From a virus (taxonomy: Duplodnaviria; Heunggongvirae; Uroviricota; Caudoviricetes): a stretch of DNA of 64,000 bases. Positions within the stretch are counted from its first letter, which is position 1. Each line of letters begins with the position of its first letter. The DNA lies in the IMG/VR virus record IMGVR_UViG_3300034069_000533, positions 1,947-65,946 of that record. One strand, given 5' to 3'. The notes below the pieces were generated by a model. That model ran no database searches. It was given only the letters and a program-made list of their open reading frames with translations, and had not been told where the DNA came from. Below are positions 1-64,000 of the stretch, one piece after another. Position numbers and translations under genes: made by a program.

Positions 1-2
1 TG

Positions 3-497
3 ATGGATGGACGCCGGCTTATCTTCATTGTGGAGGAATTACGGTTTCTGCTGCCGAAGCCGGAATTTACACAGCCGTTTGAAGATATTTTGCTGACCGG
101 ACGAAAGAAAAACGTTTGCTTCTGGCCGGTAATCCAACAGCCTGAGCATCTGTTGACGCACCCGATTGGTACGGCGTTGCTTGGTCAGTGTCGCACGCGG
201 TTCCTGTTTAAGAATGAGCTTGCCAACCGGGCGGCGTACTGCGGCGGGGGCAGCTATGGCGACGGACTGCACGCAACTCCGCAGATTTACCAACAGGTCC
301 GCGAGGGCATGACAACCGGCAAGTGGTCGTTCGTTCTGCAACGGCCAGGAAAAAACTTGCTGTGCCGCTTTGATTTATCTTCAATGCCGGACGCGCTTGC
401 TGTATTCTCAGCGATGCCCAAGAGCATCGCGCTATGGGATAGCATTGCTGAAACCCGGCGCGAGTTTTTAGACAGACTTGACGAAGCAAAAGCTTAA
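3..497 (+). CDS. virB4: VirB4/TrbE-family T4SS ATPase, C-terminal part (5' truncated by window)
   Basis: DGRRLIFIVEE...GRKKN...IQQP...QCRTRFLFKN...RFDLSSM..LAVFS follows the VirB4 C-terminal pattern (DGRP.I..IDE..RKKN..TQ..QC.T..F.N..LDLS.M..LAVLS); lies upstream of other virB genes. Confidence 0.85.
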   Translation: MDGRRLIFIVEELRFLLPKPEFTQPFEDILLTGRKKNVCFWPVIQQPEHLLTHPIGTALLGQCRTRFLFKNELANRAAYCGGGSYGDGLHATPQIYQQVREGMTTGKWSFVLQRPGKNLLCRFDLSSMPDALAVFSAMPKSIALWDSIAETRREFLDRLDEAKA

Positions 498-514
498 AGA
501 GAAGGATAAAATAA

Positions 515-688
515 ATGAAAACGGACAAAGAGCGCATTGCGGAGCTAGAGACAGCATTGCGTATGATTTCTGTTTCTGCTGAGACAGCGCAGTTTGAAGA
601 CGCTATTTACACCACGCCCAAGCAATCGCTTGAAAGCCTGTGTGAAGGAATCCGAAAGAAAGTTAAGGAGACGATGAGCAATGGCTGA
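515..688 (+). CDS. small hypothetical protein (57 aa, MKTDKERIAELE...)
   Basis: ATG at 515 after GAGAAGGA RBS; stop overlaps next start. Confidence 0.6.
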   Translation: MKTDKERIAELETALRMISVSAETAQFEDAIYTTPKQSLESLCEGIRKKVKETMSNG

Positions 689-1037
689 TACCTTACCGCC
701 CGCCCCTTCGCTTATGGTCCGGCCAACTCCGGTGCCTGCCGAGGTTGAGGCGGCGATTGCCGGTTTGCGCACGGCTTGCGACAAGTGGCCGCGCGTATCT
801 GCCGACACGCTGACTGACGCTCAGGCGCGACCGAATTATGCCAACGCTTACTGCGAGGCGGCGCCCGATATTAGTTATTCGTTTAGCGAGGCTGGTTATA
901 TTGGCATTGCTTACGGCGTAGCTCTGGCAATTTTTGGTTATGTAATTTTGCATATGACAATGGCGCTGCTTAATGGTGCTGTCGCTGTGGTCCGTCATGT
1001 GTGGAATAATCGGCAGGAGAAGCACGATGCGGCTTAA
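681..1037 (+). CDS. hypothetical membrane protein
   Basis: ORF with one long hydrophobic segment, coupled to neighbours. Confidence 0.6.
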   Translation: MADTLPPAPSLMVRPTPVPAEVEAAIAGLRTACDKWPRVSADTLTDAQARPNYANAYCEAAPDISYSFSEAGYIGIAYGVALAIFGYVILHMTMALLNGAVAVVRHVWNNRQEKHDAA

Positions 1038-1290
1038 GGCAAGCGGCGCGTACAGCTTCGGTGAGTCCAATACCATGAGCCTTGAGGATGCGGCGGAATC
1101 CGTTTGCCGTGACTTTGGTAGGGATTTATCACTAGAGCGCACGGCGCAAGCGTTCGCGCGACTGGTCAATACCCTGCATTCGCGTGGGCTGTTATCCAGT
1201 TCTGAAATTGAGCAAGTTTTAAACTATGAATTTCAAGTTGTGGAGGGTTGGGCAGATGCGCAAATGCGCGATCATGGCAAGCTTGGCTAA
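1027..1290 (+). CDS. hypothetical protein
   Basis: ATG at 1027 after GGAG; overlapping operon arrangement. Confidence 0.55.
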   Translation: MRLKASGAYSFGESNTMSLEDAAESVCRDFGRDLSLERTAQAFARLVNTLHSRGLLSSSEIEQVLNYEFQVVEGWADAQMRDHGKLG

Positions 1291-1495
1291 CCTGTTGCTG
1301 ACAGCGCAAGCCGACGCGGCGTTGCAGCCCTATGAAGTGGTTTGCGGAAACTGCCCGGCCATAACCGTTGCCGAGATTAACGAAGCTGCCAGGACGGTTG
1401 AGGCGCTGAAAAAGCAGTTGGAGGATTACAACAGGCTCTTAACTGAATACACCAAGCAGCTTGAAACCGTGACAAGGCTAAGGCTAAGGCAATGA
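1274..1495 (+). CDS. hypothetical coiled-coil protein
   Basis: ATG at 1274; stop overlaps virB5 start (ATGA). Confidence 0.5.
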   Translation: MASLANLLLTAQADAALQPYEVVCGNCPAITVAEINEAARTVEALKKQLEDYNRLLTEYTKQLETVTRLRLRQ

Positions 1496-2223
1496 GCGTT
1501 AGAATGATGTTATTGGCGGGCGTGGCTGGCATTGCGCTGGCCTCGCCCGCGCGTGCGCAGTGGATTGTTAATGATCCAATTAACACGCTGGTTGCGCAAA
1601 CTGCTTGGGTAAAGCAGGCTGCCGATATGATCCGGCAGATTGAGGAAATGCAGCGGCAATACCGCATGCTTTCCAGCACCTATAATGCGATTTCCCACGC
1701 GACCGATATTAGCGGTGTGGCGTCAGCGCTTGGTGGCGTTACTCGCACTTACCTGCCGGAAGCCTCTGGCGCCCTGTCGCTGGTCGGGCAGGGCTCGCGT
1801 CTGCTGAGCGGTGCGGGGCGCATTCGCAGCGCTGACACGCTGTTTATGCCGCAAGCCGCCTCTGGCATTCGCTCGCTGGATCGCTGGCGGGATGAAATGG
1901 AGCGGCGGCAGAACGTGACCGCCAATGCCAAGGCGCTGGCTGAGGCCGGCATGATTGACATGGAGCAACGCATAGCCGGGCTAGGTGGCCTACAGGCTGA
2001 GATTAACCGCTCTAGGGACGGCACACAGAGCGCCGCCTATACCAACGCCATCGCGGCCAGCCGGACCAATCTAGAGGCCCACAACGCCAGCGTGGCCAAT
2101 CTGCGGCTGGCCTTGGCGGCGGCGGATCGGACTGACCGCGAGCGCGAGGAACAGATAGCGGTACAGGGCGCATCCAATTGGATGGATGATACGGCTTGGG
2201 CGGTGGAAAGCTTGGGACGTTAA
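1492..2223 (+). CDS. virB5: VirB5/TrbJ-like minor pilin
   Basis: Signal peptide then AQWIVNDP...QAADMIRQIEEMQRQY...YNAIS helical pattern; position between virB4 and virB6. Confidence 0.8.
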   Translation: MSVRMMLLAGVAGIALASPARAQWIVNDPINTLVAQTAWVKQAADMIRQIEEMQRQYRMLSSTYNAISHATDISGVASALGGVTRTYLPEASGALSLVGQGSRLLSGAGRIRSADTLFMPQAASGIRSLDRWRDEMERRQNVTANAKALAEAGMIDMEQRIAGLGGLQAEINRSRDGTQSAAYTNAIAASRTNLEAHNASVANLRLALAAADRTDREREEQIAVQGASNWMDDTAWAVESLGR

Positions 2224-2250
2224 TTAAAACATAAAGAAGGAAATACGAAA

Positions 2251-2406
2251 ATGGTTTATGTTAATTTTGCTATCTGCTACGCTCTGGCTGTTATTGTTAC
2301 CTACGCTTTCATTATGTTTTTAAATGAATTGGAGGATATTAGACATGCGTTCGATTTTTTGCGCCGCGATCCTCAGCCTTTGCTTATTCCAGAGCGCGAA
2401 GGCTGA
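2251..2406 (+). CDS. small hypothetical membrane peptide (51 aa)
   Basis: ATG after AAGAAGGA RBS; overlaps next gene. Confidence 0.4.
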   Translation: MVYVNFAICYALAVIVTYAFIMFLNELEDIRHAFDFLRRDPQPLLIPEREG

Positions 2407-2719
2407 AGAATTCGATATTAATTGGTTTGTCAGAAACACAGCGGCGCGCATGGAGGCATTGCAGCTATGCCGCGACGATTACCGCAAGGTGCAGTCGCCA
2501 CGCACCGGCCCGATTTGCGCCAACGCTGAGGCAGCGCAAACTCGGCTATTCGCGCGAGAGCAAGGCTCAGCCTTTGGCTTAATGGATCGCCCGGCTTATT
2601 GGGTCCAAAATCCAGAAATGAGCCAGTCCGTTCTTACGGCTTGCGCTCGCCGCGCGTCTTATGACCAACACCTGTTGAGGTATTGCAATGTCGTTAGAAC
2701 CGCGCAAAGCATGAGGTAG
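2345..2719 (+). CDS. entry-exclusion-like exported protein (EexN-like)
   Basis: Signal peptide plus WF...AR..L..C......C.NA..A motif; sits between virB5 and virB6 as eex does in IncN/IncW plasmids. Confidence 0.5.
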   Translation: MRSIFCAAILSLCLFQSAKAEEFDINWFVRNTAARMEALQLCRDDYRKVQSPRTGPICANAEAAQTRLFAREQGSAFGLMDRPAYWVQNPEMSQSVLTACARRASYDQHLLRYCNVVRTAQSMR

Positions 2720-2721
2720 CC

Positions 2722-3639
2722 ATGCCTTTAACCACATACCAGCAATTCTATGCGCAATATGATGTAGCTATTCGTTCGGGCGCTGATGAAGCGACGGCTG
2801 CGGGATTGCGTTGGGTTGCTGGCGTTTTTCCGGCGATAATAATTCCGGTTATTATTGTCGCTGGTCTGCTTCTGGCTTGGGGGCTACTAGATAAGGGGCG
2901 CATATTCCAATACGGCGGCAGAGCCGCGATTGTAATTTACTTGGTAATCAGTCAAGCGTTTGTGCCGATTGTTCGGGACAATATTATTGACGGCGTTCCG
3001 AACGAGATTGCTAGCGCGATTAACGGCAACGGTAGCCGGATAACCGCAGTTGAGCAATTTGACCGACTGGACCAAGCCAGCGGGTATTTTACCGCCAGAG
3101 TTTTAGGGCAGGCAACCGGAATTTCCCAAATCGGCAACAAGATTGCCGCTTGGGCGGCGCGTGGCTTTCAGAAATTCTTTTTGGAGGCAACGTTTGTAAT
3201 CTGGATGGGTGTTCGGATGCTGACGCACATCGCTGTTGCCTTGCTGGCTTTCTCGCTAGTGTTTTTATTAATGCAAAGCACTTCGCAATGGGTAATGGAA
3301 CAGCTTGGCAAGATCATTGGCTTACTGTCCTGGCAAATTGCCATGTCCATTCTGCTAAAGGTCATGCTGACCGGGACTGAGGTATTTTTGCGTGAGACGC
3401 TTGTGCGCGGTCAAGGCATGTCCATTGAGCAGCAGGTTGACGTTTGCTTTGATATTGCTGGCTGGTTTTTTGCCTGCTTCGTGTTGGTGCTGATGGTGCC
3501 TAGCATTATCGGTGTTGGTGCAGGCGCCGCAACCTCCTCGCTCATTGCATCTGGCGCCATGGTCAACGCTGGCCGAATGTTTGTTAACGCTGCGAACAAG
3601 ATGGGTCGGGCGGCGCACGCGATGCGCCGCCGCCGCTAG
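2722..3639 (+). CDS. virB6: VirB6/TrbL polytopic membrane protein
   Basis: Multiple TM segments, 305 aa, canonical position. Confidence 0.8.
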   Translation: MPLTTYQQFYAQYDVAIRSGADEATAAGLRWVAGVFPAIIIPVIIVAGLLLAWGLLDKGRIFQYGGRAAIVIYLVISQAFVPIVRDNIIDGVPNEIASAINGNGSRITAVEQFDRLDQASGYFTARVLGQATGISQIGNKIAAWAARGFQKFFLEATFVIWMGVRMLTHIAVALLAFSLVFLLMQSTSQWVMEQLGKIIGLLSWQIAMSILLKVMLTGTEVFLRETLVRGQGMSIEQQVDVCFDIAGWFFACFVLVLMVPSIIGVGAGAATSSLIASGAMVNAGRMFVNAANKMGRAAHAMRRRR

Positions 3640-3651
3640 CGAAAAAAACTA

Positions 3652-3679
3652 TTGCAAAAATTTCAACGTGTGCTAGCCT
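3652..3679 (+). promoter_or_regulatory. sigma70-like promoter inside the T4SS operon
   Basis: TTGCAA-16 nt-TAGCCT, followed by GAGAAGGA RBS and ATG at 3709. Confidence 0.45.
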
Positions 3680-3708
3680 GACCGGGTTAGCGAGAAGGAA
3701 CGCAATCA

Positions 3709-4338
3709 ATGAACAAGTTTGTGGCGCCCGTGACGCGCGAGAATCTGCATAGCTTTAAGCTGTTTAAAGTTATTGAGAAGAACAGTGTTTCCGTCGTCGG
3801 TAGCATTTATCGTCTAGCCGAGGACGACGGCAGCAAATGTCCATGGTTTACGCATGTAAGCGGCCCAAGTAATAGTCTTTATCCCCGGCCTGCAATTTCT
3901 CTTTATATGCTTGCCGGGATTGTTGAAGACCAATCCGACGCCAATCTTGCGCTTCAACAGGCGCGTGAGGCGCTAGACGCGGCAGAACGCGCCGTTGCGC
4001 TGGGCTCGGCAGGCGATTGCCAATGCTGGGAGTGCGCTCGCATGAGCGCGCATACTCCTGGCCCGTGGTTGTTTTTTGCAACTGACGGAATTAATGTAGG
4101 CGTAACCACGGAATCCGCAGACATTGCGCATTGTCATGGTTTTTATAAGCCTCGCCGCAGTTGGAATGAAGAAGTCGCCAACGCAAAACTTATGGCTGCT
4201 TCGCCTGATTTGTTAGAGGCTTTGCGTGAAGCTGTGGAATTTGCTGACCAAGATTATCAATGCCTGACTCCGACCGGGCGCAAGATGGTTGATGGTTGGA
4301 AGGCGGCGATTGCAAAAGCAGAAGGCAACACTGAATGA
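3709..4338 (+). CDS. phage hypothetical protein, apparent two-gene fusion
   Basis: C-terminal half HTPGPW...ANAKLMAASPDLLEAL...AIAKAEG is a common phage small-protein pattern; GGGAG precedes in-frame ATG at 4042. Confidence 0.65.
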   Translation: MNKFVAPVTRENLHSFKLFKVIEKNSVSVVGSIYRLAEDDGSKCPWFTHVSGPSNSLYPRPAISLYMLAGIVEDQSDANLALQQAREALDAAERAVALGSAGDCQCWECARMSAHTPGPWLFFATDGINVGVTTESADIAHCHGFYKPRRSWNEEVANAKLMAASPDLLEALREAVEFADQDYQCLTPTGRKMVDGWKAAIAKAEGNTE

Positions 4339-5051
4339 GCGATGACGGATTAACCCCGGAGGAAATTCAGCGCAGCAATGAAGTTGCTGCGCAGTACGTT
4401 GCCATGGATCGCGCCCGCACCCGACGCGAGACGATGAAGACGCTGGCGCTGATCGCGTGCGTCCCATCGGCGGCAAGCGGTTGGGTAATGTGGGCAACGA
4501 AGCCGCGCATTCAGCGCGAGGTTGAGTTTATCCCCATTACGGAAAATGGCGTACCGGCGCTAGCCTATCGGCTGGAAGACTTGCCACCCGAAGCGCGCAA
4601 CGATGCGGCGTTTACAACCGTATGGAATTACGTCTGCTTGCGTGAGGAATACTCATGGGGCATGGCGGAAAAGGCTTATCGCATTGTCTCGCTCATGTCC
4701 GATGATCGCGTAATGAACGAATATCAGGATTTAGTTAATATTAAAAATAAAGAAAGTCCAACGGCTGTCTATGGCCGCGACGCAGTGATTAGCATTGACT
4801 ATGACAGTCACGATGATCTTTCGCCGCCAACCGGATATTCCGGCCCGCCGCCGGGTTACTCCATCCGGTTCCGCCGCACGGTAACATGGCTGAATAAGCC
4901 ACCGGAGCGCGAGCTTTGGATGTGTTCGGTTATGTTTCATCGCAATGTGCCGAAGGTTGATATTCGCCAGAGATACGAGTTTAGTCCGCAATCTATCGTG
5001 GTTTGGCAGTATCCCGGCGCCCGTCCGATTACACCACTGAGAAGGAGATAG
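4335..5051 (+). CDS. virB8: VirB8 inner-membrane T4SS protein
   Basis: Single TM then YVCLREEYSW...Y..V.LMS...V..EY...N..SP pattern. Confidence 0.8.
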   Translation: MSDDGLTPEEIQRSNEVAAQYVAMDRARTRRETMKTLALIACVPSAASGWVMWATKPRIQREVEFIPITENGVPALAYRLEDLPPEARNDAAFTTVWNYVCLREEYSWGMAEKAYRIVSLMSDDRVMNEYQDLVNIKNKESPTAVYGRDAVISIDYDSHDDLSPPTGYSGPPPGYSIRFRRTVTWLNKPPERELWMCSVMFHRNVPKVDIRQRYEFSPQSIVVWQYPGARPITPLRRR

Positions 5052-5054
5052 AAA

Positions 5055-5270
5055 ATGGAGCTTTCAGGTTTTGTTGTTTGTCTTTCTGTTTTTCTTGCGA
5101 CATTTGCTTGTTTGCTGCTAGCAGCAATGTATGGCTTGCCAGATTACCCTTTTGGCGAGAATGATAAATATAGATCAAAGAACGAAATTTTTGGTATCTG
5201 CTTGCTTATGTTAATTTTTGCCCTTAGCTTAATTTCGGCTAACATTGCGTGGCATGTCTTTGCTCATTGA
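5055..5270 (+). CDS. small membrane protein
   Basis: Two hydrophobic segments, AGGAG RBS. Confidence 0.55.
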   Translation: MELSGFVVCLSVFLATFACLLLAAMYGLPDYPFGENDKYRSKNEIFGICLLMLIFALSLISANIAWHVFAH

Positions 5271-5282
5271 AGGGAAACGCAA

Positions 5283-5480
5283 ATGTCTAGTTTTGTTTTT
5301 GGTGTTGGTGTCGGCAATCTCGCCATGGCGCTATTCATTCATGCCGCGACTTCGGTTTCGCGCATCAAGCCTACATGCACGGCGGAAGATCATGAGATTT
5401 CGCGCATGATTGGCGCGAAACTCGGTTGGTTCGGTTTGATGCTTATGGCTGCTGTCTGGAAGGAAGGAATTTTTACATGA
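5283..5480 (+). CDS. small membrane protein
   Basis: Hydrophobic ORF, AAGGGA RBS; stop overlaps next start. Confidence 0.55.
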   Translation: MSSFVFGVGVGNLAMALFIHAATSVSRIKPTCTAEDHEISRMIGAKLGWFGLMLMAAVWKEGIFT

Positions 5481-6127
5481 ACCCGGCCCGCGCTGCGCTT
5501 CTGGCCAGCGCCGCATTTATGTGTATGGCGCTGACTGAGCCTCAGCCCATCCCCGGCGGTGACGTGCGTTACCGCACGGTAGAGTGGCGAGACGGTATTG
5601 TTATTCAGGCTTTCGGCTCGCGCGGCAAAACCATTCTGTTTGAATTGCCGCGCGGCGTTGATGCCGTTGATATTCTGCCGTCCGACCAAGACGTAATAAC
5701 GGGAAAAGTGGCAGAGGCAAGCGGCGTTACCGGCCGGGGTGCCGCCAATCAACCGGACGCGCCCGAAGGCTGCATTGAAACCGCCAACATGCAGATTTGC
5801 ATTAAGAATGATCGGTTTATTGGTATCAAACCAAAGACCGAGCTTCAGGCGCAGCCCATTCCAGTAATGATGGTAAGCGGTGTTAATGGGGCGAATCCGG
5901 TTGAGCGGCAATTCGTTATTGAAATCAGCACAACGGACACGCCTTATTATGTGGTTCGGGTGACGGTGCCGCAGCCCGTGCCCGTACAGCCTCGCCAGCC
6001 GGTTGTCCGGCGGTGGCCAACACAGCCCCGCCCGCCGGTCGCCGCGCCTCCTGTGGAGCTTCCGCCGGTCAACAATGCCTACTCCATCACGGGTGATAGG
6101 GCGCTTTTGGGAGTGCAGGGACGATGA
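5477..6127 (+). CDS. virB9: VirB9 N-terminal part (split gene)
   Basis: Signal peptide, D.RYRTVEW..G.V....G..G.T..F pattern, Pro-rich linker, ends at NNAYSITGD (start of the VirB9 C-terminal domain). Confidence 0.65.
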   Translation: MNPARAALLASAAFMCMALTEPQPIPGGDVRYRTVEWRDGIVIQAFGSRGKTILFELPRGVDAVDILPSDQDVITGKVAEASGVTGRGAANQPDAPEGCIETANMQICIKNDRFIGIKPKTELQAQPIPVMMVSGVNGANPVERQFVIEISTTDTPYYVVRVTVPQPVPVQPRQPVVRRWPTQPRPPVAAPPVELPPVNNAYSITGDRALLGVQGR

Positions 6128-6480
6128 AGCTAGCCATTCTGGCCGGGGCGCTGGTTTTGGCCGCATGTTCCAGCACCAAGCCGTTGGTTGCGCCGCCATG
6201 CCCGGAAGGCGAGGGCGCGGCGCTGAATGCCGAGGGTCCGGCCCCGGTTGTTTGGGACAACGCGCATTGGACGTTTCTGCGCTTTTCCGGGCATCAATCC
6301 TTCCCGAAGGTCACAGCATTGCGGCCAGACGGCAATGAGCGCGACGTATCTTCTTCGCCCAATCCTGACACCGGCATTATTACCGTGCATGGCGTTTTTC
6401 CAACGTTGGTTTTGCGCGAAGGCGAGCGTGTTGCCTGTGTTAAAAACAATGCGTTTGATCCTTATGGTAAGCGGCCATAA
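6124..6480 (+). CDS. VirB7-like lipoprotein fused to VirB9 C-terminal domain
   Basis: Lipobox LAAC15, PPC26..LN as in VirB7, then P.VWDN..WTFLRF...P.V...DG.E..V...VHGV...VLR.G..VAC105VKN typical of the VirB9 CTD. Confidence 0.7.
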   Translation: MKLAILAGALVLAACSSTKPLVAPPCPEGEGAALNAEGPAPVVWDNAHWTFLRFSGHQSFPKVTALRPDGNERDVSSSPNPDTGIITVHGVFPTLVLREGERVACVKNNAFDPYGKRP

Positions 6481-6698
6481 TGGATAAAGAAAAGCGCGTT
6501 ATGGCAATTGCTAAGGAAGTTGCCGAGGCTGCGTTATCTGGCGCGGTTGATCGCGTGCATAATCTTTCGCTGCAAGACAAGCTGATTTTGCTTGGTCTTG
6601 ATCCCGAAGATTATGCAATTGTGCTGCGACAGCAGGAAGGCGCCGATGAGCCGCTAAGTTGGAAAGACTGGCTAGATTTCGCAGAGAGGGAAAAATGA
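6480..6698 (+). CDS. hypothetical protein
   Basis: TAATG/ATGA overlaps with both neighbours. Confidence 0.55.
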   Translation: MDKEKRVMAIAKEVAEAALSGAVDRVHNLSLQDKLILLGLDPEDYAIVLRQQEGADEPLSWKDWLDFAEREK

Positions 6699-7741
6699 GC
6701 GAGAATAATGACGACAAGTCAGTAAATGACGGCAAGCCAACCGGGTTCATGGGCAGCGGTAGCGGCGCCGGTTATATTTTGGCTGCCATTGGCGCCGCCG
6801 CTGGCTTGGCGTGGTTCATGTGGGGTGGCCCTAGCCGGGCGCCGGCCCCGCAGGAGGCAGGACAGGTGCGGCCGGGCACTCCGGGGCGCCCGTTCGTGCC
6901 GCCTCCCCCGCCAGCGCAGGCAGAGGCGCCGCGCGATCCGCCGGCCGATCCACGCCCTAGAGACGCGGGCGAGGGCGCAGGACGGCCCCGCGCCTCGCCT
7001 ATGGTGCTGAGCGTCCGGCGCGAGCGCCCGGCCCCTACGGGCACGGCTGCGCAGCAGGAACCGAAGCCAGAGACGGTGGCGGGCATGCCGGTGCTGACTG
7101 CCGACATGGTAGCCGACGCGGAAAACTTTCTGATGCCGGGTGACAAGCTTTCCTGCCTCAGCGCTGAGCCGTTGGAAGGCAAGGCGGATGGCGTGGCGTT
7201 TACCACAGAAATTAATGAAGATTTTATTGGGCGCGGCAATGCATGGCCTCCGCTTATTCCTAAAGGCTCTCTTGCATTTGGCCGGGTGTCACGCGTGGCA
7301 GAGGATGGCGACGAACGTATTGCCGCCGCGCTGACGCTTATTCGCGGCCCGTCCGTCATTGGGCGCCCGACCCTCATGGTGCCGCTTGGCGATGCGCAGC
7401 CGGGCGAGCCATTAGGCGACGCTGGATTGCGCGCCAATGTCGAGACGCGGTTTTGGGCGCGGCTTGGCACGGTTGCCGCTTACGCTGGTCTAGATGCGGT
7501 TGGCCGGATCGGGTCCAGCTTAGCCGGTAACGCCATCAATGAAGGCTTAAGCGGCGGTGGCCGGACTAATATCAATGTCGGCAATTTCGGCGGCATGGCA
7601 TCCGGCCGGTCGCTAGCCGGATCAGCATTCGATCATGAGCTAAGGCGCGGCCCGCGCTTGTCGCGCCCGCAGGCGCAGCCCTGCACTATCTTTATCACCA
7701 AGCCAATTCGCGTGCGCGGCACGCCACAGCGCGGGAGATAG
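6695..7741 (+). CDS. virB10: VirB10/TrbI T4SS core protein
   Basis: N-terminal TM, Pro-rich stalk, L.PG..L.C...LIPKGS..G...G.AG....V..RFWAR domain, P.L..PQ.....I...KP.. end. Confidence 0.85.
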   Translation: MSENNDDKSVNDGKPTGFMGSGSGAGYILAAIGAAAGLAWFMWGGPSRAPAPQEAGQVRPGTPGRPFVPPPPPAQAEAPRDPPADPRPRDAGEGAGRPRASPMVLSVRRERPAPTGTAAQQEPKPETVAGMPVLTADMVADAENFLMPGDKLSCLSAEPLEGKADGVAFTTEINEDFIGRGNAWPPLIPKGSLAFGRVSRVAEDGDERIAAALTLIRGPSVIGRPTLMVPLGDAQPGEPLGDAGLRANVETRFWARLGTVAAYAGLDAVGRIGSSLAGNAINEGLSGGGRTNINVGNFGGMASGRSLAGSAFDHELRRGPRLSRPQAQPCTIFITKPIRVRGTPQRGR

Positions 7742-7744
7742 ATC

Positions 7745-8179
7745 ATGCACGCTGGCAATCCGGTATTTGTTAAAGTCAATGATTATTGGATGCTTGGCCG
7801 TAAGGATGGCGCCAACATTCAGCTTGACATTGATAATTTTGTTAGCGTGCGCGAAGCGCTGGCGTGGTGCGTCAAGCATCGTGTCAGGGCTAAGTTTGAA
7901 ATTTTGGGCCAGTGGTATTCTGTTGAACAGATTGAAAAGATAATTTTGATTAATGCAAAAAAAGAATTGCCCATGGCTCCGCTCAAGCATCGCAATGGCA
8001 AGCCGGTGCGACCTTCGCGCGACCGGCGGGGGCTGGCGCCGCTCATTGGCGCCGGCATTGTGCGCAAGCAGGGACGCGGCGCCAAGGTTCATTATGTGAT
8101 TTATGAGCATGGTATTCCGGTTGTAGCGGAAATCATGAAAGAGAAGAAAGCTGTTGCGCACGATTCCGAACAATGTTAG
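7745..8179 (+). CDS. hypothetical basic protein
   Basis: GGAG RBS, operon position. Confidence 0.55.
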   Translation: MHAGNPVFVKVNDYWMLGRKDGANIQLDIDNFVSVREALAWCVKHRVRAKFEILGQWYSVEQIEKIILINAKKELPMAPLKHRNGKPVRPSRDRRGLAPLIGAGIVRKQGRGAKVHYVIYEHGIPVVAEIMKEKKAVAHDSEQC

Positions 8180-8205
8180 CTTTGTTTGGTTGAAGGGAGA
8201 TAAAA

Positions 8206-8406
8206 ATGGAAGCAACTGACGGCGTTATGTTTGCGCCATTTATGTTCGCTGTGCTTGGCGTGTTTCTGTTTGTGCCACTGGCCGGGGTTATCGTGCTGTT
8301 TGTAATGCCGAAGAAAGCCAGCAAATCTAGCAAGGTAATGGCTTTCTGTGGCGGCTGTTCTTTTGCTGCGCTTTTGATTTTGTCTGCAATCATCGCAAAG
8401 GGGTAA
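8206..8406 (+). CDS. small membrane protein
   Basis: Two TM segments, GGGAG RBS. Confidence 0.55.
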   Translation: MEATDGVMFAPFMFAVLGVFLFVPLAGVIVLFVMPKKASKSSKVMAFCGGCSFAALLILSAIIAKG

Positions 8407-8409
8407 AAC

Positions 8410-8919
8410 ATGCATCCTGATTTGGCTAACACGGGCGCCGCTGCTGTGGCGTCCAAGCCGGTGCCGCTGAAGGCGCGTGGCTTTGCGGCTATCGGTCTGT
8501 TTATGCCGAAGTCGGACGTAAACGTTGGCGGTGCCTGCCGGGCGGCGGATTGCTATGGCGCATCCATGGTGGTTGTGCAGGGCCATCGCTATTGGAGCAT
8601 GGCCACCGACACAACCAAGATGCATCGCCATATTCCGCTGATTAACACATCAGGCGATGTGTTTGACCATATGCCATATGATTGCGTGCCGGTGGGTATT
8701 GAGCTTTGCGACAATGCAGAGTCACTGGTTACGTTCAAGCATCCTGAGCGGGCATTTTATATCTTTGGCCCGGAGGATGGCTCACTTGGTAAGCGCGTGC
8801 TGGACCGCTGCAAGCACCGGGTAATGGTGCCAACGAATACCTGCATGAATCTCGCGGCAACCGTGAATGTTGTTCTGTATGACCGGCTAGCCAAGCAGCA
8901 TGTCAAGCGCATCGGGTAA
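8410..8919 (+). CDS. SpoU/TrmH-family (SPOUT) RNA methyltransferase
   Basis: NVGGACRAADCYGA, VGIEL, YIFGPEDGSL, VP...CMNLAATVNVVLYDR motifs. Confidence 0.85.
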   Translation: MHPDLANTGAAAVASKPVPLKARGFAAIGLFMPKSDVNVGGACRAADCYGASMVVVQGHRYWSMATDTTKMHRHIPLINTSGDVFDHMPYDCVPVGIELCDNAESLVTFKHPERAFYIFGPEDGSLGKRVLDRCKHRVMVPTNTCMNLAATVNVVLYDRLAKQHVKRIG

Positions 8920-9259
8920 AGCCTACCGGCAAATTCGCTGGAATTGGCTGCTTAAGGAATGGAATGGCCGCTGCGCATATTGCGGCGGCGTTCCTACTAC
9001 GGAAGACCATATAATTCCCCGCAGCAAAGGCGGCAAAGATGCATGGTGGAATGTTATTCCAGCCTGCCAGCCTTGCAACCAAGCCAAGCGGGATATGAGC
9101 TTGCGGGAGTTTCTGGAGGACAAAAAGAAGATTTACAAGAGAATTATTGCATGGCGTCAGAGTTTGCCAAAGGCGGCGCCGTTTAGCAACATCATAACGT
9201 ATGACGAAGTTGTAGAAGCGAGGATGCAAAAATATGACCGTTTCCGACGCTATCGCTAG
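8900..9259 (+). CDS. HNH endonuclease
   Basis: CAYCG...EDHIIPRSKGG...N..PAC..CN..K. Confidence 0.9.
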   Translation: MSSASGKAYRQIRWNWLLKEWNGRCAYCGGVPTTEDHIIPRSKGGKDAWWNVIPACQPCNQAKRDMSLREFLEDKKKIYKRIIAWRQSLPKAAPFSNIITYDEVVEARMQKYDRFRRYR

Positions 9260-9260
9260 C

Positions 9261-10226
9261 ATGCCATATGCGCTCAGCGTTTTTGGTGATGATTGGCCGG
9301 ACCCGAAGGTTGAGGATTTCTTTGTTGTCGGCCCCGGCCACTACTTTGTCAGGCGTGATGGCGAGACATTGAAGCGCGAGGCGCCAGAGCTAGACGCGCT
9401 GGCGGTTGAGGCTATTGGAGCGCTGGCAGCGCATTTGCGCGGGCAGTATTCGGACGAAGGTTGGCCCATTCTGGATGGAGAATTGCCGACAGGTGAGCGC
9501 ATCAACATGACGCTGCCGCCCTGCGTGCCGCATCCAAGCTTGGCTATTCGGCGTATGGGCGCCAATGATCCGACGCTTGACGGGCTGGACGCCTACGGGC
9601 TGTGGGATTTAATTAAAAACAAAGAAGGCGGCACTCGCGGCAACGTTCACGCCGGCCGGCTGACAGAGGCCAAGGCGCTGATTGCGGCAGGCGAGGTCAA
9701 CGAAGCCATAAAGCGCTTTGTTGAGTGGCGTTGGTGCATTGGTTTCGTAGGCGAAACTTCAGCCGGAAAAACTTGGGACATGCGGGCGGTTGCGCGTGCC
9801 ATTCCGCTGCATGAACGCATCGGCACGGTCGGGGATGCGGATGAGCTAAAGCGCTTGCCACACGAAAACCGCGTTAATTTCCTCTTTAGCGAACATGGTC
9901 CGGTGCAGGCTGAAGACCTGATTAAAAACGCGCTGCGCAACACGCTGCGTTGGCTACTTGTGCAGGAGGTACGCGGTAAGGAAGCCTTCGCGTTCCTTCG
10001 CGGGCTGATTACGTCACCCGGCATCACATCCTGGCATGCGCGCTCATGTGAGACGGCATTTCCGGCGCTGGAATTCATGGCTCGCCAGCATGAGGCTTGC
10101 CGCAGCGTTGAGAGCGACACGTTGCGCGACATGATGCGCAATCTAATTGACGTGGTGATTCATGTTGAGCGGCAGCCCGGCGGCAAGTTTCGCGCGACTG
10201 ACATTCGCTTTGGCAGGGAGCTTTAG
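9261..10226 (+). CDS. virB11: VirB11 ATPase
   Basis: LPTGERINMTLPP, Walker A GETSAGKT, LVQEVRG.EAF, SWHA, IDVVIHV. Confidence 0.9.
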   Translation: MPYALSVFGDDWPDPKVEDFFVVGPGHYFVRRDGETLKREAPELDALAVEAIGALAAHLRGQYSDEGWPILDGELPTGERINMTLPPCVPHPSLAIRRMGANDPTLDGLDAYGLWDLIKNKEGGTRGNVHAGRLTEAKALIAAGEVNEAIKRFVEWRWCIGFVGETSAGKTWDMRAVARAIPLHERIGTVGDADELKRLPHENRVNFLFSEHGPVQAEDLIKNALRNTLRWLLVQEVRGKEAFAFLRGLITSPGITSWHARSCETAFPALEFMARQHEACRSVESDTLRDMMRNLIDVVIHVERQPGGKFRATDIRFGREL

Positions 10227-10228
10227 AT

Positions 10229-10522
10229 ATGGACAGCAACAATAACACTTGGCCCGATCCGTCGCGGCCCGGCTATCCGCCAAACCCGAACGTGACGGCT
10301 TATTATTGGATTAGATATAGAACAAATCTCGTTGGAAAATTTATGCCTTTTGTTACTGACGATGATCCTTTTCCGTTTCTTTGGGACGCCGGTATGCAAA
10401 GCTGGCTTAATAAGTCTGTATTTTCTCCCGAAGCAATTGCCCGGCTGTGCGAATACATGGAGCCATGCCCATGGCCCGCCAACTACCGTGTAAATCAGGC
10501 ATTGCAAGAAATTCAAGGCTGA
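10229..10522 (+). CDS. hypothetical protein
   Basis: ORF directly after virB11; WPDP..PG.P motif seen in phage small proteins. Confidence 0.55.
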   Translation: MDSNNNTWPDPSRPGYPPNPNVTAYYWIRYRTNLVGKFMPFVTDDDPFPFLWDAGMQSWLNKSVFSPEAIARLCEYMEPCPWPANYRVNQALQEIQG

Positions 10523-10560
10523 GCTAGCCTCGCTGCGTTAGAGAGAAGGAACACAACGAA

Positions 10561-11907
10561 ATGGCGCGTAAGCTTGACTCCTTTGAGGCGCGTTCGCGTG
10601 CGCTTTGCGTTGAGGCGGGACTTGATCCTGACTCGCGCGTGCCGGTGCCGGGCAGTGATCGCGGCATGCCAGCTTGGGTGAAGTTTCGTGATGCGGCGCG
10701 GCTGGAAGCCAAGGTTGCGGCTGAGGCTGAGCGCGAGGCGTCTACCTTCAAGCTGCCGCCACAGGCGCCGGAATTCGGCGGCAAGCCGCTGGTTTTTGGC
10801 GATCATGAGCCGAAGACGATTGAGCAAATGGAAGCCTGCATGAAGGTGGGCAACGTTGTTGCGGGCGTCATTTGTGCGGATGGCCATTTAGGTTATGCCC
10901 AACCCGTTGGCGGCGTGATTGCCTACAAGGGGCACGTCAGCGTTAGCGGTGTTGGCTTTGACATTGGCTGCGGCAACATGGCGGCAAAGCTGGACATTAA
11001 GCGCGGCTATCTTAATGGCCATGAAGCGGGAGTGTTGTGGGACATTCGGGAGGCAATCTCTTTTGGTGTTGGGCGCGTCAACAATGAGCGCGTAGAGCAT
11101 CCGTTGTTTGACGATGCCGAAGCTTGGCGCGCGGCTGACCGCGAGGATTATAAGGACAAGGCGCATTCGCAGCTTGGCACGGTCGGTAGCGGCAACCACT
11201 ACGTTGATTTGCTGGAAGGTGAAGATGGCTATATCTGGATCGGCGTCCATTTCGGCAGCCGTGGCTTGGGTCACAGCACGGCGACCAAGTATGTAACCCT
11301 GCTTGGCGGCAAGGATGGCATCAACGTTGATCCTGCCGTTGTGCCGGTGGACCATGAGCTTGGTATTCGCTATCTGGCAGCGATGGAGCTTGCCGGACGC
11401 TACGCCTACGCTGGCCGGGAATGGGTGGTCAATCGCGTGGCCAAGCTGCTTGGCGGGCAGATTACCGATAGCGTACATAACCACCACAATTATGCATGGC
11501 GTGAGACGCATAACGGTAATGAGCTTTACGTTGTGCGTAAGGGTGCCACGCCCGCGTTTCCCGGTCAGCGTGGCTTTATCGGCGGCAGCATGGGTGATGA
11601 TGCGGTGATTGTTGAGGGTGTTGACAGCGATCTTAGCCGCGTGTCGCTCTACTCGACTGTGCATGGCGCCGGGCGCACCATGGGACGCAAGCAGGCGATC
11701 CGCACCTACAGCCGCGCCGAAATGGACGCGTGGCTTGTTGAGCGCGGCGTGTATGTGTCGGGCGGCGACATTGACGAAAGCCCGCAAGCATATCGCAGGC
11801 TTCCCGATGTTTTGGCCCATCACGCCGGGACCATTCGTATTCAGCACACGTTGCGCCCGTTTGCGGTGGCGATGGCGGGAAACGAAAAAGACCCATATAA
11901 GGATTGA
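10561..11907 (+). CDS. rtcB: RtcB RNA 3'-phosphate/5'-OH ligase with N-terminal extension
   Basis: ADGHLGYAQPVGG, VGFDIGCG, QLGTVGSGNHY, HFGSRG, HNHHNY, RKGAT, GSMG, HGAGR, DESP.AYR. Confidence 0.95.
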   Translation: MARKLDSFEARSRALCVEAGLDPDSRVPVPGSDRGMPAWVKFRDAARLEAKVAAEAEREASTFKLPPQAPEFGGKPLVFGDHEPKTIEQMEACMKVGNVVAGVICADGHLGYAQPVGGVIAYKGHVSVSGVGFDIGCGNMAAKLDIKRGYLNGHEAGVLWDIREAISFGVGRVNNERVEHPLFDDAEAWRAADREDYKDKAHSQLGTVGSGNHYVDLLEGEDGYIWIGVHFGSRGLGHSTATKYVTLLGGKDGINVDPAVVPVDHELGIRYLAAMELAGRYAYAGREWVVNRVAKLLGGQITDSVHNHHNYAWRETHNGNELYVVRKGATPAFPGQRGFIGGSMGDDAVIVEGVDSDLSRVSLYSTVHGAGRTMGRKQAIRTYSRAEMDAWLVERGVYVSGGDIDESPQAYRRLPDVLAHHAGTIRIQHTLRPFAVAMAGNEKDPYKD

Positions 11908-11912
11908 ATTAA

Positions 11913-12167
11913 GTGTGCAATACAGAGCGCGCCCAACGGATTAGGCGTTGGGCGCAGGGTAATTGGTCGGCACAGCCCTGGCCAGCCGGAACGCTGGTCT
12001 ACAATACGCACCACGCGCTTTATCAGGCAGCTTTAACAAAAACCGGCAAATTCTTTGTCGTTGACCCGATGTTTGTTGAGTGGTCAGATGCGCAGCTAGC
12101 CCTATGGCTAGAGCGAGTGCGGGATATGCGCCAGATGGCCGCAAAGGCTTTGGAGAGGGAAAAATGA
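11913..12167 (+). CDS. hypothetical protein
   Basis: ORF coupled to next gene. Confidence 0.5.
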   Translation: MCNTERAQRIRRWAQGNWSAQPWPAGTLVYNTHHALYQAALTKTGKFFVVDPMFVEWSDAQLALWLERVRDMRQMAAKALEREK

Positions 12168-12394
12168 AAATCTATGCCGCCGTCACTCTGGCATGCGTCG
12201 CTGCCTTTATGGCGCTTGGCTTCGCTTGGTATGCCGCCAACCGCGCTGGCCAGCCTATCCCGGCGGCTGAGCTAGCCAGAATGGAGAAGGAAGCGCATCA
12301 GCGCAACGCTGTCACAGCGGGCGCCGTGATGACGGTTGAGGGTTTGCGCGCATGGCGCGCGGCCCGCCGGGAGAAGAAGGAGAATGGAGAATGA
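12164..12394 (+). CDS. small membrane-anchored protein
   Basis: N-terminal hydrophobic helix, ATGA overlap. Confidence 0.55.
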   Translation: MKIYAAVTLACVAAFMALGFAWYAANRAGQPIPAAELARMEKEAHQRNAVTAGAVMTVEGLRAWRAARREKKENGE

Positions 12395-12954
12395 GCGACG
12401 GCACTAGCCGTGTTGGTGGATGGGTGCAGGTTTGGTCCGGCAAGCGTTTTTATCCGCTGGACCCGCGCCCGGAAGAAGTCAACATCATGGACATTGCGCA
12501 TGCGCTGGCCATGAAGTGTCGCTATGGCGGGCATTGCTCAGAATTCTATTCGCTGGCTGAACATAGCGTGTTGATGAGTCAGAAGGCGTCGCCAGAAAAT
12601 GCGCTATGGGCGCTACTGCATGACGCAGGCGAAGCGTACCTTGCTGACGTGCCGCGTCCGGTAAAGCCAAATCTGCCAGGATGGAAGACGCTTGAAGCTG
12701 ACGTTATGGCTGCTGTCTGCACTAAATTTGGTCTGCCGCTTGCGGAGCCAGCCGAAGTCAAAGCGCTGGATACCGCTATTCTACGCGACGAAAAAGAGCG
12801 ACTGATGCGCGGTGGCGAAGATTGGGATTGGCTTCCGCCGGGGCTTGGCGTGAAGATTGAATGCCTGCCGCCGTTTGAGGCCAAGCATGCGTTTATGCGC
12901 AGGTTTATTGAATTGACGGTTGACCGTCGCGTTGAGGGGTGGAGCCATGTCTAA
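12391..12954 (+). CDS. HD-domain phosphohydrolase (YfbR-like 5'-deoxynucleotidase family)
   Basis: DIAHALA..CRYGGH...FYS.AEHS, ALLHDA.EAY..D.PRP.K. Confidence 0.85.
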   Translation: MSDGTSRVGGWVQVWSGKRFYPLDPRPEEVNIMDIAHALAMKCRYGGHCSEFYSLAEHSVLMSQKASPENALWALLHDAGEAYLADVPRPVKPNLPGWKTLEADVMAAVCTKFGLPLAEPAEVKALDTAILRDEKERLMRGGEDWDWLPPGLGVKIECLPPFEAKHAFMRRFIELTVDRRVEGWSHV

Positions 12955-13129
12955 TGCAGCCAACACCGGGCACGGGCACGTTTACAAACGGCCCGATGGA
13001 GCCAAGGCGCGGTGCGGTGGGCCGGGCTTGTGCTCGGAATGCTCGCGCGATCTAGCGCAGAAGATGCGCGAGGATGCGCGCAACAATCTGCCAGCAATCG
13101 AGGCAAAGGATTTTCGGCAGGATGGCTAG
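12947..13129 (+). CDS. small Cys-containing phage protein
   Basis: GHGHV..RPDG.KARCGGPG.C.EC motif. Confidence 0.6.
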   Translation: MSNAANTGHGHVYKRPDGAKARCGGPGLCSECSRDLAQKMREDARNNLPAIEAKDFRQDG

Positions 13130-13337
13130 CATTGAATTGCCGAAATGCGAGACGAATGCCAAGCTAATGCAAATGCTGGCCAGTCGGGCAAATGTCGGGC
13201 TGGCCAAGTATGGCGTGACGGTCAGCGGCAGTCCGTTGACGCGGCAGCAATGGTTGCAGCATGCGCTAGAGGAAGCGCTTGATTTGGCGGTGTATTTGCA
13301 ACGGTTAATTGATATGGATAAGGAAAGCGCCACATGA
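13122..13337 (+). CDS. small all-alpha protein, possible NTP-pyrophosphatase-like
   Basis: R..VGL.KYG.T...WLQHA.EE.LD..VY pattern. Confidence 0.55.
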   Translation: MASIELPKCETNAKLMQMLASRANVGLAKYGVTVSGSPLTRQQWLQHALEEALDLAVYLQRLIDMDKESAT

Positions 13338-13831
13338 AACAGATTTTGCCGGTATGGGAGCCGAAAAAAAACAAAGTGCTGTCATGTTTTTATATGGGTT
13401 GGGGATTTATATTAGTTAGCATTCCGTTTGTTCCTTTTATTGTGCGTGATAAAAATTATAATCCAACGCCATTTATGGCCGTTGTAATTGCGCCGCTTAT
13501 TGAAAGCATGATGATTGCAATGATTTGCTTTTTAATTTTTGGTATTTTAAGCTTTATAATTGAAAAAAACAAACTTAATGATTGGGTTTATATTTTATTT
13601 GCGGCTTCCATTTGCGGTGGCATTTTTGGGCCGCTTCACAACGGACTTGGCCTAGAAAATATTGCTCGCTCTATGCAATCCGGTATTGTATTTGTTTTAA
13701 TGTGTGTGCAATTTTTGTCGTGGAATATAACTGTTGGAATGACTTGGGCTTTTTGGGGAACGGTTTTAACTCATGCGGTAACTAACGGCACGCTACAAAG
13801 CATTGCTTTAACTTTGCGATATTTCCGATAA
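13334..13831 (+). CDS. CPBP/CAAX-type intramembrane metalloprotease-like protein (AT-rich)
   Basis: Multiple TMs with APLIES, FG.LH and H...N motifs. Confidence 0.55.
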   Translation: MKQILPVWEPKKNKVLSCFYMGWGFILVSIPFVPFIVRDKNYNPTPFMAVVIAPLIESMMIAMICFLIFGILSFIIEKNKLNDWVYILFAASICGGIFGPLHNGLGLENIARSMQSGIVFVLMCVQFLSWNITVGMTWAFWGTVLTHAVTNGTLQSIALTLRYFR

Positions 13832-15570
13832 TGCCCGCCCTTCCGCTGTTTGCTGCGCTGGCCGCGATCCCGCTGGCCAGCGCTTTCGCGTCCTGGCTGT
13901 TCCTGACGATTAAAGGATGGTGGGCCAGCCCCTACTATGCCCATGGGATGCATTGGGCTTGGGCGTGGTGGGTCTATGTGGCCGATCCCGGCCCATCCCT
14001 CATGACGAAGGCTTGGCTGGCCCTGACGGGGCTTGGCGGGCTTGCCATGGGCATCGCCTTGGTCCGCTTCTCCTGGCCGGATCGCAACGCAGGCTTCTAT
14101 GGCCGGGCCAAGTGGCAAACCATGTGGGGCGCCATCCGGGCCGGACTGACCTTCAGCTTGCGTCCGAAGCCGGATGGCATTCTGCTTGGCAAGCATTTAT
14201 TTGCCGGATTTATCTGGCTGTATGTCAGTTTGCGCGGCGATTTGCATGTGTCGCTGACCGCAACCACCGGCAGCGGCAAAGGTGTGTCTTTCGTTAATCC
14301 CAACGTATTAAATTGGGCCGGGCCGGTGTTCTGCTTCTCGGTCAAGCGCGACGTACTGAACGCTTGCGCGGCTGAGCGCGAGCGCAAGGGCGACAAAGTA
14401 TTTATCTTTGATGTGACCGAGCCGGATGGCGTTACGCATCAATGGAGCGGCTTCGGTGAAGTGCGACGCTATACGCCTGATATTTATAGCGACATTCAAA
14501 AGATTATGCATACCATTATTCCCGAAACCAAAGCCAATAATCCATATTGGGATAATGCCGCACGCAAAATAGCAACCGCTGTTATGGTTATGTTGGCGGA
14601 AATCAGGGATCATCCGCTTAACATTGAAGAATTATTAGGATTGATTGGCGCCCATAACTATGACGTATTGTTGCGCGATATGATTTATACTTCTCGGCTG
14701 AAAAAGCGCCCGTTCCCGCGTCGTGCAGTTGATGCCGTGCTAGAATGGCTAGATAATAAAGCAGTAGAGGGCGCCGCTGCGGTTCGGGAGAATATTACAA
14801 CGGCGCTGGCGCTGTGGAATGATCCGCGCGTTTGTGCCGCGACCAACAGCCAGGAATTTGAGCTTAAGACTCTGCGCTCGCAACGCGTCAGCGTGTTTGT
14901 CTGCGCTCAGCCGGGAGATATTAGGTTGCTGCGGCCGGTCTACGGGCTTTTGTTTAATCAGTTAATCCAGATGAATAGCCGGGTTGAATTTAGCAAAGAC
15001 CCGACGCACCGAAAACACCGGACATTAATTATGCTGGATGAGCGTTGGGCGCTTGGCGGCATGCGCGAGCTAGACGACGCGTTTGCGTATCTGCGGTCCT
15101 ATGGCTTTCGGTTCTGCGTTGTGTTGCAGAGCAAGGGGCAGTTGAAGACTTCGCTTGGTGAAGAAGGCGCTGACAACCTATTCAACAACATTAAATGCGA
15201 AATGATCTTTGGCGGCACCGACCAAAAGACTGCTGATGAAGTTAGCAAGCGTGCTGGCATCAATACGGAGGTTGAGTCTAGCCGCAGCCGTCCGCGCTTC
15301 TCTCTATTCAACTTCAGCCGTCACACAGAGAGCGAGAGCAAAAAGGGCCGTCCGCTATTGCTGCCGCAAGAGGTTGCGCAGTTGGATGAAAAGTTTGTTG
15401 TGGTCCAGATGAAAGGCAAGCCACCTTTAAAGCTGCATAGAATTTTTTGGTATGAAGATCGGCATTTTAGGGATATGGTTGGTGAACCTTCCGGCTTACC
15501 CAAGCTTGAAGTCACGATGAAACGCGATGAGGAATCAGCCTTGAACGCGGAGGATATGCAGGAGGTTTGA
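13831..15570 (+). CDS. virD4: VirD4/TraG type IV coupling protein
   Basis: N-terminal TMs, YGRAKW, Walker A TTGSGKG, YWDNAA, MLDE..LG, RSYG..F..VLQ..QL...G.EGA. Confidence 0.92.
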   Translation: MPALPLFAALAAIPLASAFASWLFLTIKGWWASPYYAHGMHWAWAWWVYVADPGPSLMTKAWLALTGLGGLAMGIALVRFSWPDRNAGFYGRAKWQTMWGAIRAGLTFSLRPKPDGILLGKHLFAGFIWLYVSLRGDLHVSLTATTGSGKGVSFVNPNVLNWAGPVFCFSVKRDVLNACAAERERKGDKVFIFDVTEPDGVTHQWSGFGEVRRYTPDIYSDIQKIMHTIIPETKANNPYWDNAARKIATAVMVMLAEIRDHPLNIEELLGLIGAHNYDVLLRDMIYTSRLKKRPFPRRAVDAVLEWLDNKAVEGAAAVRENITTALALWNDPRVCAATNSQEFELKTLRSQRVSVFVCAQPGDIRLLRPVYGLLFNQLIQMNSRVEFSKDPTHRKHRTLIMLDERWALGGMRELDDAFAYLRSYGFRFCVVLQSKGQLKTSLGEEGADNLFNNIKCEMIFGGTDQKTADEVSKRAGINTEVESSRSRPRFSLFNFSRHTESESKKGRPLLLPQEVAQLDEKFVVVQMKGKPPLKLHRIFWYEDRHFRDMVGEPSGLPKLEVTMKRDEESALNAEDMQEV

Positions 15571-15574
15571 TGTT

Positions 15575-15934
15575 ATGTTACGCCGGGTTTTCAGCTTTGT
15601 ATTAATGGCGGCGCTCCGGTCTGTGGCCGGACTGCTGCGCCTTGTCCTGCTGCCGGTGCTGGCGATCCTGCTGGCGGCAAGCGTTGGCGCGGCGCTTAGC
15701 GGCGACACTGTTCCTGCGCTGCTGCTGGCTCTAGCCTTCGTGCTGTTGCGCGAAGCGCGATATCGGCTTTTGTTTATTGACCTTATTTCAATGAGGCGTG
15801 CAGATGCGATTCCTGTTAGCCGTACTAATTCCATGCGGTTTATTAATTCTCGCAATAATCGCGTTCTTCGTGGTGCTGTTCGGTCGCGCCGTCCGGCGTA
15901 CCGAAATATTGCGCGGCATGTCTCGCACGCTTAG
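15575..15934 (+). CDS. hypothetical membrane protein
   Basis: GGAGG RBS, hydrophobic; 3' end overlaps next ORF. Confidence 0.45.
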   Translation: MLRRVFSFVLMAALRSVAGLLRLVLLPVLAILLAASVGAALSGDTVPALLLALAFVLLREARYRLLFIDLISMRRADAIPVSRTNSMRFINSRNNRVLRGAVRSRRPAYRNIARHVSHA

Positions 15935-16130
15935 CGGCTGCTTTGATGGTAATGGCGACATAACTTATTCTGCATGGTCCTATTATATGGTCGTGCGAGG
16001 CAAGAGATGGGGACCGGAGCGCGTGCGGTTCGTGGATTGGATCAACCGCAGCCCCGGTCACTGTCAGCGCGCTTACGAGTGGCACGACGCACACAAGCTG
16101 TTTGATGAGACGCTTGGCCCGGAGGTTTAG
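15804..16130 (+). CDS. hypothetical membrane-anchored protein
   Basis: GAGG RBS; ends just before a terminator. Confidence 0.6.
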   Translation: MRFLLAVLIPCGLLILAIIAFFVVLFGRAVRRTEILRGMSRTLSGCFDGNGDITYSAWSYYMVVRGKRWGPERVRFVDWINRSPGHCQRAYEWHDAHKLFDETLGPEV

Positions 16131-16132
16131 AG

Positions 16133-16159
16133 AAAGCGCCGCAAGGCGCTTTTTTTTTT
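16133..16159 (+). terminator. intrinsic terminator (GCAA loop family)
   Basis: AAAGCGCC-GCAA-GGCGCTTT plus T-run. Confidence 0.9.
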
Positions 16160-16161
16160 GC

Positions 16162-16190
16162 TTGACGCCATGCGTTGCGCACGCTACGTT
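16162..16190 (+). promoter_or_regulatory. sigma70 promoter with spacer palindrome (copy 1)
   Basis: TTGACG-17 nt-TACGTT; ATGCGTTGCGCACGCTA at 16170-16186. Confidence 0.8.
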
Positions 16191-16216
16191 GGTGTCGTTG
16201 AGAAGGAAGCAGGCAA

Positions 16217-16627
16217 ATGTTTATCAATGATATGTCGGTGCTGGTTGGTCAGACGATTTCCCGCATTAGCCCGGTGGAAAAGGGCACCGAAGCCTTTTTG
16301 ATGGTCATGGATAATGGCAAGCGCTACGGCTTTTATCACATGCAAGATTGTTGCGAAACGGTAGAGATTGAGGATGTTGTTGGCGACATTGCCGACCTTA
16401 TCGGATCGCCGCTTGTGCGAGCCGAGGAACGTTCGCAGAAGGATGACAATGCTTGCGAAAGCGGCACTTGGACTTTTTATGAGCTTGCCACCAATAAGGG
16501 TAGCGTCACTATTCGTTGGTACGGTTCATCAAACGGATATTACAGCGAGTCCGTTGACTTTATTGCCCTTGCTGAAGGAGAAAAGTTTGGATATGGAATG
16601 GATGCTTTTAAAATGATTGATATTTAA
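16217..16627 (+). CDS. conserved phage hypothetical protein
   Basis: YH.QDCCE.V.IED..GD..DL.G.P...TWTFY...T.KG.VTIRWYG.SNGYYSESV pattern. Confidence 0.75.
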   Translation: MFINDMSVLVGQTISRISPVEKGTEAFLMVMDNGKRYGFYHMQDCCETVEIEDVVGDIADLIGSPLVRAEERSQKDDNACESGTWTFYELATNKGSVTIRWYGSSNGYYSESVDFIALAEGEKFGYGMDAFKMIDI

Positions 16628-16631
16628 TTAC

Positions 16632-16656
16632 AAAGCGCCGCAAGGCGCTTTTTTTT
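16632..16656 (+). terminator. intrinsic terminator (GCAA loop family)
   Basis: AAAGCGCC-GCAA-GGCGCTTT plus T-run. Confidence 0.9.
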
Positions 16657-16660
16657 GTGC

Positions 16661-16689
16661 TTGACTGTATGAGTTGCGCACGCTATGTT
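16661..16689 (+). promoter_or_regulatory. sigma70 promoter with spacer palindrome (copy 2)
   Basis: TTGACT-17 nt-TATGTT; ...GAGTTGCGCACGCTA. Confidence 0.8.
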
Positions 16690-16715
16690 GGTGGCGTTAA
16701 GAAGGAATAAATACA

Positions 16716-16889
16716 ATGGATAAAAGAGTTACTTATCTTGTTTCCTTTAACAAAGGTGATGCCTCTTGCTGCGCCGCGCCGGAAGGTAAGACATGCACAG
16801 AAGTTTGCGAATTTATTTGTGGTTATCGTCCTAGCGAATGCTATGCCAATTTTAGTTTCTGGCTTGGCGTTGACGCGGAGGGCGTGTAA
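16716..16889 (+). CDS. small Cys-rich hypothetical protein (57 aa)
   Basis: ATG after AAGAAGGA; below ORF-track cutoff. Confidence 0.55.
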   Translation: MDKRVTYLVSFNKGDASCCAAPEGKTCTEVCEFICGYRPSECYANFSFWLGVDAEGV

Positions 16890-17014
16890 TGCAAGTCGTG
16901 TGCGAGCCGAACGGCAGCTATTACGTCCTTAACGATGACGACGAACGCGTTGCAGGGCCGTTTGACAATGAGGACGACGCTTGGGACGCGCTTGATAATT
17001 TGGTTGAAGAATAA
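16889..17014 (+). CDS. small acidic protein (41 aa)
   Basis: TAATG overlap; ends before terminator. Confidence 0.55.
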   Translation: MQVVCEPNGSYYVLNDDDERVAGPFDNEDDAWDALDNLVEE

Positions 17015-17016
17015 AC

Positions 17017-17038
17017 AAAGCCCCGCAAGGGGCTTTTT
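17017..17038 (+). terminator. intrinsic terminator (GCAA loop family)
   Basis: AAAGCCCC-GCAA-GGGGCTTTTT. Confidence 0.85.
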
Positions 17039-17160
17039 CTTTGCCTACATCACATTGGCACACGTTTCGTTGAATTTTTTTCACTTGCGCCAAATGCAAT
17101 CGCGCTGCACACTCCATCCCGTCAGCAACGACGCTGACTTGAAAAGAAGGAATACAACAC

Positions 17161-17592
17161 ATGGGTTTTTTCCGTAACCTCGTTGGCGCCGGTACGCGTG
17201 AGATTGCCAAGGTGCAGAACCGCGATTTGCTTGAGGGCATCGTGAATGCCGCCACCTACGTTGCGGCCGAGGGCGGTATTTCCCGCAGCGAGGCGGATCA
17301 GCTTGCCGTGTCGCTCAGCACCAACAAGGCGCTTGCCGCTTTCGCGCCGAGTGAGGTTTCCGCGCTGGTCAGCAAGGTCCGCGAGCAGATTGAGAATAGC
17401 CCGCGCATGGCCAAGCTGGCGATTAAGAAGGAGGTTGAGGAGTGCGGCAATAATCCTGAGTGGGGCATGACCATTGTTGCCGTCGCGGCTGACGTGGCCG
17501 ACAGCGAGGGCGGTATCAGCGACGCCGAGGTTGCCCGCCTGCGGGAGATTTGCACTTGGGCGAAGCAGAGCCCGTCCGATCACGGGTTTTGA
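17161..17592 (+). CDS. terB: TerB-family protein
   Basis: K..NRDL.E.IV......A.EGGIS..E and VA.SEGGIS..E...L duplicated TerB motifs. Confidence 0.75.
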   Translation: MGFFRNLVGAGTREIAKVQNRDLLEGIVNAATYVAAEGGISRSEADQLAVSLSTNKALAAFAPSEVSALVSKVREQIENSPRMAKLAIKKEVEECGNNPEWGMTIVAVAADVADSEGGISDAEVARLREICTWAKQSPSDHGF

Positions 17593-17861
17593 TGTTCGGG
17601 CGCTTTAGCGGTGGGGGAATGGCCGCGCTCGCGGTCATTTTCCTAGCCCTGGCAGCGTTTTGGGCAACCAGAGCCATTGCTGACTTCCTGTTTATTGCTG
17701 GCGCTGTCTATCTAGCGTGGCGAGCGCATGTGGCCCGCATGGCGCAGAAGAATGCAGAGATTGCCAAGCTGCGGACTCAGCTTGGCATGGTTACGGATAA
17801 GGTTGACGCGGCGCCACGGCTCCGCGCGTTTGTCGCGTCCCCAAAGGAGAAGCAAGCATGA
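17592..17861 (+). CDS. membrane protein with coiled coil
   Basis: TGATG overlap with terB; two TMs. Confidence 0.6.
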   Translation: MFGRFSGGGMAALAVIFLALAAFWATRAIADFLFIAGAVYLAWRAHVARMAQKNAEIAKLRTQLGMVTDKVDAAPRLRAFVASPKEKQA

Positions 17862-18064
17862 GTGACGACAACGACGCGTTTGCTGAGGGGCGCGAGGCTT
17901 ACGATGCTGGCCAAAGCGAGACTAGCAATCCCTATCCAGACGACAGCGAAGATCACCTTAGCTGGAATGACGGATACCGCGAGGCGCTAGAGGAAGACGG
18001 GGAGGATGATGACGACGAAGATGAGGATGAGGATGAAGACGGCGAAGATGAGGACGAAGACTGA
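17858..18064 (+). CDS. Rmf-like small protein with acidic D/E tail
   Basis: AF.EG..AY.AG.....NPY.......W..GY.EA aligns with the RMF GY.AG..G...CPY...W..GW pattern. Confidence 0.5.
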   Translation: MSDDNDAFAEGREAYDAGQSETSNPYPDDSEDHLSWNDGYREALEEDGEDDDDEDEDEDEDGEDEDED

Positions 18065-18070
18065 TTAGGG

Positions 18071-18099
18071 AAAAAGGCGCCGCAAGGCGCCTTTTTTTT
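18071..18099. terminator. bidirectional terminator (GCAA loop family)
   Basis: AAAAAGGCGCC-GCAA-GGCGCCTTTTTTTT between convergent genes. Confidence 0.9.
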
Positions 18100-18658
18100 A
18101 TCCAATCCAAGTGTCAGTGTAGCTCATTTCATATACCGTGACTGACGTAGCCGCGTTATTGTTAAGCGCACCAAACACTTCGTTAACGCCGTGGTGTTCG
18201 TAATCGGCCGTGACGTTTTGCGTGATAGTGCCGTAAGTATGCCCATCAACGCCAAACACCAATTTGCCGGGTGTCCAATCCAGCGTGCATTTGTGCGGCT
18301 GGCTTTCGTCCAAGCCGGAATAGGTGGCAGTCCGGTAGCCGTCGCCACCTGTGGCGGTTTTGTGGTGCGCCGCGCCGTAGGCCACGCCCTTGTTGATTTC
18401 GGCTAAGTCCAATTCCTGACCGGGCCATTTGTCGTTCGCTGGCCAGAGCATAATGGCCGGGCCAGCCACGTTACCCTTGAGCGCGGCGGTAATCTCATAA
18501 TGACCGTAGCCTTCGCCTGCTGCGGCGCCCCATGGATTCTGCATCATGCCAGCGTTGCCGCGAAGCGTCACCTGACCGGCCACGCTGGCGTCAATCTTGC
18601 CCCATGTGTGGTTTAGCTGACCGACGCCATGAGAAAAAGTTTCAAAAAAATTAGCCAA
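18098..18658 (-). CDS. stand-alone glycoside hydrolase family 16-like protein
   Basis: GYGHYE, GPA..LWP...WPGQELDLAE (ExDxxE), H...LDWTPG...F.VDG; probable TTG start at 18658, 8 nt after AAGGA. Confidence 0.75.
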   Translation of the reverse strand: MANFFETFSHGVGQLNHTWGKIDASVAGQVTLRGNAGMMQNPWGAAAGEGYGHYEITAALKGNVAGPAIMLWPANDKWPGQELDLAEINKGVAYGAAHHKTATGGDGYRTATYSGLDESQPHKCTLDWTPGKLVFGVDGHTYGTITQNVTADYEHHGVNEVFGALNNNAATSVTVYEMSYTDTWIG

Positions 18659-18667
18659 TGTCAAATT

Positions 18668-18693
18668 CCTTATGTAAGCGGGCTTACATAAGG
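18668..18693. promoter_or_regulatory. perfect 12-bp inverted repeat overlapping the GH16 Shine-Dalgarno
   Basis: CCTTATGTAAGC-GG-GCTTACATAAGG. Confidence 0.6.
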
Positions 18694-18863
18694 CACGGCG
18701 TTATTAAAGCGTAAACCCTAAGACTTTATTAATCCTCTAGCAATAAGATTGCTTATTCCCAACCTTGCGTTTTGTTGTTGAAGTTTCTTCAACCTATGGG
18801 TACAAAGGTTGCGGGCAGACGGAATGAGCCGCGAGGCCCAGCAACAAAGGACAGAGAAGCGAA

Positions 18864-19298
18864 ATGGCTACCATCAATGGCAACAATAGCGCCAACACCC
18901 TGACTGGCACGTCCGGTGCAGACTTCATGGTTGGTTATGCCGGCAATGACGTGCTGTTTGGCGGCGCTGGCCAGGATGAGCTTTACGGCGGCAGCGGCGC
19001 GGATACGCTGGCTGGCGGCACCGGGCATGACAAGCTGTATGGCCAGAGCGGCGCGGATGTGTTCCGCTTCACCATGGGCGATGGCCTTAGCGGTGACGAG
19101 ATTATGGACTTCAGCCGCGCCGATGGCGATAAGCTTAACTTCGTCGGCGTGTCTGAACGCACGGTGACGCAGACGAAGAACGCTTATGGCGACGTGGAAA
19201 TTCATTGGGGCGCGGGGCCGGGCGTCATTGGCCCGGAGCATGTCACGCTGCATGGCGTACATGAGTTTCTGACCGCGACCGACTACGTTTTCGGCTGA
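18864..19298 (+). CDS. RTX/hemolysin-type Ca-binding repeat protein (no catalytic domain)
   Basis: GxxGxDxLx nonapeptides, D.I.DF....DKL, terminal TDYVFG. Confidence 0.85.
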   Translation: MATINGNNSANTLTGTSGADFMVGYAGNDVLFGGAGQDELYGGSGADTLAGGTGHDKLYGQSGADVFRFTMGDGLSGDEIMDFSRADGDKLNFVGVSERTVTQTKNAYGDVEIHWGAGPGVIGPEHVTLHGVHEFLTATDYVFG

Positions 19299-19306
19299 GC
19301 CAGAAA

Positions 19307-19330
19307 AGCGGCGGGAGCAATCCCGCCGCT
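19307..19330. terminator. terminator hairpin (GCAA loop) between convergent genes
   Basis: AGCGGCGGGA-GCAA-TCCCGCCGCT, A-run on the 5' side. Confidence 0.75.
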
Positions 19331-19664
19331 ACAGCATGCCGGTTGCGTCCTGCTTGCGCGTATTAAGTTTGGGCTGGACCGGGCGCGTGCCGGGATAACG
19401 AGCGGGGTCGGGATAATACTTCCCGTCGAATATCAGCCAGAAATCCGCATCGCGGAATATGTTGCCCTGCCAATCCTGCCGGACCCATGAGGCGTACATG
19501 ACAGCTTCGCCCGCGACAATGATCGCATTGCAGCCGTTGACCGTTCCGGTATAGGCGCCTGCCGGTGGCGCATTGTGTGCCACCGGCTGACCGCGAGGAT
19601 ACAACCTTTCCCGCATTGTCACCCGGCCAGATTTAGCGCCTTGCTGGCGGGTGGTTTTGGTCAT
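19329..19664 (-). CDS. hypothetical protein
   Basis: ORF coupled to upstream minus-strand gene. Confidence 0.55.
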   Translation of the reverse strand: MTKTTRQQGAKSGRVTMRERLYPRGQPVAHNAPPAGAYTGTVNGCNAIIVAGEAVMYASWVRQDWQGNIFRDADFWLIFDGKYYPDPARYPGTRPVQPKLNTRKQDATGML

Positions 19665-19966
19665 TACTCGCTCTCGGTAAACTGCTTGTAAGCTAACACG
19701 TTTTCCATCGTCAGCGTTCCCGGCGGAACCTCCGTCGCGGAATAGATAGTGCGGATTAGCTCAGCTTCCTTGGTGGCGGTCGTGGTGCTGTATTCCGCGG
19801 CCAACAACGCGTGATATTCAGCCGCGCGCTCAGCGCAAAAAACGGCAGGATGCTGGCTCAGCAGCACAACAGCCTTGACCGGCGGGCCAGCGCTCATGCC
19901 TAGCTCAGTTTTATAAACAATCTGATATTCATACGATACCAGCCAAGACTTCGTGTCCAACATCAT
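19664..19966 (-). CDS. hypothetical protein
   Basis: ATG after GAAGGAAG RBS. Confidence 0.6.
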   Translation of the reverse strand: MMLDTKSWLVSYEYQIVYKTELGMSAGPPVKAVVLLSQHPAVFCAERAAEYHALLAAEYSTTTATKEAELIRTIYSATEVPPGTLTMENVLAYKQFTESE

Positions 19967-20055
19967 GGTATGCTTCCTTCTGCTTGTTCGCTGCATGTAA
20001 GCTGTGTTGCGCGATAGTTGAAGCCAGAATCGTGCGGCACATTGAAATTTTTTGC

Positions 20056-20084
20056 TTGCGTGCGAATTGGCGATGACGTAGGCT
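20056..20084 (+). promoter_or_regulatory. sigma70 promoter; palindrome core CGTGCGGCAC lies just upstream (20031-20040)
   Basis: TTGCGT-17 nt-TAGGCT then GTTGAGAAGG RBS. Confidence 0.55.
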
Positions 20085-20108
20085 GCTGGCGTTGAGAAGG
20101 GAAAACAA

Positions 20109-20309
20109 ATGATCCATCAGCGTGCGGAGGCCGTTATTGCTCAGCTTAAATTAAGCTATATGCGCAGCATGTTTGACGGAACAGCCATTATGGCTGCGGT
20201 TCGGCTGATTGACGACATGAAAACAGAGCTAGAGCGAGAAGCTGTTAGCGCGGCACGAGCCAGAGACGACGCAAGCCGTCAGCGCTATCCTGATACAACC
20301 GGACAGTAG
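20109..20309 (+). CDS. hypothetical protein
   Basis: First gene after promoter. Confidence 0.6.
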   Translation: MIHQRAEAVIAQLKLSYMRSMFDGTAIMAAVRLIDDMKTELEREAVSAARARDDASRQRYPDTTGQ

Positions 20310-20320
20310 GGAGAAAACCG

Positions 20321-20896
20321 ATGAAGATTTTGGGTTGGCTGTTTAATCATTCGCGCAAGGCGCGGGACAAGATGAGTCATGCCAAGATGGTTGAGTCTTG
20401 GAATAATCGCGTGGCGCAAGCGGACAAAGAAAAGGCCAAGCGCGAAGCGGCGCCTCGTCTACATGGCCCGTACCGTCCGGCCATGGATGGCCGCACCCGG
20501 CCATCGCACTACAGCGCCAGCCAGCCCCGCAGGCGTGATGACAGCCTGCCGGACAGCGGGCCGGACTACCTCAACCCGGCCAACCCGCTAAGCCCCCTGA
20601 GCCCCTTCTCTGTGTATGGCTTGGGTAACAGCGACACGCCAAGCACCGACACCGACCGCGAGCGCGACCGGCCAGCCCCTACGCCCGCGCCCGCCCCGGA
20701 GCCTTAGCGTGCGGCGCCATCGCATAGCCACTCGCACGGCTATTCGTTCAAGAGCGACAGTACCGACAGCCTAAGCAACGGAAGCGGCAGCAGCAATAGC
20801 AGCAGCTTTGATTTTGGTTCGTCTAGCAGCAGCAGCGACAGTTCATTTAGCAGCAGCAGCGATAGCGGTTCGTCCAGTTTCAGCAGTGGGGAGTAA
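20321..20896 (+). pseudogene. Ser/Gly-rich-tail protein interrupted by one in-frame TAG (20705-20707)
   Basis: Frame stays open after TAG for 62 codons (RAAPSHSHSHG...SSSSDSGSSSFSSGE) to TAA at 20894-20896, 4 nt before the next ATG. Confidence 0.6.
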
Positions 20897-20900
20897 GGCA

Positions 20901-21164
20901 ATGAATAAGATTGTAATTATCGGGCTGGCCGCGCTGACGCTGGCCGGGTGTGACGCGCGAACCGTTCACATCAACATTGATCCAAGCAAGGCGACGTATA
21001 GCCGCGACAACCGCACCGGGCTTTGTTTTGCTGCGTTCGGTCGGGCCAAGGGCGGCAGTTGGAGCGATGTTGCCGACAGCCTGACAGTTACCAACGTGCC
21101 GTGTTCGGCCGAGGTTATGGCGCTTGTGCCGAACGGCCAGCGCGGGCCGGGTAGCTTGCGATAA
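20901..21164 (+). CDS. small lipoprotein
   Basis: MNKIVIIGLAALTLAGC lipobox. Confidence 0.7.
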   Translation: MNKIVIIGLAALTLAGCDARTVHINIDPSKATYSRDNRTGLCFAAFGRAKGGSWSDVADSLTVTNVPCSAEVMALVPNGQRGPGSLR

Positions 21165-21197
21165 CCGCGCCTTACCGCAAATTAAAGGAATTAACAA

Positions 21198-21599
21198 ATG
21201 CAGAACCTTGTTGACGACGCCATTGCTTTCCGCCGCGCCACTGACCTGCCGGTGAATGACTTGCCTACGGTAATTCCCAAGGCGAATATGCGGCTGCATA
21301 CCAAGCTAATTATTGAGGAATTACACTTAGAGTTGTTCCCCGCAATGGAGGATGGCGACTTGCCGGCCATCGCGGATGGGATTGTTGACGTGATTTACTT
21401 TATGATGGGGATGGCGGCCGAGTATGGCTTGCCGGTGGGCGAGGTCTGGAAGCTGGTCCAGTCTGCCAACATGGCCAAGGTGGACCCAACAACCGGCAAA
21501 GTTGTGCGCCGAATTGATGGGAAGATTCTTAAGCCAGAAGGATGGGTCAGTCCCGACGACGCCATTAAAGCGCTAGTATTATCCCGCATGAAAGGGTGA
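21198..21599 (+). CDS. MazG-like NTP pyrophosphohydrolase
   Basis: IEEL..EL..A...D...IAD...D..Y, V..ANM.K, GK.LKPEGW..P. Confidence 0.8.
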   Translation: MQNLVDDAIAFRRATDLPVNDLPTVIPKANMRLHTKLIIEELHLELFPAMEDGDLPAIADGIVDVIYFMMGMAAEYGLPVGEVWKLVQSANMAKVDPTTGKVVRRIDGKILKPEGWVSPDDAIKALVLSRMKG

Positions 21600-22228
21600 T
21601 TTCCATGTTTGTATTTGGTAGCGACGGCGCTGATACTCTGGCCGGTAGCCAGGGCTATGACAGGATCATGGCTGGCGGCGGCAATGACTTTATCCGTAGT
21701 TACGCACCGGCCGATCCGATGCTTGGCCAGACTGACGCGCGCATGGCTGTGGCCGATGGCGCGGATGCCATCGCTGCCGGATCGGGCAATGACACCATCT
21801 ATAGCGGCGGCGGCAATGATACGGTTTATGGCGATTACGGCAATGACTACATCAATGCTGGCACCGGCAACGATGTAATTAGCGGCGGGCTTGGCAATGA
21901 CACGTTTGCCTTTGGCGCGATCATGACTTCGCCCGGCTCGTTTATGTATTCCGGCCTTGATCGCGTTACCGACTTTACGCAGGGCGATGATGTTATTGAT
22001 TTGCGTGGCTACTCGACAAGCTACTATGGCAATCCTGCGGTTACTTTCATTGGCAACAATGAAGTTATCCATAGCGATCATGCTATGGTTGGCTTCCACT
22101 ATGACGGCAATAACACAGTTATTGATGTTATGGCGGGTAGCTCATACAACACGTCGCACGAACCGTCAGCACAGATAGTGCTAAATGGCCATATAGATTT
22201 GCATGCAACTGACTTCATTTTTGCTTAA
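21596..22228 (+). CDS. RTX/hemolysin-type Ca-binding repeat protein with serralysin-like C-terminus
   Basis: GGGNDxI repeats, D.VTDF.QG.D.IDL, terminal TDFIFA. Confidence 0.85.
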   Translation: MISMFVFGSDGADTLAGSQGYDRIMAGGGNDFIRSYAPADPMLGQTDARMAVADGADAIAAGSGNDTIYSGGGNDTVYGDYGNDYINAGTGNDVISGGLGNDTFAFGAIMTSPGSFMYSGLDRVTDFTQGDDVIDLRGYSTSYYGNPAVTFIGNNEVIHSDHAMVGFHYDGNNTVIDVMAGSSYNTSHEPSAQIVLNGHIDLHATDFIFA

Positions 22229-22233
22229 GAGAG

Positions 22234-22260
22234 AAAAGCCCCGCAAGGGGCTTTTTTTTT
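22234..22260 (+). terminator. intrinsic terminator (GCAA loop family)
   Basis: AAAAGCCCC-GCAA-GGGGCTTTT plus T-run. Confidence 0.9.
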
Positions 22261-22271
22261 GCATTTAGGTG

Positions 22272-22300
22272 TTGACGGCATTCGTGCGGAACGTTATGTT
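22272..22300 (+). promoter_or_regulatory. sigma70 promoter with spacer palindrome (copy 3)
   Basis: TTGACG-17 nt-TATGTT; TTCGTGCGGAACGTTA. Confidence 0.75.
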
Positions 22301-22326
22301 GGTTGCGTTGAGAAGGACGCAGGAAA

Positions 22327-22488
22327 ATGCTCGAAACAATCGTTTGGTTTTGGCTTGAAGATCGCCCTGAATTTAATCGCACAGAGCGTGTCACGGCCAG
22401 AAACATGACTGAGCTTTTTGACAAGATTCTGAAGCTTAGGGGCGCAAACCAGCTTTATCGTTTTTATTTTGTGAAAAATGTTGGTTGA
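22327..22488 (+). CDS. small hypothetical protein (53 aa)
   Basis: ATG after GAGAAGGA; stop overlaps next -35. Confidence 0.55.
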   Translation: MLETIVWFWLEDRPEFNRTERVTARNMTELFDKILKLRGANQLYRFYFVKNVG

Positions 22489-22513
22489 CAAGTAGCGTTT
22501 CGCACGCTATGTT
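22485..22513 (+). promoter_or_regulatory. sigma70 promoter with spacer palindrome (copy 4)
   Basis: TTGACA-17 nt-TATGTT; TAGCGTTTCGCACGCTA. Confidence 0.85.
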
Positions 22514-22563
22514 GGTGTCAGAGAGAGCGGCTAACCCGCCTCTCTAGAGAAGGAAAGCAGAGC

Positions 22564-22908
22564 ATGTCCGTTTCCGTCACCGCTTCCGACTTCCGCGCCA
22601 CTCTCGCCGCCCCGGCGTCCAAGCTGGACACCCTGAAGCGCGGCTACGCCAATGCCCTGGCCGGGCTGGATGACGCTGAGCTTTCTTACCGCGCCGCCTG
22701 CCGCATCCTTGGCGACGTGAACCGTGAGGCGCGGCAGGGCGGGTTGTTCGGCAGCGCTAACCGTCCGGCACAGGCTGAGGCTATGCGGATCATCAACCGG
22801 GCTCGCAAGGCGCTGCGCCGGGCTGAGCGGGCCTCGCTGCGGGCGCTGGATGCCCTGCGGCTCTGGCCGGGTGCGGCGGATGCGGTGCGGGCCAGCCGGA
22901 CGCACTAA
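22564..22908 (+). CDS. hypothetical Ala/Arg-rich protein
   Basis: GAGAAGGA RBS. Confidence 0.65.
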   Translation: MSVSVTASDFRATLAAPASKLDTLKRGYANALAGLDDAELSYRAACRILGDVNREARQGGLFGSANRPAQAEAMRIINRARKALRRAERASLRALDALRLWPGAADAVRASRTH

Positions 22909-22961
22909 CAATCACCAAGGCGCCCGACATGGGTTGGGCGCCGTTGAGAAGGAAAGCAAAA

Positions 22962-23162
22962 ATGTTTAGTGCAGCAGTTATTAGCGTTGTGTCCGTCTTG
23001 TTTGTCATTAACCTTGGCGGTTACTTCGCCGCGATCAAGCTGATTGAGCGCGGCGATACAGATAAGGATTATCGCAAGATTAAGGCGGAATGTTTTGGTA
23101 AGGCTTTTCTCTGCCTCGCCATCATCATTGGCGCCTTCATTTACCGTGTGCTGGCGGCGTAA
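22962..23162 (+). CDS. small membrane protein
   Basis: GAGAAGGA RBS, two TMs. Confidence 0.6.
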   Translation: MFSAAVISVVSVLFVINLGGYFAAIKLIERGDTDKDYRKIKAECFGKAFLCLAIIIGAFIYRVLAA

Positions 23163-23174
23163 GGAAAACGACAA

Positions 23175-23414
23175 ATGCATTTTTTAACAAACATTACTGG
23201 CAATCCTGAGCGTGTCGCTAAACGCATTGCTTGCTACGAAGCTGCGGAGCGCAACACAAATAACGGTGTTATTGTGGGCGATCCACTTGGAACGGAGTTT
23301 TGTTCAACCGAACAAATGAAAGCCGCTGGCTATCGCGGACTTTGGATAAAGGAACAAACCAACCTTTTCGCGTATTGGAGGGAAGTTGAACGCATGGGTG
23401 GGGGATTTGACTAA
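23175..23414 (+). CDS. hypothetical protein
   Basis: AAGGA RBS, ends at terminator. Confidence 0.6.
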   Translation: MHFLTNITGNPERVAKRIACYEAAERNTNNGVIVGDPLGTEFCSTEQMKAAGYRGLWIKEQTNLFAYWREVERMGGGFD

Positions 23415-23418
23415 AAAC

Positions 23419-23442
23419 AAAAGCGCCGCAAGGCGCTTTTTT
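23419..23442 (+). terminator. intrinsic terminator (GCAA loop family)
   Basis: AAAAGCGCC-GCAA-GGCGCTTTTTT. Confidence 0.9.
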
Positions 23443-23446
23443 CTTG

Positions 23447-23475
23447 TTGACCTTATGCGTGCGGCACGCTACGTT
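23447..23475 (+). promoter_or_regulatory. sigma70 promoter with spacer palindrome (copy 5)
   Basis: TTGACC-17 nt-TACGTT; GCGTGC-G-GCACGC perfect 6-bp arms. Confidence 0.85.
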
Positions 23476-23501
23476 GGTGTTGTTGAGAAGGAACACTCCA
23501 A

Positions 23502-23954
23502 ATGCTTTACTTCCTGTTTGACACCAACGATGGCCGCATGATCCAGGCAACCCCGGAGCTTCCGAAGGCGTACCGCAGCAAGCCGGACGCTTACACCTAT
23601 CGCGGCGACATTAAGGATTTTGCTGACGCTGAGCGTATTGCGTCGCTCGCCAACATGCTGGCCGATGGCTACACCTATGTTGCCGTTGACGCTGGCCCGC
23701 AGGTTTCGCCGCGCTTTGACGTAGTGCGCGGCTTTCAGGTTGGCGATGCGGTCAGCCGCAGCTTTAATGGCGACAGTTATCCGGTGGGCACTGTGACCAA
23801 GGTTAGCGGCGCCAATGGCCGCATCGTCACGGTCAGCGACGGGCAGAGCGTCCGGGCATTTTACCGGCGCAAGCTGACCGCCTCTTGGGTGGAGAAGGGT
23901 GGCGGGTTTTGCCTTTCGCGCGGCATTCATGAGAAGCGTAACCCGGAGCGCTAA
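23502..23954 (+). CDS. phage hypothetical protein
   Basis: First gene after promoter; GC3-rich codon use. Confidence 0.7.
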   Translation: MLYFLFDTNDGRMIQATPELPKAYRSKPDAYTYRGDIKDFADAERIASLANMLADGYTYVAVDAGPQVSPRFDVVRGFQVGDAVSRSFNGDSYPVGTVTKVSGANGRIVTVSDGQSVRAFYRRKLTASWVEKGGGFCLSRGIHEKRNPER

Positions 23955-23983
23955 GGCGCTGTCTTTAAAGAAGGAATAAACAA

Positions 23984-24337
23984 ATGTCGGCGCCCTACTG
24001 GCACACAAAAGAAAGAATTGAAAACTGCATGATAAATGCACGAAGCTTTAAAGCTTCGGGCGAGCATTCTCACTTTGTTAAAGCTTTTGTTGCGAGCGCA
24101 AGAAAGATAAATCGTGAGTTGGTTGCCGGATTGCGAGACGGTAGCATTGTTGTTCCGCCGCCGCCACCGCCACCGATGACAACGCACGAATTAGCGGTAA
24201 TGCTGTTTAATGGCCCCAATCTGCCGGTGTGTTTGGAAACTGACGCGGGGACATTCCAAATTAACGGCACGGCAAGCACCACGGCAGAAACTGAGTGCGT
24301 AAATTGGGCAACTGGCCCTATGATTAAGATTGTTTAG
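23984..24337 (+). CDS. hypothetical protein with poly-Pro linker
   Basis: AAGAAGGA RBS. Confidence 0.6.
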   Translation: MSAPYWHTKERIENCMINARSFKASGEHSHFVKAFVASARKINRELVAGLRDGSIVVPPPPPPPMTTHELAVMLFNGPNLPVCLETDAGTFQINGTASTTAETECVNWATGPMIKIV

Positions 24338-24350
24338 AAGGAACAAGCAA

Positions 24351-24524
24351 ATGGGCTGGATTGTCATAATCCTTGGCGTATTTATTCTTTCTTCCGTTGA
24401 GGTCAAAAATGGGCCAAAAAATGCGGGTGAGGCCGCTATTGTTTGTTTTTATCTTGCATGCTCGTTTGGAATTATTATTCTCGGCATCCTGATAACCTGC
24501 GGCGTCATAAAGGCGAGCATCTGA
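24351..24524 (+). CDS. small membrane protein
   Basis: GAAGGA RBS, two TMs. Confidence 0.55.
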   Translation: MGWIVIILGVFILSSVEVKNGPKNAGEAAIVCFYLACSFGIIILGILITCGVIKASI

Positions 24525-24525
24525 T

Positions 24526-24684
24526 ATGGAAACCATCTGGATTGAGGTTGTCGGCAACCGACGGATTGTCCGGGCCAACTACGGCAACATGGTCGCCACC
24601 TTGGCCGACGTGCGATGGCGCTGGCTGGCTCGCCTGCTGGTCGCCTGCCACCGGGGCAGTCCGCTCCTCTCGCCCGATCCGTGA
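24526..24684 (+). CDS. small hypothetical protein (52 aa, METIWIEVVG...)
   Basis: ATG 1 nt after upstream stop; followed by a hairpin. Confidence 0.45.
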   Translation: METIWIEVVGNRRIVRANYGNMVATLADVRWRWLARLLVACHRGSPLLSPDP

Positions 24685-24748
24685 TTGCCTCCCCCGGCCA
24701 GACTGCCTAGTTTGGCCGGGGGCGCCGTTTTGGCGCTAAGGGTGAGGC

Positions 24749-25144
24749 ATGTTGCATCGTATTGAAACGTTAATTCAAAAATATTTAAATGCCGAATTTG
24801 TTAGTCAAGTTGTAATAATCGGCATACCGGCATGGTTTGCTTTTATTCTGACGTTCAATACGGAAGTGTTTGCCACAAGCCCGGCTTATGACTACATGGA
24901 GCGGCTCGGATCGCAGCAGACATGGGCGGCGATAACTACCCTGCTTGTGCTGATTTGCGCGCCAATGGCGGCTAGCAACAAGAAATACCCGCTGATTATT
25001 GCCAATCTTGCGTTGTCATTCTGGCATCTTGTTATGGCAAGCTGCATTTTCCTTGGCTCGCCGCAAAGCACCGGCAGCGGCACCTATCTTATCATCGCAT
25101 GGGCGGCAGGCACGCGCTCCTTTTGGGTGGCGTCAAGGCGCTAG
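24749..25144 (+). CDS. multi-TM membrane protein (holin-like family)
   Basis: F..S.AY..M....Q..W pattern, 3-4 TMs; resembles 42816-43217. Confidence 0.6.
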   Translation: MLHRIETLIQKYLNAEFVSQVVIIGIPAWFAFILTFNTEVFATSPAYDYMERLGSQQTWAAITTLLVLICAPMAASNKKYPLIIANLALSFWHLVMASCIFLGSPQSTGSGTYLIIAWAAGTRSFWVASRR

Positions 25145-25146
25145 CC

Positions 25147-25404
25147 ATGGCCAAAGCCAAAAAGCCAAAAGCGGAGTCGGGTTGGTGGCTGCCGGTTGGG
25201 GAATTTGACCGGCAGCGCCTATTGCCGCTCAAAGGTTCCTGGCAGCTTGTGCGAGACGCTGACGGCGCTCAGCACCGCGCCATGCAGCTTTCAACCCGGC
25301 CGGGGTGGGTCAATACTAACTTTGCTAGCGTGCCGAATGTAGTCGAGTGGTTCAAGCCCGCTGATAAATTTAAGAATGAAAATGACATGGTAGGCAAAAA
25401 ATAG
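25147..25404 (+). CDS. hypothetical protein
   Basis: ATG just after upstream stop. Confidence 0.55.
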   Translation: MAKAKKPKAESGWWLPVGEFDRQRLLPLKGSWQLVRDADGAQHRAMQLSTRPGWVNTNFASVPNVVEWFKPADKFKNENDMVGKK

Positions 25405-25407
25405 CTG

Positions 25408-25436
25408 TTGACCATTAGCGTGCGGCCCGCTAAGTT
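25408..25436 (+). promoter_or_regulatory. sigma70 promoter with spacer palindrome (copy 6)
   Basis: TTGACC-17 nt-TAAGTT; TAGCGTGCGGCCCGCTA. Confidence 0.85.
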
Positions 25437-25466
25437 GTCTGTGTTGAGAAGGAAGGAACACAGACA

Positions 25467-25637
25467 ATGCAGACGAACAATGAGCGCGGTTCCATGAATG
25501 CCGCCATGGCCAGCGACGGCTATTTCTACAGCAAGCGCGACAAGGTTGAGGCTAACCGCCGCAAGCGCGGCAACAGCAAGAAGAACACCCTGCGCTCGCA
25601 CCGCATCGGCGGTCGGCGTAAGGTCATTGACGGGTAA
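25467..25637 (+). CDS. small Arg/Lys-rich protein (56 aa)
   Basis: ATG after GAGAAGGAAGGA. Confidence 0.6.
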   Translation: MQTNNERGSMNAAMASDGYFYSKRDKVEANRRKRGNSKKNTLRSHRIGGRRKVIDG

Positions 25638-25646
25638 CAAAGAAAG

Positions 25647-25868
25647 GTGTGTGACGTGACTTGGACGCATAAGGGGCGGGTTGTCGGCTGCGATAGCCGC
25701 ACGCCCGCCGGGTACGGGATTTGGGTTGGTTTGCGCGAAACGCAAACCATGTGGATCAGCGAATATAAGCTGCGCTATCGGAAGTCCGATGGCTACCCGG
25801 TTGGTGGCGCCAAGTTTCCGCTGTATCGGTTGGATGTGAAGTCTATTGAGGAGGAAAACAGCAAGTGA
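25647..25868 (+). CDS. hypothetical protein
   Basis: GLRET.T.W......RYRK.DG pattern; coupled to next gene. Confidence 0.55.
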   Translation: MCDVTWTHKGRVVGCDSRTPAGYGIWVGLRETQTMWISEYKLRYRKSDGYPVGGAKFPLYRLDVKSIEEENSK

Positions 25869-26473
25869 TTATTCCCGGCATGCCGTTGTCGGTCAATATG
25901 GAGGAAGTAATTGCTTCCTCTTTCAAGGATTTTCACACCAAGGGGTTTGACTATATCTGCCTCAGCCGGTCAGATGATTTAACCGTCAAGCTTTATTTGA
26001 TGGATGGCGTTGTCACGCGGGCTAGCGAAGTGGTCAACCCGCATGACCATCGTTATGCGTTTGAGACGTTTTGTTTGTCGGGCAAGGTGACGAATTACGA
26101 GTTTGTGCCCGGCCAGCGTGGCAAGCTGTATGAGCGGTTTGACTACCTGACACCGCTTAACGGCGGTGCTGGCTTCAGCCATGCCGGACAGGTGCGGCTA
26201 GAGCGCGATGCTGGCACGCCATACCTGCCGGGTGAAAGTTACCGCATGGAGGCGGCGCAACTGCACACTATCCGCGTGCATGGCGGGCAAACGGCGCTGC
26301 TGTTGCTGCAACACAGGGATGTTGTGCCGGTCGGCCAGCCGACGCAGACGTTTTGCCTTGACCGCGAGCCGCCAAGCCTCAGCGGGCTATATCAGCGCTT
26401 CACGGCTGACGAAGTAATTGACCGGCTGCGGAAGCTGGAAAAAGTGTCGGGCATAAAAATAGCTGTTGACTGA
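25865..26473 (+). CDS. cupin-fold-like protein
   Basis: PHDHRYAF....LSG...N and ESY.M....LHTI motifs. Confidence 0.55.
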   Translation: MIIPGMPLSVNMEEVIASSFKDFHTKGFDYICLSRSDDLTVKLYLMDGVVTRASEVVNPHDHRYAFETFCLSGKVTNYEFVPGQRGKLYERFDYLTPLNGGAGFSHAGQVRLERDAGTPYLPGESYRMEAAQLHTIRVHGGQTALLLLQHRDVVPVGQPTQTFCLDREPPSLSGLYQRFTADEVIDRLRKLEKVSGIKIAVD

Positions 26474-26494
26474 TAGTGTGACGCACGGTAAAAT
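26466..26494 (+). promoter_or_regulatory. sigma70 promoter with spacer palindrome (copy 7)
   Basis: TTGACT-17 nt-TAAAAT; TAGTGTGACGCACGGTA; shares AAAAATAGCTGTTGAC with copy 6. Confidence 0.8.
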
Positions 26495-26521
26495 GGAGGC
26501 AGAGAGAAGGAATAGACACCG

Positions 26522-26677
26522 ATGACCAACGAAATGCGCGACGGTTATAACGCTGGCTACATGGGCGAGGGGCTTTGCAACAACCCTTACAAGGGTGCGG
26601 AGTCAAAGGCTTGGGAGAAGGGTTATAAGAAGGCTTGCGCTGAGCGTGGCGTTAAGGCGACTGTTGAGGCGGAATAA
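26522..26677 (+). CDS. Rmf-like small protein (51 aa)
   Basis: DGYNAGYMG....NNPY......W.KGY..A matches the RMF pattern. Confidence 0.5.
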   Translation: MTNEMRDGYNAGYMGEGLCNNPYKGAESKAWEKGYKKACAERGVKATVEAE

Positions 26678-26690
26678 ATAAAATAAAGTG

Positions 26691-26719
26691 TTGACGCTGA
26701 ATGTGCCGCACGGTATATT
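26691..26719 (+). promoter_or_regulatory. sigma70 promoter with spacer palindrome (copy 8)
   Basis: TTGACG-17 nt-TATATT; AATGTGCCGCACGGTA. Confidence 0.85.
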
Positions 26720-26746
26720 CAGCGTCAGAAAGAAGGAATAGACACC

Positions 26747-26995
26747 ATGGCCGCTTTCGTCGCCAAAAAGCTTTTTCAGGCTGGCAACACTCCGGTTCCT
26801 AATGGCTACGGCCTTTGGCGTGATGGCGAGTTTTTCGCCACCATTCGCCCCGGTGTCTATTTCGACGCGCTTTGCTTCACGGACCTTAACGATGAACAGC
26901 GCGGGCGTAAGGTTCGGCGCGTCCTTAAGGCTAAGCTTGGCTTCAATATGAAGATGATGGATATGCTGCCAATCATCCGGCAGGAATACGCTTAA
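26747..26995 (+). CDS. hypothetical protein
   Basis: AAAGAAGGA RBS. Confidence 0.65.
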   Translation: MAAFVAKKLFQAGNTPVPNGYGLWRDGEFFATIRPGVYFDALCFTDLNDEQRGRKVRRVLKAKLGFNMKMMDMLPIIRQEYA

Positions 26996-27015
26996 AGCCC
27001 CGCAAGGGGCTTTTT
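26994..27015. terminator. bidirectional terminator (GCAA loop family)
   Basis: AAAGCCCC-GCAA-GGGGCTTTTT between convergent units. Confidence 0.85.
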
Positions 27016-27017
27016 CT

Positions 27018-29036
27018 TTATCTATCCACCTTCATTGTCTGCCGCTGGCGCTGCGTCTCAGCCCGCGCCGCCGCTTCCGGCCAGAGATTGTCGCCGGCTT
27101 CTAGCTTGGCTACGCGCTCAACAATCTTGCTGCGCCACTCCGCTGCCCGCTCAGCGCGATTGTCGCGCGTGGCGGCGCCCGGTGCGTATTGCATCTGCTG
27201 CTTTTCCACATCAAAGCCAACGGCACGGGTGCGGACTTCCTGACCGACAGCAAAGCGCTCTGCTGCATGCTCTAGCTGAATTTCACCAACATGCACCTTG
27301 CGCGCATAAACTCGCAACATGGCTTCGGTTTTGTCAACAGGCACGTCTTGCTGCTGTCTGGGCGCCGCAATGTAATTGGCTGAGCCTTCGGTGTCGCGCC
27401 AATTAGCCGAGTTGATGTAACCTTGGGCTGTCACGCGCTGCGCCACACGCTCAGCCGCTTCCTTGCGTTCAAACACCACGTCATGAAACTTGGTGTCTTG
27501 TGGATACTGTCCATTAGCGGTCCATGTCACCGCCACCTGATGCACGGTCTTGCCATCGCGCGAGCTACCGACAACGGCAACAATGTCGCGCTGACTTACG
27601 CGCCGGACATCGCTGGACTCTGACATTGGCTGCATTCCTTCTTTATTCTGATTAAGCTTTTGGCTCAGCGCCGCCAGCGATTGTGCCATCTTCGGCAGCA
27701 TAGCCGCTACCTGATTCAGCCTCGCCCGCTGCGTCAGTTTCGCTCCCCGGTCGCGGAGCATCGTGCGACGGCTGGCCAGAGCCTCCATTGTGAGGCGCAG
27801 TCGATGCGCCCGCTGGATCAGTGGCCGGGCCAAGGCTGCCGAAAGCGCGGCGCTTCGCTTCAATGATGGTGCGGACTCCTGCCGCAAGGCGGCGCGCTCC
27901 ATGCTCTGTCGGTGTGCTTGCCATGTCCGCTTTGCTCCATCAGCTAGCCGCCGGGCACGCTCAGCAAGCCCCATAGACGGCGCCTCAGCCTGTCTATCAC
28001 GCGGGGGCAGCTTCGCCACGTCAAACCGCACCATGCCTGCCTGAGCGAGCTTCTGACGCCAAATAGCGGGGTCTGCCATGCCGTCCTGCTTCGGGCCTTG
28101 CATGAGGTTGCGCCCGATCCGCATAAGCTGGTTGCGCTGGCTGTAGGACATTTTATCCCAATCCAACCCCTTGGCTTCGGCATGCTCGCGCGCAAACTGC
28201 TCCATTTCATTGCCGCGCCGGGCAAAGTCCATTCGCATTGAATCTGGAATGTCGGTAAAAACTACCGCCTTTGATGGATTAGCTTGGCTGATGTTAATGC
28301 CGTATTCCTGGCAGCGCTTGGCAAACGCATCCTGAAAAACGGCGCCAAATCGCTTGACGTGACCATGGCATTGCATGGTAAAGATTGCCCGCACTTTGCC
28401 ATCCGGCAAAACCACATTGCTTGGCACGACATGGTGAAAATGCAAGTTGGGATAAACTGAGCCATCTTGTGTTGGCCGCGTGGTGTGGTGAGTAAATCTA
28501 ATCCAGACAATTTCCCCGCGCTCGACACCGCCGCTGCCTCCCGCGCCACGGCGGGTGAATGCCATCTTGTCAGCGAATGCCGCCATGGCGTCATCTGCGG
28601 CGCCATGCGCCGCTGTCAAGATCATGGCCCGCCCGGCGGGCGTTTCGGCATTGGCCAGCGCTATTCCAACTGAAGTGTCAGTTGAAAAAGTCACATCCAT
28701 TATTTCGCGCGTTTTGTATTCCTTACCATCACCGCGCGTGTAATCGTTAAGTAGCCTGCGGCCGGTTGGCTCGCCATCAGCGCATGCGCCCCGGATCAAG
28801 TTTAGCACTTGCTGAGCGGTCAACGTGACGTGCGGACTGAAATGCAGGCGGTCAGCAACATGCTCTGGCACGTCGCGGCGCATGACGGGAATAGTACCGC
28901 CATGCTCACCGGGGTCTAGCCCGAACGTGTTGCGCATGTCTTCGTCGCGCTGCTGCATGGGCTCAGTCTCGCGCAAATAGTATTGCGCGAGGTCGGGAGC
29001 CGAATAAACGTTAACGCATTTGACGTAAGCAACCAT
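27018..29036 (-). CDS. MOBF (TrwC-like) relaxase without a recognisable helicase domain
   Basis: QYYL (catalytic Tyr pair), D.TFS...SV, AH..A...AM, RRGAGG, FTH.T.RP...P.LHFH (3H motif). Confidence 0.85.
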   Translation of the reverse strand: MVAYVKCVNVYSAPDLAQYYLRETEPMQQRDEDMRNTFGLDPGEHGGTIPVMRRDVPEHVADRLHFSPHVTLTAQQVLNLIRGACADGEPTGRRLLNDYTRGDGKEYKTREIMDVTFSTDTSVGIALANAETPAGRAMILTAAHGAADDAMAAFADKMAFTRRGAGGSGGVERGEIVWIRFTHHTTRPTQDGSVYPNLHFHHVVPSNVVLPDGKVRAIFTMQCHGHVKRFGAVFQDAFAKRCQEYGINISQANPSKAVVFTDIPDSMRMDFARRGNEMEQFAREHAEAKGLDWDKMSYSQRNQLMRIGRNLMQGPKQDGMADPAIWRQKLAQAGMVRFDVAKLPPRDRQAEAPSMGLAERARRLADGAKRTWQAHRQSMERAALRQESAPSLKRSAALSAALARPLIQRAHRLRLTMEALASRRTMLRDRGAKLTQRARLNQVAAMLPKMAQSLAALSQKLNQNKEGMQPMSESSDVRRVSQRDIVAVVGSSRDGKTVHQVAVTWTANGQYPQDTKFHDVVFERKEAAERVAQRVTAQGYINSANWRDTEGSANYIAAPRQQQDVPVDKTEAMLRVYARKVHVGEIQLEHAAERFAVGQEVRTRAVGFDVEKQQMQYAPGAATRDNRAERAAEWRSKIVERVAKLEAGDNLWPEAAARAETQRQRQTMKVDR

Positions 29037-29326
29037 TAAGTTGGTAAGCTTTCAATTTCCGCCGCAATCAGCACATCCACCCGGCCAATTAGCTTGTCCT
29101 GACCGTCTGCCAGCCGGCGCAGCGCTGCGGCAATGTCGCTGCCACCATCGCCAGAGCAAGCGGCCAGAATATCGTTTAGCGTGCCTTGCTGCGTTTCCAG
29201 CGCCTCCATAATCTGATTAAGCGCCCCGCGCTGTTCTAGGTCTGAGCCTTCTAGGGTAGCCATTCGCTTATCTATGCTGGTCAGCTTTTCCAGCATCATG
29301 GCTAGCATGCGGTCGGTTGGCGTCAT
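29036..29326 (-). CDS. hypothetical coiled-coil protein upstream of relaxase
   Basis: TAATG overlap with relaxase start. Confidence 0.6.
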   Translation of the reverse strand: MTPTDRMLAMMLEKLTSIDKRMATLEGSDLEQRGALNQIMEALETQQGTLNDILAACSGDGGSDIAAALRRLADGQDKLIGRVDVLIAAEIESLPT

Positions 29327-29640
29327 GCTGATTGCCCTTTATTTCGCGCCCTGATTGCGGCAATGTCGGCAATCTTCTTTGTGTCGCCACGCAATTTGGC
29401 GACATGCTCAACAGGGCCGTATTTATCAGTCAGCACCGCACCGGCTGTAATGGCCAGCACTTTTTTATTCAGAGCAATATCAAAGTGGACCCATGAGGCT
29501 TTAGGCGGCTGTTGCAGCCAACGACGCTGGACGCCTATGCGGTCAGCCATGGCTAGCAATTCGTCTAAACTGTCGGCCCACATATGACACATTATCATGC
29601 GTCCAAATGGGTGGCGCACATCGTCAACGTATACGGTCAT
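29323..29640 (-). CDS. DUF4031-like protein
   Basis: MTVYVDD...FGRM.MCHM.AD...EL.AMA..IG..R.W.Q....HFDI. Confidence 0.8.
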   Translation of the reverse strand: MTVYVDDVRHPFGRMIMCHMWADSLDELLAMADRIGVQRRWLQQPPKASWVHFDIALNKKVLAITAGAVLTDKYGPVEHVAKLRGDTKKIADIAAIRARNKGQSA

Positions 29641-29882
29641 TTGGATTTTGCCTTAATTGCCTCGGCCCATTGCAGCACGCTTGCGTCAAATACTTTTTCC
29701 ATGCCAATTTTTGTAATTGGCCAACCCGGTTTATTTTTGCTGGCCGTTTCGGTTAGCCAGCCGACAGCTTCATTTTTGGTCCTTGCATACGTTATGCCAA
29801 TTTGGTTTTCTGTATAATTCACATTGCCAACATGCATCTGCATGCAGGCATTGCCAACGTAAACGCCTTCTTCGTTTTCCAT
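29637..29882 (-). CDS. hypothetical protein
   Basis: GAGGGA RBS, coupled operon. Confidence 0.55.
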   Translation of the reverse strand: MENEEGVYVGNACMQMHVGNVNYTENQIGITYARTKNEAVGWLTETASKNKPGWPITKIGMEKVFDASVLQWAEAIKAKSK

Positions 29883-29892
29883 ATTAATTCCC

Positions 29893-30123
29893 TCAATATT
29901 TATTGCGTTCATCCGGCCCGTGATAGCCGGTGCCGCGATCCATACTGTAACTCATGTCACACCGCTTACACGTCACGCTTGACGACATGAGATAACCAAC
30001 GCTGGCTGGACGCCGCATAAATGCAGCGCGTCGCGTCGGTGTAACAGAAAAAAATGCGGTCGCCTCATTCCCGCCGCAACGCACGCACTCAAAGCGCAAT
30101 TTGAAATCTGGCGTCTCGTTCAC
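29893..30123 (-). CDS. Zn-ribbon-like protein
   Basis: CxxC...CxxC; GTG after AGGAG. Confidence 0.55.
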   Translation of the reverse strand: MNETPDFKLRFECVRCGGNEATAFFSVTPTRRAAFMRRPASVGYLMSSSVTCKRCDMSYSMDRGTGYHGPDERNKY

Positions 30124-30335
30124 TTTTCCAACTCCTTCAGCGATTCCGTCATCCAATGCCGCAACGCACGCTCAGCCGTTTCCATAGCCTCTTGCTCGGT
30201 GCCTTCGCTAACGGGCTGGACGCGGTTGAATAGGTGATAGCGGTAAGCACCGCCCTCGCGGATGACGCTGGCGCAGCAAATGCCGTTAAGAAAACCGCAT
30301 TTGTAATTGTTCCAGGTTTCCCACCGGAGTTTCAT
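30120..30335 (-). CDS. hypothetical protein
   Basis: ATGA-type overlaps. Confidence 0.55.
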   Translation of the reverse strand: MKLRWETWNNYKCGFLNGICCASVIREGGAYRYHLFNRVQPVSEGTEQEAMETAERALRHWMTESLKELEK

Positions 30336-30670
30336 TTTGCGTTCCTTCTGGTAATCTTGCGCGCCTCACGCTGACGCTTTTGCACATCATCCCACGGTTT
30401 GTCACGACGAATGCCGGGCGTTCCGGGGCGCTCCCACTTTGGCAAATTTAGCAGTGTGTGGAATGTCTGCGGCTCAGGCTTGTCATATAAAAATGAGCGC
30501 GGCATTTGAAAATGCTTATGAATTTGCCACGCAGATTTGCCATTTCTGTAAGCTAAAGGAGTATCAATACTAGTTCCGTCTTTACAGAAAGAGCGAATTA
30601 CAGCATCGTAATCAATCGAAATGCTGCCAATAACGATAATTTTTTGTCTGTTTTTAACTTCTTCGTTCAT
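30332..30670 (-). CDS. hypothetical protein
   Basis: ATG at 30670 after GAAGGAG, first gene after promoter copy 9. Confidence 0.6.
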   Translation of the reverse strand: MNEEVKNRQKIIVIGSISIDYDAVIRSFCKDGTSIDTPLAYRNGKSAWQIHKHFQMPRSFLYDKPEPQTFHTLLNLPKWERPGTPGIRRDKPWDDVQKRQREARKITRRNAK

Positions 30671-30692
30671 TGCTTTGCTCCTTCTGTAGCTC

Positions 30693-30721
30693 ATATTACC
30701 GTGCCGCACACTGCAACGCAA
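30693..30721 (-). promoter_or_regulatory. sigma70 promoter with spacer palindrome (copy 9), upstream of the relaxase-containing gene run
   Basis: Minus strand TTGCGT-17 nt-TAATAT; AGTGTGCGGCACGGTA. Confidence 0.75.
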
Positions 30722-30729
30722 CACCTAAT

Positions 30730-31173
30730 TTATCGCTGGCTGCGTCGGCTTGTGCGCTCTGCCAGCCGGGCTAGCCTGTCATCAACACTGGCCGGTGTTG
30801 GTGCTGGCTGCGGCGCAGGGATAGGGGCGGGCGCCGGGCGAGGCTCAGGGACGTAGGTTGGCGCGGGAAGGGGCATCTTCTGGATGCGCTGTTTTGTTTT
30901 TTTTGTTTTCCACCACGTTTGACGAGCAATTTTAGCACTAATATTATTTCCATTAGCGTCAGTAAGTCCCATTTTATTTAACTCAATAGATATTTTGTTC
31001 CAATTTGGTTGCTTGATTCCGTAAATTGCTTTAGCAAATTCTTTGTAATTATCAATCATCCACCTATGCAAAGGGGACATTATACCTGAGCCGCCAGAAT
31101 TTGCAGCATTTTTAAAAACATCAAAATCGAAAGGTTTTTTGTTTAACATTAAATTATTCCTATTTTTAAACAT
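30730..31173 (-). CDS. putative StbA/relaxosome-accessory-like DNA-binding protein
   Basis: SPLHRWM..NY.EF......PNW..I..EL...G..D.NG......RQTWW pattern, recalled from mob regions of alphaproteobacterial plasmids. Confidence 0.4.
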   Translation of the reverse strand: MFKNRNNLMLNKKPFDFDVFKNAANSGGSGIMSPLHRWMIDNYKEFAKAIYGIKQPNWNKISIELNKMGLTDANGNNISAKIARQTWWKTKKTKQRIQKMPLPAPTYVPEPRPAPAPIPAPQPAPTPASVDDRLARLAERTSRRSQR

Positions 31174-31715
31174 TGTTTGTATACGTCGTTATAAGATGGA
31201 TTTTTATTGTTTGTATTGTATATTTGATATTTAATAAAATACTCATAAAGTGTTTGACAAAAATCTCCTTTTTCGTCTTTTTTGATTTCTATTAATTCTT
31301 CTCTGTGTTCTCTTAAAAAATTAATAAATGGAGAGCTTGATATTTTAAAATATATTTTTTCTGATGTATTTTTATATTGATTAATTAATTTATTTTGACT
31401 TTCTAAAAATAAAAATACTTTTTTGCTATACGATACTCTCAGCAAATACAAAATTGGAATAATTGCTTCTTTATCTAAATGATTTCTTTTTATGCAATTA
31501 ATTTGTCCTGAAGTTGGTACTAAATTAAACACATTGTCTGGACCGTTTTTTGATCTAGGCCAAACGTGATCTAAAATCATATGCTCAAAACTTAATTTTC
31601 TTCCGGTCCAAAAATCTACTCCTTTATGGGCAAAATGCATAGCTTTCCGCACAGCATGGCTTTGCATATTTACAATGCCGGCTTCTGGAAACCAAAAATT
31701 AAAATCAAATTCCAT
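31149..31715 (-). CDS. HNH endonuclease (AT-rich)
   Basis: LDHVWPRSKNGPDNVFNLVPT...IN..K. Confidence 0.8.
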   Translation of the reverse strand: MEFDFNFWFPEAGIVNMQSHAVRKAMHFAHKGVDFWTGRKLSFEHMILDHVWPRSKNGPDNVFNLVPTSGQINCIKRNHLDKEAIIPILYLLRVSYSKKVFLFLESQNKLINQYKNTSEKIYFKISSSPFINFLREHREELIEIKKDEKGDFCQTLYEYFIKYQIYNTNNKNPSYNDVYKQCLKIGII

Positions 31716-31886
31716 GCGCTAACTATGCTAAAAGTGTCGCAGGTTGTCGCGTCACATAATCGTGAGTTGTCTCAACCTGTCGCAAGCTGTCATATAGCGC
31801 GCCGAGTGAGGGGAAGTAATAGAAGACTTCACTCGTTTTATCTGCTTTGGTTCCAACGCTATAAACCGTTCTGAAAGAAGGAAGTT
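31716..31886. other. candidate oriT / divergent control region
   Basis: Three TGTCGC direct repeats (31735, 31745, 31778); IRs CAGGTTG/CAACCTG and CGAGTGA/TCACTCG; TGTCATATAGC at 31788; between divergent mob/par-like genes. Confidence 0.35.
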
Positions 31887-32693
31887 ATGGGCAAACTGAC
31901 ACCCGACAATCCGGCCAACGTCGCTGAGGTTTCGCTAAGCGATGGCGAGCCAGCTAGCGTGCTGATGATCCGCGCCGGGCGCGGCAATAGCGGCGGGACT
32001 ACCGCGCTGAATGCGACGATTGAGCTAGCCTTGCGCGAGGGGCGTAAGCCCGTGGTGCTGGACGCGGCGCGCAATCCATCGCTGTCCGCGATCTATCCTG
32101 ACACCGCTTTCCGGCCAGCGTCGCATTCGATTGGCGACGTGAAGGAGGCCATTACCTCTGGCGTGCTGGACGTGATGGTTGAGGAAAGCCGCAGCGGCGT
32201 TATTGACCTTGGCGGCGGTCAGGACGACACGCTAGTTGATTATATGCTCGATATTGATTTGGTTAAATTCTGTCAGTCGGTTGGCGTGCGTCCGGTGTTT
32301 TTGGTCAGCTTTGGCCCGCAGTTGGATGATTTTGAGCATGCGCTAGAAATTAAGCGTCGTGGCGTATTTAGCGGCGCTGACGTATTACTTGTGCAAAACG
32401 AAGGTGTGCTGCGACGCGGCCAAGACCCTGATCGCGTCTTTGGAGAAATTCAGCGTAATTCCGATTTTATCAATTGGGTTACTGTTGACAACGCTTGCCC
32501 GCTCTACATGGAAACGCTTGCTTGCCTTGAAGAAGTGCGCAAGCTTGGTCTGAGCCTGTCCGATGCGGCAGCGAACAAACCCGGTCGGGACGGCAAGAAG
32601 ATTGGCATTACAAAGGCTTGGACCGTCAAGACTTGGCTTAATGATTGGGCGCTCAGCTTCCACGAAAATGAGTGTGATGAGCGAAGGGTTTAA
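31887..32693 (+). CDS. ParA/MinD/StbB-like P-loop protein with degenerate Walker A
   Basis: GRGNSGGTT, VVLDA..N.SL, VIDLGGG, LV.NEG. Confidence 0.7.
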   Translation: MGKLTPDNPANVAEVSLSDGEPASVLMIRAGRGNSGGTTALNATIELALREGRKPVVLDAARNPSLSAIYPDTAFRPASHSIGDVKEAITSGVLDVMVEESRSGVIDLGGGQDDTLVDYMLDIDLVKFCQSVGVRPVFLVSFGPQLDDFEHALEIKRRGVFSGADVLLVQNEGVLRRGQDPDRVFGEIQRNSDFINWVTVDNACPLYMETLACLEEVRKLGLSLSDAAANKPGRDGKKIGITKAWTVKTWLNDWALSFHENECDERRV

Positions 32694-32697
32694 TTAA

Positions 32698-33291
32698 ATG
32701 CCTTTTGCCGCAACGTTTGATCCAAAAGAATATAAAGATAAAAGATTTGGTACGCTGGTCGGTCAAGGAATAGAAAAAAATATAAATTCTGTTAGGTGTT
32801 TTTTATTTAAATGCGACTGCGGCGCAGAATCTTGGCGAGCAACCCATAGATTAAAAGCTATGGGTAAGAATTCTGGATGCGACACATGCAGAAAAAAGTT
32901 TGTTAAAGGCTATCAAAGACAAAGAAAAATTTTATCTGAAAGCAAAAATTGGAAAGGCAAAGGAAGTATACCGGGCAGAATGCTTACTTTGCTTATTATA
33001 GCTGCAAAAGCCAGAAACATATCAGTAGAAATAAATATCTCAGACTTAGACGAATTATGGACAAAACAAAATGGTAAATGTGCGTTAACAGGAAGAATAT
33101 TAAATTTAAGTGGAAATCTAAATGGAAAATTAATTGTGGGCACGGCTTCGGTTGACCGAATTGACTCATCTAAGGGATACACAAAAGAAAATATACAATG
33201 GGTGCATAAAGATATAAATATGGCAAAAAGAGCTTTAAATAACAAAGAATTTATCTCTTTATGCAAGGAGGTTGCAAATAACAATGAATAA
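32698..33291 (+). CDS. HNH-type homing endonuclease (AT-rich)
   Basis: C.CDCG..., SGC..C N-terminus; Q.GKCALTG, SVDRIDSSKGY...NIQWV...IN.AK. Confidence 0.85.
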   Translation: MPFAATFDPKEYKDKRFGTLVGQGIEKNINSVRCFLFKCDCGAESWRATHRLKAMGKNSGCDTCRKKFVKGYQRQRKILSESKNWKGKGSIPGRMLTLLIIAAKARNISVEINISDLDELWTKQNGKCALTGRILNLSGNLNGKLIVGTASVDRIDSSKGYTKENIQWVHKDINMAKRALNNKEFISLCKEVANNNE

Positions 33292-33805
33292 AATTCCATA
33301 CGTCCACAGCAATTACGAAAGAAAAAAACAAGATGATTATCAAACCATAGATGATCGTTGTATTAAAGCGCTAATTAGCAAATGGGACATTAGGGGCAAA
33401 AAGATTGTTGATTGCTGCGCTTCGCATGGCAGCGGCATTGTAGATCATCTTTGCGCCGCTGGTTATGACGCCAGCGGAGCAAAGGATGCTTTTGGCAGTT
33501 ATATCGCTGAATGGATTGTGACTAATCCGCCATATGAACGAGACTCAGTTGACAGGATTGCCAATGAATGTCTAAGGCGGCTGAAGTCTGGCGAGGTTGA
33601 TGGCGTCGCTTTCTTAATGCGAGCAAATTGGGACTTGGCTAATAAGCGTGCCAAGCTTTTTGTTTTTCCGTGGTACGCCTGCCAGATTAGAATGCGTTTT
33701 CGTCCGTGGTGGAGCGAGGAGCGCAAATCCCAACCAATTCATAATTTTGTTTGGCATATCTGGCAAAGATCAGAATTTGACCCAACCATCAAATACTATC
33801 CATGA
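33284..33805 (+). CDS. DNA amino-methyltransferase (N6-adenine type)
   Basis: R...D.Y.T, DCCASHGSGI (SAM motif), IVTNPPY. Confidence 0.8.
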   Translation: MNKIPYVHSNYERKKQDDYQTIDDRCIKALISKWDIRGKKIVDCCASHGSGIVDHLCAAGYDASGAKDAFGSYIAEWIVTNPPYERDSVDRIANECLRRLKSGEVDGVAFLMRANWDLANKRAKLFVFPWYACQIRMRFRPWWSEERKSQPIHNFVWHIWQRSEFDPTIKYYP

Positions 33806-33814
33806 GGCGGAACA

Positions 33815-34420
33815 ATGGTTGATTTAACCGCTTACATGCCGGTGCCGGGATATAGGCCCAAGCCAAAGGGAGCCAAGCCAATGGCCGCACCTAAATTGGT
33901 TTCTAACCAACCATCGTCGGTTGTTCCGCCAAAGAGGCTTGCCATGACTAAAACCGACGATGCAGCGCCAACATTAAAGGCGCAAGTTGAAACGCTGGCC
34001 GATAGAGACGGAATGCCAGAGGATGAGCCGCTTAGGCTTATTATAGTTTCAGTCGCAGATAAAATAGACCGGCTAGAAAAACTGCAATCTGATTACGGCT
34101 CAGGTACACAGGATAAAGTTGCTGCTGCCGCACATAAAGCGGTGTCCAGTCAGGTTAACGCTATTCGCTGGCGCATCGGGCTATGGCGTTGGGCGCTGAT
34201 GGGTTGCGCCGCTTCGGTTATTTTATTGCTCGGTTATGAAATTGGCGTGCGATCCAGCGTGCAAACCGAGTTCGGCCCGATGCCCGCACGCCTTACCAAA
34301 ATCATGCCTATTCAATCATGGGAAGCGCAATTTAACGCCTGTCGCGTGCAACAGCCGGTTGGCGGGGTTGAATGGTGCCTGTTGCCGTTAGTGACAAAAT
34401 ACCCGTCTATTGTGGAATAG
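33815..34420 (+). CDS. membrane-anchored hypothetical protein of the mob/par cluster
   Basis: Coiled coil plus one TM; GAGG RBS. Confidence 0.55.
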   Translation: MVDLTAYMPVPGYRPKPKGAKPMAAPKLVSNQPSSVVPPKRLAMTKTDDAAPTLKAQVETLADRDGMPEDEPLRLIIVSVADKIDRLEKLQSDYGSGTQDKVAAAAHKAVSSQVNAIRWRIGLWRWALMGCAASVILLLGYEIGVRSSVQTEFGPMPARLTKIMPIQSWEAQFNACRVQQPVGGVEWCLLPLVTKYPSIVE

Positions 34421-34436
34421 CTCACGTTTTTGTTAC

Positions 34437-34465
34437 TGGACGCATAGCGTGCGGCACGATAAGTT
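34437..34465 (+). promoter_or_regulatory. sigma70 promoter with spacer palindrome (copy 10)
   Basis: TGGACG-17 nt-TAAGTT; TAGCGTGCGGCACGATA. Confidence 0.75.
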
Positions 34466-34491
34466 AGTGACAGAGAGAAGGAGCAAATTAG

Positions 34492-34683
34492 ATGAATAGA
34501 ATGGAAAAAGCCGCTTTAAGCCATGCCGCTGAGTGGCTTCGCTATTCGCGTTCACCGCAAGCCAAGCTTGACTTTCAGGTTGACGTTCGGCGCCGCGAAG
34601 CGCTGACTCGTAAGCAGGGCCATATTCCGCAATGCGGGATATTGAAGTGCCATCCTGACTGCCCTTCACTCCGCTGCGATTAA
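34492..34683 (+). CDS. small hypothetical protein
   Basis: GAGAAGGAG RBS. Confidence 0.6.
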   Translation: MNRMEKAALSHAAEWLRYSRSPQAKLDFQVDVRRREALTRKQGHIPQCGILKCHPDCPSLRCD

Positions 34684-34694
34684 GGAAAAATAAA

Positions 34695-34853
34695 ATGACA
34701 TACGAAGCAGGCAAGACGGAACCGCAACAGCGCCTTGACGGGCGCTGGCTGGCTAAAGTCAGAGGCATTCCGTTAATGCATCATGATTATTCTAACGTAA
34801 TTTTTCCAACAAAAGACGCCGCTGAAAAAGCGATTAAGAAAGCAACAGAATGA
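34695..34853 (+). CDS. small hypothetical protein (52 aa)
   Basis: AAGGA RBS. Confidence 0.5.
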   Translation: MTYEAGKTEPQQRLDGRWLAKVRGIPLMHHDYSNVIFPTKDAAEKAIKKATE

Positions 34854-34999
34854 AGAAGCATAAAGGTATTTTTTATTTTGATACCCACAAATTAGCAGAG
34901 GATTATGCAATAAAAAACAATAAACCGACAGATAGAATTATATTATACGGGCTTGGATGGGCAATTCAGCTTTACATTTCTGGCCCGTATGTTGGATAA
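34850..34999 (+). CDS. small hypothetical protein (49 aa)
   Basis: ATGA overlap, ends at terminator. Confidence 0.5.
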   Translation: MKKHKGIFYFDTHKLAEDYAIKNNKPTDRIILYGLGWAIQLYISGPYVG

Positions 35000-35004
35000 A
35001 GATT

Positions 35005-35030
35005 AGGCCCCTTGCGGGGCCTTTTTTTTT
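35005..35030 (+). terminator. intrinsic terminator (inverted GCAA family, TTGC loop)
   Basis: AGGCCCC-TTGC-GGGGCCT plus T-run. Confidence 0.9.
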
Positions 35031-35057
35031 GCACATCAAAATTCACGTTTTTGTCAC

Positions 35058-35086
35058 TAGACGTACAGCGTGCTGCACGCTATGTT
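35058..35086 (+). promoter_or_regulatory. sigma70 promoter with spacer palindrome (copy 11)
   Basis: TAGACG-17 nt-TATGTT; AGCGTGC-T-GCACGCT perfect 7-bp arms; about 65-bp near-duplicate of copy 10. Confidence 0.8.
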
Positions 35087-35112
35087 GGCGACAGAAAGAA
35101 GGAGTTAATCGG

Positions 35113-35358
35113 GTGGCAAAAAAGAAGGTTAGGTTTGATTCGTGCCGTCAGATGCGGCGCTTTTTTGTAACGCATAGCCTAGTGTCCATGACTACGGGCG
35201 AGCGTGAGGAAACAGGAACCGAATGGATTACGGAGCCGTGCGGCGCTCCGCTTTTTAACGACAAGGAAAAGGAAACCGGCCTCTGCCGTAGCTGCGCTGA
35301 CGGCTGGCGGCATGAGCATAATTACCCGGTTGAGCCGCTACTTTGCGGCGCAGTTTAA
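35113..35358 (+). CDS. small Cys-containing protein
   Basis: GTG after GAAGGAG; C...CxxC. Confidence 0.55.
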   Translation: MAKKKVRFDSCRQMRRFFVTHSLVSMTTGEREETGTEWITEPCGAPLFNDKEKETGLCRSCADGWRHEHNYPVEPLLCGAV

Positions 35359-35359
35359 C

Positions 35360-35386
35360 AAAAAGGCCCCTTGCGGGGCCTTTTTT
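35360..35386. terminator. bidirectional terminator joining accessory and late units
   Basis: AAAAAGGCCCC-TTGC-GGGGCCTTTTTT. Confidence 0.9.
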
Positions 35387-36212
35387 ACGCCTTGACCTTA
35401 CCACCCTCAATTAGTCGGCCGGTCCACGCATCGCTAAAATATCGCTGCGCATAATTAAACGACATGCGGAAATTGGGCGTACCGTCATGCGGCGTGGCGC
35501 CCCACGAATTCCGGCAGAACAGCTTGCGGGTTGGCTTGTCATAGCCATACGCACACACCGCATGCCCGCCAATCATCATATCTTTGCTCTCATCCGGGTC
35601 CGGCGGGTCGGCGGTCAAATACTGCGGACCAAAAAAACTGTTAAACATGACAAAGCCAAACTGCACCGGCCAGCCATCGGCTAGGCACTTTAGAATGTCG
35701 GGAAACGTCGCCAGATTAAAGTAATTAATAGCTTGGCGGCGCTCAGCGTCGGCGTAGACCGATTTTGATGGCTCGCGGCGCCAAATAGAGCGCTCAGGAA
35801 AAATCCACGTCTTATTGTCGGCAAGGCTGGCCGGATCAAAGCGCGGCTTAAGGTCGGTAATGGATGGGAGGCCAAACTTGTTGGCGCCCTTCCACACGTT
35901 GCGGATTTCCGCGCCGCTGTCCTCTTGCACATACCCGCCAAGATCGCGCGCCTGCCGGTAGAGGAACACAGGCGACGGCACGAACGGGCGGGCGTGACCA
36001 TCCTTCTTCATCACGCCATAGAGCGCCACGGCACCGCTAAAGCCGGTGCATGCGGACGTGCTTTGCTGATCCATCGGCGGCGGCAGCGCCGCGCTCAGGT
36101 CTACATGATCGGGCAGAGCATCCACATTGGGCACGCTCTGATACAGCGCGCGGTCGCGCCGGTCGGGCGTGCGGTCGCGGAGTCCTAAGCCGTAATTGTT
36201 AAAAATTGGCAT
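35385..36212 (-). CDS. papain-like (C1A) cysteine peptidase
   Basis: DQ..TSAC(T)GF, GGHAV...GY, RNSWG catalytic motifs. Confidence 0.88.
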   Translation of the reverse strand: MPIFNNYGLGLRDRTPDRRDRALYQSVPNVDALPDHVDLSAALPPPMDQQSTSACTGFSGAVALYGVMKKDGHARPFVPSPVFLYRQARDLGGYVQEDSGAEIRNVWKGANKFGLPSITDLKPRFDPASLADNKTWIFPERSIWRREPSKSVYADAERRQAINYFNLATFPDILKCLADGWPVQFGFVMFNSFFGPQYLTADPPDPDESKDMMIGGHAVCAYGYDKPTRKLFCRNSWGATPHDGTPNFRMSFNYAQRYFSDAWTGRLIEGGKVKA

Positions 36213-36215
36213 AAT

Positions 36216-37562
36216 TTATTCCTTAAACCAGCCGTCTTGGTCGCGGACAAAACAAATATCACCATACCAGCGAATAGCCCGCTCTAGATGATCGCCCGTG
36301 GTACGCAGATTAAAACGATTCTTGTCCTGATCCCGTGGCGCGTACAACCCGCCAGCATTGTAAGCGGCTGCGGTCAAGATTGGATCAAACCAAGTCTTAT
36401 CTTTCTGCGATTTAATATATTTAATACCAGCCTCAATGCTAATTTCCGGCTTAAACAATTCTTCAAGCGTAATGCTGCGGCCCATAACTTGCGTTGCGGT
36501 TCCGGTCAGCACTTGCATGACACCGCCGGAAACGCGTCCGTCCTTTTCGTTAAACGCGCCATCAGCGGCCAACTTAGAGCCGGACTCGGTGCATAGCACC
36601 ATTAGCGCGATTTCCGCCGGAATGCCCTCGCGCGTGGCAATCTGGCGCACAAGATCGCCATACAGCTTCCATGCCCGCCGGACGGTCACTGGCTCGCCAA
36701 CCGTCCTGGCAATGCCCGCGTCACCCTCAACTTGTACGCCAGCATGGGTCAGGCGCCAGCGGGCGCCACCAAACGGACCCTGCTTCCAATCGCCCGCCAC
36801 GGGCGCGGGGACGGGTGCCACAGGGCTTGGAACGGGCGACGGCAGCACCACAACCGGGGGCGCGGTTGGCGTCTTGTCGGCGGCTGCCTGCGCAACCTTG
36901 GCGGCAGTCTCGGCAGCCTGTCCAAGCTGTTCGCCGGACTGCTGCAAGGCATCCTGAAGCGCGTTGTTTTCGTCGGCCCGGCCCTTGCTGCCACCCCAAT
37001 AGAAGCCAATAATTTGCGTGGCGTATCCGGCAATATAACCAACAATCGTGCCGATCAAACCGAACACGCCAGCGGCCATGCTGGCAGTCTCGTATGGGAT
37101 TTTAAATATGCCAGCAATTAACAGAATTGAGCCAGCAATGGCAAAAAACTGCACAAGCATGGACAGCACAACGATGCCCATACCCCACTTGACTAGAGCG
37201 TGCGCCGTCCCGGTATCGGCCTGAAATTTGCGAATATTCTCTTTATCTTTGTATTCTAGCTCAGCAAATTTAATCTTTTGATCTTCTTCGTAATTCTGAA
37301 GCGCTTTTTCAACTTTCTTTAGGCGCTCCAATAATTCAGGGTCGCCCAAATTGGCCTCAATCGTCGCCATGACGGTTGAGGGATTATTGGGCAATGCTGG
37401 CAGCGAGTTTGGCTCATCCGGTTTGGTGACTTGACCTAGCCAGCGGTCCAGCAGCGGCGCGGCAATACTGGCCGCAACACCGCCAAGCGGGCCGAGAAAA
37501 GCGCTTAACAGTGTCGGCGCGGCAATCCTTAAAAGATCGGTTACAGACTTCGGGATTTGCAT
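36216..37562 (-). CDS. holin-like membrane domain fused to SLT lytic transglycosylase (endolysin)
   Basis: APTL..A.LGPLGG.A N-terminus and 2-3 TMs; C-terminal TESG, GGVMQV, I.AGI.YI, AAYNAG. Confidence 0.75.
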   Translation of the reverse strand: MQIPKSVTDLLRIAAPTLLSAFLGPLGGVAASIAAPLLDRWLGQVTKPDEPNSLPALPNNPSTVMATIEANLGDPELLERLKKVEKALQNYEEDQKIKFAELEYKDKENIRKFQADTGTAHALVKWGMGIVVLSMLVQFFAIAGSILLIAGIFKIPYETASMAAGVFGLIGTIVGYIAGYATQIIGFYWGGSKGRADENNALQDALQQSGEQLGQAAETAAKVAQAAADKTPTAPPVVVLPSPVPSPVAPVPAPVAGDWKQGPFGGARWRLTHAGVQVEGDAGIARTVGEPVTVRRAWKLYGDLVRQIATREGIPAEIALMVLCTESGSKLAADGAFNEKDGRVSGGVMQVLTGTATQVMGRSITLEELFKPEISIEAGIKYIKSQKDKTWFDPILTAAAYNAGGLYAPRDQDKNRFNLRTTGDHLERAIRWYGDICFVRDQDGWFKE

Positions 37563-37574
37563 TTTGGTTCCTAA

Positions 37575-38795
37575 TTAACTCGCGGCATAGTTTGATATAG
37601 TGCCAGTTAATCCGGGCATTAGCTCAACCTGACTCCAAGGCACGTTAGAGCCGCCAGCCGTTTTAATAACCATGGGAGTTGTTCCGCCGGTTGGCGCGGA
37701 GCCATCAACCCAAAGCCGTTCTAGCCTGTTTTGCGCATTTGTATAATTTGAAAATATAGAGTTGAATTTGGAAGATTGATCGGATGCTAAATAAATTGTT
37801 CCGCCAGAAAACATGCATCCAGAATTAGGAATAAACTCGACAAATTTAGCCGTTCCAGCCGTTGCGGCTGAGCCGCTGGCGGAAATTACAGCCAAATAAA
37901 TATCTCTAAATAAAACGTTGCGAGTATCGGCGGAAAAGCTAATCATGCAATCGGAAGCGAAGGTTGATCCACTTTCAATTTTGCATCCGTTAAAACGTAT
38001 TTGATGCACACCAACGCCCGCCCCGCTCGCGCCTTTGCGCAAAGATAATGCTGGAGCCTTGAAAGTCTCAACTCTTAAATTGTTAAAATTAACATTGTTG
38101 CAGCTATCATACGATGATCCAGAGCCGGTAGACGTGATTCCGGCCCAAAGCTGGATAGGTTCGTCACCAATGGTGCTTGCGTTATCGGTTGATTTGGTTC
38201 CACCTTGGCCGCACCATTCAGAGAAAACAAAATCGTAATTGCTATCCCAATTCTCGACAAGCTGCATGGCAGGCCCGGTGTTGCCAAAAAACTTGACGTT
38301 TCTAAATTCATGCTCACTGGCATAAATACTGCGAAACATCGGGCCGGTTGCGTCGCTGCCTTGGATGGTAAGATTTTCCATACCAAAGGCGAAATGCCGG
38401 GTCGGGCTATCCACGCCAACCGCTGCCAGCAATACGCCATTGCTGCCAGGGACGCGCTTGATAATGGAGCCATCACGCGAGACGCCGCGAATGGTGCAGC
38501 GCTGCGGCACAGTCAGGGTATTGGCCGCTATTCGTGTCACGCCGTAGGGGAGCCGAATCTCGCCGCCGCCAGCCGAGACAATGGCGGCAAACATCGCGCT
38601 CCATGCGGCCGTGTCGTTGGTCGCGTTATCAAACTTAGCGCCGTAGCTTTCCGGCCGGTATGCTGGCCGGATAATGGCGGGCGTCGGGCCGGGGCCAAAT
38701 AATTCGGTAATGTTAGCAATATGTTTGGTATGCATGACGAATTGGTTGTCATGCCCGGCTTCATTTAATGGCCCAAGGTCATATGAAGTTAACAT
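37575..38795 (-). CDS. pectate-lyase-like beta-helix depolymerase (tailspike-like)
   Basis: YGAKFD...NDTAA...GGGEIRLP.G start followed by parallel beta-helix repeats. Confidence 0.75.
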   Translation of the reverse strand: MLTSYDLGPLNEAGHDNQFVMHTKHIANITELFGPGPTPAIIRPAYRPESYGAKFDNATNDTAAWSAMFAAIVSAGGGEIRLPYGVTRIAANTLTVPQRCTIRGVSRDGSIIKRVPGSNGVLLAAVGVDSPTRHFAFGMENLTIQGSDATGPMFRSIYASEHEFRNVKFFGNTGPAMQLVENWDSNYDFVFSEWCGQGGTKSTDNASTIGDEPIQLWAGITSTGSGSSYDSCNNVNFNNLRVETFKAPALSLRKGASGAGVGVHQIRFNGCKIESGSTFASDCMISFSADTRNVLFRDIYLAVISASGSAATAGTAKFVEFIPNSGCMFSGGTIYLASDQSSKFNSIFSNYTNAQNRLERLWVDGSAPTGGTTPMVIKTAGGSNVPWSQVELMPGLTGTISNYAAS

Positions 38796-38806
38796 TTAAA
38801 TACCTC

Positions 38807-41293
38807 TTAGTTTTCGGTCTGGCCGGATGGTGGCGCGGGGAAACCGTTGGCAATAATGCTAGCTTCAGGAGTCCAGCGAACCCAATTAACCCGGTAGCTA
38901 GTATTGCTGCTGTTATTCAAGAAACCAATGCTATGGTTAGTGCCGCCATGCGCGTAATCCGGCGCCGGATGCGCGGTGTCCACATATTGCAGCGTGTCGT
39001 TAATGTAATAGGTGATTTTATCAGTCTGCAAATATGCCTTAACGGTAAACCATTGCGTCGCATCAAATGGCGCTTTAGCCGGATAAGTCGTGGACTGATT
39101 AGCGCCGTTGGCATCCTTCCAATGGGTCGCCATGTAATAAATATGGACAGCGGTTCCATTCGGCTGGAATTCGCCTAGATCAATTTCGCTGCCCGGCCAC
39201 ACGTCATCGGCTGGCCAGAGAATCAGCGCCGGGCCGCTGCCATCGCCAATAATCGTGGTGTTAAATTTAACCCGCATTTCAAACAAGCCGTTGCCAAATC
39301 CATATTTACCATCGTTGGTTTTGGTTGGTGATACCAGCGTCATCGCGCTAACGTTGCCGACAACATCAACAATGCCGTCAGCCGATGTAGTGAGGCTGTT
39401 GCCGGTGCCAGCCGCGATGAAGCGGGTTTGCAGCGCGCCCGTGCCGCGACCGGCCGGGAAGCCCTCAAAGAACGTGACGGTTTGCGGATCGGGTGGCGCC
39501 ACCGGAGCCGGGGCAACGCCCGTCGCATCAGGCGAAACCGTCAGCTTAATTGCAAGCTGAATAGTGCTGCCATCACTCAAATTCTGAAAAATAGCGGTAT
39601 TATAATCGGCGTTATCTGACGTGGTAAGAGTTCTGTTGACGGCAAAATTGCCGTTCTGCACGGCAAGGTAATTGCCGGGGTTATTGCCCCAATAGGTATT
39701 AGTCACGGTCGCGGTAGCTGGCGCGTTGACGCGCTCAACCTTAAACATTTCCGTAAACGAATACACCGGCAAGATAAAGCGAACGGTCGCGTTAACGCCA
39801 TCCTGGCTTTCAATGACGCAGGAGCCGTGTAGCGAGGTAATTTTAAAGTTTGGCTTAATAGTGATGGCCGTTGTGTTTTTAACAAGCGTAGTATCGTTGG
39901 TTGCAAATACCTTGAGGTATTGTCCGGTTTTGGTAAAATTGGGATAAATAATAATTGAGCCTGTAGTCGTTTTAGCCTCGCCCGGACCAACCCAACTGTT
40001 GTCAGAGTTAACCACCACAAAGGTTATGCTTGATACGCCCGTTGTCGTCACGGTTACGGGCACGGTGCCAGCAACGCGCGAACCTAACGTATTAGGGCTG
40101 AGCGACAACGAACGGCTTTGCGTTGGCTCGGTAATTGTGACCGCTTGGCTTTTAACAAAAACATTATTACCGTTACCGTTTTCCCAAGCCTGAAAGTATT
40201 GGCCGGTCGTGGTAAAGGTGACGTTAATTGCCAACGTCGCATTAGGCATAGACACGGTTGTTGGCGTGCCAACCGTGGTATTGTCGGCATTAAATACGGC
40301 ATACGACAGGGTAGTAATTGCGCCCGTTTTGGCGACGGTAGTAGACCAAGACACCGATGCGCCAGCCGATGCGCGTACCAGCGTGCCGGGAGCGGACGGG
40401 CTGAGCGTCAGCGCCTTTGGCGTAGCAGCCTCAGCAGGCGCCCAAACTTGGATGCGGTCAACCTCAAGATAATTGTCTAATGGCGTCTCGCTGCTTGGCT
40501 GCGTATATTGTGCCCAACTAGGATCAGCAATATAGCTAGCCAGCCCTGGCACCATGCGATAGCAGAGATATTTGTTATTGGTCCAATTCGCGTCGCCAAG
40601 CAATTCAACCCCATCCAGCCAAATGCGGATGGTAGCCATGGGCACGCCAGCGGAATCATAGCTAATCGTTCGGCGGCAATCCCAAGTGTGGTAAGAGGAT
40701 AAATCAGCCGTCTTGGTAATATAAGACTGTTGATTATTGCCGCCTAAATTGCCAGCCGTGGCGCTGCGGCTATCCCAATGAATAACAGATAGCGAAGAAT
40801 TCTTGTTGCGGCCGGGCGTCTCAAAAATATCAATTTCCGAAGACCATACGTTATTGAGGCCGTTAACCGGCCACATAAGCGCGTAGCCGCCAGCGCCCGG
40901 CATAAGCAGGCTGGAAAACCGCGCCCGCACGCGCGTATGAAATTCTAAATAGCCGGGATGATAGCCGTATGCGGTCGGGTCAACGTTTTGCGCGCCCTGC
41001 TGAAATCCAGCAACGTGCCATTCCGTGCCAACCTTTTTGGCGTGCAGCCGTAGCGTGGTGCCGGTAGATTCCAAGCAGGCGGCATTATCCCACCGCGCCG
41101 CGCCGCCGCTGGTCGTGCCGGTGCCATAGCCGGTATGCTTCCAAATGGTTGAGCTAATGGCGCTCTGGCCGGTGGTAGCAGCCTGCGAAAACGGATCATC
41201 CAGCATCATCGTCCAAGCGGCTGGCGGGTCGCTTTGAACCGTGCTGGCAGTCCGGCCAGCACCGGGAAATCCCCGGCTAAGAGAAGTAAGCAT
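38807..41293 (-). CDS. virion-appendage protein with two GH16 domains and Ig-like repeats
   Basis: EIDIFE and EIDLGE catalytic motifs; LSP...G.. repeat modules; start at 41293 overlaps upstream TAA. Confidence 0.75.
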   Translation of the reverse strand: MLTSLSRGFPGAGRTASTVQSDPPAAWTMMLDDPFSQAATTGQSAISSTIWKHTGYGTGTTSGGAARWDNAACLESTGTTLRLHAKKVGTEWHVAGFQQGAQNVDPTAYGYHPGYLEFHTRVRARFSSLLMPGAGGYALMWPVNGLNNVWSSEIDIFETPGRNKNSSLSVIHWDSRSATAGNLGGNNQQSYITKTADLSSYHTWDCRRTISYDSAGVPMATIRIWLDGVELLGDANWTNNKYLCYRMVPGLASYIADPSWAQYTQPSSETPLDNYLEVDRIQVWAPAEAATPKALTLSPSAPGTLVRASAGASVSWSTTVAKTGAITTLSYAVFNADNTTVGTPTTVSMPNATLAINVTFTTTGQYFQAWENGNGNNVFVKSQAVTITEPTQSRSLSLSPNTLGSRVAGTVPVTVTTTGVSSITFVVVNSDNSWVGPGEAKTTTGSIIIYPNFTKTGQYLKVFATNDTTLVKNTTAITIKPNFKITSLHGSCVIESQDGVNATVRFILPVYSFTEMFKVERVNAPATATVTNTYWGNNPGNYLAVQNGNFAVNRTLTTSDNADYNTAIFQNLSDGSTIQLAIKLTVSPDATGVAPAPVAPPDPQTVTFFEGFPAGRGTGALQTRFIAAGTGNSLTTSADGIVDVVGNVSAMTLVSPTKTNDGKYGFGNGLFEMRVKFNTTIIGDGSGPALILWPADDVWPGSEIDLGEFQPNGTAVHIYYMATHWKDANGANQSTTYPAKAPFDATQWFTVKAYLQTDKITYYINDTLQYVDTAHPAPDYAHGGTNHSIGFLNNSSNTSYRVNWVRWTPEASIIANGFPAPPSGQTEN

Positions 41294-42324
41294 TACGCCA
41301 AATCCCCGGCTAGGCTCCACACGTTAGCCGCAATAACCTCAGCCACCACAACGGCGCCCGGTCCAATTGTGGTAACAAGGTTGCTGACGCTTTCGATAGA
41401 AACGCCAGTGTCGGCAACAAAGGTTAAATTGCCCGCGTTTTTACGCACCACAAACTTAACAACCGTGCCAATACCACGCGCCGTCAAAGTGACATTAGCG
41501 GCAGTCGTGCCAGTGTATGATTTGGTTTTATTACGGTCGCCCGGATCGGTAGAATTGGCTGGCTGCGCAATAGAATAATTGCCGGAAAATTCCTCAACCT
41601 TGGCTAAATTGTTTGGCTGAATGGCCGACAAATATAGCGGGTCTGTGGTCGGCACATATCCGGCCAGAGCGGGAGCCAGCGCCGTGGTATCCAGCTTTGT
41701 GGCAAGCCGGGTCTGGACGGATGACTCGCTTGCCTTGGCGTCTAGATCGCTCGCGGAAATGCCCTGCGGCAGATTGGCAGGCGGGACGATGCCGTTGCTG
41801 TCCAGCGGCGCATAACCGTTGGGAGCGCCACGACCGCTGGCATTCTGCTTGGCACCTAGCGCCTCGCTCAGTCCGGTAATGGCCGACATGCCGTGAGTAT
41901 GCGCGACAGGCGCGGCGCCTAGCTGTTCCAGGGTCGGCAGCGGGTGCCTGTGGTCGGCCCTGCTTGCGCCGTCAGCCGTGCCAGGGGCGCCGGGCGTTGC
42001 TGGCCCTAGTGGGGTGGCGTCCGACAGCCCAACCCCGCCAGAGCTAGCCGCAGGGAGGTTTATGGCAGGCACCTTGCCATCAGAGCCTAGCGGTGCATAG
42101 CCGTTGGCCAAGCCCCTATCCGCCTTCCTCTGCAATCCGGCAACGGCGTCGGCAATGTCCTGCGGCGAGGCGGCGCCAAGCTGGCTGAGCGTTGGAACCA
42201 GCAAGGCAGGCGACACGCCAACCAACTCGCCAAGAATGTGCGCTAAAATAGTTACATTATCAAGCGACGCGATTTGGCGTGCCGTATTAATGCGGATTTC
42301 TTCTGGCGCCTGCGTACCGGACAT
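41293..42324 (-). CDS. tail fibre-like protein
   Basis: GYAPL.S.G.VP..NLP twice, ASRADHRHP, HTH..S.I.GL repeat. Confidence 0.65.
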   Translation of the reverse strand: MSGTQAPEEIRINTARQIASLDNVTILAHILGELVGVSPALLVPTLSQLGAASPQDIADAVAGLQRKADRGLANGYAPLGSDGKVPAINLPAASSGGVGLSDATPLGPATPGAPGTADGASRADHRHPLPTLEQLGAAPVAHTHGMSAITGLSEALGAKQNASGRGAPNGYAPLDSNGIVPPANLPQGISASDLDAKASESSVQTRLATKLDTTALAPALAGYVPTTDPLYLSAIQPNNLAKVEEFSGNYSIAQPANSTDPGDRNKTKSYTGTTAANVTLTARGIGTVVKFVVRKNAGNLTFVADTGVSIESVSNLVTTIGPGAVVVAEVIAANVWSLAGDLA

Positions 42325-42339
42325 AATTTAACCTTTCAA

Positions 42340-42816
42340 TTAATCAGAATGCCCGCCGTCACTTTGCCTGCGGTTAGGATCATCAAACGGAGGAAGCTCT
42401 AATGATCCGTACCAAACTGGCATTGTGCCGCCAGAAATACGCGCTGCACTTTCTACAATCTGCCGGGCGTAGGCTGCTTCACTTCGCATATCCCAAGATT
42501 TAGAATGCCAGAAGCGAGCCAAATTAGAAAACTTAGTAATCTCTTGGTCTTTGTCCCTCAACCGCTTATCTCTTTCGTCTAACTCGGCCCGGCACGCTAT
42601 AATATCAGCGTTTTTGTTTTGGATGCTTTGGAAAACCTCTTGAGCAAGCTGCTTGCGTAAATCAATAATTTCTTTTTCGCGGGCTTGGTCAAAGGTTAAT
42701 TCTTTTTCTTCTTTATTATCTTTCCTCTTTTGAAAATGCTGCACAGCCGCCCAAATGCCACCTATTGACGTTAGAACGGTCGGAATAATGACCGTGGCCA
42801 GCAAGGATGTATCCAT
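42340..42816 (-). CDS. single-TM coiled-coil protein (holin/antiholin-like)
   Basis: N-terminal TM then charged coiled coil. Confidence 0.5.
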   Translation of the reverse strand: MDTSLLATVIIPTVLTSIGGIWAAVQHFQKRKDNKEEKELTFDQAREKEIIDLRKQLAQEVFQSIQNKNADIIACRAELDERDKRLRDKDQEITKFSNLARFWHSKSWDMRSEAAYARQIVESAARISGGTMPVWYGSLELPPFDDPNRRQSDGGHSD

Positions 42817-43217
42817 TACGCATACCGCCTCGCAAGTCTAAACAGAATGAACAAATTAAATAGACCAAAGCAGTAATAGAAAACAAGCGACGGTGCGCCA
42901 TGGTCATTCAATGTTATTCCAATGCCAAGAAATAACCACCACCATGAGGTTACACCTAGCATGATCTTTCTGTATTTAAGACTGTTTGATAAAACCGAAG
43001 CTATTTGAATAGCTCCGCACGTTATCCCCATAATCTCCCAAACAACTGAATAGCGCGCTATTTCTGCAAGCTGCCAATAAGCCTCCCGATCAACCAGCGG
43101 TTCGGAAGAAAACATTGATATAACTGACCAGCCAATGCAGCAAATTCCGCTTAAGAAATCCGCCCAAAACGGCTCTCTAACTAGAAGATATTGCATATTC
43201 AATGGAAGATTCTTCAT
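42816..43217 (-). CDS. multi-TM membrane protein (holin-like)
   Basis: 4 hydrophobic segments; AYW.LA.I..W.. pattern like 24749-25144. Confidence 0.55.
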   Translation of the reverse strand: MKNLPLNMQYLLVREPFWADFLSGICCIGWSVISMFSSEPLVDREAYWQLAEIARYSVVWEIMGITCGAIQIASVLSNSLKYRKIMLGVTSWWWLFLGIGITLNDHGAPSLVFYYCFGLFNLFILFRLARRYA

Positions 43218-43305
43218 GGCTAGAGTCCAGCGGCTAAAACCGCCTGCAAGATGAACCTACAGGCGGTTTCGCTCAAGCCAATATGTCGGTAGCCTTCCGC
43301 TACCG

Positions 43306-44826
43306 TTACGCTGTGGTTAGCCCGGATCGGCTGGCGTAGGGGCGCATAGCTGGCCGGAACGCTTCAATATTAGAGCCATCAATCGTATAAATGCTGGCCA
43401 TGTCCAAGCTAGTTGTTGGATCGCCGCCAAGCATGCCCCAAAAGAAAGTATATAACCCTTTATTGCTTGCGGAAGTAAGAATGCGACCCATACGGCGTCC
43501 GCGCTCCTCTTGCGTTACCGTCTTGGTATAATCATACCACTCTTGCGGATAAGCGCCAACCTCGGTTAAGCCGCCGCCCTTATATCCAAGGTCAGTAATC
43601 TTTTGCGCTAAAACTTTGGCATAATAGTCTGTCTGATCTATGTTGCCCCAATTGATTGCTAGATTATTTTGCGCTGGAATATGTGCCTGACCGTCATAAT
43701 TATGCGTGGCCAAGTGGGCATTTTCGCCGGTCGGACACTTAAAATCAAACTCATCCCGCATGCTATCCAGATTGCCAAAAGAGGTTGCCTTTAAAACAAG
43801 CGTGCGCTCTTGGCCCCAAATCTGCCGGGCGGTCGGATAATAAAAGCTTTTAAGCAATGTGCCGTAACCAACGCCAGAGGTAGAGTCTGCCCATTGGCGG
43901 GTAGATTCATTTTCTGGAATTTCAACAGCTAAAAGGCGCGGGTCCAACGTTCCTAGCCGGTCGGCTAAGCCTTGCTGTTCCGCCTTATATAATTCCTCAG
44001 TTAATGTCGCACCAAAGTTGCGATAATCCTGCGTCCAGTCATACCAAGTTGGCAAATGCTGCAAGCCACCAAGCATGCAGTAACCGCCATTAGGAACAAT
44101 ATTATCAATGGTAATGCCGCAGAACCAGCCAAGTGGATGCCGCATGGCTTTGGTGGATGCATCCTTATAGAAAGACCAATGACGCATACGCATGCGGCGC
44201 CAAGTGGTACTGCTTTCAACAAAGGTCGGCACGGTGTAGTCAATCGCCGGTAAATCGGCTGAGGTCTGAATTTCCACAATGCGCCGTCCGGCGGTATCAT
44301 AAGTCTTACTGCCGGTGCTGGCGGTCACGGTCAGCTTGGACAGTAGCGGCAAATTGTAACCGGACAACGCAAGCGAAGTCTGCGCTTTATCAACACCGCC
44401 ATTGCTCGGCACATACCAAATAACGATGCTGTCACCAACCGGAATAGCTGCGTCATTTGGTCCGCAAGTAAATACCAGCGTGCGCAAATCAGCGCCGGTC
44501 GTGCCTTTGCGGGCAATCTTAAAAATCTCGCCCTCGGCGGGCTGCCAAGAACCTTGGAACCCGTCCGCACGCTTCCAAGTCGGCTGCCACCTGATACCGG
44601 CAAAACCTTCGGTCGGATGTTTAAAGTTTTGCGTCCAGTCGCGCGCACGCGTCAGGTTTTCAAATTGGTCGTTTACACCCGGCACACCCGGCCGGGCGGT
44701 TGCCATATTAAACGACAGGTCAGCAGGAGGCGTGACAATTGCCGGTGCGGCAATGTTAGCGGGAGACGGGGAATAAATATTCCCCGAATCCGCAAGTGGT
44801 CGCCCGTCAATCGTCAAGATAGGCAT
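43306..44826 (-). CDS. GH5-like glycoside hydrolase
   Basis: F.GIRW.P.W, LAVEIPENE (acid/base), L.THNY, LTEVGA (nucleophile), YTFFW. Confidence 0.5.
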   Translation of the reverse strand: MPILTIDGRPLADSGNIYSPSPANIAAPAIVTPPADLSFNMATARPGVPGVNDQFENLTRARDWTQNFKHPTEGFAGIRWQPTWKRADGFQGSWQPAEGEIFKIARKGTTGADLRTLVFTCGPNDAAIPVGDSIVIWYVPSNGGVDKAQTSLALSGYNLPLLSKLTVTASTGSKTYDTAGRRIVEIQTSADLPAIDYTVPTFVESSTTWRRMRMRHWSFYKDASTKAMRHPLGWFCGITIDNIVPNGGYCMLGGLQHLPTWYDWTQDYRNFGATLTEELYKAEQQGLADRLGTLDPRLLAVEIPENESTRQWADSTSGVGYGTLLKSFYYPTARQIWGQERTLVLKATSFGNLDSMRDEFDFKCPTGENAHLATHNYDGQAHIPAQNNLAINWGNIDQTDYYAKVLAQKITDLGYKGGGLTEVGAYPQEWYDYTKTVTQEERGRRMGRILTSASNKGLYTFFWGMLGGDPTTSLDMASIYTIDGSNIEAFRPAMRPYASRSGLTTA

Positions 44827-44836
44827 TATTTATTCC

Positions 44837-47800
44837 TTAAAAGGTAATACCGGCAACGTCGCGCTGCATCGGGAATTCAAGATTGGCGATGTTGCGAATA
44901 TTGTCGTACTTTGACGGCCGGATGCTGTGCCAGTTATCGCGTAGAATGTTACGATACCTGAAATAAGGATGGAAACAGTTAAACAGCTTTTCCGTCCCGG
45001 TGGATGGAATAGCGGCAGAGAAATCTAGCCGGAATGTGGTCGGGCTGAGGATTGCGCCGCCGGTCGGAAAAACATGCGATCCATTATTACTGGTATAGCT
45101 AAACGATCCCCAATTAATCGTTGAGTCGCTAGTGACAAGCGCGGTTCCCTTATCATGCTTAACCGTCACGGTCAGCGACGAAGACGTACCGCGCGAGGCA
45201 GACGCCATCTTTGGTCCGTAGGTCGGCAAGTCGGTCAAGTCAACCGTGGTCGGCAGCCAGCCACGAGTCCACGCGTCCTTAGCGGCAACGCAAGCGCAGC
45301 GCAGATAAATGCGCGGGCCAGAGAGATTGCCCCAATGGCTGTTATCACCGGCTGCGACATATTGCGTATTCTTTTGTCCATCCATCATGTTGCCAGCGGC
45401 CATGATGGTATTGCGCGAAGCATCCGCAGTCATCACCGCCCAAGCGGTATTAATATTGCTTAGGGCATTCCAATTGCCGCCCTCATACGGGCAGTAGGCA
45501 ATCATTTGGATATACTTGCCGTCATCCTTCGGCTTAGCGGCAAGCAAGCGCTTGGCAACTTCATCCCGGCCCTTGGTATACGCAGCTTTGGAAGCGCTAT
45601 CTTCCATCGCCAAATCGTATTCCCAATGCAGAATAAGATCATAAAGCGGAATTGCCTTATCGCTGCTGACAAAATTATTCGTCGCGGCAAGCGTCTGCGT
45701 TAATGGGCCAGCATTGGTCCAAGTTGAGGAATCGCTGCCGTAACCCGTTGCATCGTTGCTTGGCGGGTTAATCCAGCGTGGATCGCTATTATAGGGGCTT
45801 TTCCAATAAGTAAACGTGCCGCTATGAATCGTATTGTCGTTGGTGGTTTGCTCTTTGCGCGAAATCATATCTACCGTTAAGGTAGTCAAATCCGCCATCA
45901 TTTCTTGCATGCGGGTTGGCGCTGCGTATTGGTCAGCATAATACGCATTGCTCTGGCCGCGATGCCGAACCTGAATCTTTGTCACCAAGCCGGGCGTCGG
46001 ATTAGTCGGCTGCGTTACGGTATTGCTTTTCCAATAAGCCTGCTTTCTGATGTAGGTATCGCCAGCCACCAATGCTGCCGCTACATCCGTCTTCAGATTC
46101 AGCGTACCCGCCGTATTCATTTTCCACCACGTTCCATTCGTGATGGTCCAGATAAGCGGGCGCTGATGCCCGGCATTCTCAGCAATAGCCTTAATGCAGT
46201 CGGGAATAAGCGTGGTCTGCACGCCATCGGCCGGGCCGGATGCCGGACCCTTGCCCCACTCGCCGCAGAAAGCAAAAACCTTTTTGCCGTCAGCCCACGT
46301 CTTAACCTTGTCGCCCGTCGCCTTGGCTGCGGAAGCCTTTTCCGCGCTCATATTATATTCGTGCCACTGATACGCTACGCGAGCGTCAGTAAAAATCTCA
46401 AAAGTACCGTCAACCAACGTGGTTGGGTCATTCCAATTCGCGCCGTTTTCAATCAGCAGATAACCGGGAAGCTCCGCGCGCATTGCGGCGGTAAATGCCT
46501 TGCGGGCCACCGAATAAAAGACGTGGGTTTTATACGCCCACTCCTGAGCGGAGCCAAAAGCAATCTTGCGCTTATCAAAGTTATAAGTCGCCGCCAGTTT
46601 GGCAAAGCGGGTCATGAACGCCACGGTATCCGGGTGCGGCGTCTTTCCGGTGGAAGTGTCGCTATAAACGTCCGTTGGCTCGCAAACGTCCATCGCATCA
46701 ATAAAGACTTTGAGTCCAGCCGCGATGGCGTTAACGCAGCTATCAAAATAAGTCTTCAGCGTAGCGTCAGAGGCAAAACCCCAAGACCGCTTAGTTGGCA
46801 CAAAGAAGCGGACATGCGTTGACGCAGAGTCCGTGACAATCTTTTCAAAATAAGCTTTATTGCGACCGGAACCCGCCTCACGCTCAATATTTGGTCCGTT
46901 GGTCAAATCCTGAAAAAAGCTTTGAACGAAGGTATAATCGTCGGTTTCTTCGGTCGGCGGCGGCACAACAACGGTATTAAACGCAACCTGACCGGAAACC
47001 GCTTCCTGCGCATAATCCTTGCTTTTAACAACCAACCGATCCCCGGCCTTTTTAAAGGTACAGGTAATGGACGCCTTGCCAGCAACGACGCTGACAGTCT
47101 GCCACGTCATATCACTGGCAAAATTGGCGTCAAACACCGCCCAAATAACTTCAGTCAAGCCAGTAACGTTGGCAGTCGTAGTCCAATTGCTCGGCGCGGT
47201 GCCTAGATCGCCGGGATTCTGCGGGGACAGCGCAATAGACTTGGCGACGGTAGAGAAAGCAACCGCCTCAGACGTGTCGCTAATAATATCGTCAACGCTT
47301 CGCACAACCAGCTTTTGCCCGACAGCGGTAAAGCTTGGGGTAATGCTGACCGTACCATTGGTCAAGTCCAGCACGGTAAAATTGCCAAAGGTGCCGTCAG
47401 CGGACAGAATTGCCCACTTAACTTGCGTCATGCCGGTTGCCGTGACCGTAACCGGCCAGGATGCAGGCGCGGTGTTGAGGTCGCCCGGATTATGCGGCGT
47501 AATTTCAATCTTGCGCACGGTCACGCCAGAGAAGGCAACCGAAGACGAAGTTGCGGAAATGGATTCGTCAAGATTTTTAATAATTAAGCTATCGCCGGGC
47601 CGCTTAAACGTTACCGTCAGATTGGCCACGCCGTTAGTTAAATCTAAAATTTGATACGAAAGCTGGCTAGTGCCGCCAGCGCCATCAACCGTATAGGCAA
47701 TATTGGTAACGTCAGTCTCATTGGGCACGGTAATGGTATCAAAGCCATTAACGCCCTGAGCGCGAAAAATATTGCCGGTTGTGCCGACACGAACGAAAGA

Positions 47801-48091
47801 GAAGTTAGCGCCATAGCCAGTAAAATTAATGGTGTCACCCCGATTATATCCGGGCACGCTGGCGCTATTGGCTAACGTGCCGTAGGCAACGTTAATGGAT
47901 TTTTGGCCGGCAACGCCAATGTAGTATTTAACCTGCGTGCGATTTGGCGCGCTAACCTGCGTGGTCCAGCTTTGCGGCGCAATACCCAAATTGCCGGGCG
48001 CCGATGGCGTTAAAACAATAGCGGTTGGGTCAACTGGCGGCACATAAGGAATCGTGCCAAGGCCAGCCATTAAACCTGCACCAAAAAGCAT
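44837..48091 (-). CDS. large multidomain protein: Ig-like repeats, GH5-like domain, possible SGNH esterase domain
   Basis: Three TP..PG.L..AP.SW repeats; HVRF.V, QEWA, YQWHEY, CGEWG; C-terminal D.SHW..G. Confidence 0.55.
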   Translation of the reverse strand: MLFGAGLMAGLGTIPYVPPVDPTAIVLTPSAPGNLGIAPQSWTTQVSAPNRTQVKYYIGVAGQKSINVAYGTLANSASVPGYNRGDTINFTGYGANFSFVRVGTTGNIFRAQGVNGFDTITVPNETDVTNIAYTVDGAGGTSQLSYQILDLTNGVANLTVTFKRPGDSLIIKNLDESISATSSSVAFSGVTVRKIEITPHNPGDLNTAPASWPVTVTATGMTQVKWAILSADGTFGNFTVLDLTNGTVSITPSFTAVGQKLVVRSVDDIISDTSEAVAFSTVAKSIALSPQNPGDLGTAPSNWTTTANVTGLTEVIWAVFDANFASDMTWQTVSVVAGKASITCTFKKAGDRLVVKSKDYAQEAVSGQVAFNTVVVPPPTEETDDYTFVQSFFQDLTNGPNIEREAGSGRNKAYFEKIVTDSASTHVRFFVPTKRSWGFASDATLKTYFDSCVNAIAAGLKVFIDAMDVCEPTDVYSDTSTGKTPHPDTVAFMTRFAKLAATYNFDKRKIAFGSAQEWAYKTHVFYSVARKAFTAAMRAELPGYLLIENGANWNDPTTLVDGTFEIFTDARVAYQWHEYNMSAEKASAAKATGDKVKTWADGKKVFAFCGEWGKGPASGPADGVQTTLIPDCIKAIAENAGHQRPLIWTITNGTWWKMNTAGTLNLKTDVAAALVAGDTYIRKQAYWKSNTVTQPTNPTPGLVTKIQVRHRGQSNAYYADQYAAPTRMQEMMADLTTLTVDMISRKEQTTNDNTIHSGTFTYWKSPYNSDPRWINPPSNDATGYGSDSSTWTNAGPLTQTLAATNNFVSSDKAIPLYDLILHWEYDLAMEDSASKAAYTKGRDEVAKRLLAAKPKDDGKYIQMIAYCPYEGGNWNALSNINTAWAVMTADASRNTIMAAGNMMDGQKNTQYVAAGDNSHWGNLSGPRIYLRCACVAAKDAWTRGWLPTTVDLTDLPTYGPKMASASRGTSSSLTVTVKHDKGTALVTSDSTINWGSFSYTSNNGSHVFPTGGAILSPTTFRLDFSAAIPSTGTEKLFNCFHPYFRYRNILRDNWHSIRPSKYDNIRNIANLEFPMQRDVAGITF

Positions 48092-49131
48092 TAGACAATA
48101 TCCCCGCGCACAATGGCCGTTAGGCCGTTGCCTTCAGGATGAATAATAACGGTAACAAAGCCCTTGGAATCAATCTTGACCGTGCCACCCGTTCCCGTGC
48201 CGGCCGGCTTGGCGCTAACGGTAATACCAGCGCCAAAGGTCAGATTGTTAACCGCTGTGTGGCGATTACTAACAGCGAATTCCATTCCCTGATTTGGTGA
48301 GATTCCAGCCTCAGATGCGGCCAGAGTCAACGGCGCAACGTTGGTTAGGCAGACAATGCGCCGGTTGTAATCGCTAAAAGACAGCGTGGTTGCGGAATTG
48401 CGCTCAACCGTCGCAGTACGGCCGGACGTTATGGGTACGGGAGTTTTCCACTCACCCCGGCCCTTTTCGTTATTCCAAACCGCCACCTGTCCGGTTTGCG
48501 TCCCGTTATCAATATTGCTGGCGCCGCCGGTTCCGCCACCCGTGCCGGTTCCGACGGGCAGATAAATGGGGGGAATAAGCGCGTTTTCGTCAAGCGGCGC
48601 ATAGCCGTTGGGCGAGCCGCGCGCCGATAGGTTTTGCTTGCCGGTCAGTGTGGTTTGCAGGTCGGCAATATCAGAAATGGCGTGCGTGTGCGCCAGCGCC
48701 GCCTTGCTATCCAACAGCGTTTGCAGATTGCTAATCTGCGCAACGGTATGGGTGTGGACCAGCGCCGCCTTTGCGTCTAGCAGCGTTTGCAGGTTGGCAA
48801 TTTCCGATACCGCATGAGTGTGCGAGGTCGGCGCGGCGCCAACCTGCGCAGCGTTCGGGAACGGGTGTCTATGGTCAGCGCGAGACGCCAGCACAGACGT
48901 ACCGGAAGCGCCGCTAGAGGCGTCGCCAAGCGGCGGGTTGTCGGATAGCGCCGGCCCGCCATCGCCTCCGCTACCGCCTCCCCCGCCGCCTGTGCCGGGG
49001 ATCGCCATGGGGTCAAGCCCGAACGCTTCGCCCGCATTGCTATAAGCAACAATCGTCAGCCCGGTAATGGACGACGAACGCGGCAAGGATGGCAGGAATA
49101 ATTCGGTATCGGGGCTAACGGTGCCGGACAT
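48091..49131 (-). CDS. tail fibre-like protein with three HTH..S.I..LQT.L..K repeats
   Basis: About 20-aa tandem repeats; shares ASRADHRHP and GYAPLD modules with 41293-42324. Confidence 0.65.
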   Translation of the reverse strand: MSGTVSPDTELFLPSLPRSSSITGLTIVAYSNAGEAFGLDPMAIPGTGGGGGGSGGDGGPALSDNPPLGDASSGASGTSVLASRADHRHPFPNAAQVGAAPTSHTHAVSEIANLQTLLDAKAALVHTHTVAQISNLQTLLDSKAALAHTHAISDIADLQTTLTGKQNLSARGSPNGYAPLDENALIPPIYLPVGTGTGGGTGGASNIDNGTQTGQVAVWNNEKGRGEWKTPVPITSGRTATVERNSATTLSFSDYNRRIVCLTNVAPLTLAASEAGISPNQGMEFAVSNRHTAVNNLTFGAGITVSAKPAGTGTGGTVKIDSKGFVTVIIHPEGNGLTAIVRGDIV

Positions 49132-49146
49132 TAATTTATCCTTTAA

Positions 49147-49413
49147 TTAAGCGGCCGGGCGCAATGCGGATAAACGCCTGCCCTGATTATCCACAAGCCA
49201 TTTTCCGCCGGCCGCAGTTAGCGGCAAATAAGTTTTAGTCGTTGGCGGTGTTACGATGATAAAATCAGACAGCAAGCGCCATTCCGGTTCTTGCCGCTCA
49301 GCGTTCCAAATTAAAACCTGACCAACGGTATTGCCGCCCGGAGGCGGCACCATGCGAATATCAGTGATCCGCCCATCTGCTTGCGGCGTGCCGACAACAA
49401 CATATACCGGCAT
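49147..49413 (-). CDS. small tail-associated protein
   Basis: GQVL.WN motif shared with 48091-49131. Confidence 0.55.
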   Translation of the reverse strand: MPVYVVVGTPQADGRITDIRMVPPPGGNTVGQVLIWNAERQEPEWRLLSDFIIVTPPTTKTYLPLTAAGGKWLVDNQGRRLSALRPAA

Positions 49414-49429
49414 TTAATTATCCCTTATA

Positions 49430-49861
49430 TTATTCAGTCATTGGAGCCAAAATAATATTTGGATCAGAGCCGGATGCCGCAATCAACTGGCGGGCTTGTT
49501 CGTCGGCCGGGTCAATGCCGTTTTGGAGAGTCAGTACCTTAACCATAGTCGGCATGTCCGAAGCGAGCAACGTAACCATTCGATCCCAAGTTTGATCGCG
49601 CTCCATCCGCTCACGAATCAGATAAACCGGAATATATTGCTTGACCGTTCCGGGCGCGGGCGGCTGCGGTGGCAATGCTTTAAAGAAGCTGTTGCCGTCA
49701 TAAGAATAACCAACAGCAACCATATTATCCACGTTCTTTGGGATCGGCACTAATTCGTCAAACATTTGTGCCGGGATGCGCTGCTTTAGTGGCGTACCGC
49801 CATCTTCATCAACGAAGATTTCCATAACGGTTCCACTATTAACCAATGCATACTTGCGCAT
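49430..49861 (-). CDS. tail fibre assembly-like protein
   Basis: YAL...G.V.EI...V.VG..YDG..F..PP pattern. Confidence 0.6.
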   Translation of the reverse strand: MRKYALVNSGTVMEIFVDEDGGTPLKQRIPAQMFDELVPIPKNVDNMVAVGYSYDGNSFFKALPPQPPAPGTVKQYIPVYLIRERMERDQTWDRMVTLLASDMPTMVKVLTLQNGIDPADEQARQLIAASGSDPNIILAPMTE

Positions 49862-50782
49862 TTAAATGTTCCATTCGATGCGAAGCGAGCCGGACCCACC
49901 GTCACCGCCTGCGGTGCTGCTCTTGGAGTCCGCTGTCGCCGGCATACCGCCACCCGTGCCACCGCCTCCGGGGAACACGCCAGGGTTGCCGCTGGCGCCA
50001 ATGGACAAAGGCGACATGCTGGAAACGCCATTACCGGCACCGCCGCCCAAGCCGCCGCCGGTCGTATAGGAGCCGGTAATTCCTAGCTGCTGGTATTGCT
50101 GACCTAGCCCGCCACCAACGCCCGGCGCAGCAAATGCGCCGTATCCAATGCCGGCCGATCCTGCCGTTGACGCAAAGCCAAAGCCGGCGGTGCCGCCCCC
50201 GCCGCCCGTGGCGCTGAGGAAGTTACCAAAGGATGTAGTTCCGCCGCCAGTCGAGCCAATAGGATTGTTGACGATGGCGCCCAATCCCTTGGCGCCAACC
50301 GCGATGGAAATAACCTGCCCCGGTGTGACGCTGCAAATAGCCTCAGCGTAGCCGCCACCGCCACCGCCGGACGCGGCGCCGTTAATGCCGTAAGCGCCGC
50401 CACCACCGCCACCACCGCCAACGCAAACTACGCGAACGCTATAAACATTAGCCGGAACAATAAACTTATTGCCGTAAACCGCAAAACCCGCGCTGTCTAA
50501 AATAATTAAACCGGGCTTAGCCATGCCGCGCAAAGACTTCAGCAAGCCTTGAACGTCGCTGCTGCTAGGCGTCACGCCAGCCGAAGACATGACTTCCGCT
50601 AACTGCGAATACAGCCAGTTATCTTTTTCATCTAAAAGCTGATGGATGGCGTTAAACAATTCCAGGCTTGGTGGATTATTGCCAAGAAAGTTAAAGCCGT
50701 TATCCATCTGAATATCGGTAGGCTCAGCAATAACGCCGCTATTTGCCCAACGCTTTTTAAAACGAGAAAAAAAGTTAGCCAT
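49862..50782 (-). CDS. Gly-rich baseplate-attached tail fibre protein
   Basis: F.VP..V....V..VGGGGGG...GGGGG Gly-rich domain; follows baseplate wedge genes. Confidence 0.75.
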   Translation of the reverse strand: MANFFSRFKKRWANSGVIAEPTDIQMDNGFNFLGNNPPSLELFNAIHQLLDEKDNWLYSQLAEVMSSAGVTPSSSDVQGLLKSLRGMAKPGLIILDSAGFAVYGNKFIVPANVYSVRVVCVGGGGGGGGAYGINGAASGGGGGGYAEAICSVTPGQVISIAVGAKGLGAIVNNPIGSTGGGTTSFGNFLSATGGGGGTAGFGFASTAGSAGIGYGAFAAPGVGGGLGQQYQQLGITGSYTTGGGLGGGAGNGVSSMSPLSIGASGNPGVFPGGGGTGGGMPATADSKSSTAGGDGGSGSLRIEWNI

Positions 50783-50794
50783 TTCTGCGTCCTT

Positions 50795-51457
50795 TTAGGA
50801 AAGCGGCGAGCGAGCTAAAACGCCAACACCGAAGCCAAAATGTTTATTGTTGGAAAACCCAAAGGGAAGACTAGGCTCCCAAAAAATAATATTGACGGAA
50901 ACGCCAGCGGCGCGCGGCAGATAATCAGGCAGCACCCGGCCCAAGCCTTCATCTACGCTAGGAATCCGGCCAACCCATAGATCAATGCTGGCGTCTCCCG
51001 CGTCTCTAGCCGAAACCACCGGAGCATTAAAGGCTAGTTTTGCCGCCGCTTCAATCTCTGGCGCCGTGCCGTGTCCGTTATTCAGAGCAATTTTTGTGCG
51101 TATCAGGGTTTTAAATTCGGCATCGGCTGCGGTGTAGGATTCCGTTGTGCCTTCATTTTGCGAGCGCATGCGCGCTTTGCCAAATCCCCGGCCGGATGGC
51201 TGGCTGATAAAACCAAAAAATGCCAGGGTAATGCCTTGAGGCAAATACCTGTCAGCGCCAACAATGGAGCCAATCAAATCAAGCCGTTGGCCACTGGCTT
51301 GGTTAATATCCGTAAGCGATTTCATCGCCTCTAACGCTTGGCCCAAAGAGTCAAGCGGCGCATAAAGGCTTTTAACAAAAGCCTCCATGTTAATATCTTC
51401 GGAATGCTGGCGCTTGAAATTGCCCCAAGCAATTTCGCTGTCTAATGGCCTCGCCAT
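50795..51457 (-). CDS. baseplate wedge protein (DUF2612-like)
   Basis: A.G..LD.IG.IVG..R, FFGF, D..F..LI..KI..N. Confidence 0.8.
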   Translation of the reverse strand: MARPLDSEIAWGNFKRQHSEDINMEAFVKSLYAPLDSLGQALEAMKSLTDINQASGQRLDLIGSIVGADRYLPQGITLAFFGFISQPSGRGFGKARMRSQNEGTTESYTAADAEFKTLIRTKIALNNGHGTAPEIEAAAKLAFNAPVVSARDAGDASIDLWVGRIPSVDEGLGRVLPDYLPRAAGVSVNIIFWEPSLPFGFSNNKHFGFGVGVLARSPLS

Positions 51458-52917
51458 TAAATCACGCTAACCCGGCTAACATCAAACTTAGCCTTCTGGC
51501 GAGCGCCAATAACAATATCATCCTCTTTAAATGAAGTGGTCGCCGGGACGGGAGCAAACGGCGCGCTAATTGCTGCGGTAAGCTTGACGCGAGACAGTCC
51601 AGTTGTTGCACCAAATGCCGCTGAGGCAACGCGCTGCAACAAAACGTCTTGGCCAAACTCCAATGCATTGCCAGCCGCGACGATGGCCGCAGTCGCCCGG
51701 CCGGACAGGTCGCCCGGTATGATTTCTTCGTTGGTCGTGGTTAATTGCAGGCGCAACCAAACCCAACGTTCTTCCGGCCGGCTGATGAATAGCGGATGCT
51801 TGTAACCATCATCGCCAACAACAAAGCCGCTGGTATTACCAAAAGCGGTAATTCCGCTTGGCTTCAATTGGTGCAGCCGGTCAAAGATTAATTGCGTATC
51901 GCCGCCCTCAACCACGGCTTCAACTGTATGCGGCGGGCGCCCTTCGGCGTCGGTTGTAGCGGTGTTATTCTCAAACACCTTGGCGTTGGTAATGCCGGGA
52001 ATATCTTGCGTTAAGTTGGCATAAATAGAAGGCAGCGTACCGGCACCAAGCCGGTAAACCCCGCGCTTATAACGCGTGCGCAAGTCTTCGCTGTCTTCCA
52101 AAAACTTGCCGGGCACAGCATCAAACGGGTTATAAACGCTTTTCCAGCCGGTTACGGGCGTCTGAATTTGCGTCAGCGTATTACCCACAGCGACAACCGG
52201 GCCGGCGGCATCCGCAATCAAATAACCGGGCGTGGTAATGCTGTTAGCCTTAATGTTGCTAGACCAATCAATAGAAAACGGATTGGAGCTAGAAATATTA
52301 ATGACGTTATCGGTAGTAACCGCCGCCGATCCAATTAGCTGCTTAATGGTCTGCGCAATCTGGCCGGAAGTCTGGCCGGTGGCCGCAACGGTAGAATAAG
52401 ACTGGCTATTAATAGAAACGGAATATGTGTCACCGGCCAAAATGGTTTGCGGAAACACTAGCTCAGCGGAAACAACCGAAGCCTTGGAAATGTCAACTTG
52501 GTTTTCCGTGCGGAAAATCGGCGCAACGTTTTCGTTTTCCGCAATCAACGTGCCGCGCACCGCCGTACCGGCCAGGATGCTTGTGCCGGGGTCGCCTACG
52601 AAATACGCCACGGCGCGCGAGCGCGTTGGCTGAAGCTGCAACACACCAGAGTAAGACACCGCCTGCTGCAATGGTACGCCACCCGGCGCCGTTGCCGGAA
52701 ACGCGCCTAGATAAACTTGCTCGGCCAATTCCCAAAGCTCTGCCGCACGCTCAGCAAAGATTGCGACATTTTGGCCGGTAAAGCTGTTAGGGCTTTCGTC
52801 CATGGCTTCGCCGGTACGCTGAAAATAAGCATCAAAAATCATTCGCTTAATCTCAGGCAGGCGCATCCGCACAAATCCGCCGGAATTTAGCCCATATCGC
52901 AGCGTGCTTTCCGACAT
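51457..52917 (-). CDS. baseplate J/gp47-like protein
   Basis: G..L......G......, G...G...Q..V.GW..V.N, E.SE.LR.R, ENNT...D..G.PPH..E..V.GG. Confidence 0.9.
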   Translation of the reverse strand: MSESTLRYGLNSGGFVRMRLPEIKRMIFDAYFQRTGEAMDESPNSFTGQNVAIFAERAAELWELAEQVYLGAFPATAPGGVPLQQAVSYSGVLQLQPTRSRAVAYFVGDPGTSILAGTAVRGTLIAENENVAPIFRTENQVDISKASVVSAELVFPQTILAGDTYSVSINSQSYSTVAATGQTSGQIAQTIKQLIGSAAVTTDNVINISSSNPFSIDWSSNIKANSITTPGYLIADAAGPVVAVGNTLTQIQTPVTGWKSVYNPFDAVPGKFLEDSEDLRTRYKRGVYRLGAGTLPSIYANLTQDIPGITNAKVFENNTATTDAEGRPPHTVEAVVEGGDTQLIFDRLHQLKPSGITAFGNTSGFVVGDDGYKHPLFISRPEERWVWLRLQLTTTNEEIIPGDLSGRATAAIVAAGNALEFGQDVLLQRVASAAFGATTGLSRVKLTAAISAPFAPVPATTSFKEDDIVIGARQKAKFDVSRVSVI

Positions 52918-52918
52918 T

Positions 52919-53272
52919 TTAGCCCCTAATGGTTACAGCGTCTTCAACCAATCCTTCGGCAGAATTGGCGACAAATTTAATCGTGCAAACTCTTGTTCTG
53001 TTATTTATGTCCATCGTAAAACTCTGAATGGACAACACGCCATTAACCAATAAAATCTGCCCGCGCAAAATGGCCTCAATGGTTTCCGGCTTGGCTTTAC
53101 GGGCTAATATTTGCTCAAGGAATGGAACGCCTTGGGTTGTATCAAGGAACCAATCAGCAAGCCAAGTGCGCAGGGCAATGCGGATGGACTGAGCAATGCG
53201 CGCGGCGCCCCGGATCGGACGCGGCGGCAGGATCATCCGGCCGGTGTCAACGTCTAGGGCAAAATCCATCAC
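52919..53272 (-). CDS. baseplate gp25-like protein
   Basis: AQ.I...L..W..DWFLDT..G.P...IL. Confidence 0.8.
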   Translation of the reverse strand: MMDFALDVDTGRMILPPRPIRGAARIAQSIRIALRTWLADWFLDTTQGVPFLEQILARKAKPETIEAILRGQILLVNGVLSIQSFTMDINNRTRVCTIKFVANSAEGLVEDAVTIRG

Positions 53273-53919
53273 GGCTTAGGCGCTCCGCTTTGGCCCTGGC
53301 CGGGCTGCACAAGGGTATGGACGTGATTCTTGAGGCTGACCGTACCAGCTATCACGTCACCTTTCACCTTGGCGTCGCCATCAACATAAATCGTTCCGGT
53401 ATAATATACGTCGCCCTCTGGCGTGATGCGCCAATGCCCGCCTGCGGTCTGCATCCGCCCCTCGCCACTAGGCTTCAGGATCAGCCGCACCGGCCCGAAG
53501 AAGAATTCGGCGTTGTCGGGATCGGCGGATATGCCGGTTGCTTGCAGTCCGGGCGTCGCCACGGCATCCGATAGGTCATGCTGGCGCCCATCATCGGGGG
53601 CGTCATTCGAGCCCTCTAGCCAGCCTTCTAGGCTGCGCTGTGCGAAGTCCAGTTTGACGCCATCGCCCGCCTGCATCGGCAGGGTAAACCCGCACCTCCC
53701 ACCCATCGTCAGCGGCCAGACAATCGGCACTTTGTAGAGGTCGGGCGCGGGCAGCGGATCGCCACTGGCCAGCCGCTTTGGCAGGCTCGGCGTCACCGTC
53801 GCCCGGTTTTCCTTGGCATCATAGGACTTCAGAACGCCCGGAGCGCTGGTATTGATTTCTGCGGTGTGCGTCTCCATCGCATTTTGCAACGCTTTAATTA
53901 AATCGCTTTCTTCCGACAT
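53269..53919 (-). CDS. baseplate central spike (Gp138-like)
   Basis: T..PG....YD....A.V.P, VP...P, GD.V.L.F..RS...W, R.HDLSDA, SL..H.H. Confidence 0.88.
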   Translation of the reverse strand: MSEESDLIKALQNAMETHTAEINTSAPGVLKSYDAKENRATVTPSLPKRLASGDPLPAPDLYKVPIVWPLTMGGRCGFTLPMQAGDGVKLDFAQRSLEGWLEGSNDAPDDGRQHDLSDAVATPGLQATGISADPDNAEFFFGPVRLILKPSGEGRMQTAGGHWRITPEGDVYYTGTIYVDGDAKVKGDVIAGTVSLKNHVHTLVQPGQGQSGAPKP

Positions 53920-53928
53920 TTATTTATC

Positions 53929-54996
53929 CTACGGCAATGGTGGCGCTGCTGGCGGCAGCGGTAAATTAGGCTCAGCCGGAACCGGGCCGGGATCGCGCGG
54001 CGGCAACGGTATTCTGCCACCGACATTGCTTTGCCGCACCACGGTACGTGGCTGCGGAGATTGCGCGCGGGTGTCGGTTGCGGCAGCTTTAGGCTCAACC
54101 AACTTTAATTCCGAAATCCAATCGCTGCCGTAGGTATCACCAATTAAGCGATGCTCACGAATGGTATAAACGCCGTTGACAGAAATAGACGACACCTTAA
54201 CCCGGTCGCCCGGCACAAGCGTTGGCAAAAGCAGCGAGCGGACGCGCCAACCGTCTTCCTCTTGTTCGGCTGTGACAAACTGGCGAGATTTTCTCTTGTC
54301 TTCCTCGGCCTTTTTCTTTGGGTCGTCATTGTCGGTAATGACTTCCTGACTACCTTTGCGCAACCGCTCAGGCGAGCCGACTAATCCGCTATCAACGGCA
54401 ATATCGTACACCGTCCGGTTGGTTGTCCCGCCAGAGCGGATAACCTGCAACGCTCCGCGCTGGAATGACCATGACAAGCCAGTTGCAGCGCAAACCTTGT
54501 CAAGCGCCACCCGGCCGGCGCCGTGATAGGCCAAGCCGTTTTTCCAGCTACGCACCGGCACGTCATCCGGCATATTAAGCGAGACTTTAAACTTGGCAGC
54601 CAAGTCTTTTAAAATCTTTTTGGAATCAACTTGCGCCGCATAGCTCAGCGTTACCATAACATCGCGGATTTCTTGCGCGCCCTCGCCAAGCTGAATTTCG
54701 GTAATTACGTTGGGGCCTTCCTTACGGTCAAAAACGTAAGTCGTGTTGCCCTGATAAACTTCCTTCGGCCCATCTTCCTCGCCGTAGCCGGCTTTAAAAA
54801 TACAACGCACATCAGGCTTGCGCAGCTTTTCGCGCGTATCGGCGGACAAATTAAACACCCTGATACGCGAACGGTTAGGGTTTTTGCTGTCATCCTTATT
54901 AATGTCAAAAGTGACACGCATTGGCGCGGTTATTTCAACGCCAGTCTGCCCACCCTGTCCAATAATAAGGGACCATACCCGATCAAACCTAGCCAT
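53929..54996 (-). CDS. baseplate hub protein
   Basis: F.I.K.....PN...I..FNL, AGY, WS.Q.G.L, GL.GSP, L.P...PG..V.V.S, GDT.G..W. Confidence 0.85.
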   Translation of the reverse strand: MARFDRVWSLIIGQGGQTGVEITAPMRVTFDINKDDSKNPNRSRIRVFNLSADTREKLRKPDVRCIFKAGYGEEDGPKEVYQGNTTYVFDRKEGPNVITEIQLGEGAQEIRDVMVTLSYAAQVDSKKILKDLAAKFKVSLNMPDDVPVRSWKNGLAYHGAGRVALDKVCAATGLSWSFQRGALQVIRSGGTTNRTVYDIAVDSGLVGSPERLRKGSQEVITDNDDPKKKAEEDKRKSRQFVTAEQEEDGWRVRSLLLPTLVPGDRVKVSSISVNGVYTIREHRLIGDTYGSDWISELKLVEPKAAATDTRAQSPQPRTVVRQSNVGGRIPLPPRDPGPVPAEPNLPLPPAAPPLP

Positions 54997-55312
54997 ATAA
55001 ATCAGCTTCCGAAAGATACAGTATGGCCGCGCTACCGTTAACAAAGGAATAGCGATCCAGCACTACGCCCTTGTTGCAATCAACATAAATTTCGCCCGGC
55101 GGAAACTCTGGCTGCCTTGTCTGAAACAGCAGCGGCCAGCGTGGAATAACCATCATGCCAGAGCAAAGCACGGAGAAATTAAGATCGCGCAAACTCATAG
55201 TCCAGAATTGCGCAAGTTGATTCCATGACAAGCCGATGATGTATTGTCCATCGTCAAGCGTTGCTTCAATAATCATATCGTTAGCATCAATGGGAAAAAT
55301 CTGCTGCGCCAT
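54989..55312 (-). CDS. baseplate plug-like protein
   Basis: LD...Y...L.WN....W. Confidence 0.7.
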   Translation of the reverse strand: MAQQIFPIDANDMIIEATLDDGQYIIGLSWNQLAQFWTMSLRDLNFSVLCSGMMVIPRWPLLFQTRQPEFPPGEIYVDCNKGVVLDRYSFVNGSAAILYLSEADLYG

Positions 55313-55314
55313 GA

Positions 55315-56007
55315 TTACGGTCCAAGCCCGAAGAAGCTTCTGGTCGCGGTTCTGGCCGCTTGTATTCTTTCGTCACCAACGGCCCTTTGCCCGCTTTTTA
55401 TGATTGATCGGCCATTAGGATTTTCCGGCTGCGTCGGCTGAGTATTGGCATTGTTATTGCCGGATGGCGTGGTTTTGCCGGCCGGCTTGTTCGTCTCGCC
55501 CGCACGCCCGGAGGCGTCGCCCGACACGTTTTCCGGCGGCGGCACGTCAGCGCTTTTTAGCTTGACTTTGGTAATCTTGGTTAATTCAACGGTTAACTGC
55601 AACCAATTACCGCCATCACCATCCGACGAACGAACGGCATTCATTCCAGAAAATGCAAAATCTTTATACAGAATTTGTCCGGTATTAATCTCAACTAACG
55701 CTCGCTCTTTGTGCATCGTGCGCAGCGCTTCCACCACATCAATAAACTTCATTTCGTTTTGCTGGACTTCAACAAAACCAAATGTAGCTAGATTGGAAAA
55801 GCCGCCGGTTACGTCTTGCAAAGCAATTAGTCCGGTAACGCGTAGCGTTTCCGGCTTCAGATAAATATGATCGCTAGCTGTGGTGCCATCCTCCACCGGA
55901 TATTGCGTAACCTCTGACGGCAAATCAATTTCCTCGCGCGTCAGCACGTCAAGCAACAACGCACCAATCTTGGTGCGGCGGTCAATGGTGGAAATAATCG
56001 CGCTCAT
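55315..56007 (-). CDS. Dit-like tail/baseplate protein
   Basis: LD....E......VT.YPVEDG...SDH....P..L...G. Confidence 0.85.
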   Translation of the reverse strand: MSAIISTIDRRTKIGALLLDVLTREEIDLPSEVTQYPVEDGTTASDHIYLKPETLRVTGLIALQDVTGGFSNLATFGFVEVQQNEMKFIDVVEALRTMHKERALVEINTGQILYKDFAFSGMNAVRSSDGDGGNWLQLTVELTKITKVKLKSADVPPPENVSGDASGRAGETNKPAGKTTPSGNNNANTQPTQPENPNGRSIIKSGQRAVGDERIQAARTATRSFFGLGP

Positions 56008-57800
56008 TGCGTCGCAGCCTCAACACGCGGCATGGATACGCCTAGACCGCTGGCAAAGCTACCGCCGAGCCGGACGGCGTTCGCTTCATTGGCTCGATTA
56101 ACCCCGCTCTGTGTAGCAGAAGCGACGGAAGCCGGATCAGAGCCGGGCGCATTAACCGTAATATCATTCTGATTGGTAATGGTCTGCGACACGCCGGCGC
56201 CGTTGCGACCAATGGAGCCGGACATATCAGGAATGCGCGTATTAAATGCGCCATAATCAAAATCGCTACGGTATCCGTCAATGGCAAGTCCGCTACGCAA
56301 GCCGCCGCGACGTGGGCCAGCCGCCGCGCCCTCAGCGGTGCTAGTATCGCCACCGCCGCCCATGCCGATCTTGTCCATAAGCCAACCGACGCCAGAGCGC
56401 ACGCCGTTAAAGACAAACATCGCTTTTTCATAAAACTGCGTGATCTTTGCAATAATATTGTCAAATACGCCGGCAAAGAAATCAGCTAGCGGCGCAAACG
56501 CTACCTTCAATTGCTCAACAACGCCCGCTAACCATTCAAACTGCGGACGCATCCGCTCCATTTGTTCATTCCATGTATCCGCAATTAGCTGCGGAATGGC
56601 CATGAACCAAGCTTTAAATTCTTCAAACTTAACTTTTAAGCCGTCAAGAATTTTGGAAAATTCGCCAAAGCGATCCCCGAACAAGGAATCGCCACCACGA
56701 AGCCAAGTAATAAAATCCTCAACAATTAAAATCCATGCCAACGCCCCCACAATCGGCAGGAAGGCAACCAGCACGGCGCGACCAAACGCCATGGCGCCAG
56801 CCGCCAGCGCGCTAAACAGCGCCGGCACCGACGCCAACAGTGACGGGCCAAACAGCACGATTGCGGCGGCAGCGACAATGCGCAACACCGCTTCCAGCCC
56901 GCCAAGGCTCTGGACAAAATCACCAACAACGCGGATGCCGCTACGCCAGGAATCTAGCGTATGCGAAATATACAAAAAGATACGGGCAACTTTATCGCTT
57001 AGCCCAAGCGTGCGATCAATCTCAGCCAAAAAGCGTTTAGCAGAATTGGTCAGAATTTGATATGCACGGCTCATGCCAATAGGAAAGTTGGCAAGCTCTT
57101 TTCGTGCTGCCGCGCTTGCCTGCATCATGGCCGGCACAAACAAGTCAACCGTCATCTTTCCTTTGGTGACGGCCTCGTTGAATTCCTTGCGCGTCATGCC
57201 CAAGGCTTTAGTAATGTCATTCAGGAAGCGCGGCATATTATCGCGCAACGTATTTAATTCTTCCGCCTGAAACTGGCCAGAGCCTAGCGTCTGGCCAAGC
57301 TGGACCATGCTCTCTTTTAGATTTTCCGCGCTAACTCCTGCAACAATACCGGCAGCCTGTAAGCCTTCAATCAGGTCAACCGTATCGGTCGCCGGGCGCT
57401 TAAGCTCCTGCATCGCCATGTTAAAGCGGGTAAATGCTTGCGCGCTCTCATCCGCGCTAACGCCCGTACGCGTGCCAATCTGATAAAGTTTATCATAAAT
57501 ATCCGCTGCTTCCGTGGCGGATGTGGCGCTGCGCCCAATGCTGCTTTCAATCTGTTGCAGCGAACCGTTCATTTTGTCGCCAGCTTGAGCGATGGCGACG
57601 GGAATTCCGGCAACAGCTTGGCCAATTCCGGTGGCAATGTTGGCCATCATATTGCCAACAGCGGTGCCAACGGCTGTGCCAATAGCTACAGAGGCGGCAA
57701 CCGCGCGTCCCTGTAGCTGATTAAGCGTATTGTTAAATTGAGTGGCGCCAGCCTGATTGACTTGGAAGCCTAAGAGGGCCACTAACTCCGAGACGATAAT
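56004..57800 (-). CDS. tape measure protein (probable ATT start)
   Basis: IVSELV.LLGF N-terminus, QL.Q.LGSG..Q.EE.N...DN.P tape-measure motif; AGGAG 9 nt before ATT at 57800. Confidence 0.85.
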   Translation of the reverse strand: MIVSELVALLGFQVNQAGATQFNNTLNQLQGRAVAASVAIGTAVGTAVGNMMANIATGIGQAVAGIPVAIAQAGDKMNGSLQQIESSIGRSATSATEAADIYDKLYQIGTRTGVSADESAQAFTRFNMAMQELKRPATDTVDLIEGLQAAGIVAGVSAENLKESMVQLGQTLGSGQFQAEELNTLRDNMPRFLNDITKALGMTRKEFNEAVTKGKMTVDLFVPAMMQASAAARKELANFPIGMSRAYQILTNSAKRFLAEIDRTLGLSDKVARIFLYISHTLDSWRSGIRVVGDFVQSLGGLEAVLRIVAAAAIVLFGPSLLASVPALFSALAAGAMAFGRAVLVAFLPIVGALAWILIVEDFITWLRGGDSLFGDRFGEFSKILDGLKVKFEEFKAWFMAIPQLIADTWNEQMERMRPQFEWLAGVVEQLKVAFAPLADFFAGVFDNIIAKITQFYEKAMFVFNGVRSGVGWLMDKIGMGGGGDTSTAEGAAAGPRRGGLRSGLAIDGYRSDFDYGAFNTRIPDMSGSIGRNGAGVSQTITNQNDITVNAPGSDPASVASATQSGVNRANEANAVRLGGSFASGLGVSMPRVEAATQ

Positions 57801-57815
57801 GGCGGCGCACTCCTA

Positions 57816-57959
57816 TTAGGTTTTATTCATTGCCGCATTCTGCAATGCAATTTCATGGTCAAGCAGGCTGTTGATTTTAATAATATCTAATAGATCACAA
57901 ACGCCCGTTTTAACCTCAGTCAACGTCACCTTGCCTGCGGTAATCGGGCGCCAAACCAT
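57816..57959 (-). CDS. small tail assembly chaperone partner
   Basis: WRP...G..T..E......L.D....N.LLD; start overlaps upstream TAA. Confidence 0.65.
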   Translation of the reverse strand: MVWRPITAGKVTLTEVKTGVCDLLDIIKINSLLDHEIALQNAAMNKT

Positions 57960-58447
57960 TAATTCGGGGATAAACTCTGGCCGGAATTGCCCGACAGGTT
58001 TGCTTTCCGAAGAAGCGCCCCCGCCGGTCCAGTAGGGGACGCCAGCCGGGCTAGAACCTCCGCGAAGTTGTAAGAGACAACCGCCCAACACAACATGAGC
58101 AAATCACCGGGCGTCAGCCCGCGCCGCAACGCCTCATTGGCATCCAACTTGGATGGCTGTTCACCCGGCCCGGCAATAGAAATGCAGTTCGGATCAATCA
58201 GCACGGTCGCCAAACGCCGAAGCTCTTTGCCGTCAACCTCACCGGCTAGGTTGCTCAGCGCGGCCATAAGCTTGGCGCGGTTTTCTTCCTCGCTGCCGCC
58301 TTCCTTACCGTCAACCACGGAAAGAAATGGACGGACAAAGCGCTTTTGCAGATCACCTAAAACTTCCAGCGCATAAAACGGATCAAAGCGGCGAATATAA
58401 CAAGTATATTCGCCAATCTGATGCTCATACCGCGACAAATCAGCCAT
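57959..58447 (-). CDS. tail assembly chaperone
   Basis: Position between tube and tape measure genes. Confidence 0.7.
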   Translation of the reverse strand: MADLSRYEHQIGEYTCYIRRFDPFYALEVLGDLQKRFVRPFLSVVDGKEGGSEEENRAKLMAALSNLAGEVDGKELRRLATVLIDPNCISIAGPGEQPSKLDANEALRRGLTPGDLLMLCWAVVSYNFAEVLARLASPTGPAGALLRKANLSGNSGQSLSPN

Positions 58448-58884
58448 TAAAGATTACCACCCACGATAAAGATAGATGGCTGCGCCGTGACAAACTGCCA
58501 AGTCCGGTTGCCGATTCCGCTGCCGAAACCGATGGCCGGACGCTTGGCGATCCAAGCTTGCGCCGCCATGAACATGGTTCTACCGCGCAAATCCTGCACC
58601 ATAAAGGGGAAAATCAGCCCGCCGTTGACACCATCCGCCTCTAGCAGCCCGCTTAGGTAGTCGTTAAAAGCGGAGGTCTGCAATAGCGCCATATCAACGG
58701 TAAAACATTTGTTGGTATTCAGCGCGCGGGCAATCTCGCCATTAGCGCCAACCTTAAACGAAGAAATATCAGCGACGGGCGCAATGTTAATAAAGTTGTC
58801 TTCGTCAAGCCCGGTCGCGGGAACGCCCATAACCAAGGCTAAAACCTTGGATGGGTCGTAAGTCGTTACAACGCTGCCGCTCAT
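58447..58884 (-). CDS. tail tube protein (DUF3277-like)
   Basis: TYDP.KV, G...D.FI, VGA.GE, L.QTS..N..L, GIG.R.W.F. Confidence 0.85.
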   Translation of the reverse strand: MSGSVVTTYDPSKVLALVMGVPATGLDEDNFINIAPVADISSFKVGANGEIARALNTNKCFTVDMALLQTSAFNDYLSGLLEADGVNGGLIFPFMVQDLRGRTMFMAAQAWIAKRPAIGFGSGIGNRTWQFVTAQPSIFIVGGNL

Positions 58885-58924
58885 TGGTATAATTCCTTAA
58901 TTCTATTGGCTAGAAAATAATTCA

Positions 58925-59995
58925 TTAACCAATGTTATCGTAGGTCAGGACTCCGTCAATTACGGTTGAATGAATCGAACCGGCAAGACGGGCGCTAAAC
59001 TTAACATCACGCAAAATGCGCGCCTGCTTATCTTCCTTGGACACCGAAGATGCCAGCGGCACGGAAATGGTAAAGCTAGGAATAATAACGTTGGGGTCGT
59101 CAGCGTCGCGCTCTGGCGGGGCAATGCCTCCGCGCCGCACACCAAGGTCAAGCGCTTGGTGAATCGCCTGCCGGATCATAGCAATTCCGTCATCGGTATA
59201 CGGAATACGCCGATTGACCTTCAGGTTAAACACACGGACGCGAATTTCTTCGCAGAGCCAATTATAAAACCGGATAACGTCAATCCACTCGCCGCTAGGC
59301 GTAACGCCATTCTGCGTAATAGCGAGATTGCGGAACGTCTCGTAAGTGTTGCCGTTTTTATTCGTGATGTTGATATAAGCGCCCTCAACCATCGGCGGCG
59401 CAGTCACGCCAACAAGAGTCTGATCCGCCCAATCCTCACCGCCGGGAAGCGTTTGAAACAGCTTCGCCATAATGGCCACTTCGGGGAATTCATCGGAATT
59501 GGCGTTGTAGAACCAAAACCCCTGATCCCAAGCACTCGCCATCAGCGCGGTCGCTGGCTCATCGCCAGTCGTGGAAGTCACATCAACATCGTCAATGACG
59601 GCGCCGAAAAGCTTTTGGTTAGCCTGCGACCACGCGAAAGCGCCGGGAAGATCGGCCGGGGCGTGCGATACTTCGCAAAAGCCGTACCACTCGTTATTGA
59701 CCGCAGAGCAAGCCGCCAGCATGGCGGTAACGCTTTCCGCATTGTCGCGCCGCAGCAAATAAACCTTAGCCGGGCGCGGCTTCTGCGAAAAAGCAACCTG
59801 AAGCGCCTTATACATATCGGACGTGGTTGCGAGGCTATATGGCGCAATCAGCACGTCATCCGCATCCGTCACCACGCTAACGCGGTCTGGATGGGTAAAC
59901 ACACCGGCAAGCGCCATTTCGCTAAACGAATAGCCCTCAACGCCACGGGACTGAAGCGTAATATTAACGCGGACAATGCGATCAATTTTTGCCAC
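58925..59995 (-). CDS. contractile tail sheath protein (DUF3383-like)
   Basis: I..IV.V.I, F.Q.P.P...Y, WYG, PG...W..Q.L.GV, SGEWID, IPYTD.G. Confidence 0.88.
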   Translation of the reverse strand: MAKIDRIVRVNITLQSRGVEGYSFSEMALAGVFTHPDRVSVVTDADDVLIAPYSLATTSDMYKALQVAFSQKPRPAKVYLLRRDNAESVTAMLAACSAVNNEWYGFCEVSHAPADLPGAFAWSQANQKLFGAVIDDVDVTSTTGDEPATALMASAWDQGFWFYNANSDEFPEVAIMAKLFQTLPGGEDWADQTLVGVTAPPMVEGAYINITNKNGNTYETFRNLAITQNGVTPSGEWIDVIRFYNWLCEEIRVRVFNLKVNRRIPYTDDGIAMIRQAIHQALDLGVRRGGIAPPERDADDPNVIIPSFTISVPLASSVSKEDKQARILRDVKFSARLAGSIHSTVIDGVLTYDNIG

Positions 59996-60009
59996 GGCAA
60001 ATGCTCCCT

Positions 60010-60303
60010 TTAGCTCTCAGGGTCCACGTTAGAAGGCGTGACCACAAAAAAAGATTTACCAGCTACGGGAGTTGGAGTTTGACACTCAAACCGCATTTCC
60101 CATCGCCCGACTGAATCCGGTAAAAAATCCATGGAAAACTTACCGGCTTCCATAATTAAATTAAATTCTGTTCTTTCGTCGTCTGGACTTTTTAAAATAA
60201 GTTTGGCGTCGGCAGAGTTAATTGGCAACCCGTTGTCATCCGATAGCGAACCATAAAGCTTTACTAAATTGCCAATTAAAACATAATCCGGTCTTACATT
60301 CAT
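60010..60303 (-). CDS. small Ig-like structural protein
   Basis: ...G.W..R.E pattern; operon position. Confidence 0.55.
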   Translation of the reverse strand: MNVRPDYVLIGNLVKLYGSLSDDNGLPINSADAKLILKSPDDERTEFNLIMEAGKFSMDFLPDSVGRWEMRFECQTPTPVAGKSFFVVTPSNVDPES

Positions 60304-62798
60304 GGCGTAACTCCGGGGATACAGGCATCAACCCGGTTGGTTTTTGCCTCAACGCCAAGGGCAACCGACATTTTAGTTTGCATACCCATCGCAACCAAGC
60401 CTTTAGGCGTTACGCAAAGCGAAAGAGTGATACCGGGCGCCGTGCCGGTTGTGGATACTCGCCCGCCGATGAATGCGCCCGGCTTCAACCAGCTAGCGCC
60501 GTCCAGCAACGTGGAACGCTCAGTTACGAAGGTAGCAGCGTCAAACATTAGCGGCGCGACAAAAGCGGCGCCTTCATGATTGACATAAAGCCAAAGGCTA
60601 AACTCGCCGCCTTCAAAAGTCGGGCTTTCCAGATATTCAGCGCCGGGCAAAATAGCCTGCTGCTGCACAAGCGCCGGGCCGGACGCAAAGGCAGCGTCAG
60701 ACTCCAGCGCAAACCCGCCAGGGATCGCCACACGCTGGCCGGTAGCCGCGCCGGGCGCCCATGTGGGGCTGAAGGTCCAAGAGGTCCCTGACAGCGGCGC
60801 ACGGCGCACGGCAGAGGCATTGCCGGCCTGCCAGGACAGCGGGGCGCTAAGTTGCGCATTGCCACCCAAGCCGTTGCGGGTCGCCTGCGTCCCGCCGAAG
60901 CTGGCCGACATGGGAGCCGTGAGACTAAATCCCGGCTGGATCGCAGCCAGCCCAATCAAAGCAGCGCCGCCCTGCCAGGATGGTGCGGAGGTCCAGTTTC
61001 CGGCGGCTAGGGAGGCTTGTCGCTGTGCTACGGTAGTGCCAACCGTCCAAACCGGCTGAGCCTCTAGGAACGCGCCTCCGGGCGCCGCTTGCCGGATCGC
61101 GGACACCGCCCCTGCCGCTAATGTGGGGAGTGAGGTCAGGGTGAAGCCGTCACCGCTGTAAAGCTGATTGACGACGAACGCGCCCGGCACCCAAGTTGGC
61201 GCCGCGCCGGTCAGCGTGTAGCCACTGGCCGTGATGCGTTGCGCCGCATTCACCGTGCCGGGCGCGAAGTTCTGCCCGCTGGTCAGCGCGTATCCGGGCT
61301 GCGAAGCGAATTGGAATGCCTGAGCCGCACCGGGCGCGAAACTTTGCGCGCTGGTTAGGGAATAGCCATAGGCATTAACAGCGGCCACGGAACCAACCGC
61401 GCCGGGCGTAAAGCTCATATTCGCGGTCAGCGAATAGCCATTGACGCTGGCAATCTGATAAGCCAAAGCGGCGCCGGGCGCCCAAGTCTGATTGCTGGTC
61501 AACGCAAATCCGCTGATAGCGGCCATGCGAAATGCATTTACTGCGCCGGGCATCAAGGTCTGCGACGAAGTTAGCGCATAGCCGGTAATGCTGACGATTT
61601 GCGCACTCGACGTAGAGCCGGGCGCAAAGCTTGGGCTGCTAGTCAGCGCGTAGCCGGATTGCGTGACAAGCCGCGTAGCCAGCGCGGCGCCGCCTGCAAA
61701 GGTCTGCGTTCCGGTCAGCGAATAGCCGGATGCTGTGACAATGCGTTGCGTGGTGACGACGCCGGGCGCCCAAGTCTGTGAGGCGGTTAGCGCATAGCCG
61801 GAAGGAATAGCAATTTGCCACGCCGTCACGGCGCCGCCAACAAAGGTTGGGGCGGGCGTGCCGGTTACGGAATTTGCCGGAAGCGAGGAATTGGCAGGAT
61901 CGCTAGAATTTGCGCCGCCGTATCCAGTAAAGGCGACAGGTAAAGAAAATCCAGCTAAATTAACGTTTACAGCATTGCTTTTTACCCACAACGCACGCCT
62001 GCGCCGTGGCTGCATAATGGACCAACGATCCAAACGCCACTCGTCAAGCTCAGCATCAGCAAGCGAGCGATTCCAATACCACGCCTCTAAAATATTGGCG
62101 TTGGCATAAGAATCTTGGAAGCCGGCATAAGAGCGGCTTCCCAACCCTTCGTTTTGAAGCGGGAAATTTCCTAGTGCGCTTTGCGTCGTGGTCGCTGTGG
62201 TAACGGAACCAACGACAAATCGCCCGGTGTCCGGCTCCCAAAAATTAATTCGGCCCGTTGTCGGGCTATCCATTGTCGCAGTAATAAATACCATTTTACC
62301 GGCGGTTAACCCTTCCGCCGTGCTGACAACAAGCACGGTTGAGCTATTATCGCCGGTTAAAAAATAACGAACACGATCAACGTTGGCGTCAATATGGAAG
62401 CGAGCATTATTGCTGCTGTTATTATTAAAATTATAATAAATTTGATATTGCCCGGTAGCTGCGACCACGTTTGGTCGCACAACCACAGCAAATGATCCGA
62501 CAGGATTAATGTCAGGACGAAATACACTAGATGGATTTTTTAAGCCAAAATTGCTGCTACCGTTAAAATTAGCGCCAACGCCAAAATCAGTCGGCGTTAG
62601 TGTTGGGGTCGCGCCAGCACTGGAAAACGTCATGTCGCCCGGCACGGATTCGGGCGCAATATTAACAATACCGTTGCCGGCCATAGCCAGCGACGGCACC
62701 CATAAAGAAGTCAATCCTAAAGCAAGCGGGCTATCTTGGTCAATTACGCCCAATTCGGATGGGGTAATTAGTCCGCTTGGCCTTCTGATGAATGCCAC
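60300..62798 (-). CDS. LamG/concanavalin-like domain plus many ~24-aa GY.LT...F.PG repeats (fibre-like)
   Basis: ...W.RSL.DAE...W end of LamG-like domain; regular repeats such as SGYALTASQTWAPG. Confidence 0.65.
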   Translation of the reverse strand: MAFIRRPSGLITPSELGVIDQDSPLALGLTSLWVPSLAMAGNGIVNIAPESVPGDMTFSSAGATPTLTPTDFGVGANFNGSSNFGLKNPSSVFRPDINPVGSFAVVVRPNVVAATGQYQIYYNFNNNSSNNARFHIDANVDRVRYFLTGDNSSTVLVVSTAEGLTAGKMVFITATMDSPTTGRINFWEPDTGRFVVGSVTTATTTQSALGNFPLQNEGLGSRSYAGFQDSYANANILEAWYWNRSLADAELDEWRLDRWSIMQPRRRRALWVKSNAVNVNLAGFSLPVAFTGYGGANSSDPANSSLPANSVTGTPAPTFVGGAVTAWQIAIPSGYALTASQTWAPGVVTTQRIVTASGYSLTGTQTFAGGAALATRLVTQSGYALTSSPSFAPGSTSSAQIVSITGYALTSSQTLMPGAVNAFRMAAISGFALTSNQTWAPGAALAYQIASVNGYSLTANMSFTPGAVGSVAAVNAYGYSLTSAQSFAPGAAQAFQFASQPGYALTSGQNFAPGTVNAAQRITASGYTLTGAAPTWVPGAFVVNQLYSGDGFTLTSLPTLAAGAVSAIRQAAPGGAFLEAQPVWTVGTTVAQRQASLAAGNWTSAPSWQGGAALIGLAAIQPGFSLTAPMSASFGGTQATRNGLGGNAQLSAPLSWQAGNASAVRRAPLSGTSWTFSPTWAPGAATGQRVAIPGGFALESDAAFASGPALVQQQAILPGAEYLESPTFEGGEFSLWLYVNHEGAAFVAPLMFDAATFVTERSTLLDGASWLKPGAFIGGRVSTTGTAPGITLSLCVTPKGLVAMGMQTKMSVALGVEAKTNRVDACIPGVTP

Positions 62799-62801
62799 GG
62801 A

Positions 62802-63275
62802 TTAACCCGCAATGCTCTCAGTGGACAGACGATACTTAACTAGATTGCCGCTGGCGGCGAGCGCCACGCCAGAGCGGTTAATCACTGCCAGCTTATACTT
62901 GCGCGCCTGAATTGGCACCAAAGAGCTAAGCTGTGTCTGTGCGTTAGATGCTTTGGTATTCAGAGCAATGGCAGCGTAGGGACCGTTTTGCCAACGGGCT
63001 TGGTTGCCTGCGGTCGCGCCATCATCGCCGGTCGCATAAGTGCCAGCGGTGGAAGTCTCTGGAATAAGAAAAACAATAATATTAGCGCCGTTGGTCGGGC
63101 TAAGAGCGGCTAGCGATACTTCAAATTCAGCATACAGCCACGCGCCGGCAGAGTTATCAATCTGCGGCGCGGTCAGCGTTGACGTGAATTGCGAGCCGTT
63201 GGCTAGTGAGTTTAAATCGGACGTGCCGACAGCGGCAGTCCAAGCGCCTTGGACAACTTGGCTTACAGCACCCAT
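62802..63275 (-). CDS. phage structural protein
   Basis: L.SLANG, IDNS, I.....KYK....N.SG..LAASGN. Confidence 0.6.
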   Translation of the reverse strand: MGAVSQVVQGAWTAAVGTSDLNSLANGSQFTSTLTAPQIDNSAGAWLYAEFEVSLAALSPTNGANIIVFLIPETSTAGTYATGDDGATAGNQARWQNGPYAAIALNTKASNAQTQLSSLVPIQARKYKLAVINRSGVALAASGNLVKYRLSTESIAG

Positions 63276-63291
63276 AATTATTGCGCCTTAA

Positions 63292-63711
63292 TTAATTTGG
63301 ATCATCCAACGCAACTACCATGGCAAAATCGGTCCAATTGCGCAGCCAAGCCGCGCCAATATCAACCGACTCCATAGCTCCCGCCGGATTAGATTCGTCA
63401 CTAACCACAGCGAAAGCAATGTCTGGCGCCTGCAACAGCGCCAACGCCAAGCGCCGCCGATTGATCTTCTGCTGTAACACCTTCAGCGCCAAATTCATTC
63501 GGGCGGTAATCTGCCCGGTGTCAAGCGCTGGCTCAGTTGGCTCGCCCGGCAGCAGGTTCCCACCGGATTGCAGAATGCCCATGGCAATCCGCATGCCGGC
63601 CATTTCTGCCACATCCTGCACCGCCTCAGAACGCGACGCGGCGGCAAGCTTCAGATAGGGCGGCTGGCCGGGTACGGGCGCCGCAACGGCCAACGCTTCG
63701 GTTTCGGACAT
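63292..63711 (-). CDS. hypothetical protein
   Basis: AAGGA RBS, late operon. Confidence 0.55.
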   Translation of the reverse strand: MSETEALAVAAPVPGQPPYLKLAAASRSEAVQDVAEMAGMRIAMGILQSGGNLLPGEPTEPALDTGQITARMNLALKVLQQKINRRRLALALLQAPDIAFAVVSDESNPAGAMESVDIGAAWLRNWTDFAMVVALDDPN

Positions 63712-63723
63712 AATTGCGTCCTT

Positions 63724-64000
63724 TTACGGAATTGGAATCGTCAGCGTGCTAGCCGCGACCGAGAATGTGCCGCCATTGCTGGCAATTTGGTCGGTCGTGA
63801 AATCCACATAACCAACGGCAAAATCGTTAGCGGCAGTGCCGGTGCTGACATAATAGACCAGCCCGCGTGCGGTCAAAGTCTGGCCGGCGGCAGTCGTCCA
63901 TTGCACCGCGCCAAGCTGAAACGTCAGCCGATCATTAGCATTATCCAGAGTGACAGTAACGGTTGCCGCAACGCCGCCAGTGGCGTAGCCGTTGCCCGCC
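63724..64000 (-). CDS. phage structural protein, 5' truncated by window
   Basis: TLTARG.V.Y..TGTAA..F.VGY.DF..D.....GTF. Confidence 0.65.
   Translation of the reverse strand, partial: AGNGYATGGVAATVTVTLDNANDRLTFQLGAVQWTTAAGQTLTARGLVYYVSTGTAANDFAVGYVDFTTDQIASNGGTFSVAASTLTIPIP

Follow-up and report, generated by a model that had tools for sequence, protein, structure and literature searches.

A T4SS gene cluster on a 130-kb phage-like element encodes VirB9 in two adjacent genes, the second of which fuses the VirB9 C-terminal domain to a VirB7-like lipoprotein segment. This split is a real, recurring and apparently undescribed variant of a well-known machine. The cluster lies in a 64,000-nt stretch of DNA (the window), corresponding to positions 1,947 to 65,946 of the metagenome-derived Caudoviricetes virus record IMGVR_UViG_3300034069_000533. 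An earlier note, prepared from the sequence alone, had proposed that VirB9 is divided over two genes with its C-terminal domain joined to a VirB7-like lipoprotein, and profile tiling, folds and family conservation bear this out. The best explanation, and a probable one, is that the T4SS outer-membrane core occurs here naturally in two-gene form. The features of the locus, in window coordinates, are the following:

3-497, VirB4, assigned by reading the sequence only, with no profile scan
4335-5051, plus strand, VirB8 (context; PF04335, E 2.5e-14)
5477-6127, plus strand, ORF1 (P0001), 216 aa, secreted VirB9 N-terminal half with signal peptide, I-layer beta-sandwich, Pro-rich linker and B1 motif
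5477-5530, plus strand, putative signal peptide of ORF1 (residues 1-18, read from sequence), the presumed cut following C-M-A
5561-5971, plus strand, VirB9 N-terminal beta-sandwich, ORF1 residues 29-165 (model strands 32-163)
6068-6109, plus strand, B1 motif V-N-N-A-Y-S-I-T-G-D-R-A-L-L, ORF1 residues 198-211 (alignment to the canonical VirB9 block N..Y..QGD..LAP)
6124-6127, plus strand, ATGA shared by the stop codon of ORF1 and the start codon of ORF2, with presumed translational coupling (sequence)
6124-6480, plus strand, ORF2 (P0002), 118 aa, predicted lipoprotein in which a VirB7-like segment precedes the C-terminal-domain strands B2-B9 of VirB9
6124-6168, plus strand, lipoprotein signal peptide of ORF2 with lipobox L-A-A-C15 and Ser at +2 (read from sequence)
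6166-6243, plus strand, VirB7-like segment, ORF2 residues 15-40 (alignment to Ti-plasmid VirB7)
6244-6468, plus strand, VirB9 C-terminal beta-sandwich, ORF2 residues 41-115, eight strands, including C105 (hhalign, PDB match, fold)
6695-7741, plus strand, VirB10/TrbI (context; PF03743, E 2.1e-11; NF038091)
13831-15570, VirD4, assigned by reading the sequence only, with no profile scan

By its genes other than the split VirB9, the locus appears to be an MPF-T system. Pfam matches were obtained for VirB5 (PF07996), VirB8 (PF04335), VirB10 (PF03743) and a VirB11-type ATPase (PF00437), and the protein in the VirB6 position (2722-3639) has no Pfam match. The likely start of VirB10, read from the sequence, is the ATG at 6695, which overlaps the stop of a 72-aa ORF (6480-6698) and yields a protein of 348 aa, the same length as its homologue in L001. 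The operon also contains several small ORFs without annotation, interspersed among the named genes. No separate virB7 was found in the 130-kb element, in which VirB7 models matched nothing and no second lipoprotein resembled VirB7; a simple lipobox scan of the whole element returned only two plausible lipoproteins, ORF2 being one of them.

Profile comparison and structural model both indicate that ORF1 is the VirB9 N-terminal (I-layer) domain behind a Sec signal, as the earlier note had read it. Queried directly against Pfam, NCBIfam and PDB sequences, ORF1 gave no match, so that its homology required profiles and folds. In hhalign it aligns with columns 17-189 of 294 of a canonical VirB9 profile built from 25 sequences (probability 98.3%, E 1.3e-14), and BLASTP links it at E 2e-9 to the CagX-positive upstream protein of L005. 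The CagX Pfam model is matched by a 52% ORF1 homologue and by four other split partners (five of the six upstream proteins). The AF2 model (pLDDT 81.5) has its best Foldseek matches in the N-terminal domain of TrwF/VirB9 (7o3t_B, 8rt6_v), with TM 0.72-0.81 by target and E 4e-7 to the TrwF domain. A hydrophobic helix at residues 3-18 appears in this model and also in the homologue P0005. The beta-sandwich carries a low-confidence insertion of about 30 residues (about 70-98; pLDDT <50 at 81-89), followed by a Cys pair, C99 and C108, which is invariant between P0001 and P0005.

The end of ORF1 carries the B1 motif listed above. By alignment this is the part of canonical VirB9 in which the C-terminal domain has its first strand, and in the split form it stays with ORF1. 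Strand B1 of TraO has been placed in the region matching this motif (Gillespie 2009, PMC2653234). Six split N-terminal-domain proteins all share N199 and Y202, within a linker that is otherwise hypervariable. The earlier note had ended ORF1 at NNAYSITGD; the motif is indeed present near the end, but nine more residues (RALLGVQGR) precede the stop.

ORF2 begins where ORF1 leaves off. It aligns with columns 187-272 of the same canonical profile (hhalign 99.9%, E 1e-30), and together the two proteins cover one canonical VirB9, the cut falling exactly behind strand B1. The two domains are not on one polypeptide, since ORF1 ends in a stop and ORF2 starts with a signal peptide and lipobox of its own. 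Residues 43-108 of ORF2 match positions 133-197 of 198 of Pfam CagX (PF03524) at E 1.6e-8 and 35.1 bits (cut-off 34.2). The match to TIGR02781 VirB9 covers positions 182-248 of 248 at 44 bits, below the full-length cut-off of 217.7, and NF010435 scores 37 bits against a cut-off of 255. TrwF residues 169-246 are matched at E 1.2e-10. In the structural model, pLDDT is about 88-95 in the C-terminal domain and 53-60 for residues 1-30. The fold is closest to TrwF, TraO, Xanthomonas VirB9 and CagX (Foldseek E 6e-6 to 2e-4; VIA Z 10-11), and the best VIA superposition reaches Z 11.2 with rmsd 2.2 over 81 residues. Where the earlier note had expected a VirB9/CagX C-terminal domain at residues 39-111, residues 41-118 model as one, with TrwF, TraO and CagX as Foldseek matches.

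The N-terminus of ORF2 is the part whose origin has to be weighed most carefully. The elements that the earlier note had pointed out, namely the lipobox LAAC15, C26, the LN segment and VAC105VKN, are all present; the codons of C26, N35 (of L34-N35) and C105 (of V-A-C105-V-K-N) lie at 6199-6201, 6226-6228 and 6436-6438. C15 stands at the predicted mature N-terminus and, together with C26 and C105, is invariant in 18 family members. In the alignment to Ti VirB7, C15 pairs with C15, C26 with C24 and N35 with the Asn of P-L-N, and C105 aligns with C262 of Ti VirB9, so that the Agrobacterium pair VirB7 Cys24 and VirB9 Cys262 has its positional counterpart in C26 and C105. The A-L-N35 of ORF2 takes the place of P-L-N, and the Pro and the Lys/Arg of the P-[ILV]-N-[KR] clamp are absent from it. 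The segment is not a free-standing mini-lipoprotein of 45-65 aa; it forms the N-terminus of the 118-aa ORF2 and is continuous with the C-terminal domain.

Some of these data would also suit a generic lipoprotein anchor unrelated to VirB7, the VirB7 role having been lost or passed to an unrecognised protein, for which the small unannotated ORFs within the operon might offer room. Taken alone, ORF2 residues 1-42 have no significant match among VirB7 models (best LvhB7, E 0.18), and the best PDB match of the family N-terminal profile, TraN (3zbi_C, E 4.4e-5), draws much of its score from the signal peptide. Family members nevertheless make such an origin improbable. The invariant second Cys aligns with VirB7 Cys24 and the L/V-N with P-L-N or P-V-N-K, and the relative P0147 retains a near-complete Agrobacterium-type VirB7 sequence (PF17413 E 0.0019). 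NF010433 VirB7 is matched by P0147 (E 8.5e-7), P0016 (3.5e-4) and P0021 (3e-4), all below the curated cut-off, and hhalign of the family N-terminal profile to a bona fide VirB7 (L012 5110-5262, PF17413 E 3.4e-11) gives 93%. Position points the same way: in the canonical relative L012 an ordinary virB7 occupies the interval from virB6 to virB8, whereas no split locus has one there, and the element holds no other lipoprotein of this kind. Family members and position thus suggest that the N-terminus of ORF2 is homologous to VirB7. TrbH, a lipoprotein that follows trbG in Trb systems with a similar gene order, was also considered and was rejected, as the Pfam TrbH model does not match ORF2 even with E allowed up to 1.

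The two-gene layout recurs far beyond chance. ORF2-type proteins, with a lipoprotein N-terminus and the C-terminal domain in 115-153 aa, form at least 12 clusters in a search of representatives, answering the suggestion of the earlier note that other such fusions be sought. All seven related loci with a checkable upstream gene have the two genes, and an eighth is alike by its gene table only. At every locus examined the order is VirB8, an N-terminal-domain protein ending in N..Y...G, the lipoprotein with the C-terminal domain, and VirB10. In most of these loci neighbouring genes overlap by 4 nt or 1 nt, and the two VirB9 genes do so in L001, L007, L008, L009 and L019. In L003, whose ORF2 is 84% identical, a membrane mini-gene of 37 aa stands between the halves. 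In L008, another split locus, a long extension follows a degenerate B1 motif. The layout is found in independent assemblies at 52-60% identity and down to about 25-35%.

These observations also bear on the idea that a single virB9 was broken by a frameshift, by misassembly or by decay into a pseudogene, which might be suspected in a record from a metagenome in which two ORFs overlapping by 4 nt tile one VirB9. Such an origin is already contradicted and is extremely improbable. About 38 residues (signal peptide, lipobox and VirB7-like arm) are inserted relative to canonical VirB9, and no single indel restores a normal protein. The layout is conserved in independent assemblies to the low identities given above, and the extra gene of L003 separates the halves. 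The earlier note had held the clean ATGA overlap and the new signal peptide to argue against a frameshift, and both the overlap at 6124-6127 and the conservation of the layout elsewhere agree with it; the indel that it had named as grounds for abandoning the split is absent from the junction in contigs, which would not show rare variants, from a second sequencing run of this plant-associated sample and from a separate freshwater study.

A single origin of all split systems was rejected. AU tests on both halves (short alignments, of 98 and 192 columns) reject a single clade of split systems (p 0.0004 and 0.00014), and gain is indistinguishable from loss. Searches by conserved-peptide patterns found no close relatives in IMG/VR, GTDB species genomes or JGI metagenome contigs, the GTDB species genomes returning one distant canonical match only. 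A tblastn search of 72,556 plasmids with ORF2 and three other fused proteins recovered only canonical full-length VirB9 or Tn3-truncated remnants, and a phage collection searched with fused proteins gave no match; these plasmid and phage results are no proof that the fused form is absent. A search of open-access PMC and bioRxiv papers turned up neither a split VirB9 nor a fusion of VirB7 to VirB9.

As a two-gene core, the pair could work as follows. ORF1 would be exported by Sec and would give the VirB9 N-terminal domain, forming a periplasmic I-layer ring with the VirB10 N-terminus; at its end would stand a flexible linker rich in Pro and the B1 motif. ORF2 would be translated by coupling, lipidated at C15 and sorted to the outer membrane. 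Its single chain would combine the VirB7 function, i.e., the lipid anchor and the Cys/L-N clamp segment, with strands B2-B9, and its C-terminal domain would build the O-layer around the VirB10 C-terminal domain. A C26-C105 disulfide, most simply formed within one chain, would staple the VirB7-like arm onto its own domain. In Agrobacterium, VirB9 C262 forms a disulfide with VirB7 (PMC2653234); both the bond in ORF2 and its being intramolecular are suggested by the aligned cysteines. The ORF1 tail may complete the ORF2 beta-sandwich in trans as strand B1, thereby linking the I-layer to the O-layer, and the split would let the two rings assemble with independent stoichiometry. In R388 the O-layer is built of 14 copies and the I-layer of 16 (PMC9259494), which indicates that the two VirB9 domains already assemble separately.

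Docking of B1 in trans is consistent with the eight strands of the ORF2 model, compared with nine (B1-B9) in TraO, with the invariant N..Y motif and with a weak pass in a complex test. In this test, ORF2 16-118 with ORF1 150-216 scored 0.44, the best of three controls scoring 0.00, which gives weak support; contact agreement between runs was at least 88% and partner pLDDT at least 52. In calibration, 58 of 80 solved complexes passed, as did 2 of 110 mismatched pairs; passes at a score of 0.60 or under came from only 7 of those 80 complexes and from both of the mismatches. Moreover, solved VirB9 structures exist, and the pass may therefore reflect likeness and not binding.

The same architecture could be docked differently, with the VirB7-derived arm filling the B1 site of its own chain and the N..Y...G tail of ORF1 binding elsewhere (a neighbouring ORF2, VirB10) or weakly. 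The low-confidence part of the monomer model hints at this, as the arm could occupy the B1 position and compete there with B1 in trans: VIA superposes model residues 26-118 on TraO 186-276, and its alignments with CagX and with Xanthomonas VirB9 start at the first strand of those proteins. Only 5-6 residues separate N35 from strand B2, the first strand of the ORF2 C-terminal domain, a spacing that may keep the arm from reaching the canonical VirB7 groove in cis. The weak outcome of the complex test is likewise compatible with cis docking. On the other hand, the arm has pLDDT 53-60 and no real strand by DSSP, and the invariance of N199 and Y202 in six split systems amid a hypervariable linker argues that B1 retains a partner. 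In solved complexes, furthermore, VirB7 adjoins B1 and does not replace it (PMC3093366). The Asn of P-V-N-K is hydrogen-bonded to the TraO backbone, and the residues before it contribute a strand to a TraO sheet (PMC3093366). Cis docking is thus rather unlikely, and B1 docking in trans is the preferred arrangement. More broadly, and only tentatively, the split systems may represent a recurrently evolved alternative core, in which VirB9 is cut at one permissive site after B1 and VirB7 is covalently tethered. The T4SS of this locus, carried on a phage genome, would then use a self-stapled O-layer subunit to which the I-layer is joined by a detachable strand only, uncoupling ring stoichiometries and perhaps assembly and disassembly.

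No part of the conjugation and effector-injection machine is better studied than the one formed by VirB7, VirB9 and VirB10. A natural fusion of VirB7 with the VirB9 C-terminal domain, with the N-terminal domain detached, bears on three questions: the contacts that the core cannot do without, the role of the VirB7-VirB9 disulfide and the need for a covalent link between the I- and O-layers, the last of which was raised by the 14/16 symmetry mismatch of R388. ORF2 also offers a ready-made minimal O-layer subunit for structural work. Annotation pipelines label the two genes 'VirB9-like' or hypothetical. They would list virB9 as truncated and count virB7 as missing, and such systems could then be scored as defective.

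The Ti VirB/D4 system of Agrobacterium tumefaciens (MPF-T) shares with the split locus the VirB9 domains and, with VirB6 taken by position and VirD4 by reading the sequence, the gene set VirB5, 6, 8, 10, 11 and D4; the lipobox Cys, Cys24 and P-L-N Asn of its VirB7 align with the ORF2 arm, and Cys262 of its VirB9 aligns with C105. It has a free VirB7 of 55 aa between virB6 and virB8, one VirB9 of 293 aa and an intermolecular bond, whereas the split locus has no separate virB7, a VirB9 cut after B1 and both Cys on one chain. The O-layers of pKM101 (TraN-TraO) and R388 (TrwH-TrwF) (3JQO, 2OFQ, 7O3J, 8RT6) give the best structural matches of the ORF2 model; TraN is the best PDB match of the family N-terminal profile, with the P-V-N-K Asn aligned, and ORF1 matches the TrwF N-terminal domain. 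However, TraN/TrwH and TraO/TrwF are separate chains without the Cys pair, and TraO/TrwF have B1 and both domains on one chain. The F-type TraK/TraV core (7SPB, 7OKO) is alike in outline (PMC8770708), with a periplasmic ring protein resembling the VirB9 N-terminal domain (TraK), a separate lipoprotein with a folded part (TraV) and rings of unequal symmetry. TraK is a fold match of ORF1 at ranks 5-6, and no sequence or fold match was seen between ORF2 and TraV.

Rickettsia RvhB9b (VirB9b; Gillespie et al. 2009, PMC2653234), a VirB9 paralogue, consists of the N-terminal domain and B1 only, and its truncation point is that of ORF1. Rickettsia also has a full-length VirB9a and a separate RvhB7, with no VirB7-C-terminal-domain fusion described (PMC2653234); in the split locus, by contrast, the truncated ORF1 is the sole carrier of the N-terminal domain and is paired with the fusion. 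In Xanthomonas citri, VirB7 (XAC2622; Souza et al. 2011, PMC3093366) carries the VirB7 motif followed by a globular domain on one lipoprotein, which decorates the O-layer. There the added domain is N0 and VirB9 is whole, whereas the domain added in ORF2 is the C-terminal domain of VirB9 itself.

The observation that VirB9 is encoded here by two genes is confirmed, and the structural reading of these genes, a split VirB9 whose C-terminal domain is fused to a VirB7-like arm, is supported. The features are as follows.

5477-6127, + strand: ORF1, VirB9 N-terminal half, 216 aa from translation
6124-6480, + strand: ORF2, VirB7-like arm and VirB9 C-terminal domain, 118 aa from translation
6124-6127, + strand: overlap of ORF1 stop and ORF2 start, common ATGA
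6659-7741: VirB10 ORF as listed, TTG start at 6659

ORF1 begins with a hydrophobic, signal-like helix and ends in ...P-P-V-N-N-A-Y-S-I-T-G-D-R-A-L-L-G-V-Q-G-R. The earlier note placed its stop right after NNAYSITGD; the stop actually lies nine residues beyond that motif. The other sequence features quoted there (lipobox C15, C26, LN, VAC105VKN and the ATGA overlap) were all found. ORF2 starts with M-K-L-A-I-L-A-G-A-L-V-L-A-A-C15, a lipobox with Ser at +2, followed by C26, L34-N35 and, close to the C-terminus, V-A-C105-V-K-N.

The neighbours are VirB5, a protein in the VirB6 position, VirB8, VirB10 and a VirB11-type ATPase, and start/stop overlaps chain most genes of the region. Such overlaps also chain three small ORFs of 71, 65 and 72 aa (5055-5270, 5283-5480 and 6480-6698), which are interleaved among virB8, ORF1, ORF2 and virB10 and gave no match in a Pfam search. 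Counterparts of similar size occupy the same places in the related split locus L001. Conservation of the 72-aa ORF is also clear in L003, the locus of the closest relative. An alternative VirB10 start, ATG 6695, overlaps the stop of this 72-aa ORF as ATGA and gives 348 aa, the length of the L001 homologue. This T4SS sits on a 129,946-bp record that IMG/VR lists as a 'virus'; the record bears direct terminal repeats and is estimated to be complete. A VirB/D4 system borne by a phage is unusual in itself.

Residues 43-108 of ORF2 match the last third of Pfam CagX (35.1 bits, threshold 34.2) as well as the C-terminal 67 positions of TIGR02781 VirB9. A three-sequence ORF2 profile matched residues 169-246 of R388 TrwF (E 1.2e-10) and the pKM101 TraO C-terminal domain. 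Direct searches of families and PDB sequences with ORF1 returned no match. In profile-profile comparison with a canonical VirB9 reference, a 25-member alignment of single-chain proteins gathered with the ORF2 profile, ORF1 covers columns 17-189 of 294 (probability 98.3%, E 1.3e-14), ending in the N..Y..Q-G-D..L-A-P block, and ORF2 39-118 covers columns 187-272 (99.9%, E 1e-30), starting at L-A-P..W-D-D-G. Both genes therefore tile one VirB9 with a single defined break point. The first ~38 residues of ORF2 are without counterpart in VirB9.

The AlphaFold2 models agree with this division. ORF2 (42-row alignment) reached a pLDDT of 79.5 overall and 88-95 at residues 41-110, with eight strands. 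Its top PDB folds are the TrwF and TraO C-terminal domains, Xanthomonas VirB9 and CagX (Foldseek E 6e-6 to 1e-3), with Z 11.2 and an rmsd of 2.2 A over 81 residues by VIA; residues 39-111 thus model as the VirB9/CagX C-terminal domain that had been proposed. For ORF1 (31 rows, pLDDT 81.5), the top fold is the I-layer TrwF N-terminal domain (7o3t_B; 8rt6_v, TM 0.81 by target), followed by Xanthomonas VirB9, F-plasmid TraK, DotH and CagX. Jointly, the two products hold the domains of a VirB9, on two polypeptides and below equivalog scores.

Two local features of these domains were also observed. At 5684-5800 (ORF1 residues ~70-108), a low-confidence insertion of ~30 residues in the N-terminal domain precedes a conserved Cys pair, C99 and C108. 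The ORF1 counterpart of split locus L005 and the canonical VirB9 P0133 have a comparable C-x-x-N-L-C loop. The feature may be a disulfide loop specific to the subfamily. At 6469-6480, ORF2 terminates directly after D-P-Y-G-K-R-P, as do its closest relatives; missing from all of them is the T-G-T-x-S-P-x-V-x-R tail that most canonical VirB9 and many other fused members have.

The split layout recurs in other assemblies, where ORF2 homologues are 84% and 60% identical, the latter on the same contig as an ORF1 homologue of 52% identity. The search for further VirB7-VirB9 C-terminal-domain fusions, in which the ORF2 profile was compared with 1.84 billion cluster representatives, retrieved at least 12 clusters of 115-153 aa proteins aligning from residue 1, all with a lipobox, a second Cys 8-12 residues on and a C-terminal Cys. 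C15, C26 and C105 are invariant in an 18-member alignment. Gene neighbourhoods were obtained for eight members, seven of them from loci with DNA in which the upstream protein is readable (L001, L003, L005, L007, L008, L009 and L019) and one, P0007, from a gene table alone. At all eight the order is VirB8, N-terminal-domain protein (163-299 aa), lipoprotein-C-terminal-domain protein, VirB10, with overlaps of 4 nt or 1 nt at most loci. Of the six upstream proteins aligned, five matched Pfam CagX, and all have the N..Y motif near their end, inside a hypervariable linker. In L003, whose ORF2 is 84% identical, the ORF1 tail is parted from the ORF2 homologue by a gene for a 37-aa single-pass membrane peptide (L003:105-218), which overlaps each neighbour by 4 nt; this shows the halves to be separable genes.

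As the earlier note had argued, the junction is not a frameshift artefact, since the same layout appears in related loci and contigs, which are not raw reads, show no indel. Over 5400-6450, second-run contigs from the plant metagenome that is the probable source sample are free of differences, and a 151-nt contig from a freshwater study spans the junction with five substitutions. No fused form was found among 72,556 plasmid records, the phage collection, GTDB species genomes and IMG/VR. Two Sphingobium plasmids (L015 and L017) were rejected as fused forms: their VirB9 C-terminal-domain remnants adjoin Tn3-family transposases and represent transposition-truncated T4SS loci.

The VirB7 likeness of the arm shows in family members and in position. 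The first 42 residues of ORF2 itself did not match the VirB7 models PF17413 and NF010433, and the N-terminal parts of the fused family members P0147 (NF010433 E 8.5e-7, PF17413 E 0.0019), P0016 (NF010433 E 3.5e-4) and P0021 (NF010433 E 3e-4) did. The canonical relative L012, with a whole VirB9, has an uncalled 50-aa lipoprotein gene immediately before virB8 that encodes a clear VirB7 (PF17413 E 3.4e-11, NF010433 E 5e-10); hhalign places the arm profile on it at 93%, with the lipobox Cys, second Cys and L-N aligned. Among all PDB sequences, the best match of the arm profile (17 rows) is pKM101 TraN (E 4.4e-5, part of the score coming from the signal peptide), the family Asn sitting on the Asn of P-V-N-K. 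In alignment with the proteins of an annotated Ti-plasmid record (L020), Cys15, Cys24 and the P-L-N Asn of VirB7 correspond to C15, C26 and N35 of ORF2, and VirB9 Cys262 to C105. VirB7 residue 24 is the disulfide-forming residue (PMC3093366), and VirB9 Cys262 participates in the disulfide with VirB7 (PMC2653234). By position the arm agrees with VirB7, with the Pro and the Lys/Arg of the clamp motif absent from ORF2; it is not a free mini-lipoprotein, and its scores fall short of the VirB7 model thresholds.

No virB7 lies between virB6 and virB8 in any split locus scanned at the DNA level; L007 shows just an Eex-position lipoprotein, sited between virB5 and virB6. VirB7 models gave no match in the whole 130-kb element. 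Its sole other plausible lipoprotein (20886-21164, + strand, ~87 aa, lipobox L-A-G-C, Asp at +2) lies 14 kb off, is without the VirB7 motif and may be an entry-exclusion-type protein.

The history of the layout was approached with trees of the C-terminal domain (40-42 rows, 98 columns) and the N-terminal domain (31 rows, 192 columns), both from short alignments. In the former, ORF2 falls within an all-fused clade of nine (support 97/95), and other fused proteins are scattered among canonical ones. A single clade of all fused proteins was rejected (AU test, p 0.0004), as was a single split clade in the N-terminal-domain tree (p 0.00014). There, the L007 protein falls inside the canonical clade P0025/P0030/P0040/P0042 (100/98), and its fused partner P0031 was placed independently in the same clade by the C-terminal-domain tree. 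The P0031 arm is of the P-V-N type, other arms being A-L-N or Agrobacterium-type. Both trees and the arm types therefore indicate at least two to three changes of layout, every one at the same site. Fusion may have happened repeatedly, a cassette may have been transferred by recombination, or the halves may have been fused again.

[quoted passage not shown] In R388 the former is a 14-mer and the latter a 16-mer, and two N-terminal domains have C-terminal domains outside the O-layer (PMC9259494). TraN wraps the TraO sandwich, with the P-V-N-K Val inserted between its sheets and the Asn hydrogen-bonded three times to the main chain of TraO; the segment ahead of the motif contributes a short strand to one sheet (PMC3093366). 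The TraO strands are designated B1-B9 (PMC2653234). ORF2 would be a self-contained O-layer subunit, with lipid anchor and clamp in the same chain and a C26-C105 bond as its probable staple. ORF1 would build the I-layer, its Pro-rich linker extending up and donating B1 to ORF2 in trans. Both mechanistic proposals, the intramolecular disulfide and the ORF1 strand in trans, are plausible.

VIA alignments that begin at model residue 26 on TraO 186 suggest that, in the monomer model, the arm of ORF2 itself may take the B1 place; model confidence in the arm is low. Only 5-6 residues separate N35 from strand B2. Donation of B1 by ORF1 is proposed because eight strands instead of nine are seen in the ORF2 model, because the N..Y motif is retained in split proteins, and because a complex test was passed weakly. 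ORF2 16-118 with ORF1 150-216 scored 0.44 (best of three controls 0.00), with run agreement of at least 88% of contacts and partner pLDDT of at least 52. Of 80 solved complexes, 58 passed the mark, as did 2 of 110 mismatches; among these passes, scores of 0.60 or less belong to only 7 of the complexes and to both mismatches. The pass seen here may reflect likeness and not binding, because VirB9 structures are already solved.

For the structural and evolutionary biology of T4SS a split VirB9 is of real interest, and it bears on annotation; some members are annotated by JGI merely as 'VirB9-like'. No description of a split VirB9 or a VirB7-VirB9 fusion was found in the open-access literature searched (PMC, bioRxiv). 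The two-gene core is not a new kind of system. Among the closest systems are the Agrobacterium VirB7-VirB9 disulfide heterodimer, TraN-TraO and TrwH-TrwF. F-type TraK/TraV is alike in working principle. Xanthomonas VirB7 joins the VirB7 motif to an N0 domain; here the domain joined to the VirB7-like arm is the VirB9 C-terminal domain. Rickettsia RvhB9b is a VirB9 paralogue cut after B1, exactly the end point of ORF1, but it sits beside a full VirB9a and a free RvhB7 (PMC2653234).

What the first reader, a model, noticed from the sequence alone, without database searches (positions are those of the whole stretch)
16162..35086. Regulon of 11 sigma70 promoters sharing a 17-bp palindromic operator (consensus about TAGCGTGC-N-GCACGCTA) in the -35/-10 spacer
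Seen at 16162, 16661, 22272, 22485, 23447, 25408, 26466, 26691, 30721(-), 34437 and 35058, all with 17-nt spacers and the palindrome at the same offset, overlapping the first bases of the -10 box. A further core copy lies at 20031, just upstream of the 20056 promoter. Established: IncN CUP and IncW LDR repeats place repressor-controlled promoters in front of establishment genes for zygotic induction. Inference: one repressor (not identified in this window) silences a dispersed set of early/establishment genes and the relaxase-containing run (30721), giving a shared switch for infection, induction and conjugative entry. Part of the right arm (GCTA) may simply be the alphaproteobacterial -10 consensus.
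Basis: partly seen in the sequence, partly recalled or inferred. Interest (0 to 1): 0.72.

Follow-up and report, generated by a model that had tools for sequence, protein, structure and literature searches.

The report
Shared operator in phage early promoters
A 130-kb phage that also carries DNA-transfer (conjugation) genes drives about 35 short early-gene units, and its relaxase operon, from near-identical promoters that all hold the same 17-bp palindrome; this is most likely the binding site of one repressor, a familiar design seen here in an unusual host element.

Summary
However, they belong to a genome-wide set of 35 promoter-operator-leader cassettes. This scan already noted the other 22-24 copies on the other half of this genome (e1-1681017).

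Each cassette has an A/T-rich upstream patch, TTGAC, a 17-nt spacer, TAnnnT, an AGAGAAGGA ribosome site and an ORF. In the spacer, G13 T14 and A20 C21 G22 are as invariant as the hexamers and are mirror-symmetric, while neighbouring positions vary. The arms show no compensatory changes, so a dimeric protein site fits and a hairpin does not.

A palindrome-blind search found the same cassette in four related phage lineages from other metagenomes. The core sat in the same register in most of these copies, against 0 of 193 control promoter matches.

The best reading is an operator that occludes RNA polymerase. The likeliest binder is a 76-aa Cro-family protein encoded about 4.6 kb before the window start, but binding is untested. 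No CI-type repressor was found.

The link to conjugative "establishment genes" is only an analogy:
- oriT was not located.
- The cassettes span 95 kb.
- No known establishment genes were detected.

This is a known kind of regulon (P1 C1, L5 stoperators, Reg576, PeSLs) in a new setting.

The parts
16162..16216 (+). Cassette 1: TTGACG-N17-TACGTT with palindrome in the spacer, TTGAGAAGGA leader; drives a DUF7448 gene (16217-16627)
16661..16715 (+). Cassette 2; drives a 57-aa ORF (16716-16889)
20031..20041 (-). Palindrome core of a decayed minus-strand cassette (both hexamers lost), upstream of the minus-strand genes 19966-18098
20056..20108 (+). Weak promoter TTGCGT-N17-TAGGCT without the palindrome but with the family's TTGAGAAGG leader; drives 20109-20309
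22272..22326 (+). Cassette 3; drives a 53-aa ORF
22485..22563 (+). Cassette 4, with a hairpin inserted in the leader; drives a 114-aa ORF and two more
23447..23501 (+). Cassette 5; drives a 150-aa ORF and four more
25408..25466 (+). Cassette 6; drives ORFs of 56, 70 and 202 aa
26466..26521 (+). Cassette 7; drives a 51-aa RMF-like gene (26522-26677)
26691..26746 (+). Cassette 8; drives an 82-aa ORF
30671..30721 (-). Cassette 9 (TTGCGT -35); drives the seven-gene run 30670-27018 that ends in the TrwC-type relaxase
34437..34491 (+). Cassette 10 (TGGACG -35); drives ORFs of 63, 52 and 49 aa
35058..35112 (+). Cassette 11 (TAGACG -35); drives an 81-aa ORF
16129..16156 (+). Intrinsic terminator (GCAA-loop hairpin plus T run) directly upstream of cassette 1. 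Similar ones lie at 16632-16651, 23419-23440 and 35005-35022, before cassettes 2, 5 and 11

Best explanation
The palindrome is the operator of one element-encoded, dimeric DNA-binding repressor, built into every early promoter of a roughly 130-kb phage that also carries a T4SS and a relaxase. Each cassette is a strong sigma70-type promoter followed by a roughly 20-nt leader with a strong ribosome site and a short gene unit. The operator is centred near -19, fills the spacer and reaches the first two bases of the -10. A bound dimer should therefore exclude RNA polymerase. When the DNA enters a cell without the repressor, all 35 promoters, including the relaxase operon promoter, should fire together. 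They should be turned down together as the repressor accumulates. The most likely binder is the 76-aa Cro-family HTH protein that is the first gene of the long early transcription direction (genome 127090-127320, about 4.6 kb before the window start on the circular map). Shown here: the anatomy, the constraint, the symmetry and the conservation in relatives. Inferred: protein binding, repression rather than activation, and the identity of the binder.
For: (1) 33 canonical copies plus 2 register variants were found. All lie in intergenic DNA, all point at an ORF of 51 aa or more, and the start codon sits at a fixed distance. (2) Information content: G13, T14, A20, C21 and G22 score 1.7-2.1 bits, equal to TTGAC and the TA of the -10. 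Positions 6-8, 16-18 and 23 score 0.04-0.73 bits, and position 9 scores 0.6. The profile is mirror-symmetric about position 17. Recent duplication or gene conversion alone would not leave this pattern. (3) The arms show no compensatory pairing. Positions 15/19 tend to deviate on one arm only: 16 Watson-Crick pairs against 19.5 expected. That fits a protein site. (4) Outside cassettes the core occurs at chance frequency, 10 against 9.1. (5) A PWM that ignores positions 7-23 found cassettes in related contigs from other samples. Five of 7 distinct sites carry CGT-N5-ACG in exactly the same register, and a sixth carries it shifted by one base. None of 193 blind matches in about 1 Mb of unrelated phage contigs carries it. 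(6) Pfam detected only three HTH proteins among about 190 ORFs: Cro/YdaS-like (76 aa), HTH_17 (62 aa) and a winged-helix protein (193 aa). Six-frame searches found no HTH_3 and no S24 domain. (7) The Cro-like gene is conserved at 50-83% identity, with a conserved recognition helix (TTVFKW), at the head of the early operon in the lineages L137, L139 and L140/141. In a more distant relative it lies divergent from a CI-type HTH_3 repressor, as in a lambdoid immunity region. (8) Its own promoter carries a conserved palindrome, ATCGC-N5-GCGAT, with the same half-site spacing as the cassette variant ATCGT-N5-ACGAT. (9) The top fold matches of the model are all-alpha Cro proteins such as N15 and Xfaso 1, but these matches are weak.
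Against: No binding or expression data exist, and no RNA run holds this sequence. The Cro assignment rests on Pfam scores below the curated cut-offs (22.1 against 30 bits; 17.8 against 30.2) and on fold matches at E about 1 from a pLDDT-71 model. The palindrome in the Cro promoter differs from the cassette core at exactly the two most invariant positions (T14 to C, A20 to G), so it may belong to a different protein. A regulator of an unrecognised fold, or a host protein, cannot be excluded, because most ORFs have no Pfam match. The cassette is absent from the 22 kb examined of one relative (L149), and whether that phage has a Cro homologue is unknown.
Confidence: 0.45

Rival explanations
1. 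The site is a repressor operator, but the binder is not Cro. It would be an unidentified maintenance repressor of the element, the winged-helix or HTH_17 protein, or a host factor. Its role would be to keep the early genes silent in a carrier (plasmid or lysogen) state, as C1 does in P1. In that case the regulon would be a true immunity and zygotic-induction switch.
For: The anatomy and conservation evidence is the same as for the best explanation. Related phages have a CI-type repressor next to cro and a serine recombinase, so the lineage is temperate in origin. The element has a plasmid-like primase-helicase replicon, and no DNA polymerase gene was seen among the proteins scanned. The operon with the winged-helix gene is itself headed by a cassette variant. 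Most ORFs have no family match, so a novel repressor could be hidden.
Against: No HTH_3, S24, RHH or partition genes were found in this genome. The position that holds cI in a relative is taken here by the T4SS operon. The winged-helix gene sits between an S49 protease gene and an SPFH gene and looks like a local regulator. Strict promoter-plus-palindrome patterns found nothing beyond chance in 185,579 bacterial genomes, which argues against a host regulon.
Confidence: 0.33
2. The palindrome is a positive promoter element. It would be a recognition site for an activator, a phage-modified RNA polymerase or an alternative sigma factor that marks 'own' promoters.
For: Nearly every strong promoter of the element carries it: 35 carry it, against 3 clear sigma70-like promoters that do not. 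It sits at a fixed register relative to both hexamers.
Against: The hexamers are already near consensus with an optimal 17-nt spacer and an A/T-rich upstream patch, so no activator is needed. MerR-type spacer activators use 19-20-nt spacers (own knowledge). RNA polymerase contacts are not two-fold symmetric. Three promoters of the same element, with similar hexamers and leaders, lack the site. The Pfam scans of the ORFs showed no sigma-factor domain.
Confidence: 0.08
3. The palindrome has no binding function. It would be carried along by mobile promoter cassettes (PeSL-like recombination joints) and kept alike by gene conversion, or it would act as a DNA or RNA hairpin.
For: Thirteen of 33 cassettes abut an upstream terminator. 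There are two leader subfamilies. The order of homologous units differs between this genome and L137. These features show that cassettes move and duplicate like PeSLs (PMC2839356, PMC4122927).
Against: Gene conversion would homogenise all positions, not only a symmetric subset. The arms show no compensatory changes. The palindrome lies upstream of the predicted transcription start, so it is not in the mRNA. The core is conserved in lineages whose primase-helicase proteins are only 52-68% identical to this element's, while the centre and flanks differ.
Confidence: 0.07

Closest known systems
Dispersed-operator regulons of temperate phages and phage-plasmids: P1 C1 (17 or more operators), phiC31 conserved inverted repeats, mycobacteriophage L5-type stoperators (PMC9283540; P1 and phiC31 from my own knowledge)
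   Same: One short site is repeated tens of times across the genome and associated with early lytic transcription units, so that one protein controls them all.
   Different: Here the site is a symmetric 17-bp palindrome at one fixed register inside the promoter spacer of every copy. P1 and L5 sites are asymmetric, and L5 sites also act within transcription units. The repressor is not identified, and no CI- or C1-type gene is detectable.
PeSLs, the promoter-early stem-loop cassettes of T4-like phages (PMC2839356, PMC4122927)
   Same: Repeated 50-70-bp early-promoter cassettes, often joined to a terminator hairpin. They sit between small orphan genes in hyperplastic regions, and whole units are shuffled between relatives.
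   Different: PeSLs are not described as carrying a palindromic operator. This element is not a T4-like phage. Only about 40% of the copies have the stem-loop/terminator half.
Reg576 establishment regulon of Bacillus plasmid p576, and the proposed CUP/ArdK system of IncN pKM101 (PMC6294495)
   Same: Several strong promoters share one repressor's operator. The repressor's own weaker promoter is controlled less tightly. The result is a pulse of expression on entry into a naive cell, a zygotic-induction-like behaviour.
   Different: Reg576 is an RHH protein that binds direct heptamer pairs at four promoters in a plasmid region proposed to hold establishment genes. Here there are 35 promoters spread over about 95 kb of a phage genome, the sites are palindromes, no known establishment genes were found, and oriT is unknown.
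Lambda-type Cro and its 17-bp pseudo-palindromic operators; N15 Cro (PDB 6on0)
   Same: A small HTH protein is encoded as the first early gene. In a relative it lies divergent from cI. The operator is 17 bp and two-fold symmetric and overlaps early promoters.
   Different: Lambda has six operators at two promoters, whereas this element would have about 36. Family membership is only weakly supported by sequence and fold scores.

Membership tests
Sigma70-type (housekeeping) promoter | -35 close to TTGACA, 17 +/- 1 nt spacer, -10 of form TAnnnT, positioned upstream of a gene | tested here: met
   TTGAC in 30-32 of 33 copies, T24 and A25 in 33 of 33, T29 in 26 of 33, and a 17-nt spacer in 33. An ORF with an SD follows every copy.
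Sigma70-type (housekeeping) promoter | Transcription starts about 7 nt downstream of the -10 | not testable with these tools
   No RNA run holds the sequence.
Dispersed-operator regulon of a phage master repressor (P1 C1 type) | Many copies of one site, dispersed, overlapping lytic promoters | tested here: met
   35 copies at a fixed register in promoters across genome coordinates 18-113 kb.
Dispersed-operator regulon of a phage master repressor (P1 C1 type) | An element-encoded repressor that binds the site and maintains a prophage or plasmid state | tested here: inconclusive
   No CI, S24 or HTH_3 gene was found. Only Cro-like, HTH_17 and winged-helix candidates exist. Binding cannot be tested here.
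PeSL cassettes | Composite of an early promoter and a stem-loop/terminator | tested here: inconclusive
   About 13 of 33 copies have an upstream terminator-like hairpin with a T run; the rest have only an A/T-rich patch.
PeSL cassettes | They lie at the boundaries of gene gain, loss or replacement between related phages | tested here: inconclusive
   Homologous cassette-gene units are in a different order and neighbourhood in L137 and in this genome. No closely related full genome was available to map breakpoints.
Conjugative-plasmid establishment regulon (Reg576; CUP/ArdK) | Controlled genes lie in the leading region next to oriT | tested here: inconclusive
   oriT was not identified. The cassettes are spread over 95 kb.
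Conjugative-plasmid establishment regulon (Reg576; CUP/ArdK) | Controlled genes include anti-restriction, SOS-inhibition or ssb functions | tested here: not met
   Pfam scans of the cassette-driven ORFs found none. Hits were DUF7448, RMF, SpoU methylase, HNH, TerB, RTX repeats, RlaP and DUF4031.
Single-strand (Frpo-type) leading-region promoters | A long hairpin in ssDNA that rebuilds the -35 and -10 as duplex | tested here: not met
   Only the 17-bp spacer palindrome is self-complementary, and its arms show no compensatory changes.
Cro family (P22_Cro / YdaS Pfam families; all-alpha Cro fold) | Sequence match above the family cut-off | tested here: not met
   YdaS_toxin scored 22.1 bits against a cut-off of 30, and P22_Cro scored 17.8 against 30.2. 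The fold hits are Cro proteins, but at E about 1.
Cro family (P22_Cro / YdaS Pfam families; all-alpha Cro fold) | First gene of the early operon, divergent from cI | tested here: met
   This holds in a distant relative. In this lineage the gene holds the same position, but the T4SS operon replaces cI.

The most novel reading that the evidence does not exclude
In a lineage of phages that replaced the cI/integration arm with a complete T4SS, a single Cro-type protein sits at a bistable node. Its promoter and the T4SS operon promoter are divergent and share overlapping -10 boxes, and a conserved palindrome covers both. The same protein also holds the operators of all 35 early units and of the relaxase operon. 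One small repressor would then decide between conjugative spread and the phage programme. It would give the element the same entry pulse whether it arrives by injection or by conjugation.
Probability: 0.18. Interest if true: 0.72.

Novelty: new variant of a known kind. Interest (0 to 1): 0.45.

Why it matters
If one protein controls all 35 cassettes, the motif gives a simple, sequence-readable marker for the complete early gene set of an uncultured phage family. These are mostly orphans and are likely host-takeover and counter-defence genes. Because the relaxase operon, but not the T4SS operon, carries the operator, the motif also gives a concrete and testable handle on how a phage that acquired conjugation genes wires DNA processing for transfer into its infection programme.

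Tried and rejected
- Megablast of the region against the phage and plasmid collections, and tblastn of the relaxase against phages, gave no match.
- Exact-pattern scans were run for promoter plus palindrome in IMG/VR, for the promoter plus leader without the palindrome, in GTDB genomes and in JGI metagenomes. They returned only single, chance-level hits, and the PWM found no cassette in those loci.
- The search for related loci with the baseplate protein found no relative.
- The genome search 'relatives' and 'handles' were not available for this record or for L138.
- Sequencing runs: no RNA holder is listed. The two DNA holders are from one plant-metagenome sample.
- Homodimer prediction for the Cro-like protein gave no verdict.
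- A PDB sequence search for the Cro-like and winged-helix proteins found nothing significant.
- Rfam and tRNA scans of 15500-36000 found nothing.
- An oriT search with a pattern recalled from R388 gave only near-matches inside coding regions and was discarded as unreliable.
- I considered a restriction-modification or methylation site and rejected it, because the core is neither avoided nor enriched outside promoters.
- I considered a hairpin promoter of the N4 type and rejected it, because the hexamers are of sigma70 type and the arms do not covary.
Full report
**What the element is.** The window is bases 1947-65946 of a single 129,946-bp virus record with terminal repeats, rated 100% complete, with 54% G+C. 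It encodes two gene sets.
- Phage morphogenesis genes: tape measure, baseplate J, and a scaffold/major-capsid module also seen in relatives.
- A conjugation set: TrbI/VirB10, a VirD4-type coupling protein and a TrwC-type relaxase.

The sequence is held by two runs of one plant-metagenome sample. Related proteins occur in Roseomonas/Teichococcus genomes, and one relative carries gcrA. These fit an alphaproteobacterial host but do not prove one.

**The observation.** The consensus palindrome with up to three mismatches occurs 8 times in the window against 0.57 expected.

A position weight matrix built from the sites finds 33 copies in the whole genome. The other 22 are on the minus strand at genome 80.6-112.9 kb. 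A gapped search adds two register variants, at genome 80062 and 102781, giving 35 in all.

The other half of the family was already noted by this scan on the neighbouring window of the same genome (e1-1681017). My counts agree with that note.

**Anatomy.** Numbering from the T of TTGAC, a cassette contains:
- an A/T-rich patch at -9 to -5;
- TTGAC at 1-5;
- the palindrome at 9-25;
- the -10 TAnnnT at 24-29;
- a leader that reads AGAGAGAAGGA (22 copies) or TTGAGAAGGA (7 copies);
- a start codon about 20 nt after the -10.

All 33 canonical copies are followed by an ORF of 51-150 aa. About 13 are directly preceded by an intrinsic terminator. Four copies have a hairpin inserted in the leader.

In the window the cassettes drive the following:
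- a DUF7448 gene;
- an RMF-like gene;
- several runs of small orphan genes;
- from 30721 on the minus strand, a seven-gene run ending in the relaxase.

**Is the palindrome constrained or just inherited?** G13, T14, A20, C21 and G22 are invariant or nearly so, at 1.7-2.1 bits, the same as the hexamers. Positions 6-8, 16-18 and 23 carry little information (0.04-0.73 bits), and position 9 carries 0.6. The profile mirrors about position 17. Duplication or gene conversion alone would not leave a symmetric subset fixed among variable neighbours.

The two arms show no compensatory changes. At positions 15 and 19, deviation on one arm goes with consensus on the other. That pattern is expected for a dimeric protein site and not for a hairpin.

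Outside cassettes the core occurs at chance frequency, 10 against 9.1.

**Relatives.** Pattern scans of IMG/VR, GTDB genomes and JGI metagenomes found only chance singletons. Relatives reached through the scaffold and primase-helicase proteins do carry the cassette.

A matrix that ignores positions 7-23 finds 7 distinct cassette-like sites in these contigs (L132/L152, L136, L137, L149). Five have CGT-N5-ACG in exactly the same register, and a sixth has it shifted by one base. None of 193 blind matches in about 1 Mb of unrelated phage contigs has it.

L138 (primase-helicase 52% identical) has a copy with the same outer arms and an A/T centre.

In the L137 and L152 lineages positions 11 and 23 are T and A. 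In this genome they are mostly G and C, so both arms changed together between lineages.

One relative, L149, shows no cassette in 22 kb.

The order of homologous cassette-gene units differs between L137 and this genome. The units therefore move, as PeSLs do (PMC2839356, PMC4122927).

**Repressor or activator.** The hexamers, the spacer length and the upstream patch already make a strong promoter. The site fills the spacer and overlaps the -10. I therefore infer repression by occlusion.

Three sigma70-like promoters of the element lack the palindrome:
- the T4SS operon promoter (genome 127342, TTGACG-N17-CATAAT);
- one at genome 125989;
- one in front of the terminase operon (genome 78182).

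The palindrome is therefore not a general requirement of the polymerase. The T4SS operon is also wired differently from the relaxase operon.

**Who binds.** Pfam scans of about 190 ORFs and six-frame family searches detect only three HTH proteins, all outside the window. They find no HTH_3 and no S24 domain.

The 193-aa winged-helix protein lies between an S49 protease gene and an SPFH gene. It looks like a local regulator.

The 76-aa Cro/YdaS-like protein and the 62-aa HTH_17 protein are the first two genes of the long minus-strand early direction. Several points favour the Cro-like protein:
- It belongs to a family of 86 representatives with a conserved helix TTVFKW.
- It is conserved at the same place in L137, L139 and L140/141.
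- In a more distant relative it lies divergent from a CI-type repressor.
- In this lineage the T4SS operon occupies that divergent position.
- The AlphaFold model (pLDDT 71) most resembles all-alpha Cro proteins, but only weakly.

I rank this protein as the most likely binder, at roughly 45% of the total probability. Another protein acting as the repressor takes about 33%.

**The cro/T4SS node.** The inferred cro promoter (TTTATC-N17-GATTAT) and the T4SS promoter share overlapping -10 boxes on opposite strands. A palindrome, ATCGC-N5-GCGAT, conserved in three of four lineages, lies in the cro spacer and over +1 to +15 of the T4SS promoter.

Its half-site spacing equals that of the cassette operator. 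It differs at the two most invariant cassette positions, so whether the same protein binds both is open.

A single-repressor regulon that includes the relaxase run is supported as a reading of the sequence. The establishment-gene analogy is weaker, for three reasons:
- The paper I read describes the pKM101 conserved regions only as possible ArdR/ArdK sites (PMC6294495).
- oriT could not be found.
- The controlled genes include no recognised establishment functions.

Reg576 is a worked example of it (PMC6294495).

**Verdict.** This is a real, strongly constrained and evolutionarily conserved promoter-operator cassette family. It combines two known ideas: dispersed operators of a phage master repressor, and mobile early-promoter cassettes. 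It does so in a phage lineage that carries a T4SS. The binder and the sign of regulation remain inferences.

Noticed in passing
L125:1396-1448 (genome 127342-127394, about 4.5 kb before the window start): The cro promoter and the T4SS-operon promoter are divergent and share overlapping -10 boxes. A conserved palindrome, ATCGC-N5-GCGAT (L125:1431-1445), lies in the cro spacer and at +1 to +15 of the T4SS promoter. The block is conserved in L139, L140/141 and partly in L137.
   Followed up: partly
L125:1144-1374 (-), compared with the gene tables: In a distant relative the Cro-like gene lies divergent from a CI-type HTH_3 repressor and is followed by gcrA. In this genome and three related contigs the divergent partner is the T4SS operon, and no CI-type gene is detectable.
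   Followed up: partly
window 22514-22563; L122:16570-16651; L123:976-1065; L123:16758-16835: Four cassettes have a 25-35-nt hairpin inserted between the transcription start region and the ribosome site, with loops such as CTAA or GCTAA. One cassette in relative L152 (position 4016) has one too. Function unknown; possibly mRNA 5' stabilisers.
   Followed up: no
window 17858-18064 and 26522-26677: Two small genes match ribosome modulation factor (RMF, PF04957) above the curated cut-off. One is driven by cassette 26466.
   Followed up: partly
L122:12165-12236 (genome 78111-78182, minus strand): A cassette-like promoter, TTGACC-N17-TAAATA, with the family's AGAAGGA ribosome site but no palindrome stands before a 134-aa gene and the terminase operon.
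   Followed up: no
window 16129-16156, 16632-16651, 17017-17036, 23419-23440, 26994-27013, 35005-35022: There are near-identical intrinsic terminators with a GCAA loop, in two sequence types (GCGCC...GGCGC and GCCCC...GGGGC). The terminators are therefore a repeat family as well.
   Followed up: no
window 30000-34500: A low-G+C stretch (43-45% against 54%) lies between the relaxase operon and the next cassettes. It holds an HNH endonuclease gene (31149-31715, minus) and ORFs without family matches. It is a candidate place for oriT or a foreign insertion, but nothing was identified.
   Followed up: partly
L123:14152-16758 (genome 100098-102704, minus strand): An operon of an S49/NfeD-like protease, a 193-aa winged-helix protein and an SPFH/Band-7 protein is headed by a cassette variant with a shortened spacing between the -35 and the palindrome.
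   Followed up: partly
window 18098-19966 (minus strand): A small island of minus-strand genes (one with a weak GH16 match) lies inside the plus-strand early region. Behind it is the decayed cassette at 20031.
   Followed up: partly
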